NCBI RefSeq assembly: GCF_033153115.1
Contig: NW_026889751.1
Location: 2,108,001 to 2,172,000, forward strand
DNA length: 64,000 nucleotides
Direction of reading: 5' to 3'
Origin: Saccostrea echinata
Lineage: Eukaryota
Part shown: positions 1 through 64,000 of the stretch, in pieces
How positions within the stretch are numbered: the first letter of the stretch is position 1
How the letters are laid out: each line of letters opens with the position of its first letter
The notes under the pieces: generated by a model
What the model saw: the letters and a program-made list of their open reading frames with translations, nothing else
Told to the model about the DNA's origin: nothing
The model's database searches: none
Position numbers and translations under genes: made by a program

Positions 1-13118: not shown

Positions 13119-14134
13119 CGAAATTGAATTTAATTCAGGAAAGAAATTAATATTTCACAAAAATTATTGAATTACATAAACACTTTAAATTCCATAAATC
13201 CAATTGTCATACTGGCACCAACGCTTCTTAAATCACATATTACTAGTATAGCTCGTCGACCTCTGAAGTTCAGGACAAAGATTAGGAAATCTTCCAAGAT
13301 AGGATAGTTTTGATGACCCCACTGATTGAAGATCTAAAATTCCAGATATATCTTGGTTTTAAGATAGCTTCTAAAGCTTGCCTGCTCTTTACTTTTGGTA
13401 GAATTTTAAGCAATCTTTGCAGGCAGGTAATACGGTGTCCATCATACACCAATGCCTACATAGTAAATGACGATGTAATTGAAATTATTTAATAATTTTA
13501 TGAATCAATGATCCAAAGTCTGAAAGTTTAAATAGTTTAAATACTTGTCTTATTTATCCATTTATTTTATTTATTTATTTATCTTTTTTAACTATAATTT
13601 CATTATAATGACAACATTTTTAAAAAAATAAAATGCAAACAACAAATGGCTTTTATAAAGAAAGTTTTGTTACATTGTTCAGACACAAGAGTGATTCAAC
13701 CCTAAATCAAGCCATATCACACAACACACTACAAAGAGAGCATTGAGATTTTTTTTTATTTTTTACAATGTACATCTGTAAACTTCTTAAACAACTAAGA
13801 ATTTATTCAAACAGAAGTAATACATTAGTTCGGAAATATATAATTCTTTTTCACATTACACGAACACACACAATATACATTGGATGAAAATTACCTCTGA
13901 CAATTAACGACACAACAAGTTAATTGATATCATACATCAGATTTCTTAATAATACTTGTTCACAGTATATATCATTTGTAGTCCTATAACCACTTTGTCT
14001 GTGGAAGACCAATCCTCATCAGGAATTATGAAGGCGATCCATCATTTCATATCCGGTCATTTTTCATTCGAATCAAGATCGGCCATGTACGCCCTCTGAC
14101 AAAGGTATTTTTTGCGTTTTTCTCAGATTTAGAC

Positions 14135-17100
14135 CTATGCTTGCTGACACGCGTTTTGAGTACAGCTTGCCTAAAAATAAAATTGTACACAAGTTTAATA
14201 AAATTATACATACTGCTATTATGGCTGACGTAGTTTTAAAATATGTCATTTTTACAGTATTTAAGATTCAAATACCAGCATATTCGACTTAAAATTGTTA
14301 CTCTATCTGAGGAAAACAAATCTTTTATCCATAAGTACTTACAATTCCATTATTTCTGATACAAACACATTCATTTCCACAATTGTCAATTGTTATCTTG
14401 GAGCCCAGAGGTATAAACTGATTGAATGCATCGCATCCTATGAGAAATTAAAAAGAAATTACAATATACAATTTATTTTTCTTACAGTATATGCCATGTT
14501 GTAAATTTTTAATCAACCAAGTGGCAGTGAATACAAAACATTGTCATGATGTAAATGTTATGAATTCCATCAATTTTTTTTGTATAACGGTAATAAAATA
14601 GGTATTATGGGAATTGATTATCAATGGTTTAAATCATACTTAACCGGAAGGTCTCAGGATGTGGGGATGTTCTTTCAAAGGGAGAGGGAATTACTTGTGG
14701 TGTACCCCAAGGGCGCAGGTTGGGTCCTTTATTGTTTTAATGTTATGTAAATGATATGTTAATTAGTATATGAAGACGCTTATCCTATATGCAAATGACA
14801 GTGCCATCTTGTACTCAAATAGAGACCCAAATGTGATCTAAGATAAAATTGGTAAGGTGTTACGGAGGTGTTCTGAGTAGCTCATACACAAGCTCTACCT
14901 TCATCTTGGAAAAACAGAGTCTGTTCTATTCGGCCATACCCGCAAGCTAAATAATGAAAGTCAGCTTGAGGTCAAATGTCACAATCAAAATTCTAGGAAG
15001 TATTTCAAAACAAAAGAGTAAGTTTCTTTAAAAATCTGAACCCTAAAACTACATGCAGTATTAATTGCGATATCTTAAATTCAACAAACACACTCTGTGT
15101 ATAGCTGATCGAGTTACCCATAGCCTGACACCAAATTACTAACAGGAGCTCTTTGACAGAAATGATAATACTAATAAGGATGCATCTAATTTTAAGTTAA
15201 TAGAGTCAGGGCTTTACAAACAACAGTTCAAATTTTATCGCCATGTTCTTTTACACTGGAATACTCTGCCTTTGGGAGTTAAAAATAAAGCTAACACAGC
15301 TACACAAAGTAGCTCAAGAAGCTCGAAGGAGGGAAGGAGGTATTTACCGGTATATAGATGTATAACATTTTATGATGTAATAATACAGATTTTTGTATTA
15401 ATTAAAAAAAAAAAATAAACAATGGCTATTACTTCAGGTTAGGAAAAATATCTGATAATCATTTTTATTTATTTATTTTTTTTTTTGGACCGCTTAGTCA
15501 TATGTAATTACATGTAATCAATCAACATGTTACAACCCAGAACCCATTGAAAATAAGCAAGTTTTAAATATTGCTTTAATGGGATATCATAGGCAAAGAT
15601 AGATTAAATTATTATGATTTGCATTATATGTTAAAAGGCCTGGCTCCGGGGCCATAAAACTAAGACAAGCTCACTTTTGATTTCAGTCTAACTCCTACGA
15701 AAGGAATTAATGGTGGAAAAGTGAGACTGAGATCAAAACTGGGCTCGTCTAAGTTTTATGGCCCCGGAGCCTGGAACCCGTTTTACAAAAGAACTTACGA
15801 CTAAGACCAAAAACTTAAGATGATTGTAAAATCTTGCACAATTAATGATTATATTACAAATTGCCTGCATAAATATATCTACTAAATTCTTTTTGAAAAG
15901 ATTTAAACCATTTTCATAAAAAAGAAAGTTATTTGTAAAATTATTGTTTGGTCTAAGTCGTAAGTTTAGTTGTAAAACAGGGCCCTGGTTTCTGTGATAT
16001 GCATCCGTTTAAATAATAATGATAGTTATAGACTGTGATTTTATCTGGTGTGCCAAAAATACATGTACAATCCCACTATTAATATTGTTGATTTAATTTA
16101 ATGTTTAGCAAGTTATTTCATGCTCTGCCTGAATAAAGATAATAACAATAGTCACCCGGTAAATTCAGAATTTACAACGTGATACATAAACATGAAGCTC
16201 GCTTTAAAATACTAGTAGATGAATAGTAGATGAATAATATGCCTTATACACATTGTGAGAAGTTAATACTGGTTAGGTTCGGTACCTGGTTGACACTGGC
16301 ACGTGATTGAATCTGCCCAATCAGGACAGAGGAAATTTCTGTTGTATGTACACTGGTTCCCAGTCCGACAGTCATCACTACAAGACAGAAAAATATAATT
16401 GAAATTCAATGCAGTATTTGTTTTGTACGCTTGTCATATATACATTCACATTTATAGTCACTATCATAGTATTTACCTGGTCTTGCAAGGCTGAGTTTCA
16501 TTTGCTACAATTACTGGAGGAAGTGTCGTTCCTTGGACCATAAAATTCAAAGTTCCATTCCTGTTACTTTGAGGTTCCGATGATAAGACAACATTTCCCC
16601 TTGAAGTTTCAATAATTGTATTACCATTTGGATCGACACGTCTTGAAACAGCACCATTTCTGATCAGAGAACCAGCTGAGGGTGACCTTACTCCGACATT
16701 GTTAGTAGTTGCTACTCTTGTTTGGAATCCAGAACCTCTAGATGCCGCTTCGCCAAATGTTTCGAAAACCGAGCTCTGGGGGTCCTGTGGTGTTCCAGAT
16801 GAGGTTCCTACATCCATACTTACAAAGCCACCCACTCTAGTATTCTGTCGTGAATTCCTTGAAAGTCCATTATTTTCAAATCTAGACCCCTGCACACTCT
16901 GAATTGAACTTCCAGAGTTTGATGGCATAAATCGTGTTTGTATTGAACTAGAATCCGAGGCAGCGTCAGTATTGGAAGGAAAACTACTACTAGAAAGATT
17001 GTTTTGAGCTGGCGCAGTTCTGACCACTCCTCCTCTAGTTTGAGGAAAAGAGGCAGGATCAAATCCAGTTATCGACGGCTGGCTGTTAAAGGCTCCATTA

Positions 17101-20100
17101 TTTTCAGGAGGAAAACTTGAGGAAAATCGTCTTTCTATTGATCCTGGATTAACTATAGCGTTAGAGTTGGGGTTGAAAATGCTACCAGATGGTATGTTTT
17201 GGTTTTGTAAAGGTCTGGAAGCATTTTCAGATTGTGACATAGGAACAGGAACAGATCTTGTCATTGTAATCCGGTTATTAAAGTTATCAGTAGAGCTCAC
17301 ACCTCTTTCAAATATGTTTGAATTACCAGTATTCCCAGTAAAAACATTTGAGGAAAATCGCCTTTCTGTTGAATTAGGATCCACAACAGTATTACTATTA
17401 AAGGACAAACTGCCTGCAGAGGGCATGTTTTGACTTTGGATACCTCTAAACACAGCTCCCCCAGTTTGTGTGTTAGATGCAGGATCAAATCCTGTCCTTA
17501 TGAACTGGTTGTTAACATTAGAGGTACCTGTAGGTCTTACAAATGGGTTGGATGTTCCCAAATTTCTGGAAAGAACACTTGAAAACATTCTGGGGTTTTG
17601 AACATCCATGGTTTGTGGTCCTCTTGTGGAATCTGCAGAGTTTGAAAAGGAAACAAATCTATTTCTATTTATTGCAGCTTCGCCCCCAAGCAGAGGATTT
17701 ACATTTGCATTTAAATTGGTGCTCATTCCATTTATTCCGTTGTTTAGATTGGCAAAAACACCAGAGTTAGAAGTATCTGGTACTCGGGTATTGTTAATTT
17801 GTGACAAATTATTTGTGTCGGCTTCATTAGAATTGGAGATAACTCTCCTGACGGTTGTGGTCTTTTTTATGAATCTTCTAGTGCTTGAACTGCCAGATGT
17901 GAGTGCGCTGTTTTCTGTTCTAGATCTTTCCATATTTGCCTGGGTCTCTGATGACATGCCGTCACGGATTATATTCGGATCTGTCATACCTGTTTTTATT
18001 GGATCCGAAACATCAGCATTTCTACCTGTTGCTGCTTCGTTGGTGGTTTGGAATCCTTGTGAAATAGTAGGTTGCCGCGAAAATCCTGTGACTTGTGCCG
18101 TTGTTCTTTCACGAATTCTGTTTGGGTCCCTTGTATCGGTTGTGCCTTGTTCCAGAACGTTTACATTTCCATTTAGCTCTCTGTTGACGCCCTGGAATCT
18201 TTGAATTCCAGGGGTTTGCTGCGAGCTCATCACAGAATTATCGCTTCTAGTAGAATCAAAAGAGACCGTTGGTGAATTGTTATCAATACCAACCTCTGGC
18301 TGGTTGTTTGGAAAATTGAAATTGACATTTACTCCAGGTTGATTACTTGCTGTTGCGAAGTTTGAATTGAAATTAGCTCCTGGTTGGTTATTGGTGCCCA
18401 TTGTTGCAGAGGCTTCTTGGAAAGTTGTTTCATCCTCATTATTGTTACCGTCAACAAACATAATTTTGCTTCCTCTTTGAGAATTGTCTACAGGGTTCTG
18501 AATTCTGTTGTTTGGTTGTCTTCTGGAAATGTTTGTTACAGGGTCTGTTCTAACATCAAATCTTTCGCTTATCGAATTAATTGGAGTTGCTGTTGATCTT
18601 ACTGTAGATAGAGTATTTTCAAAATCTGAACGTTGGAGATTAACAGACTGGGGCTGCACGTCTACGGAAGTTCGGATGAATTTATTCATATCTACCTTAG
18701 ATCCTACTATATTGCTATTTCCATTTATTACTATATTGGACTTGTTTTTAACCTCTGAAACCGAGGTTGATGGACGACTTATTTGCCTGTTGTCTATGCT
18801 GTTTCCATTTTGTGAAATTGCAGTGGCAGCCTGATTTCTGTTTGGATCTGTTACCACTGACGGTATGAATCGTTGACTTAAAGGATCGATACCCCTGTTT
18901 GTACTAGATTGAATTTCTGTAATGGTTGTACGAGAACTTGTGTTTGGGTCGTTGGTACTTCGACTGAATATTGAATTAGAAGGGATTGTCATTCTTTCAT
19001 TTGATGTCCGAGATACTGTACTTATGTCACTTGGTCCGGGAAATCTATATAGAATATCATTTGGATCGATCTGGCCTTCATTAGCTCTTATGAAGTTTCT
19101 AAAGTCCATATTTAGTTCATCTGAGGGTGATGTGACCTGTGAAGTTTTTCTGGTGTCATCAATTCGATTAATAGTTGTTGCTGTATTAACTCTTACTATC
19201 CTCGTTTCATCGTTTCTCCCAGAAGGATCAGTAAATATTTGTCTGCTATTGCTTACAGACACCCCAGTCCTAGAACCAACAGAAGGAGTCTGAATGTTAA
19301 CAGTTGGTGACCCTCCATTGCCAATAGCATTGTCTTGTGCCGTATTAGAGAACTGGGTTGGTGTAAACATTTGCTGAAGTTCACTCAGAGAAGGAATCCT
19401 TTCTCCAGTGTTTTCGACAGACACTGCCTGACGTTGTATAAGGTTACTTGGAGATGCATCATTGGAAACACCACTGGAAAGCACTATTCGATTTGGTGAA
19501 TTGTCTGTAGCCGTACCAGTGATCCTACTGGAGCTCGGGTCGGCGTTCGAATTTCCAAAGACTGTATTTAGAATTGCACTGGCATCAAAAGTTTGTGGAT
19601 TTGCACTTGTTACAGAATCAAACGAATTAAGTTGTCCATTTACAGTCATTTGTGATGATGCGCCATCATTGGAGTTGCTATTACTAAAGCGTGAAACGAA
19701 TGAAGACTCGGCAGCAGATGCTGGATTTACTCCTTCCGGTACTCCTGCATCGGAGGTTATTAAACCTGTTGCTAGGCCATTTGCTATCGAGGTTGCGGTG
19801 CCTCCTAGTAATGTATCCTGACCAGTCAATGTCGTAATTAAATTTTGACCCTCTAAAGTGTTGGCGGACTCACCCAAAGTAATTAATCCTCCATCGAAAC
19901 CTGATTGACCCACGATGCTTGCCGTATCAGTCGTTGCGGGTAATGTTTGAACGGTATTTGAGAATCCGCTTAAATCAAAAGTGGTAGGCACCGTTTCACC
20001 ACTCAGGGTAATGCTTCCAGTTCCCCCGTCAGCTAAAGTTGTTACAGGGGGAGAAATGATAGGGAGGGGTGGCGGTCCTGGAATGCCGGGAAACCCGAGA

Positions 20101-20276
20101 GGGGCAGGTAAAAGAGTACGCACACCTGGAGGAGGTGGTCCGAATCCTGGAAACAAAGGTGGAGGTCTACCAAAACCACGGAATCCAAACGGAGTAAATC
20201 CTTGTTCAACGGAGGATTTAATGAACAAGAGTGAAAGTACGAAAAGGAGATTCCAACCAGTTTTTAGACATTCCAT
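14135..20276 (-). CDS. Cluster gene A: secreted ~1340 aa Asn/Ser/Thr/Arg/Phe-rich low-complexity protein with C-terminal 12-Cys module
   Basis: Exons 20276-16477, 16377-16286, 14437-14343, 14170-14135 (phases 2,1,0; all GT-AG). Signal-like N-terminus MECLKTGWNLLFVLSLLFIKSS. C-terminus: CKTSDDCRTGNQCTYNRNFLCPDWADSITCQCQPGCDAFNQFIPLGSKITIDNCGNECVCIRNNGIASCTQNACQQA*. Confidence 0.92.
14600..15290 (+). mobile_element. Decayed non-LTR retrotransposon (LINE, CR1/L2-like) reverse transcriptase fragment in intron 2 of gene A
   Basis: Conceptual translation with stops and frameshifts: MGIDYQWFKSYLTGRSQ...ITCGVPQGRRLGPLLF*CYVNDM...LYANDSAILYS...LHLGKTESVLFG...HWNTLP, matching the RT motifs GVPQGSxLGPLLF, YADD and the downstream WNxLP. 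Confidence 0.85.
15643..15770. mobile_element. MITE 1 (CTG TSD) in intron 2 of gene A
   Basis: TIR GCTCCGGGGCCATAAAACT / AGTTTTATGGCCCCGGAGC, flanked by CTG on both sides. Confidence 0.8.
15774..15984. mobile_element. MITE 2 (CTG TSD) abutting MITE 1
   Basis: TIR GAACCCGTTTTACAA..AACTTACGACTAAGACCAAA / TTTGGTCTAAGTCGTAAGTT..TTGTAAAACAGGGCC, flanked by CTG. Confidence 0.78.
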
Positions 20277-22107
20277 GGTGTCCAGGACAAAATGATTGTG
20301 AAAGAGTTCTGGAATGTGTAGATATGTTGCCTATGGATGTTTTATGGCGCTGTATTTATCGATGAATGTGTTAAAGGATATGATGATCTACTAAACAACC
20401 AGGGTCAGTGACGACACAATATGCGATTTTATGGACAGTTTTATTGCAAAACGTGTATTGAACACAGAAGTTTTTAATGTAATGTATGTGTTATTAGTAT
20501 AATATAACGTTTCTTTCATCTGCACAGGTGATCAGCGACAGATCAATACACAATCTTATTGTAAAGGATGAAAAAAGAAAACGTTATCATTATTATGTAA
20601 TATCCTTCCTCGTTATACTGAATACGCCCCATATGAACTCTTTCTTGTTGTCACTGATGGGCATTGTACGTTTTCTTACCATGATTCTCCGGGGTTTTTT
20701 TATTATAAAATTTAAGCTTATGTTACCGTTGTTTATTCTTTTTTTTTTATTTTTTTTTTTTATTTATTTATTTTTTTTTTTTACAAGTTTGTTTGTTTAT
20801 TTGATTTTTTTTACATGTAAAAGGGGGGCGGGGATTAGAGTAAGGAAAATCGGTGTAAAACTTTGAAGAAGAGATTTGTCTGCGTATTTTTTAAATAACG
20901 CATAAATATATAGACAGAATAGTCGATTGCACTGACACCTAGGTCAAGGAGAAGTCAGTGCTTTTTGTTTTGATGGACAGCCCAGTCCGATAATGTATAC
21001 TACATTACCATTAATATGCCCATCGTTGTCACAAAATATCATTTTATATAACATAGTGTATACTATGTTCACTTTACAACAGATGATCTGATATTTAAGG
21101 TACATTGCAGTTTTGCATATTTCTCCATTTTACTGGTTTTAATAATAAGTTTAATTATTTAATTTTTGCATAAAAAGTGGAGATATATAGTTTTCTTATA
21201 GCATTAAATGCCCCAGAATTTACGTGTCAATCCTACAAAATATATTAAGTAAAGTGTAGTAAAAAGTAGTAAACTATACAGTAAAATTAAGGTTTCAAAG
21301 CTTTCTTTCATATTAAATCAGAATATCAAAGTTTTTACTATTTAAATCAAAGTATCAAAATTTTAACTAAAAAAAAAAAATTGAAGATTCATAGTTTTTG
21401 CCACAGTCAAAGCATTTTTTCTACGAAATTCAAATTGTTTTATTTCAATTATTATTTTTAATTGCGATTTATTAACACTAACAGGTAATACAGATTGTAT
21501 ATATTACATAGTAATTCATAAGTCAAATTCCTACCTTACGTTAAAGTATCATAATTTGAAGGTAAATCAAACTATTTAAGTAGTACTGGAGCAAAGGATA
21601 GTTAACTATAGTCAATTTTTGTTAAATGAAATACTATGCATTTCTTTAAAGATTAAAGTGCTAGCCCGACGGCAATGAATCTGTACTGACGTGTTAAAGC
21701 TCCATATTTCAAAGTTTTAGATTTTAAAATCCTTTTATATTTTACATCACTTGAGTGACGCTACTTCAAGTCAGAAATATTAAATTTAAACAACTATATA
21801 ATAATTCAAACGATGTAAGTTTAATTAAGTAATTAATTTAAGTAGAAAGAAAAGTATAATATTAGTTAAAAATTTCTTTGTCTCATGAAAATTTCTTATT
21901 TAGGAATATTTTAATGTCATTTCCAAAATAAAAGAATAATATACATTTGGAAAAAGGAATGAAAGACACAGACATACAAAAAAATTGTATATTTATTATA
22001 AAAACATGAGTACAAAAAAATCACAGAACAAAATAGGGCGACGTGAATAGCCCTTGTAACGTTGTAATAATTTAGTAAAGGACATCTTGTATGACGACAG
22101 GTTTTCT

Positions 22108-23977
22108 TTATTTCTTTCCAGAAAGATCCGGACATGCTCGCATCGTACAGGCAGCCTGAAAAAGGGAAAAAAAAGTCATGTACAGATCGGACATAAATCG
22201 CCGTCATCTGTCGGGGCCATGAGACACTACCACTCATAATCTTATAGTTCCCAGGTCCAGAGCACTAAACAGTAATTCCTTTATGAGTTAATTGTTAAGT
22301 TATAGCCAAATATCTAGATCCTGGACCTAGTTTGTGGCTGGTAACAACAAGAATAAACCAGGAACCAGGTTTGTATTGGCATCTTTCCCTAGATTCGCTG
22401 TGTCATTGCGCAACAAATCATGAATGATACCATCTGAGGCTTTCATCTTTAATAAAGACTCACATGTACTGTATACTGTTTAACCTGTACCGACCAACTA
22501 ACGAACTTCGGAGAAAAGAGACGAAAGATTCGTAACAGAAATAAATTACATGTATCTAATAACCTACCTCCCCTGACTGACTGTTGTTACATGTACAAAC
22601 ATTCCCACACTGGTCAATCTGCCGAGACTGTCCGAATGGAATAAAAGTGTTCTGTGCCCGGCAACCTATTTGTAAAAGAGTTAATTTTACAATTTTTTTA
22701 CACTGAAAATAGAAAATATAAAACATTGCAAAGGAAGACAACATGTATTTAGCAAATAAAATATTATTTTTATCAAACATATAGGATATAATCTTACCTG
22801 CAACACACTGACATCTTAACATAGGAATCCATTTTGGACACATGTACTGGGCCTGCGTGGCAATAGTTGGAGTAAAGGCACATTGTTGACCAGCTGGACA
22901 ATCCCTGATAAAACGTTTTTTATGATTAATACTAGTATTTGTAAATGGAATATTAACATGGTATATAAATGTATTAAACCTAAATATGACTTAGAATGTA
23001 ACATTTACTTACGTTTGGTGACATTGTGCCTGATTTCCTTGGCCCCCAGGGACCAGAGAGGGTTGTAATTGACCAGGGAATCCCCCGGGTTGTCCCGGAA
23101 ATCCTTGTTGATTTGGTAATCCTGGTTGTCCTCCTGGAAATCCGTTTAGTGGAGGTTGTCCGGCATTAAATCCCTGTTGTCCAGCATTGAAAGCCGGGGG
23201 TTGTCCGAAACCTGGGGGACCACCATTGAATCCACCCTGTACACCATTAAATCCTGGTCGTGGAAATCCCTGTTGTCCATTGAATCCTGTTGGCATATTA
23301 GGTTGACCGTTAAAATTTGGAGGCCCATTAAATCCAGCCTGTCCATTGAATCCAGGCTGTCCGTTGAATCCTGGTAGATTATTAAAGCCTGCTTGTCCAT
23401 TAAATCCCATCCCTGGTTGTCCATTAGGTCCTGGTTGACCATTGAAGGCAGGTTGTCCATTAAAGCCGCCCTGTCCCATAAAACCTGCTTGTCCAGGAAC
23501 GCGTCCTTGTGGTCCAAACTGCGGCGGGAATCCCTGATTCATGGGACCAGGGATACCCTGAGTAGGTGGAAACCCATTAACTCCAAGTTGCATTCCACTG
23601 GGGAACCCTGGTTGACCTTGAGTTAAGCCGGTAGTTTGGGATGGGATACCAGTGTTTTGTAAAGAAGTTGTGCCGCCAATTGTAGGAAAACCTCCTTGAA
23701 TCGTTCCGGTTCCGGTAGCTGGATTTGTTTGGACAGTTCCGGTCTGTGTTCCCACTGTATTTGTTGTAGAGGCGGTTAATCCTGTATTCACAGGTTGTAA
23801 TCCAGGATTCAGAGTCGAATCAGTACCTTGAGCATTGCTGCTTCCGAAATTCTGTGTGGGAAACGAAAATAAGTCCAAACCAGTGCCTGTGTTCGGGGTA
23901 AGATTAAGCGTGTTCCCTTGGCCGAACACTACACCAACAAAACAACACAAAATCCACCCAATTCGTAACTTCATCAT
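22108..23977 (-). CDS. Cluster gene B: secreted ~405 aa Gly/Gln/Pro/Phe/Asn (GFNGQP-repeat) protein with C-terminal 12-Cys module
   Basis: Exons 23977-23013, 22904-22798, 22665-22568, 22155-22108 (phases 2,1,0). Signal MMKLRIGWILCCFVGVVFG. C-terminus: CHQTDCPAGQQCAFTPTIATQAQYMCPKWIPMLRCQCVAGCRAQNTFIPFGQSRQIDQCGNVCTCNNSQSGEAACTMRACPDLSGKK*. AATAAA on the minus strand near 21995. Confidence 0.93.
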
Positions 23978-26900
23978 TTTATCAAATAAACTTCTAATTC
24001 ATTAAATTGAATTTATACGTGCGACAGAAAACATTGACAACCAATCAAATAGCAATATCGTAGTGAGTCGTCACAGTGTTATTTAATCTACAGGGTGATC
24101 AATCGACTGACGACATCATTATGTCCGAGTTACACCAAAGACCGTACAGAAGTTCTATAATCTACCAAACATTTACATTAATGGCAAGGAAGTCCATGCC
24201 ATCTTACACTCTCTTGTACAATGTTACGCGTTAATTCAATATGTTAAAAAAAAGTTGTGAAAGAGTGTTATACCGGTATTTGAAAAAAAAAAATAATCAA
24301 AGAAAATTTTGTGGTTTTTTTTTTTATATAACATTTGCAAAAATATTCAAAAAGAGAAGGGTAACGCTCCAGCTCAATCAATTTGAAAAGTAAATTCACT
24401 CTTCAGTGCGGAAATGTAATGACTTTTAGCTATATACTATACTACTAATACTACTATACTACTAATACTAATAAATATAAACAAGATATCTGATAATGAA
24501 ATAAATTTAATAAAGTTGGAAGCGGTTTGTTTTACATAGCACATTTTTGAAATTTTGTAAAAAGGAAAAAATCTTTTTTTGGCCAGCAATTTTCGAATAT
24601 ATCTTTTGGCATCTAAATGAAAACATGGACAAAAGTTTACAAAGAGGAGATAAATAAACTTAATTAAAATTCAGCTTCAGATTTATTCCTAGGAATATTT
24701 TAATGAGAAATAATGTCACTTCGATATTTTATACTGAAACATTTGGGATACTACCGTAAGTGCTCAATATGACAGATCTGTGGGGACACGTTTTAATGCA
24801 CTTATTTTTTCCCGTTCTGCTAGCCATCTTCACTGGAAAGTCATCATAATGATTAATCTGTTGACCGTAATGTTACACGATTTCTCACCTGAACACACCC
24901 TCAGGCCGAACTGCCTCTAGACTAATTGTATATCTATAAAAACAAACAGGGTCATACAAATAGATTAACAATTGTTTTTCAAAAAATACTACATATATGT
25001 CGATACATGCACAATAACATATCTTTCATCATATATATGCTTCTTTATATAGAACGTATTTATATTGTTATTACACGGAATATAGGTATCAAAGTAGAAC
25101 TTTATGAAAGGGTTTTATCTTTTTTCCAGGTGATTATACTGAGATTTATTTTTAGAAAGGGAATGTTTTTCTCTTTCTCTTTTTTCATATACACACTTAT
25201 TACTTCTACAAATTAAATATTGTTAATAACCGGACTCATCGCATATTAATTAGTAATTAAATGACGTGTGGAATGTAGGTAAAAGGTATGCCACTTCATA
25301 AACGTGTAGAAAGAGCATGCTTCACTTACGGTCTTTTTGGTGCTGTGAATTTCTGAAAAATTAAAACTGCTCATTTTAGATGACAATTCATTTAAAAATG
25401 TCAATTGCACCCTTAATGACTGCATATGTATTTAAAATGACGTAATTTTCTTGCTAGTCAATGCATTATTTCGTCAATTATTCCCATATCCTGAAAATTT
25501 CTTCAAAAAGGGCAAAACGTTCAATATTTTCATGTATATACAACCTCTGATCTAAAATGTGTTATTTTATAGTAATGGAACTGTTTCTGAAAACTATAAA
25601 ACTATTTTTTGGATCGAGGGGTGTTCTCATATTCTAATTCTCTGTTGAAGATATTCAAATACATCTGTTTTCATCAATATTCAAGAACATTACAATTTCA
25701 CAAAGTCTCGGACTCTGGGGAAACTGTTACACAGCACTATGTCTCTATATTTATGTTGAAATGTGACATCAGTGCAGTTAATTAATTGGTATATGGACAG
25801 GGCCATTGTATTAGAGAAGTGAACCTAGCTCATGATGCTAGGTAAAATATATTTATAAACACGACATGTATTTGATTGATGTATTTTGAAATCCAAGTAA
25901 AACCGGGAAACTTTTCGTCAAAAATAATGCGTATCCCCTATCCCACTTTGGTTTTTCACTTCAAATCATTATACATGTATGTGTGCAGGAATTGAAGTCT
26001 CCCTCAGAACTAGGTTAAACTGATATTGGTCTCTCATAGAAGGAATTTCTAGTATACCACGGAGACTTTCTGTGGTTGCCACAGTTAGAAGTGGATGATC
26101 ATTTATGACCCAGTATATTGCGTGGGTGACATGCAGAACTCATTTTTATTCTTGAGTTCGCGTGTTATCCATAAAGATGTAATAATGGCTAAGCCCACAT
26201 TATTAATTCAACCATAGGCCAAACTATTTTTATGGAATGTGTGGTGGCAGTAGTAAGATATGACTGTAGTGGGTAGGGAAAACTGCATATGAAATAAATC
26301 AAATGGTTTTTACAGACATAAAATATGAAACAAAATGATGATGATGATAACACAATATCATGATAAAGTATAAAATATCTTTGCTTAAATATGGACAGAT
26401 TTTGCATGCGAACATATAATATTATTAAATGTATAACTTTTCCATAGCACTCCTTACAGAATACTTGGGTATTTAATAATTTCAAAAAATATTAATTCTA
26501 GATAACAGACATTAGTAAATAAAAATTTTTAATATTGATTTAATTTTTATTGTTTGATTTGAGTTTTATCAATTCATTATATTTCGAAGTTGTAACATTT
26601 CGCTTTGTCATTTTATATTTGTGTAATAAATACTTAAAAGGAATATCTTATGATTTCCTAAGCCTTTCAAGCAATTTATTGCAACATTTTGCTCATGCAA
26701 ATGACTGTGATCATTAACACGTTTCCTGAATATAATATTGTTTAAATTAACACGTTTCCTGACAATGTTGATATTTTTGGACAGGTACAGACACCAATCT
26801 CTAATTTTACCAAATATGTTCTATTTACCGGGATCACGCTTAGATGTGCTTTATGGGGATTTCATATCTTCATATCAAGATCTGCTCACACAAAATAAAT

Positions 26901-27244
26901 TATACAGCCATTTTTTCTTTGTTCTATGCATCGTTTCCTCACTTGGTAAGGTGACACATTTGACGGTTGTCTCTCCAGTCGTCAAGAGAACAAGCTTGGC
27001 CATCAAATGTTGTGTGTATAGCATAGAGTCATTACAAATACCATGACCATCGGTATAAAAGCATAAAGATGTCCAGTACCTGACCAATCAGATTTCTAAA
27101 AGCGATGACACATACGGATCAACTATTAGTATATTGCCATTTGTCTTCTCGATGTATTAAAACAATGGGATGTTTAGAATGCGCACGTGAAATACACAGA
27201 TAGTTTTGATTCTTATCAAAAAGTTTCTGACTGTGCTGAAAACA

Positions 27245-30200
27245 ATGGATATTTTAAAAATTCTTTTTGTGACTGTAATGTTATCTTGTGTTTGTGACGG
27301 AACTTATTTCTTCAAACCCAAGAAAATATTTTTGCCTCCGATTGAAAAACATCATCATCACCATCATCATCATCATATTCATCCCCATCCTCACCCTCCT
27401 CATCCTCACCCTCCTAAGCATCCTCCTCATTCCCACTTTCCTCACAATCATCATCACCCTCACGGAATGGAGGACCACGGATTTTTCCATAAATTTCACA
27501 AGCCAAAATTCATCCATCACAGAATTCGTCCACTTCCAAAGCCAGTGATGTACAAGACTTTCCTTATTCGGAAATACAGCTTGCCACCAGATTTTCATGT
27601 GCATATTTCGTTGAATAAGAAAATATACGGACACTCTCATGGACCTTTTAAACCACACACCCATTATCCGAAAAATCCTACGTTGATGATGCACCAAAGT
27701 AAAATGAAGAAAATATATCGACCGAAACAATTTCCACACAAATATGGACAATATCCTGTGAAAAACATTTTGACATACGGAACTAGAGGAAAAGTTCCAC
27801 GATTTCCGGAATCGGGTATGCAGATACAAACCAATATGTTTCTTCCCACAGGAATTCTACATCCACCTACCACCAGGCCCTCAAAGAAGCCAAGAATAAG
27901 TAAATATGAACTATGGCTGAGGAAAATTAATGATTGGATGATAAGAAAACAGAATACCGCGAAGGGAATTCCTGTAAAAATAAAGCGCAAACGGATTTTT
28001 AATAAAATACATACGAATATTCCTAATCCACCTCAACGACTAAACATTCCTGAACCTCGGCCACGTAAAAAAGATGATGGTATTATTGCTAATTTTGTGT
28101 TTGTGAAACCACCTTTTATCAGTAAGAGTGAGGATCCAGTAGGTCAGGGGATCCCCGTTTCTGAAAAGCCTAAGCCTTCAACAACTAACAAAAAAAGGAT
28201 TACTCCAAAGCCAGAAACCGTTAAGTTGCGCCCTAAAGCCCCAGTTATGGGCATTCCTATTAGCCTGGATAATATAGGCCCACCATTTGATATTACTGAA
28301 GTTAATGATCTTCCTACGGGTGGCCTACCCCCACCTATTGAAATTATTCATGAACCAATCCCTGGTAGTACCGGCGGTGTCAATAAAGTCGATGTAGGGC
28401 TTCCTATAGGTTTGACTCCAGGACCATTTGGGTCAGATTCTGTCACACCACCCAGTATTATAGTGGATGGCCTCCCAACTGAACAGAATGTGAATAGCAT
28501 TGTTCCGCTTCCCGGAAACATTAACGAAATGTTGACGGATGTAGCTGATTTGTCTGAATTTCCAAATTTAGACCTCAGTAATGAGCCATTGATAATTGAA
28601 CCTTTTGGTCCAATGCCACCTGATAGTCAGTCTCCCCTGCCGCTGGACATACAACCTTTTCCATGGGACCCCTCTCAGATACCCTTCCCACCGGAAGTAA
28701 TTCCTCGTATATCAAATAAGGAAAAGGAGCCATATGTTATGAGACCACTGGAACCTATTGTTAAGATAATTGGCCGAGATAGCATAAAACGTAAAAACGA
28801 CACTATATTTGTACCTAAACCAATATCTGATCCAAAATATAACGAAACAGAACAGGTCAATGAATCGCCTTACAGTGTATTTACTGAGGGTCCAGTGGAA
28901 CCTTCAACACAAACAACAAAAACAACAATGCCGTCGATTCCTTTACATAGAATTAAAGGTGATCCTAGTGCAACAGCAGTCTTCACAACACAAAAACCAT
29001 CAGTAACTTACCAAACAACAACAATGACCCTACCTCCTTTATCAATTATGGAGTTAAGAGATTTTGAACACCCAACTTCTGCTACGGATGTCACAACACA
29101 GACAACAACAACAGAATTAGAAACAACATCGACAACAATGACAACTAACAGTATTCCGTCAACAGACCCTGCAATCATTGTGAATAGAACAACTGGCGAC
29201 GGTCAGAATAATATGGATATGGTAGATCAAAAAATAGGAAAAGAACAGAAGAATGAATCAGCCTTCTTTAAGTATAGACCTCAGGAAATAAACATATCAT
29301 TTCCCTACCTAATATTTGATAATCCAACGACTACTACATCAGCATCAAAGACTCCAAAATCTGACACTGTAACAAGAACTAGTACAGTGACCACAACAAC
29401 AGTGGCAACAACACTAATTACAAAAACAACTACTATGGATACGGAAATAGTAACTTTAAAGACGAATGCTAGCATGCCTCAATCAACAACAAACCTGTAT
29501 AAGGATACACCACGTGTGCCAACATTAACGACAACAATACCTGCACCTGTGGCTGTTGACCAGATAAATGAGGAAATAATTTTGGATTTTATGACAAATA
29601 AACAGCTTATATCGTCAAGATCCGACGTTGCGATTGATGACTCAACTCCAGATAAAGAAACAACAACGCAAGTAAGTAGTACATCAAAAATAGGCGAATC
29701 TACAATCATATGGCCCACAACGATGAAAGAAACAACACCGACAACAACAACAACAACTAATGCATTACCTAATACAACAACACGAATCCTAACAAGTCTG
29801 AAACCAAGCACAAAAACTGAGACAACTGAGACTCCAGAACTAGCGGAGGTTATTATGGCATCTTCAACAGCACAGCCACTAACAACAGCAAAAACAACAA
29901 CAACAATACTAAATACACCTGAAACAACAGGCATACCGACAACTACAGATAATTACTATTCACACACAGAGACCCCGGTGTATGACTATGTTACAGGCCC
30001 TTACGACTGGTTTTTCAACGAGACAGATAATACCACGTATTTATATTATGATGAGTTTATGAACATGACAACACACCAAACAACTGAAGTAGTCCTGGAA
30101 AGCACAACATCACCAACAACTGAAAGACCAGTAACTCCAACAATGAAAACAACACAAACGACACCAATATTGGTTTCTTCCGGATTTTTATCAAGTAACA

Positions 30201-31825
30201 AACCTACCACAGCAATGATGGATTTTAGAAGCACAAAGCAGACAACACTTAAACCATCAACCCAAACAACAGAGCCGGTGTACACCTCGACACTAATTTC
30301 TACCGAACAGGCAACAACTACAACTACACAGCCACCTGAACAGACATCATTAAGAGAAGATAAAACAACAACTCCAGTAGTAGTAACAACAACCTCCCCA
30401 ACAGTGACAAGCACCCAGAAACCTCCTGTCACTACGGCAACTCCAGCTTCAACTACAACCGAGGGACTAAAAATCTGCCAAGAAACGTAATAAAGATTAT
30501 AATAAATCATCATGTATTCATAGACATTTTTTTTTAAAATTTAAACATTCTATTATGTTCCTTTTTAAACATTTAAAAAATATATATTTTGCAGATATTG
30601 TAAAATCGGTCAGGAATGTACCGAAAACAATACATGGCTGTGTCCCACTGATGTAGCCGGAACTAACTGCCACTGTACCCAGGGCTGTAGAGTAGGAAAC
30701 ATGTTTATTCCGCTTGGCGAATCCTATCACTTAGACGAATGTGGAAGTGTGTGTTCTTGCTTCAACCTTTATGGAAAGGTATATGAATGTATTGTTTTTA
30801 TCTTTCGAATTACATTTTAAAAAGATTGAAGGTAGGCTAGTCATTTTATTGTGGAGCATTAGCTGTATTTTGTGTTTTTATCATTGATTAAATATTTGAA
30901 TGTTTTTTTTTTTGCTCTCTACCTCAAGGCTGAGTGCCACAGACTCCGATGCACTAACAGAACTGTAGCAGATCCTGTAAAGAAGCAGACAAACTACACC
31001 GGCATATCTATAGGCGGTGTGATATACATTCCTGTACAACGGGTCCAAATCCCGAAAAATAAGTCGAACACTCCTGGTGATGACGAATATACGTATGGGA
31101 TTTCGATTGGTGGCGTGATTTACATACCAAAAAGAAATCATACGAACTCTGAACTCGATAAAAATAACGACTGGACGTCGGGAATATCACTAGGTGGGGT
31201 CATCTATGTACCCTCCCGCGAATACACAAATGAACAAAATGGCAAAACTGATTATGAAAATGTGGTTGAAGGCAATTCCTCTTGGACAAAAGGAATAACT
31301 ATTGGGGGCATTATATATGTTCCAGTGCACAAAAGAAAAAAGACCTTTCAAGAAAAGAATCGAGAATTTGAAAAGATATATGACAAGACAAATTTTGCTG
31401 ATGCCGATGTTATACCTGTTAAAACACCATATGGAACCACAAGGGGAATAACTATTGGAGGTGTTATTTACATACCGAACAAAAACAATAACGAGCCTGT
31501 CCATTTTCTTGGTGAAAGCGAAATACAACGTAAAGAGGAGAAAAACCAGACCTCGCCCATAGAAGTGGAATATCCGGTGGGCTGGACAAATGGCATATCA
31601 ATCGGGGGAATCATTTACGTGCCCGTCCGACAACGCAAGAAGGTTGTACACAACCCTACTTATCAAATACCAGACATTCAAACCAAAAACTACACTAAAA
31701 ATGACTTTCCTTATTTGACCAAAACGGCTGGAATTCATATTGGAGGTATAATTAATGTTCCGATTGCGAAAAGATCGTCTATAAAATCTATAAAAATAAA
31801 AAAGATGAACCCGGCTTTTGGATAA
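27245..31825 (+). CDS. Cluster gene C: secreted ~1440 aa His/Lys/Pro-rich, Thr-mucin-like protein with 12-Cys module and GISIGGVIYIP-repeat tail
   Basis: Exons 27245-30486, 30595-30778, 30929-31825 (phases 2,0). Signal MDILKILFVTVMLSCVCDG. Module: CQETYCKIGQECTENNTWLCPTDVAGTNCHCTQGCRVGNMFIPLGESYHLDECGSVCSCFNLYGKAECHRLRC, followed by a ~290 aa tail. AATAAA near 31975. Confidence 0.93.
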
Positions 31826-33775
31826 ATTATAACAAAAACTTACGTACTCCATTCTTCTCTATGCTACAAACTTCACCGTGACGAGGCACACAGTCCCATT
31901 TGTATGTTATTTATTTTGATGTTTTATTATTTTGTCGTGTTCTGTTTTTGTCATGCTTTTTGAAATCCTTTTATAATAAAACGTTTTAAAATTCAAATTT
32001 TTAAAAATCTGTTCATTTAATGACTAACTCAGAGGTTTCCAGGAGGAATTGCTTGGCCATCTTGAAGTCCCCTAACGTAAAGCAGGATGAAGACCTTATC
32101 ACTTCTTTATACAAAAAGAGCATATTAAAGCTATATATGGTGTATCTGAGCTAAAAAAATAACAACAGGAGATTGAGTGTAGATAAACATGAAATACATG
32201 TATGTTATTTACGTTCAAATTAAAATTTTCACCGATTTGAACTTGAATAACCTCATGTTTCCATAGTTAAATTGACTTTAAACAGTGTCTGTTATTTAAA
32301 TGCGGAGTCAGTAAATAATTTGGATATTGTTTAAAATTTCTAATATCTTTGAAACGTGATTGATTTAAATTGTGTAATTTACAGGAAAGTCCTATCTTTA
32401 TATAAAGTAATAAAACAAATAGAAATCTTTTTAATTTTAGTTAGTCTGAACATAAAAATTACGCCATATATGACTTTAAATGTTCTGCATGTTCTAACGG
32501 ATATATGTAATCAATATTTTGACATAGGTTCCATCTCCATTGCTTTGCCTATTCTGTCACGTGCCTGGACGCCTACACCAATATATCTGATTTTCTTTTT
32601 ATCTATAGGCCTAAACATCTATCAGTATTTTTTAAATACCAGTATTGTCTGTTATACGACCATGTTTTATAATATTATTCATAACTTTCATTATTTTTAT
32701 ATATATATTTCAATCATTGCACTGTCAACTTAATTTTCGTTATGGCATCACCGATCATTTATGTACCAACCGGTGGACGTAGGAATACATTTTCTGTCAC
32801 TTGTCTTCACAGTCACATTGTTCGACACGAGTTAACTCCGAGGTCAAGTTTTTCAGCAGGGGTCCAACTTTTAATACAAATCTAATTTGAGTAAAAGAGC
32901 ATTTTTTTCGTAAATGTTGATGATTTTTCTAATTTCTGCTGTAAACACTTCTGTCTTTTCCATCATTAGTCATGAATGTCTATAGGTCTTACATGTAACG
33001 TTGTATTTCCGAGACAAATTAGTTTCTGAATTTTCCCTCCAAATTCGAGTATTTCTTTACCAGACAGTAGCTAGTTTTTTTGAGTTGAAAAAAAAATACG
33101 CGTAAACTTTAGAAATTAACTAGTTTTATGAAAATTATGGACTTGCTCATTTTAGTGTATTTGAGGGAGGGGAGGGGGGTGATTTGACCCGGAACTTGAT
33201 TTTTAAGCACTTGCTCTACTTCGACCGAAATAAATACGCGCCTTTTTGGATGCTTATTATAGTTGCATAACTAGGTTTATGGGAAAGAAAATTCGGACAG
33301 ATATATCGGGTCTGTCCGCATTTTCCTTCCCAGAGCTACGTTCTGCAGCTAGATGCCTATGAGATTTTGGTACTGAAATATATTCCAAAAGAATTGCTTT
33401 ACAATATCTGAAAAGGAAAAGAATACCCCGGTATGTTTTGGTTTTATCGCTGCCATTTTTATTAGGAATATTGCTTAAAATAATTTTACAAAATAATGAA
33501 AAATATTTTTTGTTACGAAAAGATTGTAGGTCGATCACTAAAATGTTTTTCTTAAATGAAAATTTTATTTTTTATATCAAAATATTGAAATGCTAGGGTG
33601 AATTACACCAAAAGTAAATTATACACTTCAAATGAATGAAAAAAGAGAGATTGGGATACATGAATATATAATCCACAGATGGAGAAATGTGAACCGTTAC
33701 ATGTATATCACTTTCTTGATTATCTTGTCTCCTCGTATGTCAATACTGCGCTATCTCCTAGATATACTTTCCATT

Positions 33776-34018
33776 GGGCCAACTTTAAAATAATGTTTGT
33801 TTGCCCTCTCCCGACTCAGGATGAAAAAATTGGGTCGGTAGGTAGGTGACAAATTTTTTCCCCCCAGAAAATTTCAACATCAATGCTGAATTTTCAAAAT
33901 CTATTTTCCGGAATGCATAAAAAAATTGCTTCCTGGAGGTTAAAAAAGTTTAAGTCGGGCCGTTTTTAGCCAGTCGGTCGGGAGAGGGCAACCAAACATT
34001 TTTTTTTTAAGATGGCCT
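33776..34018. mobile_element. MITE
   Basis: TIR GGCCAACTTTAAAATAATGTTTGTTTGCCCTCTCCCGAC / GTCGGGAGAGGGCAACCAAACATTTTTTTTTAAGATGGCC. Confidence 0.72.
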
Positions 34019-34853
34019 TGGTTGTTTTGGGGGTAGTTACGCCAGAGTTTCTGAGTAGTTGCTGAACAAAAATAAAATGTTTTTAGGGTTGACTAAGCGT
34101 GCGCAATTTTAATTAGACGATATTAATTCATCAAACGTGATTCCTATTCCTGTCGTGAGAAAATTCTTCCTATAAACGATATTATTTCTGGGCTTCGAAT
34201 GCTAAATGTGATTTAAATTCAAAATATGTGGTCTCTCTTGTCAGTCTTGACCAAATTCAAAGGTTGTAGATTAGAATGAGTTCCAACTAAGAATTGCAGT
34301 ATATTTAATCCGCCGATTTTGTTTATAGCGGTGAAAAAGTTGAAATACCTTTTTTGTTTATCATGTTTCCACCTTACAAGTCAATACAACGCTATTTCCA
34401 AGCTATACTTCCGTGGATAAACTTAAAGTCTCTATGTAATCTCGCTATATAGTCTTGCCAGGGTTACTGAAAACTCTTCGGATATTACAATTTGCTGAAC
34501 ACCGAAAAATATGTTTTTGATAATATTTGGAGGGGTGAATCTGGTAACAAAACACATACTACTAGTCATCTAGCAAGCTATAGAATTTTGTTTTCGTCCA
34601 AGTGAAGAGATGCTTGACAAACAAATGCACTGAAGCTCTCACTGCTTCTTCCTTATGGACCTTCTATACACCTTTTAAAACGTTTTTCGAACATTGAGAC
34701 AATTACATCGAGTAAAAGTTTAAATATTGAGCATATACAATTCATTTTCAGCAAAGAGAAATCAGTTAATTACCTCATTCCGGGAAAGATCTTTAAAGTC
34801 AAGAAATTACTGATGAACAGAAATCTATGTTGCAATGGGGAAAATGACATGCA

Positions 34854-35886
34854 AAACAAGATATGTTTGTGAAACACTGATGCCCCCTTATGGCAACTTA
34901 TAGCGAAGGTTTAACTTTCTCAAATGCAAATCAAATATGCTGGTACCCAAAGTAAAGGTCTTGTACCGAGGAATATACCTGTGAAATGTGAAAGCCCTAG
35001 CAGCAACCATTGAAAAGATATGGAAAAGGTTAAAGTTTTTCAAAAGTAAGTCAAACATCAAGGTCAAGGTCAAATGGTCAAAATTAATGGTGCCCAAGGA
35101 AAGGCCTTCTCAAAATAAATATACATGTGAAATATGAAAGCCCTAGCAATGACCGTTTAAAAGATATGGCCAAGGTTAAAGTTTTTCAAAAGTAGGTCAA
35201 ACTCCAAGGTCAATGGGCTATAATTGTTGGTATCTAAAGGAAGAACTTGTCACAAGAATTACACATGTGAAAAATGAAAGCCCTTGCACCAACTGTTCAA
35301 AAGTTGTGGCCAAGGTTAAAGTTTTCCAAAAGTAGGTCAAACTCCAAGGTGAAGGTCAAAGGGTCAAAAGTGTTGGTATCCAAAGGAAGGTCTTGTTACA
35401 AGGATTACATATATGAAGAATGAAAGCCCTAGCACCAACTGTTCAAAAGTTATGGCTAAGATTAAAGTTTTCCAAAGGTAGGTCAAAGGGTCAAAGTTGT
35501 TGTTATCCAAATTAAGGTCTTGTCACAAGGATTACATATGTGAAAAATGAAAGCCCTAGCACCTACCGTTCAAAATATATGGCTAATGTTAAAGTTTTTC
35601 AAAAGTTGGTCAAACTCGTAGGTAAAGGTTAAAGGGTCAAAGTTGTTGGTATCCAAAGAAAGGTCTTGTCACAAGGATTACACATGTGAAGTATGAAAGC
35701 CCTAGCACCAGCCGTTCAAAAGTTATGGCCAATGTTAAAGTTTTACAAAAGTACGTCAAACTCCAAGGTCAAGGGGTCAAAGTTGTTGGTATCCAAAGCA
35801 AGGTCTTGTCACAAGGATTACATATGCTAAGTATGAAAGCCTTAGCACCAACCGTTCAAAAGTTATGGCCAATGTTAAAGTTTTTC

Positions 35887-35917
<31 letters not shown>

Positions 35918-36243
35918 AGGTCAAATATGGTGGTACCCAAAGAAAGGTCTTGTCACAAGGAATAAACAGCCCTAGTACCAATCGTTCAAATGTTATGGCC
36001 AAGGTTAAAGTGGAAAAATTTTGCAAAGCTGGGTCAAACTCCAAGGTCAAGGTAAAAAGGTCAAATATGGTGGTACCCGAAGAAAGGTCTTGTCACAAAG
36101 AATACACATGTGAAATATGAAAGCCATAGCTCCAACCAATCAAAAGTTATGGGCAATGTTAAAGTTTTTGCGGACAGACAGACAGACGGACGGACAGGGC
36201 AAAAACTATAAACTCCCGAATCTTCGATACGGGGGCATAAAAA
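34854..36243 (+). repeat. Helentron-type non-autonomous element (HINE-like) carrying ~9 tandem satellite units of ~127-154 bp
   Basis: The AAAGCCCTAG marker recurs at 34991, 35137, 35277, 35423, 35550, 35696, 35836, ~35966 and 36120. The 5' ATGCCCC and 3' GGGGCAT form sub-terminal inverted repeats; a GACA/GACG microsatellite and the hairpin CCCG...CGGG lie at the 3' end. This matches the layout known for oyster satellite-bearing Helentron elements. Confidence 0.85.
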
Positions 36244-37525
36244 GTCTTCAATTAATTTATCTTGACCTAACAAAATCCTTTGAATTCTTATAATGATTAC
36301 AAATTTACTATATAATACACTGTATGTTTCAATTAATATTATATGAGAATTAAGAGTAGTCCACTCTAACTGCATTAAAATACCACAATATTATAGAGTT
36401 CTTTGGTGTACAATATATATAGAGAATTCTACAGAAAAACAAAATTTAACATGTGCCAATTCTATAAATATTGCAAAATGTACAAAACTTAGATTTGTTT
36501 TATTTCAAAGATTTTCAATCGTTATTTAGTTCGAAAATCAATTATTTACGTATCGACCTTGAACCTTGAGATATGATCTGCAGACACAGACGCTGGAAAG
36601 ACGTAGGTATGTTTTTAATTTTTTTTTTAAAATCCAAATCTCTTTTGACCAAACAGCAGTTTTATGTTTCCATTCTGAAAGATTTTACATTTTGATTAAA
36701 ATAACATTCGCAGGTTTGTTAGTAATGACTGCACCAGTCCTGTGCTTAATGCATACTTTTTACAGTGATTTTGATTCAAATTAAAGATTTTCAAACTTAT
36801 TACATCTTGAATTAAGTTTTAAAATGTATCACGTGATTTATAGCTCCTAACAATTGAGGAATTTGGAACATAATCATTGATAAAATAGTAAGTAGTTTAT
36901 AACCAAGTGATGGTCCTCATTCACGAGAATACGCAAATACCTGTCACTGAGAGATAAGACTATTCCTTGCCAAATACTTGCGTATCAAAATTATATTACC
37001 GATGAAGAAAAAAAAGTGTCTATTAAACGTTAGATTTCGAAAAGTAAAAATGAATTGTATTGGTTCAATACATTGAACTCTTACAATATCTTCTGATAAA
37101 AGATAATAATCCTAATCCTTTTTTTATCATTTATCGCATACCTAGCATTCTAAGTTAATGGTCATCATGACTCATTATTTCATTTTGTCATTGATAATGG
37201 TCACATTCTATAATATATTGTCACCTTTTATTGCTGTGCACGAGTAATGCAACCGTTCTTGCTTAATTGATCCACGGTCCACTGGTCAACGTGCGTTGTC
37301 CTGACTGTCCACTAAACGATGCAAATACGTCATGGGTCTTTAGGGTCAGTTCTAGTATTAAAAATCCATTAAATGATTGTATTAGTATCCTGTGAATGAC
37401 AAAACTTGTGAGTTTCATTCATGAGGAAATGTTTCCATTCATGAAAGATAGTGGTTCAATGACGTGTGCTTCCTGGAGGTGTCAAATGCGTAAACATACC
37501 GTAAACATGTGTAGTTTGTCTTGGA

Positions 37526-37532
37526 TATAAAA
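37526..37532 (+). promoter_or_regulatory. Candidate TATA box of gene D
   Basis: TATAAAA about 115 bp upstream of the ATG at 37642; weak evidence given the AT-rich background. Confidence 0.4.
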
Positions 37533-37641
37533 GAAGACAATACTTAAAAGCAGGCATAATTGAGTAAGAATAACAACTACATTCATCGTATCATTTAACC
37601 TTATAACCTTTAGGATAAGCTATTTATTACTAAAAAGAACC

Positions 37642-39086
37642 ATGCAATTTCTAATCCTATTTCTCTTCTTTCTACAAATTGCCAGCGGAGTTATATTTCC
37701 TATTCGTCGCCCTGTTCGGGTCAGAGGTGATATAACGATGAGAAGGCCCCGGTTTCTACGATTTCCAATGAGATTTATTCCACTAGTCGGCAGAGTTTTC
37801 AGGAGCAGACGACTAATGCCAAACTCACATATTCACATACCACTCAATGGAAGACAATTCGAACACTCTCATGGCTTCAGTGATGTTGGTCATTCACATG
37901 ACACAGGGTTTCCTTCGGGGGTCTACCCTGAAAACGGAGTCGGATGGAATGTGCCAGATGAATGGAGAGATGCCAACACCTGGTCAATGTTTGATAAGGT
38001 CAATCCAGATTCTGTTCTTGTACGCAATAATGACCTTCCGATCAGTACACCAGACTTCGCTGGTCCCAGCGTCCCACTATTTCCTGATAACATCATACCA
38101 TCTGATGTTGAGGTCCCAATGGTTACATCAGAATTTCTACCAACTTCCGACAAACGAGAAGAACCCGTGGTTACAAGACCATTAACTCCTATAACAGATA
38201 AAATTGATGGTTCCTCACTACCAGGTATTTTTGTGAATAGAGATAATATTAATTCGACTGACACGAACAGAACTCAAGGGAATATAGAAAATAATACCAA
38301 CACAGACCTGGTCCAAGGTTCCAATACAACAACTGAAACGAAGGGACATGAGAGTACAAAGACCAATGAACCATCCTGTCATAAAACGTAAGTAGATAAG
38401 AAAAGTGTCATGACTATTTTTATAATGATTTCAAATTTTTCAATTAAGTATAAACTTAGTATCACTTAATTTCACATATTAACTTGAAATTTTACAGCAT
38501 AATTGATCACCTTTTACCACAACTTTCTTTCTTTATAGGGGTTGCATGACAGGTCACGAATGTGTCTTTTCTGGTTCCCACATTTGTCCCATATACATAC
38601 CGGAAGTCGACTGCAAGTGCAGAGCAGGTTGCAGAGTTGACTATACATTTATACCATACGGCACAACCGTCACCATGGATTCATGTGGAAACACATGCTC
38701 TTGTTTTAATATGTATGGAGCAGTAAGTATATTATTTGTTTCTCTGGGCTCAAAGAAGTATCCTCAATATATTGTACATCATACAGTATCATTTTGTTAC
38801 ATTATCGTGAAAATAACTACATTTATTTCTCTTTATTTCACAGCCAACCTGTTCAAATATATCTTGCAAAGCTAACTCCCAGAAATTATTACCTTCTGGT
38901 CCAACTATCACACCAAAAGAAAACGACATTTTACCAGCCAACATTTCAACACCACAGAATCCGTTACCGACTCCGGTCAACTTGGACGTCACCACGAAAG
39001 CTAAGCTGGAAAATAGCAAAAGAAAGGACAGCATCCTAATGAATTTCCCAGTGATTCCGATTGTCAGAGATACTCAGAAAAGTTAA
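37642..39086 (+). CDS. Cluster gene D: secreted ~390 aa Arg/His-rich then acidic Pro-rich protein with 12-Cys module and short tail
   Basis: Exons 37642-38387, 38539-38722, 38844-39086 (phases 2,0). Signal MQFLILFLFFLQIASG. Module: CHKTGCMTGHECVFSGSHICPIYIPEVDCKCRAGCRVDYTFIPYGTTVTMDSCGNTCSCFNMYGAPTCSNISC, then KANSQKLLPSGPTIT...DTQKS*. AATAAA near 39192. Confidence 0.93.
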
Positions 39087-39839
39087 AAATCGTGTTCATG
39101 CTTCAAAGAGATTTTTTGCCTAAATGATTTGAGAAATCCTACTTTTATATTTTAATTTTTATTGTGCTTTCGTATGAAATCCATTGTAACAAATAAATTT
39201 TGCTAAACTTAATGTTTTATATCTCCCTGGTGTTTTATGGAGTATAACAGAAATCAAATAGAATGCAATTTCAAAAAAGAAGATATTTAATTAAATTATC
39301 AAGATTTGTCTGAACCAAATTCTGCACCAAGAGCACAGCAAAGTCTTACACATGAGAAATGTTTAGATTCATGAGTGTAGTAAGTGTTCTGAGGAGCAGA
39401 TGTATCGTAGATGGCATATTTATTAAAAGCTTGTTGGATAGTCATCTGATAATGGTTGATCAAAATATGATCTAAACTTAGAAATAAAACTAGTACCAAA
39501 TCCCATGTAATCACTGAATTATACAAAACGGCAATATATATGCTAAATAACAAGAACTCAGTCATTTGACGTTCAATAAATTGGAGCAAAATTGATTTTT
39601 GAAGAAAAAATAGATCAAAGGTCATGTAAAAGTCAGTAACACTAATATTATACGAAAAGCAATACACGACAGTTGCCAGAAGTTGGTGTAGTGTGGTAAT
39701 TATACTTGTAGTTTCTAAAGAAAGTTTGAGTATATTGTTGTTATCCTGGTCTGTTCCTCCGACCCTGTCAGGCTATCTTCTTCCTCAATTTTCTATTACA
39801 TTTAAAGCAATAGCCTATTCATTTTTTGAATTTGACTGG

Positions 39840-40470
39840 GGATGTCCTATGGAACTTCAATAACCTAGGGGACTAATTGTGGTTAAAATCAAACAAAGTT
39901 TTTTTTTCTACGAAATCCTGGTTCCCAGAACTCCTCCTATATTTTTAGCAGTAGCCAGGTCATATTTTACAATATGATTGGTGAAGTCCTGTAGCTGTTC
40001 CATAAGGTTTCAGAATTTTCCGATTCACCACTGAAACCATGGGGGGGGGGGGGGGGTCGAAAAACAACGTTTTTGTTATTATTGAAGTATTTTCTGGAAT
40101 ATGATATAGTGAAGTCCGGTAGCTATGAGTATTCAAATTCACGATTTGGGGAATCAAAAACAATGCTTCTCTAAAATAAAATTCTGGTTTTAAGAATTCC
40201 TCTGGCATTTTATACGATAACTAAAGCATCTCTTGGAATACGATTTGTGGTGTCCTGCAGATGTGCAACAAGGTTTCAGGAGTTTCATTTTACTAGGGGA
40301 GGCCATTTGGGGGCAAAAAACCCTATTTTTTTCTACAACAACCTTGTTCCCAGAACTCCTTTATTATTTTACACAGTAGCAAACTCTTCTTTTAGAATAT
40401 GTATGTATAGCAGTACAATATACATGTATACTAGTATAATTACTGGTGTCCTGTAGATGTGCATTTTCAT
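39840..40470. repeat. Degenerate tandem repeat or transposon relic
   Basis: Recurrent GTCCTG(T/C)AGATGTGCA..AAGGTTTCAG and TTTTCTAC..TTCCCAGAACTCCT blocks near 39905, 39985, 40250, 40330 and 40445. Confidence 0.5.
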
Positions 40471-41998
40471 TTTTTTGAATTTCAGACTGATAATGAATTC
40501 ATCATATGAAATATAAATTTAAGAGACCAAAGGGCCACATGCTCACCTAAGTATTTGTGTTCAATTTGATACCTTTATATTTTATATATGTAAATCATAT
40601 AACTATTGTGGCTTCTTCACTAGTATCCTGACATGAAGGAGAGCTTGTATATACTTAGACAAAAACATTTTCGTGGGAGCAGTAATTCTTACATTGTATG
40701 TTATTATAACTTCTTGAGTTATGTTTTCGCTTTATGATACAGTCCTGTGACAACTTGTTCAAAATTGTGTATTTACTCCAATCCAGCACATTCAAAATTT
40801 AGAACATGACACTAGCATCAAAGGGGAGGATGAATAATTACCAAAATGATAACTTATCTGTTCATTTTCCTTTTACCTTGTATAAAAGTAAACGTAAACT
40901 TGCATAGAACAGGGGCCCGTTTTTGAACAAAAAACACGCCTAGAATCAATAATTTCAGTGTTTTCAAACATCTTGCCTTCCTTTTGTTTTTTAAATAAAA
41001 ATATCCCCCCCCCCCAAATATTTTCCCGTAGTCTTAACAATATACCTTTTCAAATTAATTAAAAGAAGAAAATTATTGAAAAAACAAATACATATTTTTG
41101 ATCTTAGTCTTAGATTCTTTTACGCAAGACTAAATATTCTATTAAACAAAACAACGTATATCAATTTTGAATTCAAAGGAAAGCTTGAAAATTAACTTAT
41201 TAAAGTATGGTAACAAATTTCTTAATTAGACATGTACTAATCTTCTACAACCCCTACGACAGCATCTTTTTCAATAAATTCTTAACGTACAAATAAACGA
41301 TAAAACGGGTACATACACTAATAAGAAAGGACACAATGGATCTCCTTGCATTGCTCCATGTCTGTGTTACCTAGGAACAGTTTCATTACTATAAAACTAT
41401 TACATTGCACAAGTATCTTTTATACTACTGTATATCACGTTTCAAGGTTTCCCCCTCCTTTTATATTATCTTTTTTTTTCTTTTTCCGATATTTTTTTCA
41501 TAATTGGCAATCAACAATCAAATTAACAAACATTTTATGAATGAGAACTTTTATTGCCTTAATTGGCGATGACGAAATGTCGCCATGTACATGTATCTAG
41601 TTTTGGTATGTGATCGTCTGCTTTCCTGGTGATTTTTGACAGATCTTACGAAATTCCAAATAGTCATACGTTTGTTTTTACAGCATGCGTACTTCCCTTT
41701 AACGTGGGCCGTGTGATGTATTTCTAATATACCCACACCTCTATCATTCAGGGATTGGGGTTATAACACGATATATAGATAAATATACCCACCAATACAC
41801 AGATTCATATTCTCCTGACATAAACAAACACCAAAACATACATGTCAATTAAATCACGATCATAATTAGTAAGTGGATGTTTGTAAACAATTCTGGATTT
41901 TGCAGATCTGTGTATTAGACAAAAACAACAGGGATGTATTCATGAGGAATAATTAAAGATACATATTATTTTTCTGTTTTTCGCTCATAAAGTTTTCA

Positions 41999-42918
41999 AT
42001 GGCAGTACTTACGACAATGAGCATTCTTTTGCTGTGTTGTTTGTTATGTTTTGTGTATGTCGATTCATTTCTCTATGCTTCTGTTCCTTGGACTGTAATA
42101 ATTTTCGATGACATCGAAAACGATGCATCTGGGAACTATTACACGCCGTTCATGGAAAATCGACCCTTGGGGCCAGTGAACAACAGGAGGAGGAGACCCC
42201 CACCTCCTGTAGGCAACTTGAGACCCCCGATTCCCATGGGCAACTTGAGACCTCTGCAAAGGATGGCTCCAAACAATATGAACATTCCCAGACGGGAAGC
42301 GGTTACACCCGTAAATACTGTCAAGTACATCTCTCCATACCCTAGGTAATAATGATTTCAGTAACAGATATGGTTAGATAGTCCTTAATTCTTTTTGCTT
42401 TGTGTTTTTCGTAAATTGATGAAACATTTGGTACATCACTTTTTCAGTACACCTTATTGTCCTGTTGGACAACAGTACGTTTATTTGCCGCCCACTCTGG
42501 ATGGTGATGCTGTAGCGTCGATCTGTCCCCTGAACAATCCTGTGCATCCCTTATGTAGATGCCAAACAGGTGCGAGATTTTATAGATATTTATTTATGAT
42601 TGGAAACTTAAAGTTCATCAATATTTACCAATCAATTTATCTCTTCCGATTTTATAAATATTCTTTTACAAATTCTTTGCATCAATTTGTCTTCTCCTTG
42701 CAGGGTGTCGACATAAAAACTTCTTTATCCCCTATGGCACGTCAATAATGGTTGATAAATGTGGAAACAAATGCTACTGTAATAGCTTAAATGGAGAGGT
42801 AGGCTTTCATTAGGCCCCAATATTTATCATAAATCAACTGAAAATCAAAGAGATTATATATATGTGTTAATTGTTCTTTTACGTCTTGCAGGTGGAATGC
42901 GAATTCGACAGTTGTTAA
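41999..42918 (+). CDS. Cluster gene E: secreted ~196 aa Pro/Arg-rich protein with a 10-Cys variant of the module
   Basis: Exons 41999-42345, 42448-42569, 42704-42798, 42892-42918 (phases 2,1,0). Signal MAVLTTMSILLLCCLLCFVYVDS. Module: YPSTPYCPVGQQYVYLPPTLDGDAVASICPLNNPVHPLCRCQTGCRHKNFFIPYGTSIMVDKCGNKCYCNSLNGEVECEFDSC*. AATAAA near 43090. Confidence 0.92.
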
Positions 42919-43964
42919 GGGACACTTCTTTGCTGTGCTTCCGTAAATGCTAGTCGGAAATTACATATCTGAACTGAAATAATAGTGCTAACACTAGATT
43001 TTTTGACAAGTTCAAGTTGTGAAATCTGACTGGTTTTCTGTGTATCTTTTATAAAGAACTTTAAAATGTTTTTGTATTCCAAAGAGTTTAATAAAATGTT
43101 TTTGCAGTTAGAACACTTTTTTAAATATTAATCTTAATCAAGATGGTGGAGTGCAAATTTATACGCTGAAAAATTCTAACGACAAAAGAAATGCAATGTA
43201 ATGCAAAGACAGTGCTGTGTATATCCTGACTTTGCAGACTTACTTTTAAAAAAACCTTCTAGACAGGTCTATCAAAGTTTCGTCTTTTCAATTTTTTGTA
43301 ATAATTCTTGAAACATTTCATATGTTCATTGTGAATATATATGTTTTAAAGCTTAGAATTTTACTTGGTTCAAAGTTGCAATTTTTATTTTAATTTTGAT
43401 CTTTCGGGGTAGGTGGGGTGGGATGGGTTGGGGTGGTATTTTTTTAAACCCAGACATGTTTACATTTAAGCACAATAAAGGAGTTCAAAGCAGAAAAAAA
43501 TGCTGAATAGGATGAACTTCCCAACCCCGTCAACAGGCCGCCTCTTTACACATCACACGTAAGTGGTCAAATGGCCATACCTAGAATAAACCAACCTTAC
43601 TAACAGTTAAGTCATTTCCTGGGGTAAATCTTTACCTCTAGGCTATGGGAAAACATCTATGTATTGCTGAACATTCCGCAGGCCGCTTGTCACAGAAAAA
43701 ATCCTTGTAACCATCTTTATGATTGGATGGTCATAAACGAGCAGCCAATGGTACATGTCCTCTCTTTTTTCAAGATATAAGCGTGTGTGGCGTTACGTAG
43801 TCCGTCAATTCTGATTGATGGACATAATTTAATAGAAATCGGAACATGTGTTGACGTCTTATAGTTCTCATACCCACACTTTAAACGTCATTTCTTCCTT
43901 ATATATACTCAAAAAACTGTCAACAAATGCATATTGTATTTTGATAGTCCAATCAGCTAGGACA

Positions 43965-45050
43965 ATGAAGTTAGAAATAATTGTTTGCCTTTTGTGTTTA
44001 TTATCTTTAACACATGCTTACTCTTACAAAAGGAGAAAAAATTGTGTGAAACGACCTTTGCCATATCCTCCGACTTATCATTACTACAGACCAAGGTTTC
44101 CTCCAATGCCATTCCCAAGATGGCCCCAGTGGAACGTGCCCGCTCCAACTCCTGTGGCCATGAAGTTTTTTGAGGTTGGAGGACAACCTGCGCCACCAAA
44201 CACTGACCAGATCCTACCTTTGTTTCCCCAGCCCCAGCCGCCAATTGACGTCAAACCTGTCATCCCGGATAACTCCGGACCCGTGATCGTAAATCCGGTG
44301 AATCCGATTATAGAAGATTCCGGACCCCTTCGTGGAGATCTTGCTCCTGCTCGTGATATTGTACCACCTGCACTGAATGGTAAACCTTGCAATGCCATGT
44401 GAGTAATAGGAAGTATTTTAGGTTTACTCTTTGGTGTGTTTTACAACAGTTCTCCATTATACCAGGAAGAATGATTTATAAATAGGTTTTTTTTTTGATT
44501 TCTTTTGTTCAGGAGTAATAATTGTGCCATGGGAGAAGTTTGTATGTATATTGACCAGTCAGTAGGAAATAGCTTTGTTTGTCCCTCGGCGACTGCAGTG
44601 TCATGTACTTGCCAACCAGGTAAAATTCTAACTGATACACTGTCTCCATTCTCTGCTTAACACTTGTCCCATTCCTCCCACACAAAAAAAATTCCTATTC
44701 TAACAGATTAGCCTAATTCCGAGCACTCTGTCTTAAATTCTTAACCTCTAACAATTAACTCCTCTAAATTTGCACGTAAGTAGATACATTAATAACGATC
44801 ACTTCGTGGCGTTATACAGGGTGTCGGCATGGGGACCTATTTATTTCACTCGGTAATACGGTGTTGGTGGATCAGTGCGGAAGCAAATGTTCTTGTATGT
44901 CGTTGTATGGAACAGTAAGTTAATCATCTAGTCATTGTTCTGTGCATAATCGCTTTCCCGATTCCCAAAGTTAATATTTCTAAATTGTGGTGTTTATTTA
45001 CAATCTCTCTATTTTATTTACAGGTCAGCTGTGACAAAAAAGCTTGTTAG
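43965..45050 (+). CDS. Cluster gene F: secreted ~220 aa Pro-rich protein with 12-Cys module
   Basis: Exons 43965-44398, 44513-44619, 44820-44914, 45024-45050 (phases 2,1,0). Signal MKLEIIVCLLCLLSLTHA. Module: CNAMSNNCAMGEVCMYIDQSVGNSFVCPSATAVSCTCQPGCRHGDLFISLGNTVLVDQCGSKCSCMSLYGTVSCDKKAC*. AATAAA near 45143. Confidence 0.93.
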
Positions 45051-45430
45051 TCCAATCATTCTAATTTTTACTCTATGGATCAAGAGAAAGCCAAAGATTT
45101 ATGTAAACCGTTTTTGAAACTGTAATCATGTTAAACATATTTAATAAATTATATGTAATATAATACAACTTGTTATTGATGGTTGAAAAAAAAAATGAAG
45201 TAATTTATAAACGATAAAATTTGATGATACTTTTAATGCATGTATTATCATAATAATTATTAGTTTGATTAACCAAAAATACTTTTAGTCTCCGAAATTA
45301 TCAAATAAATGGTACATAAAATGATAATACACCTTACGGAAGTGGACAAATCAGATCTAACGCTTACGCAACTGATTACAGGATCCAAAAAAGGGGACAA
45401 AAGACACTAAAATTAAGTATTAACGTTTTC

Positions 45431-45630
45431 TACTGTTGAATCATTGTTTGTGGGGGATCAATGTTCGTTGTTCAACACACGAATTACATCCTCTTGAACA
45501 ATCTTTGTCAGCATATCGTTTCATTGAATCTTCTGTAGACAGTAAGCTCCCCGCGAAATTATGTCCCCACGAACCATTAAAATTTTAGTTGCCCACGAAC
45601 ATTGACCCTCCTTGAATTAAAATAATCTAT
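45431..45630. mobile_element. Degenerate Tc1/mariner-type MITE
   Basis: TACTGTTGAATCATT..GGGGATCAATGTTCG pairs imperfectly with CGAACATTGACCCTC..; starts at TA. Confidence 0.45.
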
Positions 45631-47274
45631 TATATTTCAACATTAACCAAAAATGTTCAAATGAAGAATCCATGAACAGAATTCACTATTGCTTACATTT
45701 GGGAAAAGTACATGTAAATAATGTGTCAATTTAAAATTCAACTAGGCCTAATGAAATACATTGTATTGAAAATGGTTAATTACAAATTGAGTAACATAAG
45801 TAAATTTCAATTTATTTTAGATCTAAGGACAGATCACTCTAACATCATAAAATACAATTAAATATCTTTTGTGTGAAGTGTATGAAGTGTTCTTAAGTGC
45901 ATACTTTACTTTCTTATTAAACACTTTCTGAATTTTCGAAGGAAAAACCAACATCAAACAACTTTTCTCAATATTTTAATTTTTAAATAACATTTAACTA
46001 CTCTCATTTTTCTGTCTACGCTCAAAACTTCAACAAACAACATGCATATTTTAAGTAAAAATGACTTCCCCTCATTTTTCTACGACATCCCGTATACACT
46101 GGTACAACCTTTAAAGTTTTGCAAACTTCACAGGCAAGTAGGCATTCGTTGGAGTCATGCATATATGCACCAGATTCGGTTCTATATCTAGCGTATGATA
46201 ATACTGTTATCAATATATTTACCTATTTCATTTAGAAACATCATTATATGAGAAATTTGTCGATACTTTACCAACATTTTTTTCTACAAGCCATACATGT
46301 AACATTAGCAAAAACTCTTTCTAGCCCATAAACAGTCCAATAACCGGTCCTACATGAACGATAACACTTTTTTCATAAAATTCAAAAAAATTCTAACATG
46401 ATGAATTTCAATACTGTAGCGATAGTGTAGTGTTTCTTTACTACGTCATTATAAAATGTAAAATGGATATGATTATGAAAAAAATATAACAATACGACAC
46501 TGAGCATAAATGTAAAATAAATATTATTCCTATAGCATCCTCAAATTAACCATATGAATCAGCAACCACGTGGTCAGAACCAATATCACATTTTACAACA
46601 TTAAATAAATAAAGAAGTAATGTTTACTTCCTAGAAAAATGGAAACACAACATAAAATGTTTACATCGTAAAATGAAATTATGCCTCTTTATCACAAAAA
46701 CTTGAACAATTACAGAATCGCAATTTAAAATTATAAACATGTATTTGTAAGGAAAGAAAAAGTCAATAATTTAGCCATCAATCATTAAATACAACGGAAA
46801 TTTAAAAGAAACAAATCTTTTGAATAACAGGCTAAATAAAAAGTAAATAAAAATAAATCTTATATGAATTCAAGTTAAGAATAAAATTAAAATTCTATTC
46901 TGGCAAGTTACATATTAAAATATCACAGTGCAAAATAAATACATGTGAATGGAGAAAGGACGGAATCTATGTACAAATATATAAATAAATTGCTAATATC
47001 ACAGTTTTATCAAATTTCAATAGTGAAATAAAATGGAATGTGCTACATTTGCTATAAATCATAAAAGACAATTATACTAGTAAATTCTAAGATATTTTAA
47101 AACTTTTTATAGAATCACTAGCATTTAGAACTTCAAAACCTATACGTTGTAGAATTGCTAGTAGGTCAATTTGTTTTGATACATTTATGATTGCATTGAG
47201 GAGGATGAAAAATACAATATTCTAAGAGTTAAAAAGGGAATCATCCTAACTTGGAAGTAAACGACAGTCTTTGA

Positions 47275-50200
47275 TCAGATCTGGCATTTCTTTTCGCAGC
47301 TGCGGCACACATCAGCTTGAAACTGGGAGACCTATTTAGAATGGAAAATATTAATACATTCGTTAATTTACAAATTTTCTTACTTCTTTAATTCAATTTT
47401 AAAATAACTTTTATCATGCATTTGTTATTAAACATTTACATGCAATATAAACAAAAATAAAAATTTAAAATTATCCCCAAAAAACTTTTAAGAGTGAAAG
47501 AGACTGTCAAACAAAACTATATAATCATTTTGATGTTTCACGCGGAATTAGGTTCGATAACTCTTGTACCTTCAGTCTTGTTCCCTGATGCTTCCTACGA
47601 AGTTTGTTATACCGAGCCCGACATACGTCACACTCAACGCAATCTTCCATGTCAAAGCGAATAGTTTTTCTGCCAACAAGAACATTTCTCATTTTTTTCT
47701 CTCTTTCCAAAATCAATCACACAGTCAACATTGAACCAATCCGTTTTTCAATGAAAATGCCATGTTGTAACATAGCTTTCTACTCAGTTATGAATTTTTT
47801 GACTGTATACATGACCAAACATGATTTTCAATGAAATAAAGACATGGCCCAGTGTATCCCCGTCTGATTAAGTACGCACGAAGCTTTGTTTGACAACCCT
47901 TTCACCTTGCAGCTGTTACTTTGCAGACTTTCAATCACAACATTAATCTTTAATTCAAAACAAAATTCCGCCACCTTTTAACATTAATATGTATGTTATA
48001 ATATATATATGTTATAATAATCATTTTAGTATTGTATGCCCCGGCCGCACAATCAATGTTTGAATGCATCCTTACTTTTCCCCTTTTGCATCCATTATTC
48101 CACAACAGATTCAATGCGTTCCTTCCTTTTCACAAGAAAAAGGAAAAAAATCTTTGAAAGAAGCTGTTTAACAATTCAACAGTTCATTTTCTTGCTAATA
48201 AAGCATTGCTGCAGCCGAATCATAGTGTTTCCCTACCATCTACAAACCTATAGGGAGCATGGTTACATTGAGTTTACTATATGGCCACGGTTCGTCCAAA
48301 GCCATGTTGTTTGGTGTATTTTGCTACAAGAATATCTGCATATCTCCTCTCCTCTTCCGTTAACAATGGTGGACTTCCACTATTGGAAGAGAATATTGGT
48401 CAACCCGGATACATAGGAATTAAAGCAAAGGGGGTTTTCTTGAATACACATGGGGAGAAGTTAGAAACCATAATCCATCAACATAGCAATTCAACACTTC
48501 CATTTTTGCTTGATAAGTTATCAAATAAATTAATGAAGATAGCTACAGAATTTTGGATTATGTTTTCGAAATGGATATGCAGTTCCAGGTTCGCGCATCT
48601 AACACAGAATTGCACCTGTCGGCCTTCAAAAAAACCTTTCAATGTATACATGTATGTACCTGAATCTAGACCCTGTACGATCAATTAATTACCACTTGAA
48701 CAAAACATTTTTAATGAGTGCATAATTTACGTGAAGAAAAATATAATCAAATGAAATGTTGGTTAAAGTAACAAAATATACTGCGTGATTAGTCAACACA
48801 TGCAAAGTTCTGTGTAAATGCGATCAAACATAGAACAGCACAGCAGCGCAAGCACATGCAAAATTAGTAGAAATATGTACAGGTAAATCATCTATGAAGA
48901 AGTTTATATGGATGTGAAAACGAACCTTTCTTGACACCAAAGATTCAAAATTAAGTACCAGTTTTTGCAAATCGCACCTGTATGCCTTTTTTAAAAATGG
49001 TCAAGAAAGCCTCGTTTAGGATACGTAATATGGGATACACTAAAAGGAAGTGAATAGATAGATGTTCCAAATATATTAACTAAATAACGGTGATCTATAG
49101 TAATCATTTTCACCTTTTAATAACTAGTATCATCTGAAATTAGCAACATGCCAAATCTAAATTTTATTACTTCAGGTAACTTTATGTATTACTCGAGGTA
49201 TTACTGAACGATTAAATTGTAGATGATTGATTCAGAAAATATAAGCTAGTACATACACTGTACATATATAAAACAGTCAATGAATCCAGATCCCTTAAGA
49301 TATCAAATTTCTACAGAATATACCCCCGCCAAACACATATGTTTACTAATTTACAGCATTAAAAACATTTTCTAACTAATATCAACCCCTTTAACCGTTA
49401 AATATCCAGCACCATCAATACGACATAAGTCCCCCTCCCATTCTCTTCGCCAAAGATGAACAGATGTGAATTCAGTACTTACAATGGCTGATGTTGATAT
49501 CTTATTGGAGTTACTGGTCTAACTGGTGATAACTCGTCGTCGAAAATTTCCCTGGCGGTGCGGAGAGAGCCGCTCCGCTTCAGTCCTGAAGAGTAAATGG
49601 GTTTTGTGGGAGATGAACACGTCTTGCTGCCGTCATAAGGTTTGTATGTGTATGAGGACCCGTGAGAACCGATTTCTTTCGTGGGAGTTCTAACGGGACT
49701 TCGAGTTGGAGAGACTGACTGTGAGCCGTATGAGCGCCGATGAGCGCTATTAATTCCTTCTTTAATACTTAAGTTGGTTTCGCTTTTAGCGTTTTTGAGG
49801 ATGCTTCTGATGTTAGCATTATTTCGTTGTGGTGAAACGGATGAGCCATAGGAAGACCGCGTGGGTCCGTAGCTGGAAGACCGATATGGAGGTCCATAGT
49901 CATCAGTATTGTAGTAACGATTACAGCTCTCTTGTTGGACGGCATACTCCAGAGCCTTCATAAACGTTTTGTCGCCGTTTGGACTCTGTAAATCATACCG
50001 ACTTGGTCTTTGGTACTCCTCTTTATAGCGATTGTCAATAGGAGATTCTACAATACATTCAATTGTTTCCTTTGTATTGTCGTATCGAGTGTTTCTAGGG
50101 GATATAACATAAGACCTCTGAGGTCTGATGGCATCATTAGAGTTCATTAAATATGGACTATAAACTAAATGTCTCTTTGCTGGCTTCTCCTCGCTAAAAT

Positions 50201-53200
50201 TTCTTCCTTTTGGACTCCTGCTGCGACTGGGACTGTTTGATCTTATTGTTGGACTCTTTCTCAAATCTTTTTTTGGAGTTCGCTGAATATAGTCATCCTG
50301 TTCATCTTTATCTTCGTCAAATCTACCGATTGGTCGTTTAATGAAATATCTTTGAACTTCCAGATCATCTACTGAGTCATCGTCTGCTTCTCCAACAGAT
50401 GAATTGAAGTTTGATTTATAAGACTGTGACCTTCTGTGAGGGTAAATTTCATGGCGAGCTGAATTAGGGGGAGACATTTCATCGTATCCACTTTCTCTTC
50501 CAACAGAGATGGGAGTGGATCTTCCTGAAGTATAAGAACTAGGTTTCTGAGGTGATGATTGGAAGGTATCATCATAAAAGCGCCGAGAACTGCCAGCTGA
50601 TTCGGAGCGGGATCTGTAGGTAGGAGTTGATGTCATTTTGACATCTGTAGGGATTTCTCTTCTTCTAGGAGTCAGAAAAGAATCTTTTGTAAATCCATTT
50701 GGTTGGCCTTTGATGGTGTATCCATTTACTGGCTCTTCAAAGTCCTCTTCCTCTTCTTCATCATCATCATCATAAAGGCCGTTTTCTATATATTTTCCAA
50801 TAATCCCACTAACTTTGGATAGTTGACCTTGTTTCTGAAATTTTGATAATTCCCAGAATAATTGCTTTCTTTCTTTCCTGGCATCATCGAGGATGTTTTT
50901 GAGATCGTTGATGATGCTCTGTTGCTTTCCAGTAAGTTTCTTTTCCCTTGCCAAATCCTACAAAAAACAAATATGAATACGTGTACAGGTATTATTTATA
51001 CAGTGCATTTGAAAAATTGAAAAAGGCTAGACTAAAATAAAAATTCATTCTCATCAGAAAACAAAAGTTATTACTGGTATCATACCTCTTTGAGTTCTGT
51101 ATTTTCTCTCTGTGTATTTGCTAAAATGTTTTTGAAATTATCCCTTTCCTCAGTCAGGGACTGAAGTGTAGGAATGTCTTTTTTGGAGCTGCCAGCTAGC
51201 AAGTTTCTTGTTTGCTCCAGTTCAGCCTCCAGGTCATCAATGCTGGATTTAGCTGCCTGTAACTGTTTCTCAGTTTCTCGAAGTCTTTCCTCTGTACTTT
51301 CATTTCTTGTTTTTTCTTTCTCTAATTGTGTTCTCAATTCCATGTTTTCTGCCTGGGACCTTGAAAGATGAGCTCTACAATCATTTAGTACATCATTAGT
51401 TTTCTCCATTTTTTCTGTCATTTCAACATTTGAATTTTTCAACTTTGCTTGTAAAATGTCATTTTCTGTAATGGCAGTGGCAAGAGCTTGTTTCAGTTCT
51501 ATAAGATCTTGATCAGATATACGTGATTTGTTTGCTAGCTTTTTCCATTTTTCTACTTTCTTAGGATCATATCCAAGATTATCTGAAGAATCAATCCCCC
51601 AGATTTCTTCAGAGACTTTCCGTATTGGACTAGAATATCCTAAACTTATAGGCTGTCCTCTTCGAGTTGGAGCAAATGTTAAATTGCCATCAGGTGCTTC
51701 AGTGATTGATAAGTCCTGCAAACTTCGTGATGTGTAAGAATCAGGTGTATACTGCTCTGGTGAAGCACTAGAGTGTAATCTTGTTTCAGACTTTGACCTC
51801 ACAGGACTAGTTTCTTCATCCTTTCGCTGTCTGAACATTCTTCCTCTTGTGTAATCTGGAGATCTGGATGATCTTCTTGGTGAAATAGGTGATCTTGGAG
51901 ATCTCGTAGGAGAAATCCGTGGTGATCTTGCTTCTGGACTCTTTGCAATCTTCTCATGGACCTGTTCAGAAAGTTGTTTGGTGAGTTTGTCAATATCTTC
52001 CAATTCCGTATCATCTGATAGATTTGACTTTTCTAAAACGTCCATTTTTAATTTTAAGAGTTCCAATTCTCGGTTGAGGACTCTCACTAATCTTCTATTT
52101 GGGTCAGTTTCCCTACTGTGTCTGCCTGGTGAAGTCACATCTGCCACTTGAGTTTCTTCAGCAGGGGATTTTGCTCTAGGAGACCTTGGAGATTTATCTC
52201 CTTTCACAGATCCTCTCTCAAGACTAGATCTTGGAGACCTTTCTAAACTTGTTCGAGGTGACCTTTCTATACTTGCTCTAGGCGACCTTTCTAAACTACT
52301 CCTAGGGGATCTTTCCTGACTAAAGTCTACAGATCTGGTAAGCCTCTCCCTGCTGAATGCTCTATCAGGACTACTTCTTTCTAGACTTGGAGATTTAGAT
52401 CTGCTTGATGACCTATCCTTCAAAATGGATTTTGGGTATGTCTCCTCCTCTAAGCCTGACCCAGGAGTCAATGAACGTGGCCTATATACTGCTGGCCTTT
52501 CTGGTGATTTTCTTTCCCTTTTTCTGTTCCTTCCAACTTGCAAATCCTTTTGTATCTTCTCTTTCAGAGGTTCCACAATATCAACTCTCGGAAATGTTCT
52601 CTGCTCTCCATCACTTTCACCAGTATTTGCTTTCCTATCTCTCAATGGTTTTGATATTTCTAAAATATTGTGACTTGTTTCAAACCCGTCACCCACAACT
52701 TCCAGAATTCCACGTTTATTTGTTGGCAAGTTTGAAAGGTCAACACTACCATCTAGTTGAGAAGCAGATGTTGCATTAGGTGCAAAGGTCACTCCCCTAC
52801 CCTCATTATCTGCTTCTCTTTGTTTGCTATGCTCACCCTCTGGTACCACATTTGGTGCAACATCATCCACAGCATTTAAATCTAGTAAATTATGAAGACC
52901 TTGAGGACTCTGGTCTCTTGGTCTGTTTGTTTCCTGATCATGGAAATTAGCCTCATGCCTGGCTTGTCGAAGAGCCTGAAGAAAGAACTGCATTTCCGGA
53001 CTTGCACTACTTCCCTGTCCAGGCACAATGAAAATAGGCATACCTCTACCTATACCTGGATAATAGTAAGGTGGAGTCATTCCAAATGTTCCTTGATAGC
53101 CTGCCTCTGCACCTATTTCTATTTCCTCCTGAGATTTTGAGTCACCTTCTTTCATACTTGACTTGTCTAAATCACTTGATGTAATTGAAAAATTATCACC

Positions 53201-56200
53201 TTCTTGTTGCTGTTCAAGAGTTTTACGAGCTTCTTCCATTTTCTGCCATTCTTGTTTTCTGTTTTCAAACTTCTGTCTGGCATCTGCCATAATAGACTCA
53301 GTTGTCCTTGGCCGTTTCACAGTCCTAGACACAATGGGAAGGGGTTCTTTTACATTTGTCTCACTTTTGGGTGTTATTTTCTCAAGTCCTTCCTTCAAAA
53401 AAGTTTCATCCACATTTATTTGTAATACTTCGTCTTGTTCAGCACTTTCCTTGGGATGTATCTCCTCTTCCTCTTTCTGCTCAGTGTTTTTCTTTAGGGT
53501 ATTTTCCTTTGTTTCAGATTTTTGTATGGGAAGTTTTTCTTTTTTATCAGTTGTTAGGGAAATGGATCCAGACAACACACTTACACTTTCCTCATCTTCA
53601 TCTCCTTCCAGAGGTAAATGTTCTGACACTTGTTCAGAAATTGTTTTTATGATCAGACTCTCACCCTCAGGAGTTACATCTGGATCAACAGACTTCACAG
53701 AACCATTGGACGAGGAGAACCAATCAGAATTATCGTCTGCTAAATCATCCACTGATGAATGTTTGACCAGAGGTGAGGCTTTTTTCCTCCTCTCAGGTGA
53801 ACCAGAACTTGAGATTTCCTGAGATGACTGCTGCAAAAAAATTAATTAAAATTTTATCTATTCATTCTCAATATCAAGGTTTTTGCGACCAGTTAAAAAA
53901 AGTTTGTGGTTAAAAAAGTATAGACATTTACTTTTTCACTCTCTACTCTATCTTCAGTATACTCTAATTGGCCTAATGAAACCTAAAAAAAGAAAATTTT
54001 GAAAGATTAAATTTCAATCAACTAATAGGTATTACAACTTATTTTGTAAAATGTTAGCAGAAGAGAATTTGAAGTTGAAAGGAAATAAACGATGATACAC
54101 ACCTAAACTTTAGGGCATTAGATAGAGTTATAAAAGGCATTTGTAGAAAAAAAATTGATGAAAATGAAACAAAATCAAAAGCACATGCTTTTAAGTATTA
54201 TTTTTAATGAACATAATGACTGTATATACATGTACATGTATAAGATAGAAACACAAGAGAAAATTAAGATTAAATTAACACGACATGTTCACCAAGTTAT
54301 ATATGCCTCAATGATATTACTGTAGGAGTTATATATAACATGATTGAAAGCTCATGCATATATTATTTCTATGTATATATATGAAGTTTGGTTATACGAT
54401 GTATATTCTCAGAAACATTGATTTACTTACACTGCGGATGATAATTCACTGTTTTACAATAAAAGAAAGTGTTATATAAACTTTGTCGCCATGATTTCTA
54501 TATGCTGTCTATACTTGGTAAACTATAGCAGATTTCACACACTTAATAACTGCCATCTATAAAGTGAGGTTTTAAAATCATTTTGATTAATGCCTCCTAC
54601 CTTTCTTTTCAGCAGAGAGATATAGATCATCAAAGTGTGCTCATCTATGGTGCTTTCAATGACATCTGTTGGGCTGGAAAAAAAAGAAAGAACCACTAAT
54701 CTCAATACACAGTCTAGTTAGTAAAAAAAAAAAAAAAAAAAAAAATAGCACTCTACAGAATCAATATCAAGTCATGACATAAATTACAAAAGCTCAAAAA
54801 TCCAATACTTTTCAGTTGACTTTTAAGTTCTTCGGCACTACTTTGCACATTTTGCTTACTGGTGGAGTACTTTTTTATGCCGTTGTTAGGTTAAACACAT
54901 AATGGTCTATAAATTGTATAGAGAAGGTCTCACAGGTAATGATTGGATCTGAATATTGAGGGGTTCCCTCATACAAAGTAAGTAAAGGCACTATTTAAGC
55001 AGCACAAAAAGATAGATTTAAGAATAAATAAGACGGGATGATAAAAAGTGCCCAGCCATCTTGTATAGAGATATTGACTATTCAGCAAGACAGTTTAAAC
55101 TGTACAACCAGACCAGAGTGTGTTTTGTCCAAAGATCAATATTCATTCATCTATAAAAACATGTTGATGATATAATCTCTCTTTTTACAAATTGTACATT
55201 AAAACCCAATGATTTGCCAATTGTGCCAGGTGAAATAAAAATCTTCAGACGACAGGTTAACAAAGTCGCATGAAGAACATGCATTCTTTCCACGCTATGT
55301 TGCACTTTAAGAACATCGGCATTTTCAGGTAAACATTTTGTCCATTAATTCACGAAGTTTAGATTTTAATTCTTATGTTGGTACCCTTTCTTAGATATCC
55401 CTTTAATTTAAACAATTTGGATTATTCTTTGATAAATTTAACATCAAGTATCTGATTTTTCCACACAACAAGCATCAACACTGTGTTAACAAAAATGCCT
55501 AACAGATGTACTCATGTATGGTTGTACATATACTTGAATGTTGGTACATGTATTCGCATGCATTCCTGTGCAGCATGGATACTTGATTATACAGCATCAT
55601 TTTCACATTTCCAGCTTATTAATACACACACATCAATTGCTAATCCCCTATTTCAACACCATAATTAGACAAATATAAATTAAGGCAAAAAAGGATTAAA
55701 TCACAGTATATATACATGTATATATATATACCTAGAATTTCTCTGTTTTAACATTTATGCCATTGGTATTCCTACATAAGGTATGTACCTATGTATCAAA
55801 ACTTTACCTGGCAATAATCACTACCTGGACAAAGAGTGGCCAACAGTATTAAAAGAGAGATGTTATTTCTGCCTATTTACACAAGGATAAGGGTAATACT
55901 ATAAGGCTTATAGAACCACTTACTTGACGATGTCCTGGCGAATGCCCAGTTGTTTCTCCAACACTTCCAAAAGAGCCTCTAACTCCTTCTCCTTGTTCCT
56001 CACCTGTCAGGTAAATAAAGATGTTGATCAATTACCTTAACTGTATGTAAATCAATACTGCCCATTATCTGTCTGCTTGGGTCAGGTGTCTGGAAGTGCA
56101 GGGTATATAGTGTAGGAGAAATACTGGCTTGGAATTTTTTAATCATACCATAAATTGATATCAATTTCTTCAGAAATAATGGTTTAGACGAACTTTTAGC

Positions 56201-59200
56201 TTCTGTAATACCTGGGTATACAATTGCACACCTTGCACTAGAATTACACAACCTTGCTCAAATACCGAGTGAGAATTATATATCCAGGTATTATAGAATT
56301 TATATTTGAAACTTAAAACTGTCAAGCTGTCCAGAATGAATGATTTTTCTTCTGTAAAATGGATTTGGATTGGTACAATGTTCTGATACATATCACTACT
56401 TCCTTAAAGTCCAAAAATAATTTATAGCTAGTATATACATTCTGATCCCAAATAAATATAAATGTCAAAGTACATGTCCTTTCCATTTGAATTTAGGACC
56501 AAAGAGAATGATCCACTCCTAATCCTGCTGAATTCAAATATCCCTCATCAATATTCCTCCTTTGAACAGCAAACAAAATATTTAACATTGAAATATTAAT
56601 CAGAAGTGCAAATATGTAGATAATGTGTCAACACTTATCATAAGGGCTTTAAGGCAAGATAAATAAAAGTCCCCAGCTTTACAGGGATAGGTTCAGGTAC
56701 ATATTATATCTTACCCAATAAATTAATAAATTAAATCTACATTTCTCAAACAAATATAAAAACTATGGCCATCTTATATTTAGTTTGAATTTTTAAGTTG
56801 AAGCAGTCTAAAAATGTCTAGAAATAAATATGATATTTATAGCTGGGTAGATAAAAGTAAATGCATGCAGGGTAATATAATTGAGATTTAAAATTTTAAA
56901 AAATTGATTCAAAATACCTTACCTCTGGTTGGTCACCTTCACTGACAAATTTTCTCAGAAGTTGAATAAACCAATCCCCTGTAGTACACAAACTGTAATT
57001 TCAAGAGATAAAAATTAAGAAGGAAGAAAATGGCCAAGTATGAACATGAAACTTTAAGTAAATTAACCTATGCTGGAAGGAAAAGGCAAACACAGATTGC
57101 AATACAGTCCATACCTGCTAATCTAACTCTTAACTTAAAAATAAGATAGCTTTGATCAGGAACAATTTATTCAGGCAGTGGTGGATGCCAACATAAGTGT
57201 ATTGATTTTTTGTGACATGCACATTTACTTTAGCTAGAAATGCTTTTCAGAAGATCTTTAATGAAAATTATTTTTTGCAAAATTAGAAATAAGTATGGCC
57301 ATTTTTGTTTTGATTTTCCTCACTTTTTTTCTCTATCTGTCACATCATCAAACATCTACTTTTCTGCTAACATTGCAAATTATTTTCAACTACAGTACAT
57401 GTTTAATATCTCAAACTTCATTATCTTGAATGCCAGCCTATGGATATGTCAAAGTGAGTTGGAGGTTGCAACTATCGATACCTCAAATTCTCTGATATCT
57501 TAAAGGTTTTTTATTTCTCCTTCCCTTCAAGATAATGAGGTTTGACTGTATTTGTGTCATTTAGACAATTGATATGATCCAAATTAAATCAGTTTGGAAA
57601 ACTGAAATCATATCCTGTATCTTATTGGGAAAAAATATAAAACAAATCTCATGCTATAATTAAAAAAATGTTTTCAGCTTAATAAGAAGTCTGCCAGGTT
57701 CTGAAGATTATGATAGTTGGCTGGTTTTAACACCATTTATAATCCTGATCTAATTCTTCAAATTTTCGTAAGATTTAAATTACAGAGTAGAATGCTGTGA
57801 GGTTAAATGTTTCTAAAAAGATTTTGAGCCAACAAATATTGTATACTGCTGTTTGTGACAGTAATATATCTCGTGTTAACAGGGGTGTCTTAGAAATTGA
57901 ATATAAGATTGCACCTTTTTCTACCCATAGTACACTGAGGTTAATGTTTGAAACTTTAATTGATTCGAGTTGTAATTTCAGAATATGTACACTAAAGGAA
58001 TGTCTAAGGAGTTTCCCATAAGGGCTATAATTACAATCTTTTCAAAAATAGTTATTATGTTCTCAATTTCCAAAGGGGGTAATTTAAACATTGCAGTTTT
58101 TAAAGATAAGATTTACTTCATGTCAGCATTTTGAATATTACTAAGTTTTGAGGTTAAAATTTGTCAATTGAAAATCACTCTCACAATTGCTTACATTAGG
58201 AGTGCTGCTTGAAAATTTGTAAAGTAGCATTTTTGTCTTCTTATCAAGTTTTTTTTTTGAAGGTCAAACTCAAATGGATCTAATAAAAATATGATTAGAA
58301 TACCTTCAAATAAAGTTTCTAAGCAAAAATATTTCATTTTTATGATTATAGAAACAATTTTATAGGTTTTGGAAAAACACCAAAATGCAGATTACCTACT
58401 TTTATCACATTCTTCTGCCATTTATAGTTTGATAAATAGTAAGTGTTTGGATATTTGTAAAGCAGCTATAACTCAGAGGAATCTATTCAACCAAATCTAA
58501 CAATTCTCATTCTCATATAAAGAAACTGTCACTTGTACAAAGAATACACAGAAATGTGGAGACCATAATTTCACTTATAACTCCCATTAAATGCTCACAT
58601 TTAAGAAAAAAGAGGGTCTCTTTTAAAGGCTAAAAGTTCTGAAGTACCAGTGGAGTGTGAATAATAAGCAAACATAATGGGAAAGCTAGAGCTCTCAAGA
58701 AAATATTTACATCTAATACCTTTAAATTGAAAAATCCCCTGTACTATAATACAAACTGTTAAACATTTAAATAAACCTGCTGTCTGAAATGGACAGGTAT
58801 AATCAAAAGCTAAATGGCCACATTTTACATGTCCAAGAAATTCCCAATGTAGTAATATCAAGAACACTGGAAAATCTTGTCTATAAGATGCACAAGTATA
58901 AATAACTTACAACAAAAATTTAACCTTAATCTGATTGACCTAGCTTCCTACATGAACAAGTTAGAACTCATCTAATGATATACCAATAAAACCATTTTTG
59001 ATTTTAATATCTATTCATTTTACACAAAGTAGGTATTTATGCAATCAATTTCCTTGTACACAAAAGATTCATTCTTCTGCTGAAGCAATATATGAGAAGT
59101 CGATAAACCACTCTGCTATTAAGCATGGAAAATTGAACAAAGGGACATGAATGCCAAAAAACATGGAGATTTGAATTACAGAGAATGTGTTTCCAGTTAT

Positions 59201-61306
59201 AGTAGCATACAAACTTTGAAAACTGCTAGCTGAAAATATTTGTAAATGAAAGGATCATGATTTTGGGACACCTTAGCTTCAGATTGCCAAGGAAACAAAC
59301 CAATTTTTTCTTCTATTGTTAAGTCACCTTGATAATTACTGCTTGTTAGTATAAAGAATAAGAAACAATAGCAAATTAGCATGGAAATTACAAACACAAC
59401 GTGCGACAAATATTCTTCATTAACGTAACAACAGCAGTTACCCAGCTTACCCATATCAGCTTGGATGGGTTATATCTTTTTTCAAAAATATATTTCCATT
59501 CCCACCCTCTCTTCCACTTTTTATACTTACTTATATGTAAGTGTGTTGCGGGAATCAAATTCCGTGGACAATTCCTTTTGGCACCACTCTAACAGGTGTT
59601 TCTTTCCAACTCCCACGCTTCTTTCCTGTGGCGGTTGCTCTAAAAAAGACAAAAAATTGGTCCATTAGGTCAAAGTCTCCATCAACAGTGCCACAATGAA
59701 AGGCCCATGCAAGACCTCCTCAGAATGATTGTGTTCCCAGACATGATTTATTGTTGACATTGAATGCATCCATGGCACAAGTCTCCCGGTGTGGAATTAA
59801 GTCCGCGGATCACACCATTGTCCCACACACAATCTGAGTCTTATCTATCAATCTTATCCTCTTTTATATTACGCTCAAAAGAATGTAATCAGTTCAAGAT
59901 CATAGTAACATTTACCTTCTTATATTAGTAAACAAATATCCCTTGAAGGTCAATTTAGTTAAGACTTACGTGTACAAAAATTTAATTTAAAATTTTAGAG
60001 AAAGCTTTTCCAGACTTTACAGAGATCTGACAATCTAGAAGGAAAACTATTTTGCTAACAATGAATTATTGTTAGTTTTACTGACCTTTCTAGGGAAAAT
60101 GCTTGTTCAGGTGAGTTTTTAAAATCTGATGTACATTGCATTTTGGCACCAGCAATTTCCATTCATAATAAGCTTAATTAGACTAGGGTAAACACATGTG
60201 AATTATATGTACACTTTTGATTTCAAACCTATCCCATTAATGTAAAAAGGTGGCACAATCTATCAGAGTTTTTCTGACACATTTGAATGAAGAAAAACAA
60301 AAAAGTTATAACTTTTAAACTGACAAACAAAGGAAGTCATTTTCAGTTAGATAGTGTCAATATTTTTCAATAACAGAGAGTCCACAGTTTGGTCAATCTC
60401 TTATTAAATTTTGTTCTTCTTCACTGACAGGTTCTTATGGTTGTGATTGCTTTGAAGTATTCTATTTTCAAAGGTATGTTGACAGTATAGTCCAGGACTT
60501 AAAATCCTGATTAAAGCTACAAACACGATCTCTGACTTTTAATCTCCGGAGGAACAGAATCACATAAATACATATTTATTTTACCCGTAAAAATAATAAT
60601 GCGCTATGCTACAAGTAAAAATAGAAAATTCTTTGAAATAGGATTTGTATTAAAGTCTTTATGCTAAAATTAAAAAAAATATTGAAGTTATTTATCTTGA
60701 CTGATGTGCATGATGTTTTAAAATTAGAACAATATTGTGATAAAAGCTTAGGAGGTATGTAAAGATTAATGCCTCAGAACTGACCAAAAAAAAAGTTTTA
60801 AAGGACAGCAAAATTGGAGGAAAGTTGTACTTAATATTCAAGAAGCTACAAAAAGCACTGATAATGTACTATTCAAAATTAATTAAAGTCTATTTTCAAA
60901 AATCTATTTTAAATATAAATATTACCACAAACCTACCATTACCAATATCTTGGTTCATATGCCATTCACTTTCTTATAAATAAAAGGTATTTTACCATCC
61001 ATTAATTTCACATTAAATTGAAATCACTCTCTCAATGACATCTAGTTATTATATATCTGAATCTGAATAACCCACCTCTTTTTGACTTATATACCTTAGA
61101 TATGGCCGTTCCCTCATCTATTCCTAAATTCGCTGTATAACCAGTGTACAATCAGACTAGCATTATAAAGTCCTCAGACACTTGAGGCCTATTGAGGACT
61201 GTTTGCTTTCAGATAGGAGGGTGCTTACCTATATTGTGTATTCCGTAATTGAGAATGGTCAACCATAAAACATCCAACATGGACTTAACGTCTCCATCAA
61301 GTATAT
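47275..61306 (-). CDS. Large tandem calponin-homology (CH-CH actin-binding type) protein with disordered Ser/Pro/Arg region and coiled coil; 5' end off-window
   Basis: Phase-consistent exons: 61306-61229 (DILDGDVKSMLDVLWLTILNY, end of CH1), 59639-59531 (GKKHLLEWCQKEL), 56992-56923 (GDWFIQLLRKF), 56003-55924 (LLEVLEKQLGI), 54673-54601 (PTDVIESTIDEHTLMIYISLL), 53830-51086, 50957-49483, then either 48379-48277 (stop) or 47669-47570 plus 47331-47275. Motifs match the spectrin/alpha-actinin-type actin-binding domain (DIVDG..LGLIW, LLxWCQ, AEKxLGI, PEDV..DEKS.MTY). Confidence 0.85.
57390..57550. mobile_element. Degenerate mariner-type MITE (intronic)
   Basis: TCAAACTTCATTATCTTGAA pairs with TTCAAGATAATGAGGTTTGA; ends in CTGTA. 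Confidence 0.55.
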
Positions 61307-64000
61307 CTGTAAAATAAGGAAAATAAACAATGGAGGAAACATTCCTACTGAACAAACAGAAAGTGACAAACTTTCGCATTTTTATTTTTTTAAAAATGGT
61401 CAGGCTTGTTTGTGTGAGCTAAATCTTTACCTATCATGTTGATTTTTTTTATATCTGCATGAACTACTAAACAGCCTTGAAAAAGTACTCATCTGATAAC
61501 CTTCAGTGACCATCTTCAATTTTGGGGACATCATTCAGTTTTCTCTGGTACTTGAAATTCGAGTTAAACATTTCAAGAAATTGCCATTCTATTGTCTTTT
61601 ATGATCTTTAGACCTCCAATACAAGTTTTCAATCATTTATAGGCATTTAATCCATTGATTTGTCTTAACATTCATCAATGGACAATATTAATAAATTATG
61701 CCTGTCACTCAGATCTGATTAACAATATGTTTGGAAAACATGGTCAATATAAAACAAGTTACCGGTACCAGGTACATAAAAAGTGGTCATTAGATACTTT
61801 TTGATGTTCATCAACTATTCAAAGGGTCTATGATTTTTTTTTTGGCAATTCTGCCTCCTATATCAAAAATTCTTTTCTCCAAATATTTAAACTATATAAA
61901 GTTGCAATCTATACAATTCTTTTTCATAAGGTACTAAGACTGCAAATTTTTTTTTCATATAGCTTATTTTAAATTTTACCTGGAAATCATTTAACAGCAT
62001 AAAGAATGAACAAAAACCTAATATGGAATGTTCATAACTCTCATCAATTTAAAAGAAGGGACCCGTGGTACACACATGAAATTTTTGACCATGATGCAAA
62101 CCTTAGTGGTCTTAGAATTACAACAGTATAATGCTGTTTTCTTTAAAAGGTAGAGACTTACAAAAACTAATGCAGTTAATCCATAAGAAGCCTTTTCACT
62201 GAATGCACCGTATACCACATCCAATTAATAGAAGTAAAAGTAAGAATTATATCTCATCTGCAGCAAGTACATGCATGTATTCCCACTGTGTTAGATTGGC
62301 ACGTACCTTTGTCATCGAGCGCGGGTAAGCTCTTACGCTTGAGTGTCCAACAAAGATGACACTAACATATTAACCAGGTTTATATTAAATTTAAAGACCG
62401 TCCCATAAAGCAATTGACATCTGTGTCTTTAAGTCAATATATACAGGTACAGGTAACTGTGAATTCTATCATTATCTACCGTTCTAACTGAGTGGAACAG
62501 CGTGCTCAAGACATAGGATATAAAATTTCCACCATTCAAATTATTATGTATCCAAGTCTCTGATAAAGATATCAACAAGCTTGGCTGTTACAAGACTACA
62601 GATCTTTTTAATTCAGTTAAAAGCCTAATTAATGAATACCTGCTTTTAGAAACAGGGTAGAATTCCACCAATAATTATCTTTAACTCCAGTCATGTTTAT
62701 TTTAGCATGTTAAGTAATTATTAACTTAGATCAACCAATATATATGCAATGGCATGAACAATTTCAGAATTTAATTTGCAATTAAAGGAAAAATACTAGT
62801 ACCCCGGTAGCTTATACATGGCTACAAAGATTTTTTTTCAAATCATCATTATGAAAGTGAAGATCTTACCAGATTTTACAATAATTCTTGTAAACACCAA
62901 AGTTATATTCAAAAGGTAAACAAAGTGGGCGTAAAAGTGAAAATGTTGTATATTCTTCATTATACATAAGCATAAGTTCTTATCTTGCCCCCCCCCCCCA
63001 AATTATGTTCAACATCTGCCACATTTTAAGTACCAGCATACTTTCTTCTTCTTCTTTTTTTTTTTTTACAGAAAATATGAATAAAAATTTATTTGGTTCT
63101 GTAATAGGGACATGCAGTGAAATTTTTATCTGATAAGCCCCTAATAACTTTTGAGGAAACTTCGGTATAGAAGAAAACCATGTAACCTTTGACCTTTTGA
63201 CTTGAAAAAAGCAATACAGGACATGTCTATGAAGTTTGATGACAAGTACATGTAAAAGAAAATGGCTCTTCAGAAATTTTGGAAATTGATATGAATGTGT
63301 GTATAAGGGTAGCTGAAAACCAGGTGCCCTTTAACCTGAAAATCAGTATAGGTCACTTTGTCTACAAATTGACTTTAGAAGCTTTAATTAAGAAGTTGCT
63401 TTAAACACATTAACAATGATAAATCACCACACCAACACAGAATTCTCAGTTGGAATGGCTTTGATTGCTTCTAAACTGTCTGATATATATCCAACTATTC
63501 AAATAAATTTCTGGTTTATGTAAAAGAAAAGAAAAATCAAAAAATTGATTTTCCCTTTTTTGGGGGAGAGGATGCTTTTCACTGTGAAATGGCTGAATGG
63601 TAGAATTCTTATCTACTTGACATAATTTACACCTTGTTAATCACTAATCAATCTTCATAAATACTAATACTTGGTCCTCCAAGATAAGAAAAGACTGTAG
63701 AGGTGGCCTCAGATAAATGCACTTCAGTTGAAATGATAGTTCAAGTTTTGGGTATGGTACATAATGTGTGACAACATTCAATATCCTCTTTAGTTGCCAA
63801 TGTGATTTTATCTATGAATAACAACCCTATAACATATCATATCATTATGCTATCAAATTCCAACAAATGAAAGCTTGAAAGTGTGTAATTGATAAATTCG
63901 ATTCAAAAAATGATTTTTGAAAATGGTATCATAAGATGTTAAGAATTAAACTGTAATTTTTGTTTCAGAAAACATGTTTCATTTCCAATATAATGTTTCT

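What the first reader, a model, noticed from the sequence alone, without database searches (positions are those of the whole stretch)
14135..45050. Hidden six-gene cluster of modular secreted proteins: variable low-complexity exon plus a shared spliced 12-Cys module
Seen in sequence: six ORFs that look unrelated each end at a phase-2 GT donor, in five of them just after a Cys (CKT, CHQT, CQET, CHKT, CNAM). Following the splice sites gives the same cysteine module in all six, with invariant x17 spacing between C7 and C8 and a GC-x5-FI[PS]xG-x5-DxCG core. Each begins with a signal peptide, while exon 1 ranges from ~115 to ~1270 aa with very different chemistry. Inference: a lineage-expanded family in which a conserved disulfide domain (assembly, cross-linking or protease-protection handle) carries exchangeable disordered arms, as in mollusc shell-matrix, periostracum, cement/byssal or mucus proteins. 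I do not recognise it as a named family.
Basis: partly seen in the sequence, partly recalled or inferred. Interest (0 to 1): 0.92.

Follow-up and report, generated by a model that had tools for sequence, protein, structure and literature searches.

The report
Bivalve gene cluster sharing 12-cysteine module
Six neighbouring oyster genes each join a very different low-complexity "arm" to the same small 12-cysteine domain; the splicing is real and the family is found across bivalves, but it is a distant, unnamed relative of the von Willebrand C / fibronectin-finger type of domain and its job is still unknown.

Summary
The window is Saccostrea echinata DNA. It carries six tandem genes, each with a large low-complexity exon ending at a phase-2 GT donor, followed by 2-3 small exons. 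Together these encode one module: C1-x3/4-C2-xxGxx-C3...C4P...C5xC6xxGC7-x17-C8GxxC9xC10...C11-x4-C12.

- **Gene models.** All six spliced models are open frames. Transcript contigs from four runs cross the two modelled junctions of gene 4 and the three of gene 5 exactly. Gene 4 and gene 6 equal NCBI proteins XP_061169055.1 and XP_061196770.1.
- **Family.** A profile search of 1.84 billion proteins found only 28 relatives. Every named one is a bivalve protein (oysters, scallops, mussels, pearl oyster, unionid, mactrid) and nearly all are "uncharacterized".
- **Fold.** No Pfam model reaches threshold. The C-terminal half gives weak TILa, pacifastin and VWC hits, and its predicted fold resembles a VWC subdomain-1 or fibronectin type I finger.

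It is an unnamed family of apparently secreted modular proteins, but it is old and bivalve-wide. The arms are conserved by paralog type rather than freely exchangeable, and no shell or adhesive role was shown. Gene 4's observed transcripts splice past its predicted start codon and signal peptide.

Verdict: new variant of a known kind, moderate interest.

The parts
14135..20276 (-). Gene 1 (1340 aa): exon 1 20276-16477 (signal-like N-terminus, 1239-aa S/N/T/G-rich arm, C1), exon 2 16377-16286, exon 3 14437-14343, terminal exon 14170-14135 (carries C11-x4-C12, then stop).
   Evidence: The model is identical to NCBI XP_061195266.1 (P0012, 'mucin-17-like') up to residue 1329. The NCBI model then skips the terminal exon and runs into the neighbouring gene. 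Junctions were not tested with reads.
22108..23977 (-). Gene 2 (405 aa): exon 1 23977-23013 (G/P/Q/N-rich arm), exon 2 22904-22798, exon 3 22665-22568, exon 4 22155-22108.
   Evidence: Its module is closest to the Mizuhopecten protein P0011 (58%) and to M. coruscus P0014, both of which also have Q/G/P-rich arms.
27245..31825 (+). Gene 3 (1440 aa): exon 1 27245-30486 (His/Pro block, then T/P-rich mucin-like arm), fused module exon 30595-30778, last exon 30929-31825 (C11-x4-C12, then a tail of repeats around a G-I-S-I-G-G-V-I-Y-I-P motif).
   Evidence: The module exon matches g4's at E 8.9e-12. Folding the tail alone gave pLDDT 34, which is uninformative.
37428..37563 (+). Upstream 5' exon of gene 4. 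The donor GA|GT at 37563/37564 is firm; the 5' end is uncertain. It has an in-frame TAA at 37502-37504 and no in-frame ATG after it.
   Evidence: In some searches, the 30 loose letters before 37686 in runs X1 and X3 equal window 37534-37563. One search found the donor.
37642..39086 (+). Gene 4 (390 aa as annotated): exon 1 37642-38387 (observed transcripts enter at acceptor 37684-85|37686), fused module exon 38539-38722, last exon 38844-39086.
   Evidence: The model equals XP_061169055.1 exactly. Both junctions are crossed by contigs of four runs.
41999..42918 (+). Gene 5 (196 aa): exons 41999-42345, 42448-42569, 42704-42798, 42892-42918. It lacks both C1 and C3 (C3 is Tyr).
   Evidence: All three junctions are crossed by a contig of run X2. 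The orthologs K1QNY2 and XP_034315060.1 in Crassostrea show the same double loss.
43965..45050 (+). Gene 6 (220 aa): exons 43965-44398, 44513-44619, 44820-44914, 45024-45050. Pro-rich arm containing an RGD.
   Evidence: The model equals XP_061196770.1 (P0054). The AlphaFold2 model gives helix 2-22, a disordered arm, and an all-beta module at 140-220 with pLDDT 76-92.

Best explanation
This is a tandem cluster of six paralogous genes of a bivalve-restricted, so far unnamed protein family.

Architecture:
- a hydrophobic, signal-peptide-like N-terminus;
- a Cys-free, intrinsically disordered arm whose composition is specific to each paralog type (S/N/T-rich, G/P/Q-rich, His plus mucin-like T/P-rich, His-motif, Pro/Arg-rich);
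- an approximately 85-residue, 12-Cys, all-beta domain at or near the C-terminus.

The domain has two lobes. The N-lobe (C1-C6) is a small disulfide knot. The C-lobe (C7-C12) is a finger of the VWC subdomain-1 / TILa / fibronectin type I / pacifastin kind.

Shown here: the gene structures, the splicing of g4 and g5, family membership, restriction to bivalves at this sensitivity, and the predicted fold class.

Inferred: the proteins are secreted. The conserved domain is a common docking or binding handle, as such fingers are in VWC and FnI proteins. It would tie chemically different disordered arms to one shared extracellular partner or material, such as matrix, mucus or another secreted biomaterial. 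The cluster arose by ancient tandem duplication with in-place divergence of the arms, not by recent exon shuffling.
For: - Gene models and phases.
- Spliced transcript contigs for g4 and g5.
- Identity of the models to NCBI proteins.
- Only the window's exons match in the 923-Mb genome.
- 28 relatives among 1.84e9 representatives, and all named ones are bivalve proteins.
- The 12-Cys pattern is conserved across 20 members.
- Sub-threshold Pfam hits fall only on the C-lobe: TILa in 6 of 20 members, Pacifastin_I in 5 of 20 (best E 9e-4), VWC2L_C in 3 of 20, VWC in 1 of 20.
- The AF2 module has pLDDT 76-92 and is all-beta.
- Fold matches are weak but agree. Foldseek gives FnI pairs at E 0.08, collagen IIA VWC at rmsd 1.9 over 40 aa, and pacifastin at TM 0.57-0.61. 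VIA gives NELL2 VWC at Z 4.0 and FnI at Z 3-3.7 for residues 178-220.
- The ESM Atlas lead points to VWC, CCN and NELL.
- Arms are Cys-free and paralog-specific.
- Arm homology: g4 to Pinctada at E 1e-16, g3 to g4 at E 1e-4.
- No two Saccostrea paralogs pair in the tree.
- Members with near-consecutive accessions on one contig in Mytilus and Argopecten suggest a conserved cluster.
Against: - No expression or proteomic data tie any member to a secreted material.
- Signal peptides were judged by eye only.
- The g4 transcripts seen in three samples bypass the annotated ATG and signal peptide.
- All fold and Pfam similarities are below the usual significance thresholds.
- The module's disulfide map is not known.
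- The homodimer prediction gave no answer.
- The tree of the short module is unresolved, so the age of individual duplications rests mostly on arm similarity.
Confidence: 0.55

Rival explanations
1. The C-lobe is a pacifastin-like canonical serine-protease inhibitor. The C11-(T)-x-x-x-C12 loop would be the reactive site. The arms would tether the inhibitor in a matrix, or protect that matrix from proteases.
For: - Pacifastin_I is the second most frequent weak Pfam hit: 5 of 20 members, best E 9e-4, covering profile positions 5-37 of 40.
- Foldseek aligns 32 residues to pacifastin inhibitors at TM 0.57-0.61.
- The C-x4-C loop often starts with Thr and is hypervariable. The residues at the would-be P1 position are Q, M, R, N, F and K in g1-g6. 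Such variation is typical of inhibitor loops; that generalisation is my own knowledge.
Against: - All hits are below the gathering score (19.4 against 27.9 bits).
- C7-C8 spacing is 17, against 9-12 in pacifastin. The second gap is G-N-x, not N-x (consensus recalled from memory).
- VWC and FnI fingers share the same C-x4-C feature.
- The extra six-Cys N-lobe has no counterpart in pacifastin.
- No paper surfaced in the one text search made for pacifastin together with bivalve; its 3 hits were not read.
Confidence: 0.15
2. The module is a chordin/CCN/VWC2-like growth-factor binding domain. The proteins would then be extracellular regulators of BMP/TGF-beta-type signalling rather than structural components.
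For: - VWC, VWC2L_C and TILa are the weak sequence matches.
- NELL2 VWC is the best VIA match at Z 4.0.
- The ESM Atlas neighbours are VWC2L-like, WISP3/CCN and NELL2, at score 0.76 (a lead only).
- UniProt labels two M. coruscus members 'VWFC domain-containing'.
Against: - Only subdomain 1 is matched, at profile positions 1-39 of 57.
- The CC-x2-C part of VWC is absent, and the motif is C-x3-C-x-C rather than C-x2-C-x-C.
- Long mucin-like, Q/G-rich or His-rich arms and a six-gene tandem cluster are unusual for signalling regulators. This is inference.
Confidence: 0.15
3. The proteins are immune or stress effectors analogous to the arthropod single-VWC (SVWC/Vago-type) proteins, induced by infection or nutrition.
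For: There is one VWC-like domain per protein and the family is invertebrate-only. A shell-proteome paper discusses VWC proteins of C. gigas in an immune context (PMC5854119).
Against: SVWC proteins are short, 8-Cys, and lack long arms (my knowledge of Sheldon et al. 2007, not tested here). No expression data under challenge were examined.
Confidence: 0.08
4. The shared module is an artefact of over-reading short ORFs and chance splice sites.
For: Only g4 and g5 have read support. g1's NCBI model uses a different 3' end.
Against: - Exact junction support from contigs.
- Exact identity of the models to NCBI proteins.
- Profile E-values down to 1e-27 in other bivalves.
- A conserved Cys pattern across 20 members.
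Confidence: 0.01

Closest known systems
VWC / chordin-like cysteine-rich repeat (Pfam PF00093), with its relatives TILa (PF12714) and VWC2L_C (PF23331)
   Same: The C-lobe shares the pattern C...[FY]xxG....C..CxC...G...C-x4-C with VWC subdomain 1. It gives weak HMM hits. It superposes on collagen IIA VWC at rmsd 1.9 A over 40 residues and on NELL2 VWC at Z 4.0.
   Different: - Scores are below the gathering thresholds.
- Only profile positions 1-39 of 57 are covered.
- Subdomain 2, with its CC-x2-C motif, is absent.
- The spacing is C-x3-C-x-C.
- An extra six-Cys N-lobe precedes it.
- C1 sits in the arm exon.
Fibronectin type I (finger) modules
   Same: These are the best structural matches for residues 178-220 of the g6 model (VIA Z 3.0-3.7, rmsd about 2.9 A over 40-43 residues). 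The two-lobed module also aligns loosely to FnI pairs (Foldseek E 0.08-1).
   Different: There is no sequence similarity. FnI has 4 Cys per module. The Z-scores lie in the range where small disulfide-rich folds match by general arrangement only.
Pacifastin-type serine protease inhibitors (PF05375)
   Same: A six-Cys unit ending in C-T-x3-C, with weak HMM hits (best E 9e-4) and TM 0.57-0.61 over 32 residues.
   Different: - The first loop is longer (17 residues against 9-12).
- The gap is G-N-x rather than N-x.
- The unit is embedded in a larger 12-Cys domain.
- Pacifastin is known from arthropods.
- Inhibitory activity is untested.
Mollusc shell-matrix and biomaterial proteins that pair low-complexity regions with small Cys-rich domains
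   Same: The general architecture is the same: signal peptide, low-complexity arm (G/Q-rich, His-rich or mucin-like) and a Cys-rich domain.
   Different: No member was found in any shell, byssus or cement paper searched. No tissue evidence was found.

Membership tests
VWC (PF00093) | The protein reaches Pfam's gathering score for the VWC model. | tested here: not met
   The best hit was 16.5 bits against a cutoff of 27.6, in 1 of 20 members, covering profile positions 1-39 of 57. There was no hit for the window's own g3, g4 or g6.
VWC (PF00093) | Ten Cys with a C-x2-C-x-C motif in subdomain 1 and a CC-x2-C motif in subdomain 2 (consensus from my knowledge of the family). | tested here: not met
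   The alignment shows C8-G-N-x-C9-x-C10 (x3 spacing) and no CC-x2-C. Several members end right at C12.
VWC / FnI finger fold | A small two-sheet, disulfide-stapled beta finger. | tested here: inconclusive
   The AF2 module has pLDDT 76-92. Foldseek gives rmsd 1.9 A over 40 residues to 5nir but at E 2.2. VIA gives Z 3-4. All are below the level that proves kinship.
TILa (PF12714) | The protein reaches the gathering score. | tested here: not met
   The best hit was 16.8 bits against 27, in 6 of 20 members. g3's module scored 13.4 bits.
Pacifastin_I (PF05375) | The protein reaches the gathering score and has the six-Cys spacing C-x(9-12)-C-N-x-C-x-C-x(2-3)-G-x(3-6)-C-T-x3-C. | tested here: not met
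   The best hit was 19.4 bits against 27.9. C7-C8 spacing is 17 and the next gap is G-N-x. The C-T-x3-C ending is present in many members.
Pacifastin_I (PF05375) | Inhibits serine proteases through the C5-C6 loop. | not testable with these tools
   This needs a biochemical assay.
IGFBP N-terminal / CCN | A GCGCCxxC motif and a Pfam IGFBP hit. | tested here: not met
   The motif is absent from the alignment and there was no Pfam hit. Only VIA Z 2.1 for the N-lobe and an ESM Atlas lead at 0.76 point this way.
EGF-like | A six-Cys EGF fold or an EGF HMM hit. | tested here: not met
   No Pfam EGF hit was found. UniProt's 'EGF-like' label on A0A8B6E496 is most simply explained by a PROSITE-type pattern falling on C9-x-C10-x5-G-x2-C11. 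That reading is mine.
Secreted protein (classical signal peptide) | An N-terminal signal peptide present in the translated mRNA. | tested here: inconclusive
   All six ORFs have hydrophobic N-termini, and the g6 model has a helix at 2-22. No signal-peptide predictor was available. The g4 transcripts bypass the ATG.
Mollusc shell-matrix / adhesive proteins | Detected in a shell, periostracum, cement or byssus proteome, or expressed specifically in the secreting tissue. | not tested
   Accession-based text searches found nothing.

The most novel reading that the evidence does not exclude
The approximately 85-residue 12-Cys unit is a new, bivalve-specific domain family: a VWC-SD1/FnI-like finger fused to a private six-Cys N-lobe. 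It would serve as the common docking or cross-linking handle of an ancient tandem cluster, conserved since before oysters, scallops, mussels and unionids split. Each paralog would bring a different disordered chemistry (His/metal-binding, Q/G elastomer-like, mucin-like, Pro/Arg-rich) into one extracellular bivalve material. Alternatively, the C-lobe would be the first pacifastin-like inhibitor scaffold outside arthropods.
Probability: 0.25. Interest if true: 0.65.

Novelty: new variant of a known kind. Interest (0 to 1): 0.45.

Why it matters
If the module is a common docking domain, the cluster gives a compact and evolutionarily old toolkit for studying how bivalves assemble extracellular materials from disordered proteins. 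It also gives a defined approximately 85-residue domain to express, map for disulfides and test for binding, protease inhibition or metal-dependent assembly. In practical terms, it shows that NCBI's g1 model ('mucin-17-like', 1799 aa) is probably a fusion that drops the family's conserved last exon. It also shows that g4's annotated start codon is not in the transcripts sampled so far.

Tried and rejected
- **Fragment alignments.** MAFFT alignments that mixed exon-2 and exon-3 fragments with the fused g3/g4 exons misplaced the C-x-C motifs (A1 and A2). They were dropped in favour of A3 (checked with hmmbuild).
- **PDB sequence search.** The A3 profile against PDB sequences gave only chance hits (ERCC-8, E 0.35).
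- **Word-indexed search.** The search for homologous proteins with the g6 module found only the S. cucullata ortholog. That search cannot see this divergent family.
- **Homodimer prediction.** Complex prediction on the g6 module gave 'no answer' (score 0.00, controls not run). This is no evidence either way.
- **Gene 3 tail.** AF2 of the repeat tail without an alignment gave pLDDT 34, which is uninformative.
- **Tree.** The tree of the 85-column module is unresolved, with 13 of 18 forks open. It was used only to note that no two Saccostrea paralogs pair.
- **Literature.** Searches by accession and by topic found no description of the family.
- After that, only coordinates and references were used.
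- **Joined models.** The joined spliced models were translated only inside local scripts, to check frames, compare with database proteins and build a local alignment and tree. No search tool was given joined letters. Searches used single exons by reference or proteins returned by tools.
Full report
**1. What is in the sequence**

The window is eukaryotic, 30-42% GC. It lies at C2:2108001-2172000 of a 923-Mb assembly. Exact identity of one gene product to XP_061169055.1 identifies the organism as the oyster Saccostrea echinata.

Between 14135 and 45050 there are six large ORFs:
- g1: 20276-16473, minus strand
- g2: 23977-23009, minus strand
- g3: 27206/27245-30490, plus strand
- g4: 37642-38391, plus strand
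- g5: 41999-42349, plus strand
- g6: 43848/43965-44402, plus strand

Reading the DNA at their ends shows a GT donor two bases into a codon in every case: AG|GTAAAT, AC|GTAAGT, AC|GTAATA, AC|GTAAGT, AG|GTAATA and AT|GTGAGT. In five genes the donor follows C-K-T, C-H-Q-T, C-Q-E-T, C-H-K-T or C-N-A-M.

Downstream stop-free segments preceded by pyrimidine tracts and AG complete the split codon and continue into the same cysteine pattern in all six genes:

C1-x3/4-C2-xxGxx-C3-...-C4-P-...-C5-x-C6-xxG-C7-x5-F-I-[PS]-x-G-x5-D-x-C8-G-xx-C9-x-C10-...-G-xxx-C11-x4-C12

C7 and C8 are exactly 17 residues apart in all six.

The introns sit at identical positions, with phases 2, 1 and 0. g3 and g4 lack the middle one. 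g5 lacks both C1 and C3.

Translating the spliced models in a local script gives one open frame per gene: 1340, 405, 1440, 390, 196 and 220 aa. The joined sequences were used only inside local scripts. No search tool was given joined letters.

**2. Is it real and more than chance?**

Yes, for four reasons.
- A six-frame search of the whole genome with the fused g4 module exon found only the window's own exons at E below 1. One of these, a g1 exon-2 match, reached only E 0.27. Two chance-level hits at E 1.2 lay elsewhere.
- Contigs of four public runs (two studies, three samples) lie on g4. They skip exactly 38387->38539 and 38722->38844, both GT..AG.
- One run also skips 42345->42448, 42569->42704 and 42798->42892 in g5. 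These are the five junctions I had modelled beforehand.
- My g4 and g6 models are letter-for-letter XP_061169055.1 and XP_061196770.1.

g1 equals XP_061195266.1 ('mucin-17-like', 1799 aa) up to residue 1329. The NCBI model then skips the small terminal exon 14170-14135, which carries C11-x4-C12 plus a stop. It continues into the neighbouring gene, whose ORF is at 2406-3107.

**3. An unexpected point about g4**

The transcript contigs do not contain ATG 37642. In X1, X2 and X3 they enter the big exon at 37686 (acceptor AG at 37684-85), carrying 20-136 loose 5' letters. The 30 letters shown equal window 37534-37563, which ends at a GA|GTAAGA donor. No contig of any run covers 37600-37685; the depth in that bin is fully accounted for by the part from 37686 onward.

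In frame, the upstream exon has a TAA at 37502-37504 and no ATG after it. The first in-frame ATG of this isoform is therefore at 37738, which lacks a hydrophobic leader. The pyrimidine tract of this acceptor is exactly what encodes 'FLILFLFFL'.

Either a signal-peptide-encoding isoform is made from another acceptor or promoter in tissues not sampled, or g4 is not secreted in the sampled tissues. This remains unexplained. The other five N-termini are hydrophobic in the usual way, but no predictor was available.

**4. The family**

A profile of the module (A3, 61 positions, all kept) was searched with HMMER against 1.84 billion representative proteins. It gave only 28 hits at E<=1e-3.

Every hit that carries a name is from a bivalve:
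- Saccostrea echinata and S. cucullata
- Crassostrea/Magallana gigas and C. angulata (K1QNY2 is the g5 ortholog)
- Mizuhopecten, Argopecten and Ylistrum
- five Mytilus species
- Pinctada imbricata
- Sinanodonta woodiana
- Mactra antiquata

All are 'uncharacterized' or 'hypothetical', except for automatic UniProt labels: 'VWFC domain-containing' twice and 'EGF-like' once.

Several unnamed hits are unspliced ORFs. They start and stop at the same exon borders as here: P0002, P0004, P0017, P0019, P0021, P0023, P0024, P0026 and P0028. The intron positions therefore appear conserved beyond this species.

An alignment of 20 members keeps the Cys framework. The Crassostrea g5 orthologs share the joint absence of C1 and C3. 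This supports the idea that C1 and C3 are disulfide partners.

**5. Age and the arms**

The module is too short for a resolved tree; 13 of 18 forks are open. However, no two Saccostrea paralogs pair. The nearest sequences are cross-species: g2 to Mizuhopecten P0011 at 58%, g4 to Ylistrum P0006 at 60%, and g5 to C. gigas.

The arms are Cys-free (one Cys in g6) and differ strongly in composition:
- g1: S/N/T/G-rich
- g2: G25, P15, Q13, N11 (percent)
- g3: T17, P13, with a His/Pro block
- g4: mixed, with a His motif
- g5 and g6: Pro/Arg-rich

They are nevertheless conserved by type. The g4 arm matches the Pinctada P0018 arm at E 1.4e-16. The g3 and g4 arms share a short His-containing segment at E 1e-4. 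The g2, g3 and g1 compositions recur in the following scallop and mussel members:
- g2: P0011 and P0014
- g3: P0027
- g1: P0016 and P0055

Members in Mytilus and Argopecten have near-consecutive accessions on one contig or chromosome. This suggests the tandem arrangement is also old, though that is an inference.

Two structural facts also argue against exon shuffling. C1 is encoded in the arm exon, and the phases are 2/1/0 rather than a symmetric cassette.

Taken together, this points to ancient tandem duplication with in-place divergence of the arms. It does not fit a recent lineage expansion or freely exchangeable arms.

**6. What the module resembles**

No Pfam family reaches its gathering score. 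The only recurrent weak hits all fall on the C-terminal half:
- TILa: 6 of 20 members, best 16.8 bits against 27
- Pacifastin_I: 5 of 20, best 19.4 against 27.9, E 9e-4
- VWC2L_C: 3 of 20
- VWC: 1 of 20, 16.5 against 27.6, profile positions 1-39 of 57

PDB sequences give nothing.

AlphaFold2 with the 20-row alignment models g6 as a leader helix, a disordered arm, and an all-beta module at residues 140-220 with pLDDT 76-92.

Foldseek against the PDB finds no hit at E<=0.001. Its best rows are:
- fibronectin type I module pairs (E 0.08-1)
- mucin and VWF TIL/E regions
- collagen IIA VWC (rmsd 1.9 A over 40 residues)
- pacifastin inhibitors (TM 0.57-0.61 over 32 residues)

VIA-align against 48,161 chains gives NELL2 VWC at Z 4.0, and FnI fingers at Z 3.0-3.7 for residues 178-220. 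For the N-lobe it gives only Z 2.1-2.3 to IGFBP-N and knottin-like toxins.

The ESM Atlas neighbours are VWC2L-like, CCN/WISP3 and NELL2 at 0.76, which is a lead only.

The consistent reading is as follows. The C-lobe (C7-C12) is a finger of the VWC-subdomain-1 / TILa / FnI / pacifastin kind. The N-lobe (C1-C6) has no recognisable relative. The 12-Cys unit as a whole is not a member of any named family. It fails the defining tests for VWC: no subdomain 2, no CC-x2-C, and x3 instead of x2 spacing. It also fails those for pacifastin, because of loop lengths.

**7. How it probably works**

Shown: a bivalve-restricted family of modular proteins with a conserved, confidently folded, disulfide-rich C-terminal domain and paralog-specific disordered arms. 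At least g4 and g5 are transcribed and spliced.

Inferred: secretion, and a role for the module as a binding or docking handle. VWC and FnI fingers typically bind extended partners such as growth factors, collagen, fibrin or disordered peptides. That would place different arm chemistries into one extracellular context. I put about 0.55 on this overall statement. Of that, the structural part is near certain and the functional part is about even odds.

Rivals:
- a pacifastin-like protease inhibitor, with a hypervariable C11-x4-C12 loop and Q/M/R/N/F/K at the would-be P1 position (0.15)
- a chordin/CCN-like growth-factor binder (0.15)
- an SVWC-like immune factor (0.08)
- an artefact (0.01)

Nothing found here links the genes to shell, periostracum, cement or byssus. 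Accession and topic searches found no paper describing the family.

The runs holding g4 are coded. By year and organism pattern they probably correspond to a pooled larvae-plus-adult transcriptome (PMC6201952) and a visceral-ganglion/gonad study (PMC12564202). If so, g4 is not mantle-specific. This is an inference, not a result.

**8. Not done or not possible**

- The homodimer prediction gave no answer.
- The g3 tail fold was uninformative.
- The N run at 12973-13118 was left untouched.

**9. Verdict**

However, it overstates how hidden, lineage-specific and shell-related the cluster is.

Novelty: a new variant of a known kind, namely a VWC/FnI-type finger with a private N-lobe, forming an uncharacterised bivalve family.

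Interest: moderate (0.45).

Noticed in passing
window 37428-37686: The g4 transcripts in three samples join an upstream exon (donor at 37563) to an acceptor at 37686, inside the predicted signal-peptide codons. This removes the annotated ATG at 37642. The upstream exon has a short uORF (ATG 37507 to TAA 37528-30) and an in-frame TAA at 37502.
   Followed up: partly
window 14135-14170 and 2406-3107 (minus strand): NCBI model XP_061195266.1 ('mucin-17-like', 1799 aa) appears to be a chimera. It drops g1's conserved terminal C11-x4-C12 exon and continues into a neighbouring gene about 11 kb downstream that encodes a Ser/Lys/Glu-rich protein.
   Followed up: partly
window 30929-31825: The g3 tail carries about eight spaced copies of a hydrophobic G-I-S-I-G-G-V-I-Y-I-P-type motif. 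Each is predicted as a short beta strand. Folding the tail alone gave pLDDT 34, so no structure can be claimed.
   Followed up: partly
window 37830-37900 (g4 arm) and 27500-27650 (g3 arm): A His-containing motif (H-x-H-I-x-L-N-G-x-Q-F-E-H-S-H-x-F-x-D-x-x-H-S-H-D in g4) is conserved in the Pinctada homolog and partly in g3. g3 also has a run of nine His followed by His-Pro repeats. This is a possible metal-binding segment.
   Followed up: partly
window 44330-44340 (g6), 37723-37731 (g4); Mytilus P0008/P0033, P0027: RGD tripeptides occur in g4 and g6. The g6 context, G-P-L-R-G-D, recurs in Mytilus members, there on the C-terminal side of the module. This may be a cell-adhesion motif or may be chance.
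   Followed up: no
window 34933-36169: A tandem repeat of about 146 bp in about 8.8 copies (77% matches) lies between g3 and g4. Its units translate to repeated 'MKALAPTVQKLW...' ORFs, so it is probably a satellite or transposon remnant.
   Followed up: no
window 6819-7105 and 10334-10578: Two arrays of 21/42/84-bp tandem repeats are reverse complements of each other. They form an inverted pair about 3.2 kb apart, downstream of g1.
   Followed up: no
Pinctada imbricata KAK3091606.1 (P0018): This 522-aa model contains a g4-type arm ending in C-H-K-T, then a Pro-rich g6-like arm, and only then a module. It is probably two neighbouring family genes fused by the annotation.
   Followed up: no
window 49479-53836 (minus strand): Two long ORFs (491 and 918 aa) encode a Ser/Arg/Glu-rich protein with a coiled-coil-like C-terminus. 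It is an unrelated flanking gene.
   Followed up: no

What the first reader, a model, noticed from the sequence alone, without database searches (positions are those of the whole stretch)
22108..22665. Second half of the module is pacifastin/half-VWC-like; gene B carries a near-canonical inhibitor loop
C7-C12 fits the pacifastin pattern C-xn-C-(N)x-C-x-C-x2-4-G-x3-C-T-x3-C and the first subdomain of VWC. Gene B ends ...DQCGNVCTCNNSQSGEAACTMRACP, close to the locust pacifastin chymotrypsin-inhibitor ending as I recall it (DKCNTCRC..GKSAACTLKACP), which would put Met-Arg at P1-P1'. The C11-x4-C12 loop differs in every paralog (TQNA, TMRA, HRLR, SNIS, EFDS, DKKA), as reactive loops of canonical inhibitors often do. 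Inference: structural proteins with a built-in protease inhibitor, or an inhibitor fold co-opted for assembly.
Basis: partly seen in the sequence, partly recalled or inferred. Interest (0 to 1): 0.72.

Follow-up and report, generated by a model that had tools for sequence, protein, structure and literature searches.

The report
Oyster secreted-protein cluster with pacifastin-like tip
Six neighbouring oyster genes encode likely secreted proteins ending in a bivalve-wide cysteine module whose tip is predicted to fold like fibronectin and mucin "finger" domains and insect pacifastin inhibitors; it likely docks matrix proteins together, though one copy carries an unusually inhibitor-like loop that would merit an assay.

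Summary
Gene B (four exons, all three introns bridged by one transcript contig) and five clustered paralogs end in a 12-Cys module (10 in E), and the six loop sequences are as reported. Models of D and of a mussel B-like relative put the second half in the FnI / VWC-subdomain-1 / mucin-E / pacifastin fold (Z 2.5-4.4, weak). It is not a conventional pacifastin: 0 of 36 modules fit the published pattern (C7-C8 17 residues, Gly inserted before Asn, no release site in B). It best fits the long-loop "ancestral PLD" class published in 2026, which has no inhibition data. Loop differences between paralogs carry little weight: 12 of 16 other windows also differ in all six, and the loop is invariant in 5 of 7 ortholog groups. 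B itself stands out: its loop is the closest of 64 bivalve loops to locust inhibitors (resampling p about 0.001-0.03, post hoc), with P2 Thr and the supporting Asn. The mussel B-like protein has Gln at P1, however. Verdict: an undescribed bivalve family, likely a matrix docking module (0.55); B a real inhibitor about 0.3. New variant of a known kind.

The parts
23013..23977 (-). Gene B exon 1: hydrophobic N-terminus (likely signal peptide), Thr/Gly-rich then G/P/Q/N/F-rich low-complexity body with GFNG repeats, and module Cys1
   Evidence: covered by X1 contig
22798..22904 (-). Gene B exon 2: module first half, C2-C6 (fold not assigned)
   Evidence: joints in X1, X2, X3
22568..22665 (-). Gene B exon 3: C7-C10 of the FnI/VWC-SD1/E-type finger, with the family's F-I-P-x-G and D-x-C-G-N-x-C motifs
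   Evidence: (TILa 16.2 and VWC2L_C 18.4 bits, below cut-off)
22108..22155 (-). Gene B exon 4 (coding part): C11-C12 and stop; the exon starts at P5 of the putative binding loop
22132..22155 (-). B loop P5-P3', AACTMRAC; P2 Thr, P1 Met, P1' Arg
14135..20276 (-). Paralog A, 1340 aa, 4 exons, S/N/T-rich body, loop TQNA
   Evidence: splicing not tested with reads
27245..31825 (+). Paralog C, 1440 aa, 3 exons, His/Pro then Thr-rich body, loop HRLR, 290-aa tail with 7 G-I-x-I/L-G-G-x-I repeats
   Evidence: partial contig cover
37642..39086 (+). Paralog D, 390 aa, 3 exons, loop SNIS; identical to database protein P0001
42017..42918 (+). Paralog E, 190 aa, 4 exons, 10-Cys module (lacks C1 and C3), loop EFDS
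43965..45050 (+). Paralog F, 220 aa, 4 exons, Pro-rich body, loop DKKA; identical to database protein P0059

Best explanation
Gene B is one of six clustered, intron-containing oyster genes for likely secreted proteins with a low-complexity body and a conserved 12-cysteine module, whose second half is predicted to fold as a fibronectin-I / mucin-E / long-loop pacifastin-like finger and likely serves as a docking module that assembles these proteins into an extracellular matrix, not as a family-wide protease inhibitor. Shown: gene structure, splicing of B, clustering, bivalve-wide relatives, a module far better conserved than the bodies. Predicted: the fold and disulfides C7-C10, C8-C12, C9-C11. 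Inferred: each fast-evolving body supplies material properties; the shared module, through its invariant F-I-P-x-G / D-x-C-G-N surface and the free edge strand, binds a common partner or other family members. Binding by adding a beta-strand to that edge, as FnI modules do, is recalled knowledge and untested here. The Asn / P2-Thr pair is likely a structural feature of the scaffold, which pre-disposes some copies, B above all, to act as inhibitors. The tissue is unknown.
For: Module identity far exceeds body identity between relatives: D/P0005 84 vs 50%, E/P0020 83 vs 51%, D/P0008 62 vs 22%, B/P0017 54 vs 13%. The conserved sites lie outside the loop: Ile at C7+7 and Asp at C7+16 are invariant in 16 of 16 representatives, Phe, Gly and Asn nearly so. 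Only 4 of 16 representatives, and 1 of 6 paralogs, combine Asn, P2 Thr and a usual P1. Fold matches include non-inhibitor assembly modules: VWF, FnI, FCGBP, MUC2/MUC5B, VWC (Z 3.0-4.4), against pacifastins Z 2.3-3.1 (differences under 1 are ties). TILa is the most frequent Pfam hit, 7 of 19 rows, against Pacifastin_I 3 of 19, all under cut-off. B has no dibasic site before the module. P2 Thr occurs in 39 of 49 unrelated finger repeats of this genome. PMC13388995 places 13-20-residue long-loop domains in molluscan matrix-associated proteins; PMC11207715 describes TIL/E regions as cradle and bridge in MUC2 filaments.
Against: No tissue, localisation or binding partner was found. B's loop is closer to locust inhibitors than column resampling predicts. 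The B-like mussel model superposes on pacifastin 7sap at 1.5 A over 32 residues with 41% identity and scores higher on Pacifastin_I (19.5 bits) than on VWC (16.3). Asn and P2 co-vary as in inhibitors: 12 of 13 Asn-bearing representatives have Thr/Ser at P2, 0 of 3 Ser-bearing ones do (rows not independent). All Z scores are below 5. B itself was not modelled.
Confidence: 0.55

Rival explanations
1. B, and perhaps a few P1-Lys relatives, is a real matrix-tethered canonical inhibitor: the C11-C12 loop enters the active site of a chymotrypsin- or elastase-like protease with Met in S1, and the Asn / P2-Thr hydrogen bond prevents cleavage. This can coexist with a docking role in the rest of the family.
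For: B's P5-P3' loop differs from PDB 7sgq (AACTLRAC) only at P1 and from PMP-C/SGCI at P1 and P1'. It ranks first of 16 family loops plus 48 genome repeats; resampling p = 0.007-0.018 over 16 members with one reference and 0.001-0.034 with seven references over 16-64 loops. P2 Thr and its bond to Asn15 separate inhibitors from substrates on the SGPI-2 scaffold, and one inhibitor-type clone has P1 Met (PMC12038735). The second-best family loop by the seven-reference score is the B-like mussel protein.
Against: The test is post hoc and columns were treated as independent; on P2-P2' alone p is 0.04-0.23 and 1 of 48 genome repeats ties B. The B-like mussel protein has P1 Gln (clade support only 87/85). 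The inserted Gly shifts the cysteine that tethers P3'. The core aromatic (Phe in 19 of 20 genome repeats) is Arg in B. PMC2689174 calls P1 Met unconventional. No oyster ortholog of B's last exon could be obtained.
Confidence: 0.3
2. The whole family is a set of tethered inhibitors whose loops diversified to cover different proteases.
For: The loop has the lowest pairwise identity (0.08) of 17 windows among the six paralogs, sits on its own exon in all six, and varies at 3 of 4 sites among D orthologs. Pacifastins tolerate 17 P1 residues (PMC2689174).
Against: P2 is His, Ser, Glu and Asp in C, D, E and F; C and F also lack the Asn. P1 entropy ranks only 5th of 32 sites. Loops are invariant in 5 of 7 ortholog groups.
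Confidence: 0.08
3. The module is a VWC-type ligand-binding domain (growth factor or microbial surface) displayed on mucin-like stalks.
For: Weak VWC / VWC2L leads (Atlas scores 0.75-0.77, lead only); fold matches to CCN3, collagen IIA and NELL2 VWC. BMP binding by VWC subdomain 1 is recalled, not from a call.
Against: The second VWC subdomain is missing and the usual core aromatics are replaced. No ligand data.
Confidence: 0.07

Closest known systems
'Ancestral' long-loop pacifastin-like domains (PMC13388995, 2026)
   Same: Six-Cys scaffold, C1-C2 loop within 13-20 (17 here), predicted N-terminal beta-hairpin, Gly in the C4-C5 loop, molluscan, part of a larger secreted protein.
   Different: Gly inserted between C2 and Asn, longer C4-Gly loop, core aromatics replaced, one copy per protein, always fused to a 6-Cys first half. 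Six family identifiers or names were not found in that paper's two supplement files. That class has no inhibition data.
Conventional pacifastins (PF05375; PMP-C, SGCI/SGPI; MEROPS I19 label recalled)
   Same: Predicted core fold (1.5 A over 32 residues to 7sap); C-x-C, Gly-x3-C-T-x3-C and, in B, a nearly identical P5-P3' loop.
   Different: C1-C2 17 vs 9-12; C2-C3 three residues vs Asn-x; C4-Gly 4-5 vs 2-3; below Pfam cut-off; no dibasic release site in B; inhibition untested.
VWF/mucin E module, TILa (PF12714), VWC subdomain 1
   Same: Cys spacing close to 17-3-1-8-4, structural matches to VWF, MUC2, MUC5B, FCGBP, CCN3 and collagen IIA; preceded by a Cys-rich unit ending C-x-C-x-x-G.
   Different: No VWD/C8, first half has 6 Cys (TIL has 10, recalled), no second VWC subdomain, Pfam scores under cut-off.
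Fibronectin type I (finger) module
   Same: Top or tied-top fold match, Z 3.8-4.3.
   Different: Six cysteines instead of four (recalled); single copy, not tandem; 15-29% identity.

Membership tests
Conventional pacifastin | C1-x9-12-C2 (pattern in PMC2689174) | tested here: not met
   17 residues in all six paralogs and in 45 of 46 family sequences, 21 in one
Conventional pacifastin | C2-Asn-x-C3 | tested here: not met
   Three residues (G-N-x in B) in 45 of 46; Asn kept two before C3 in 13 of 16 representatives
Conventional pacifastin | C3-x-C4 and Gly-x3-6-C5 | tested here: met
   All six paralogs
Conventional pacifastin | C4-x2-3-Gly | tested here: not met
   5 residues in B, 4 in A and C-F
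Conventional pacifastin | C5-Thr-x3-C6 | tested here: met
   Met in B and A; not in C, D, E, F; 10 of 16 representatives
Conventional pacifastin | Pfam PF05375 above 27.9 bits | tested here: not met
   Best 19.5 bits (P0017), 3 of 19 rows hit at all; D no hit. The spliced B module was not scanned; its exon 3 gave no PF05375 hit
Conventional pacifastin | Disulfides C1-C4, C2-C6, C3-C5 | tested here: inconclusive
   Models superpose on pacifastins (1.5-3.2 A) but coordinates were not returned, so pairings were not read
Conventional pacifastin | Precursor made only of inhibitor domains, often with dibasic release sites | tested here: not met
   One module behind a 300-aa body; B's only dibasic pair is the terminal KK
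Conventional pacifastin | Canonical serine-protease inhibition | not testable with these tools
   Needs an assay
Ancestral long-loop PLD (PMC13388995) | C1-C2 extension of 13-20 residues forming a beta-hairpin | tested here: met
   17 residues; strands in this stretch in both models
Ancestral long-loop PLD (PMC13388995) | Invariant Asn directly after C2 | tested here: not met
   0 of 36 fit the strict long-loop pattern; 18 of 36, B among them, fit when one extra residue and a longer C4-Gly loop are allowed
Ancestral long-loop PLD (PMC13388995) | Gly in the C4-C5 loop | tested here: met
   Gly four before C11 in 15 of 16 representatives
Ancestral long-loop PLD (PMC13388995) | Homology to this genome's own long-loop repeats | tested here: met
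   hhalign probability 93.8%, E 1.8e-7, 37 columns; B 18.0 bits, 0 of 300 shuffles
VWC domain (PF00093) | First subdomain, FnI-like | tested here: met
   Z 3.0-3.2 to 5nb8 and 5nir over 40-42 residues; PF00093 16.3 bits over profile 1-38 in 1 of 19 rows; weak scores
VWC domain (PF00093) | Second subdomain with four more cysteines | tested here: not met
   No Cys after C12 in any of the six
TILa / VWF-mucin E module | PF12714 above 27 bits | tested here: not met
   7 of 19 rows hit, best E 0.002; 13-17 bits for single exons
TILa / VWF-mucin E module | Follows a TIL domain in a D assembly | tested here: inconclusive
   No VWD or C8 hit in any member scanned; first half not folded alone; MUC2 780-860 aligns over model 5-83 only at Z 2.1, 4.1 A

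The most novel reading that the evidence does not exclude
B is a working, matrix-tethered protease inhibitor built on the long-loop pacifastin/FnI scaffold, with its reactive loop on a separate exon. It would be a direct functional link between mucin/VWF-type assembly fingers and arthropod pacifastins, in an undescribed bivalve-wide gene cluster where one module serves as dock in some paralogs and as inhibitor in others.
Probability: 0.25. Interest if true: 0.62.

Novelty: new variant of a known kind. Interest (0 to 1): 0.34.

Why it matters
The long-loop 'ancestral' pacifastin class was proposed in 2026 from models alone, and the paper reports no inhibition assay for it. B has the best natural loop among the 64 tested here, so a single assay of a 40-80-residue module would test whether such domains inhibit at all. 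Independently, the cluster is a conserved bivalve family (oysters, scallops, mussels, pearl oyster, a unionid, a surf clam) that databases call uncharacterised and partly mis-model; it may mark a shared secreted matrix. If B does not inhibit, the finding is an ordinary finger module in a lineage-specific secreted family.

Tried and rejected
Homodimer prediction of the D module: no answer, score 0.00, alignment not used; no evidence either way. No run on record as RNA was listed, and no tissue was given. Full-length B was not found in three protein searches (the one hit is a low-complexity match), so B was not folded whole and no oyster ortholog of its last exon was obtained. The metagenome scan gave 2 loci, both chance matches to the translated intron. 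PDB sequence searches with D and with the family profile gave only chance hits, E 0.33 or worse. Four of 33 hits (P0025, P0031, P0032, P0035) are unrelated Cys-rich repeats and were dropped. First half of the module: no Pfam hit, no usable Atlas hit, barely covered by fold searches and not folded alone; no EGF or follistatin match was listed, which does not exclude them. The UniProt label 'EGF-like' on P0041 likely comes from a short pattern in the second half (recalled PROSITE pattern, not tested). No further paralog in 20 kb upstream, 10 kb downstream or elsewhere in the genome (lower bounds). The module tree is mostly unresolved (4 of 19 branches starred). Literature: six accession numbers and six motifs found 0 papers; supplement searches in PMC5854119, PMC10543319 and PMC6641155 found no family member (one unrelated hit); topic searches listed no paper whose title or abstract start describes this family. 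Earlier scan notes: nothing. Shell proteomes filed under other identifiers, subscription papers and bioRxiv supplements could not be checked.

Full report
Observation. The window is G000:C2:2108001-2172000 in a 923-Mb genome. Gene D is identical to a protein that NCBI names for the oyster Saccostrea echinata. Six genes, A and B on the minus strand and C-F on the plus strand, each have a hydrophobic N-terminus, no internal membrane-like segment, a low-complexity body and one cysteine module. Introns are GT-AG with shared phases: 2 after C1, 1 before C7 (absent in C and D) and 0 just before the C11-C12 loop. B is 405 aa. One contig of run X1 bridges all three B introns at the modelled joints, and X2 and X3 bridge one and two of them (RNA status is the tool's guess).

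Family. A profile search of 1.84 billion representatives gave 33 hits; 29 carry the module and 4 were dropped as unrelated repeats. I looked up 20 proteins (19 of the 33 hits plus P0005); every record that names an organism is a bivalve: Saccostrea, Magallana, Argopecten, Ylistrum, Mizuhopecten, five Mytilus species, Pinctada, Sinanodonta, Mactra. Neighbouring accession numbers in Mytilus and Argopecten suggest the cluster is kept (inference). Names are 'uncharacterised', 'VWFC domain-containing' or 'EGF-like'. The module is much better conserved than the body. E and its Magallana orthologs lose C1 and C3 together, which suggests a C1-C3 bond.

Fold. AlphaFold2 models of the D module (pLDDT 89) and of the mussel B-like P0017 module (pLDDT 87) are confident. 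B could not be folded whole. No fold match is significant on its own (no Foldseek E under 0.001, no Z of 5), but the lists are dominated by one superfamily over model residues ~37-83: FnI, VWF/MUC2/MUC5B E regions, FCGBP, VWC and pacifastins; a few unrelated small beta folds rank among them. Pacifastin 7sap fits P0017 at 1.5 A over 32 residues (Z 3.1); VWF and FnI reach Z 4.1-4.4 over 38-47 residues. The searches do not separate these families. The first half stays unassigned.

Membership. The published pacifastin pattern (PMC2689174, passages and the specificity section read) is met by 0 of 36 modules: C7-C8 is 17, a Gly precedes the Asn, and the C10-Gly loop is longer. PMC13388995 (abstract, Introduction, Results and Discussion read; supplements searched) defines a long-loop 'ancestral' class, rich in molluscs and matrix proteins, from models only; the module fits it except for the Gly insertion. 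A within-genome control helps: PF05375 finds 51 matches in this genome, 39 over cut-off, none at this locus (the intron before C11 penalises these genes). In nine fetched loci, 48 of 49 such repeats have a C1-C2 gap of 16-20, all 49 have two residues between C2 and C3, and 39 have P2 Thr. A profile of 20 of them hits pacifastins, mucins, VWF and FCGBP alike and aligns with the family's second half at 93.8% probability. So the genome holds closer pacifastin look-alikes than this cluster, and C-T-x3-C is common background. The family also replaces two aromatics that those repeats keep.

The loop. Variation among paralogs is not diagnostic: 12 of 16 other windows differ in all six, P1 ranks 5th of 32 sites in entropy, and loops are invariant in 5 of 7 ortholog groups (4 of 28 vs 13 of 203 variable sites, p = 0.13; D is the main exception). 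Against my own reading: the loop does have the lowest pairwise identity of the 17 windows, and B's loop is exceptional. It ranks first of 64 bivalve loops against locust inhibitors, with resampling p of 0.007-0.018 (one reference, 16 members) and 0.001-0.034 (seven references, 16-64 loops); on P2-P2' alone p is 0.04-0.23. These tests are post hoc. B has P2 Thr and the Asn that, on SGPI-2, decide between inhibitor and substrate (PMC12038735, passages read), and the two positions co-vary in the family. But only B among the six combines Asn, Thr and a usual P1, the B-like mussel protein has Gln at P1, and B has no release site.

Mechanism. Most likely (0.55) the module is a docking finger on otherwise unrelated secreted bodies, assembling them into an extracellular matrix; E regions play such a role in MUC2 filaments (PMC11207715, passages read). 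Secretion, matrix location and binding are inferred. The scaffold keeps a stabilised edge loop, and B may use it as a true inhibitor (0.3); family-wide inhibition (0.08) and ligand binding (0.07) are less likely. Pacifastin-labelled genes or proteins are reported in oyster pediveligers (bioRxiv 10.1101/2020.03.25.004614, passages read) and in a barnacle adhesive (PMC8371367, passages read), and a six-VWC protein in oyster shell (PMC5854119, passages read); none is shown to be this family.

Verdict. A real feature, with the fold correctly spotted and the function unproven. It is a new variant of the FnI / VWC-SD1 / long-loop pacifastin-like module in a bivalve family for which my searches found no description. 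Interest 0.34; about 0.6 if B inhibits.

Noticed in passing
window 14135-14437 and 2409-3212 (-): NCBI model XP_061195266.1 'mucin-17-like' (P0010, 1799 aa) joins gene A's first three exons to a downstream gene and skips A's last exon, losing C11-C12; likely a chimeric model.
   Followed up: partly
window 22108-23977 and 27245-31825: Genes B and C did not appear as full-length proteins in the searches, although B is spliced in a transcript contig; they may be missing from annotation.
   Followed up: partly
window 30929-31825 (+): Gene C's tail holds 7 spaced repeats of G-I-x-I/L-G-G-V/I-I-x-I/V-P with no Pfam match above cut-off.
   Followed up: partly
window 42017-42918 (+): Gene E lacks C1 and C3 together, as do Magallana orthologs, pointing to a C1-C3 disulfide in the unassigned first half.
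   Followed up: partly
G000 C16:9608000-9631300, C58:3473000-3638800, C65:852500-857500, C33 (L001-L009): Tandem arrays of long-loop pacifastin-like repeats, 39 over the Pfam cut-off; L008:479-592 ends VSCTLRAC and others TEMA, TKRA, TLIA, so they are good assay candidates too.
   Followed up: partly
window 22666-22797 (-): B's second intron (132 nt) is open and in frame with both flanking exons; no retained form was seen in the contigs laid.
   Followed up: partly
window ~33800-36300: High-copy repeat between genes C and D, present in thousands of transcript contigs.
   Followed up: no
window 49482-53845 (-): Two long open frames (921 and 492 aa) of an unrelated gene with no Pfam hit.
   Followed up: partly
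P0018 (Pinctada FSP39_021125): Appears to fuse a D-like and an F-like body before one module, perhaps another merged gene model.
   Followed up: no

What the first reader, a model, noticed from the sequence alone, without database searches (positions are those of the whole stretch)
31001..31762. Seven copies of an 11-residue motif G-I-[STH]-[IL]-G-G-[VI]-I-[YN]-[IV]-P in the tail of gene C
Copies: GISIGGVIYIP (x2), GISLGGVIYVP, GITIGGIIYVP, GITIGGVIYIP, GISIGGIIYVP, GIHIGGIINVP. They are often preceded by W/Y-T and followed by basic residues, with unconserved hydrophilic linkers of ~20-40 aa. The copies use different synonymous codons, so conservation acts at the protein level. Beta-branched residues around a GG turn suggest beta-hairpin 'stickers' able to stack in trans or fold together; I do not recognise the motif. 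It is present in only one paralog.
Basis: partly seen in the sequence, partly recalled or inferred. Interest (0 to 1): 0.75.

Follow-up and report, generated by a model that had tools for sequence, protein, structure and literature searches.

The report
Hydrophobic repeat tail of oyster mucin
A secreted mucin-like protein of rock oysters ends in a tail with seven almost unchanging copies of a short, very hydrophobic motif that matches no described protein domain and probably makes the molecules stick to each other.

Summary
Seven copies of GI[STH][IL]GG[VI]I[YN][IV]P lie at 31001-31762 in one frame. They are the only matches in the window and in the 923-Mb genome, and a reversed control gave none. 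The copies differ mostly by synonymous codons, and TRF reports no array over the motif copies.

The exon belongs to gene C. The NCBI protein "mucin-2-like [Saccostrea echinata]" contains exons 2 and 3 exactly as I spliced them. An unnamed relative's contig also reads across the exon 2/3 junction.

The tail extends the last exon. Four of the five paralogs stop 0-7 residues after the shared Cys module; the fifth has an unrelated extension of about 70 residues. Relatives appear only in Saccostrea (both named hits) and a few unnamed close kin.

Across six orthologues the motif keeps 74-77 of 77 residues, the linkers 136-199 of 212, and the rest of the protein far fewer. Pfam, PDB, the ESM Atlas and full-text searches recognise nothing.

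AlphaFold gives no confident fold (pLDDT 27 and 45). One model shows hairpins, the other straight strands, so "beta-hairpin" is not established.

Best reading, at about 40%: multivalent beta-forming stickers that link secreted mucin molecules. Rivals are a folded beta domain, a tyrosine cross-linking site and convertase processing.

It is a genus-restricted, undescribed motif of moderate interest.

The parts
27245..30486 (+). Gene C exon 1. It encodes a signal-peptide-like start (MDILKILFVTVMLSCVCDG), a His/Pro block, a basic block, a Pro/acidic block and a Thr-rich mucin-like region, and ends ...KICQET.
   Evidence: ORF. The GT donor after 30486 was read. It is 97% identical over 100% of its length to NCBI 'mucin-2-like [Saccostrea echinata]' P0046.
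30595..30778 (+). Gene C exon 2: most of the Cys-rich module shared by the paralog cluster (YCKIGQEC...CSCFNLYGK).
   Evidence: AG/GT boundaries read. The translation is contained exactly in P0046. Paralog copies were found by tblastn. Pfam gives only sub-threshold TILa (E 0.087, 13.4 bits against a cut-off of 27).
30929..31825 (+). Gene C last exon: the final two Cys of the module (AECHRLRC), then a 290-residue tail and the stop codon at 31823-31825.
   Evidence: The translation is contained exactly in P0046. The junction LYGK|AEC is read through in P0046, P0047 and P0011.
31001..31033 (+). Motif copy 1, GISIGGVIYIP
31097..31129 (+). Motif copy 2, GISIGGVIYIP, followed by KR
31181..31213 (+). 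Motif copy 3, GISLGGVIYVP
31292..31324 (+). Motif copy 4, GITIGGIIYVP, followed by VHKRKK
31325..31408 (+). Best-conserved linker (tail residues 133-160). It is almost invariant in 13 orthologous sequences, and the low-confidence model draws residues 140-152 as a helix.
   Evidence: Invariant columns; helix H140-152 (pLDDT under 50).
31445..31477 (+). Motif copy 5, GITIGGVIYIP
31592..31624 (+). Motif copy 6, GISIGGIIYVP, followed by VRQRKK
31730..31762 (+). Motif copy 7, GIHIGGIINVP (His and Asn variant, the same in all orthologues), followed by IAKR
31799..31822 (+). Conserved C-terminal end, KK-MNPAFG-stop
   Evidence: K291, K292, M293, P295, A296, F297 and G298 are invariant in 13 sequences.
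31975..31980 (+). Poly(A) signal-like hexamer, about 150 bases after the stop codon
   Evidence: Contigs of coded runs reach 31887 at most.

Best explanation
Gene C encodes a secreted, mucin-like protein of about 1,440 residues in the rock oyster Saccostrea. The order of its parts is: signal peptide, His/Pro-rich head, basic and Pro-rich blocks, a Thr-rich (probably O-glycosylated) stalk, a 12-Cys VWC/TIL-like module, and a 290-residue tail that only this paralog has.

The tail is hydrophilic and net basic, and carries seven N-x-S/T sequons. Seven 11-residue segments made almost entirely of beta-branched hydrophobic residues around a Gly-Gly pair stand out from it. Each is closed by Pro and followed by a basic residue.

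I read these segments as association-prone, beta-forming 'stickers'. They would pair with stickers on other tails, or on another matrix component. Seven sites per chain would then cross-link the secreted mucin into a gel or an insoluble layer.

Shown: the motif is real, is translated, is spliced to gene C, is nearly frozen in evolution and is unique to this gene. Inferred: beta conformation, intermolecular pairing, network formation, secretion and glycosylation.
For: - The motif positions are the only strongly hydrophobic stretches. Mean Kyte-Doolittle hydropathy is +1.50 in the motifs and -1.36 elsewhere, and every copy sits on a hydropathy peak.
- The rest of the tail has 41 K+R against 28 D+E, and the tail as a whole carries seven sequons.
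- Motif residues are 74-77 of 77 identical in six orthologues. Linkers are 136-199 of 212 identical, and the exon-1 regions about 44-60% in the distant orthologues. One-sided Fisher tests of motif against linker give p from 3e-8 to 1e-10 for the five more distant orthologues and 0.016 for the nearest.
- Contigs of coded run X1 differ from the window at 15 single bases in the tail. Twelve are synonymous and three are not. Both changes inside motifs are synonymous.
- Both AlphaFold2 runs place beta strands on motif copies, though with low confidence.
- No fold was predicted and no domain family matched, which fits a non-globular tail.
- The tail is an add-on to a family whose other members end at the Cys module. 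It is therefore a separable functional extension.
Against: - There is no experimental or tissue-expression evidence.
- AlphaFold2 confidence is too low to show any structure, and the two models disagree on hairpin against straight strand.
- Linker lengths are nearly fixed between species, with only four gaps of 1-3 residues within the 298-residue tail alignment.
- One linker is almost invariant. A spacer that only needs to be flexible would not be held like that. This points towards a defined fold or a defined assembly geometry.
- Shallow alignments of 11-13 close sequences often make AlphaFold2 fail on real folds, so 'no fold predicted' is weak.
- Copy 7 lacks the Tyr in every species, so the copies are not all equivalent.
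Confidence: 0.4

Rival explanations
1. The tail is one folded beta-rich domain. The seven motif segments, together with further amphipathic strands in the longer linkers, pack within one molecule into a sandwich, barrel or solenoid with long glycosylated loops. It would act as a binding domain, for example for chitin, mineral or another matrix protein.
For: Linker lengths are nearly fixed and linker sequences are 64-94% identical among orthologues, which is above the 44-60% of the exon-1 regions in the distant orthologues. One linker is almost invariant and is drawn as a helix. Twelve of 15 differences across the whole tail are synonymous.
Against: AlphaFold2 gave pLDDT 27.2 with pTM 0.23 for the tail and 44.8 with pTM 0.22 for copies 1-3. 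Units of 28-51 residues are very uneven. Linkers are rich in K, N, T and E, with mean hydropathy -1.36 outside the motifs. No Pfam, PDB or Atlas relative was found.
Confidence: 0.25
2. The motif is a recognition or presentation site for an extracellular modifying enzyme. The conserved Tyr in V-I-Y-[IV]-P would be oxidised by a tyrosinase or peroxidase, giving DOPA or dityrosine cross-links. That would harden the secreted layer covalently rather than through beta pairing.
For: Tyr is invariant in six of the seven copies and in all orthologues. It sits in a fixed sequence context next to Pro. That tyrosine oxidation hardens molluscan secreted matrices is established knowledge that I recall; no call tested it.
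Against: Copy 7 has Asn in place of Tyr yet is equally conserved. All eleven positions are conserved, more than an enzyme site would usually need. No modification data exist.
Confidence: 0.1
3. The tail is a processed precursor. Proprotein convertases would cut at the multibasic sites and release hydrophobic peptides, mostly carrying two motif copies each, plus a short C-terminal peptide ending in Gly that could be amidated. These would act as signals or antimicrobials.
For: Multibasic sites (KR, KRKK, RKK, KR) directly follow copies 2, 4, 6 and 7 and are conserved. The conserved end is KK-MNPAFG-stop. Repeated conserved peptides separated by unconserved spacers are the layout of peptide precursors, a point I recall rather than tested.
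Against: No basic site precedes any copy. Copies 1, 3 and 5 have no multibasic site after them. The tail sits at the end of a protein of about 1,440 residues with a mucin-like stalk. The motif is too hydrophobic to make a soluble signal.
Confidence: 0.08

Closest known systems
Gel-forming mucins (MUC2 type)
   Same: A signal peptide, a long Thr/Pro-rich stalk and a Cys-rich C-terminal module. The module has sub-threshold TILa similarity and a weak Atlas lead to VWC-bearing NELL proteins (score 0.82, a lead only). NCBI names the protein 'mucin-2-like'.
   Different: Pfam finds no VWD, C8, TIL or cystine-knot domain in P0046 or P0047. The head is His/Pro-rich instead. The seven-motif tail has no counterpart.
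Sticker-and-spacer proteins such as FG-nucleoporins (comparison recalled, not tested)
   Same: Short, conserved hydrophobic motifs sit at irregular intervals in hydrophilic sequence, and the spacers are unrelated to each other.
   Different: This protein is extracellular and glycosylated. The motif is 11 residues and beta-branched rather than a dipeptide. Spacer length and sequence are conserved between species. There is no homology.
Functional-amyloid repeat proteins such as curli CsgA, and the Gly-Gly hydrophobic C-terminal segment of amyloid-beta (both recalled, not tested)
   Same: Several copies of a short strand-turn-strand-prone segment. Small-xxx-small spacing and a Gly-Gly pair lie among beta-branched residues.
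   Different: The copies are separated by 17-40 hydrophilic residues instead of being contiguous. No sequence match to any solved chain was found. Cross-beta structure has not been shown.
Kelch-type beta-propeller repeats (consensus recalled)
   Same: Seven copies, a Gly-Gly doublet next to a hydrophobic strand, and recurrent Tyr and Trp.
   Different: Units of 28-51 residues are too short and too uneven for four-stranded blades. Pfam gave no Kelch or other propeller hit at E up to 10. AlphaFold2 built no propeller.
Multi-copy neuropeptide or prohormone precursors (layout recalled)
   Same: Repeated conserved peptides, basic residues after them, unconserved spacers and a C-terminal Gly.
   Different: There are no cleavage sites before the copies. 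Multibasic sites follow only four of the seven copies. The tail belongs to a giant mucin-like protein.

Membership tests
Any Pfam-A domain or repeat family (tail) | Score at or above the family's gathering threshold | tested here: not met
   five families at E up to 10. The best was PDXDC1-like_cen2 at 16.7 bits against a cut-off of 29. None recurs at the seven copies; scans of the full-length proteins P0046 and P0047 gave only sub-threshold TILa.
Kelch or other beta-propeller repeats | Pfam repeat match, and regular blades of about 40-55 residues that fold into a propeller | tested here: not met
   No such Pfam hit. Unit lengths are 28, 32, 37, 51, 49 and 46 residues. The AlphaFold2 model has pTM 0.23 and no propeller.
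Gel-forming mucins | N-terminal VWD-C8-TIL assemblies and a C-terminal cystine-knot domain flanking a PTS region | tested here: not met
   A Thr-rich region is present. Pfam finds no VWD, C8, TIL or CTCK. TILa scores E 0.14 and 0.26, far below its cut-off.
VWC / TIL-like Cys modules (the module before the tail, not the tail itself) | Cys spacing and a profile match | tested here: inconclusive
   TILa E 0.087, 13.4 bits against a cut-off of 27. The Atlas feature hit to NELL/VWC clusters scored 0.82, which the tool itself rates as a lead only.
Cross-beta (amyloid-like) assembly motifs | Fibre diffraction at 4.7 and 10 angstroms, dye binding, and self-seeding | not testable with these tools
   Only hydropathy and low-confidence strand predictions are available.
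Proprotein-convertase-processed peptide precursors | Cleavage sites on both sides of each repeated peptide, and the peptides detected | tested here: not met
   No basic residues lie directly before any copy. Multibasic sites follow 4 of 7 copies. Peptide detection cannot be tested here.

The most novel reading that the evidence does not exclude
The tail is a previously undescribed extracellular self-assembly module that arose within the rock-oyster lineage by extension of a terminal exon. Seven frozen Gly-Gly-centred hydrophobic segments would zip into intermolecular cross-beta sheets once the mucin is secreted. Together with the His-rich head, which could act as a metal- or pH-switch, they would turn a soluble glycoprotein into a load-bearing or adhesive solid, such as part of the cement, the periostracum or the shell framework.
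Probability: 0.15. Interest if true: 0.7.

Novelty: new variant of a known kind. Interest (0 to 1): 0.4.

Why it matters
Molluscs build shells, cements and mucus from fast-evolving secreted proteins, and little is known about how most of these assemble. In this protein most of the sequence drifts, yet 77 residues in seven copies have stayed almost unchanged across rock-oyster species. That marks them as the working part. If they are self-association elements, the motif would be a compact, testable peptide for studying how an oyster turns a soluble glycoprotein into a solid or a gel. It would also be a candidate building block for peptide biomaterials. The case further shows a family of Cys-module proteins gaining a new functional tail by extension of its last exon. 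If the tail is merely a lineage-specific folded domain, the result is a routine orphan domain.

Tried and rejected
**Tandem DNA repeat or recent duplication: rejected.** TRF finds no array over the copies, and synonymous sites between copies are scrambled.

**Chance or low-complexity artefact: rejected.** 200 of 200 shuffles gave a family size of 1 against 7 observed. The reversed control in the genome gave 0 against 7.

**'Exon not part of gene C': rejected.**
- P0046 and P0047 carry the junctions KICQET|YCK and LYGK|AEC.
- P0011, from a relative, reads through exon 2 into exon 3.
- Read evidence is weak. The 12 contig pieces shown (1 more not shown), from 4 coded runs, lie only on exons 1 and 3. 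None lies on the introns or on exon 2, and no joint was seen. None of the runs is on record as RNA.

**Known domain: nothing found.**
- Pfam.
- PDB sequences. The whole tail gave one hit at E = 1 to a ribosomal protein. P0011 gave 0 hits. A single 21-residue unit gave 0. A profile of the seven units gave one 9-residue match at E 0.76 to CysQ.
- ESM Atlas: no usable hit.

**Wider relatives.**
- HMMER over 1.84 billion representatives found 4 proteins at E up to 0.001. These were P0003 and three fragments of 41-84 residues.
- The word-indexed search of proteins of 164-521 residues found 4 among 5,764 candidates.
- The word-indexed search of proteins of 775-2,467 residues found 2 among 2,489 candidates, P0046 and P0047.
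- Proteins of 522-774 residues were covered only.

**DNA of relatives was not obtained.** No codon-based dN/dS between species was therefore possible. The 12:3 count stands in for it.

**Literature.**
- Four motif fragments searched anywhere in the text returned 3 papers. By title and abstract start they concern other proteins; I saw the listing only.
- 'Saccostrea' + 'shell matrix' + 'mucin' returned 4 papers, none on this gene by listing and abstract starts.
- 'oyster' + 'histidine-rich' + 'mucin-like' + 'mantle' returned 0.
- 'Saccostrea echinata' + 'genome' returned 23 papers, of which 10 were listed.
- PMC12564202 has no occurrence of 'mucin' (find mode).
- PMC6201952 has no occurrence of 'mucin'; I read passages only.
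Tissue-expression tables in them could bear on where gene C is expressed.

**Fold searches.** I ran none on the two models, because their confidence is too low for the matches to mean anything.

**Earlier scan notes.** They gave only first-reader notes on neighbouring parts of this window, and a word search gave nothing.

Full report
**1. What is there**

The window is AT-rich animal DNA, with GC of 0.28-0.42. Notes from earlier agents of this scan called the genome an oyster. I checked this. Exon 1 of gene C is 97% identical over its full length to the NCBI protein 'mucin-2-like [Saccostrea echinata]' (P0046, 1,410 aa). It is 76% identical to 'mucin-2-like [Saccostrea cucullata]' (P0047). The window lies in a 923-Mb assembly.

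Translating 30929-31822 on the + strand gives a 298-residue open frame.

**2. Is it more than chance**

Yes.
- A looser pattern run in six frames finds only these seven in the window.
- A degenerate DNA pattern finds 7 forward, 0 reverse and 0 reversed-control matches in the whole genome, all in this exon.
- 200 of 200 shuffles of the tail give no family of similar 11-mers larger than 1.
- TRF reports no array over the copies.
- Between copies, 128 of 231 codon comparisons differ synonymously and 50 non-synonymously. Nucleotide identity is 68% and amino-acid identity 78%.

The duplications are therefore old, and selection holds the peptide. Outside the 11 residues only three features recur. 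T is at -2 in 6 of 7 copies, W or Y at -3 in 4 of 7, and a basic residue within four positions after the Pro in 7 of 7. The linkers of 17-40 residues are unrelated to each other, with 0 of 28 pairs at z>3.

**3. Gene model**

- Exon 1 is 27245-30486, with a GT donor.
- Exon 2 is 30595-30778, bounded by AG and GT.
- Exon 3 starts at 30929 after an AG.
- The exon 2 and exon 3 translations are contained letter for letter in P0046, with junctions KICQET|YCKIGQ and LYGK|AECHRLRC.
- The S. cucullata protein has the same architecture and seven copies.
- P0011, a 324-residue product from an unnamed relative's contig, reads straight from the exon 2 sequence into the exon 3 sequence.

Direct read evidence is weak. 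The six runs that hold the stretch are only guessed to be RNA. Their short contigs lie on exons 1 and 3 only. None lies on either intron, and no joint was seen.

**4. The tail is an add-on**

The window holds six paralogous genes. Each has its own low-complexity first exon, and all share a C-terminal Cys module. In four of the five other paralogs the last exon ends 0-7 residues after the final Cys. One of them (module exon at 38543-38719) has an unrelated extension of about 70 residues. Only gene C has the 290-residue tail, and the genome holds a single copy of it. The module itself gives only sub-threshold TILa matches and a weak Atlas lead to VWC-bearing NELL proteins.

**5. Distribution**

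- HMMER against 1.84 billion representative proteins found P0003 and three short fragments, and nothing else.
- The word-indexed searches found four tail-length products at 73-82% identity.
- Among long proteins they found only P0046 and P0047.
- The only named sources are Saccostrea. The unnamed ones are close kin.
- I could not test whether Crassostrea, Magallana or Ostrea have an orthologue without the tail.

**6. Conservation**

| Region | Identity to the window across orthologues |
|---|---|
| Motif positions (six orthologues) | 74-77 of 77 |
| Linker positions (six orthologues) | 136-199 of 212 |
| Exon-1 regions, distant orthologues P0048-P0050 and P0014 | about 44-60% for most regions |
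| Pro/acidic block in P0048 | 176 of 250 |

- The excess of motif over linker conservation is significant. One-sided Fisher p is 3e-8 to 1e-10 for five orthologues and 0.016 for the nearest.
- All seven copies sit at the same places in every orthologue, and the tail alignment has only four small gaps. The seven-copy layout therefore predates the split of these species.
- Contigs of run X1 differ from the window at 15 single bases in the tail. Twelve are synonymous and three are not. The three lie in linkers and both motif changes are silent. There is also one in-frame 6-base insertion.
- The whole tail, linkers included, is thus under purifying selection.

**7. Structure**

- AlphaFold2 on the tail with 13 orthologous sequences gave mean pLDDT 27.2 and pTM 0.23. 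DSSP on that model shows strand, two-residue break at Gly-Gly, strand at copies 1-4, one strand at copy 5 and a helix at 140-152.
- A second run on copies 1-3 gave pLDDT 44.8. It drew copies 2 and 3 as unbroken strands and copy 1 as coil.
- Both runs place strands on motif copies, but the hairpin is not established and no fold is supported.
- Hydropathy is +1.50 in the motifs and -1.36 elsewhere. The non-motif part has 41 K+R against 28 D+E, and the tail carries seven N-x-S/T sequons.

**8. Mechanism**

The most likely reading, at about 0.4, is a multivalent set of beta-forming hydrophobic stickers on a hydrophilic, glycosylated, basic tail that links secreted molecules to each other or to a matrix. 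What speaks against a pure sticker-spacer picture is the fixed length and good conservation of the linkers, and one nearly invariant linker. These keep a single folded beta domain alive as a rival (0.25).

Two smaller rivals remain.
- The invariant Tyr may be a site for oxidative cross-linking (0.1). Against this, copy 7 lacks Tyr in every species.
- Convertases may process the tail (0.08). Multibasic sites follow copies 2, 4, 6 and 7, and the protein ends KK-MNPAFG. Against this, no basic site precedes any copy.

**9. Comparison with known kinds**

By sequence the tail belongs to no described family. The motif strings do not occur in the searched literature in any relevant paper (listing only). 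The protein as a whole is only loosely mucin-like. It has a Thr-rich stalk and a Cys module but none of the defining mucin domains. Resemblances to sticker-spacer proteins, curli-type repeats, the Gly-Gly hydrophobic end of amyloid-beta and Kelch blades are recalled analogies. Where testable (Kelch), the test failed.

**10. Verdict**

This is a genus-restricted, undescribed motif in an already annotated gene. I rate it a new variant of a known kind, namely secreted low-complexity matrix or mucin proteins with short association motifs. Interest is 0.4.

Noticed in passing
window 14358-44911 (module exons at 16370-16284 and 14438-14358 -, 22666-22583 -, 30596-30778 +, 38543-38719 +, 42688-42798 +, 44819-44911 +): A cluster of six secreted-protein genes. 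Their first exons are quite different: Ser/Asn-rich (1,267 aa), GFNGQ-repeat (322 aa), His/Pro/Thr-rich (1,080 aa), and shorter Pro-rich ones. All end in the same Cys module split over the last two or three exons. Pfam recognises none of those tested.
   Followed up: partly
window 28934-28969 and 29450-29503: The NCBI model P0046 lacks 12 and 18 residues that the continuous exon-1 reading frame of the window encodes. Both skipped stretches can be read as GT...AG mini-introns of 36 and 54 bases (the first with a one-base shift). They may be annotation artefacts or real in-frame alternative splicing. Unnamed orthologue P0048 keeps the first stretch and P0047 keeps the second.
   Followed up: partly
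window 31799-31822: The protein ends KK-MNPAFG-stop, invariant in 13 orthologous sequences apart from N/D at one position. A dibasic site followed by a peptide ending in Gly is the layout of an amidated peptide.
   Followed up: no
window 31097-31777: There is a higher-order pattern. Multibasic clusters (KR, KRKK, RKK, KR) directly follow copies 2, 4, 6 and 7 but not copies 1, 3 and 5. Copies 4 and 6 share an extended 20-residue similarity, W-T-x-motif-V-[HR]-x-R-K-K, which suggests that a two-copy unit was duplicated.
   Followed up: partly
window 31325-31408: The linker after copy 4 is almost invariant across orthologues, more so than any other linker. The low-confidence model draws part of it as the only helix.
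   Followed up: partly
window 38817-39086: The paralog whose module exon lies at 38543-38719 also has a C-terminal extension after the last Cys. It is about 70 residues, Pro/Thr/Asn-rich, has no GG motif and is unrelated to gene C's tail.
   Followed up: no
cluster listing (P0014, P0015): Two products of 983 and 989 residues are listed as members of the 90% cluster of the tail protein P0002. They are exon-1 orthologues that contain no tail sequence, so cluster membership there is not a reliable sign of shared sequence.
   Followed up: no
window 12973-13118: A run of 146 N lies between the two module exons of the paralog on the minus strand.
   Followed up: no
window 49479-53836 (-): Two long open frames of 491 and 918 aa encode a Ser/Arg/Glu-rich protein that looks coiled-coil-rich. 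It is apparently an unrelated intracellular gene next to the cluster.
   Followed up: no
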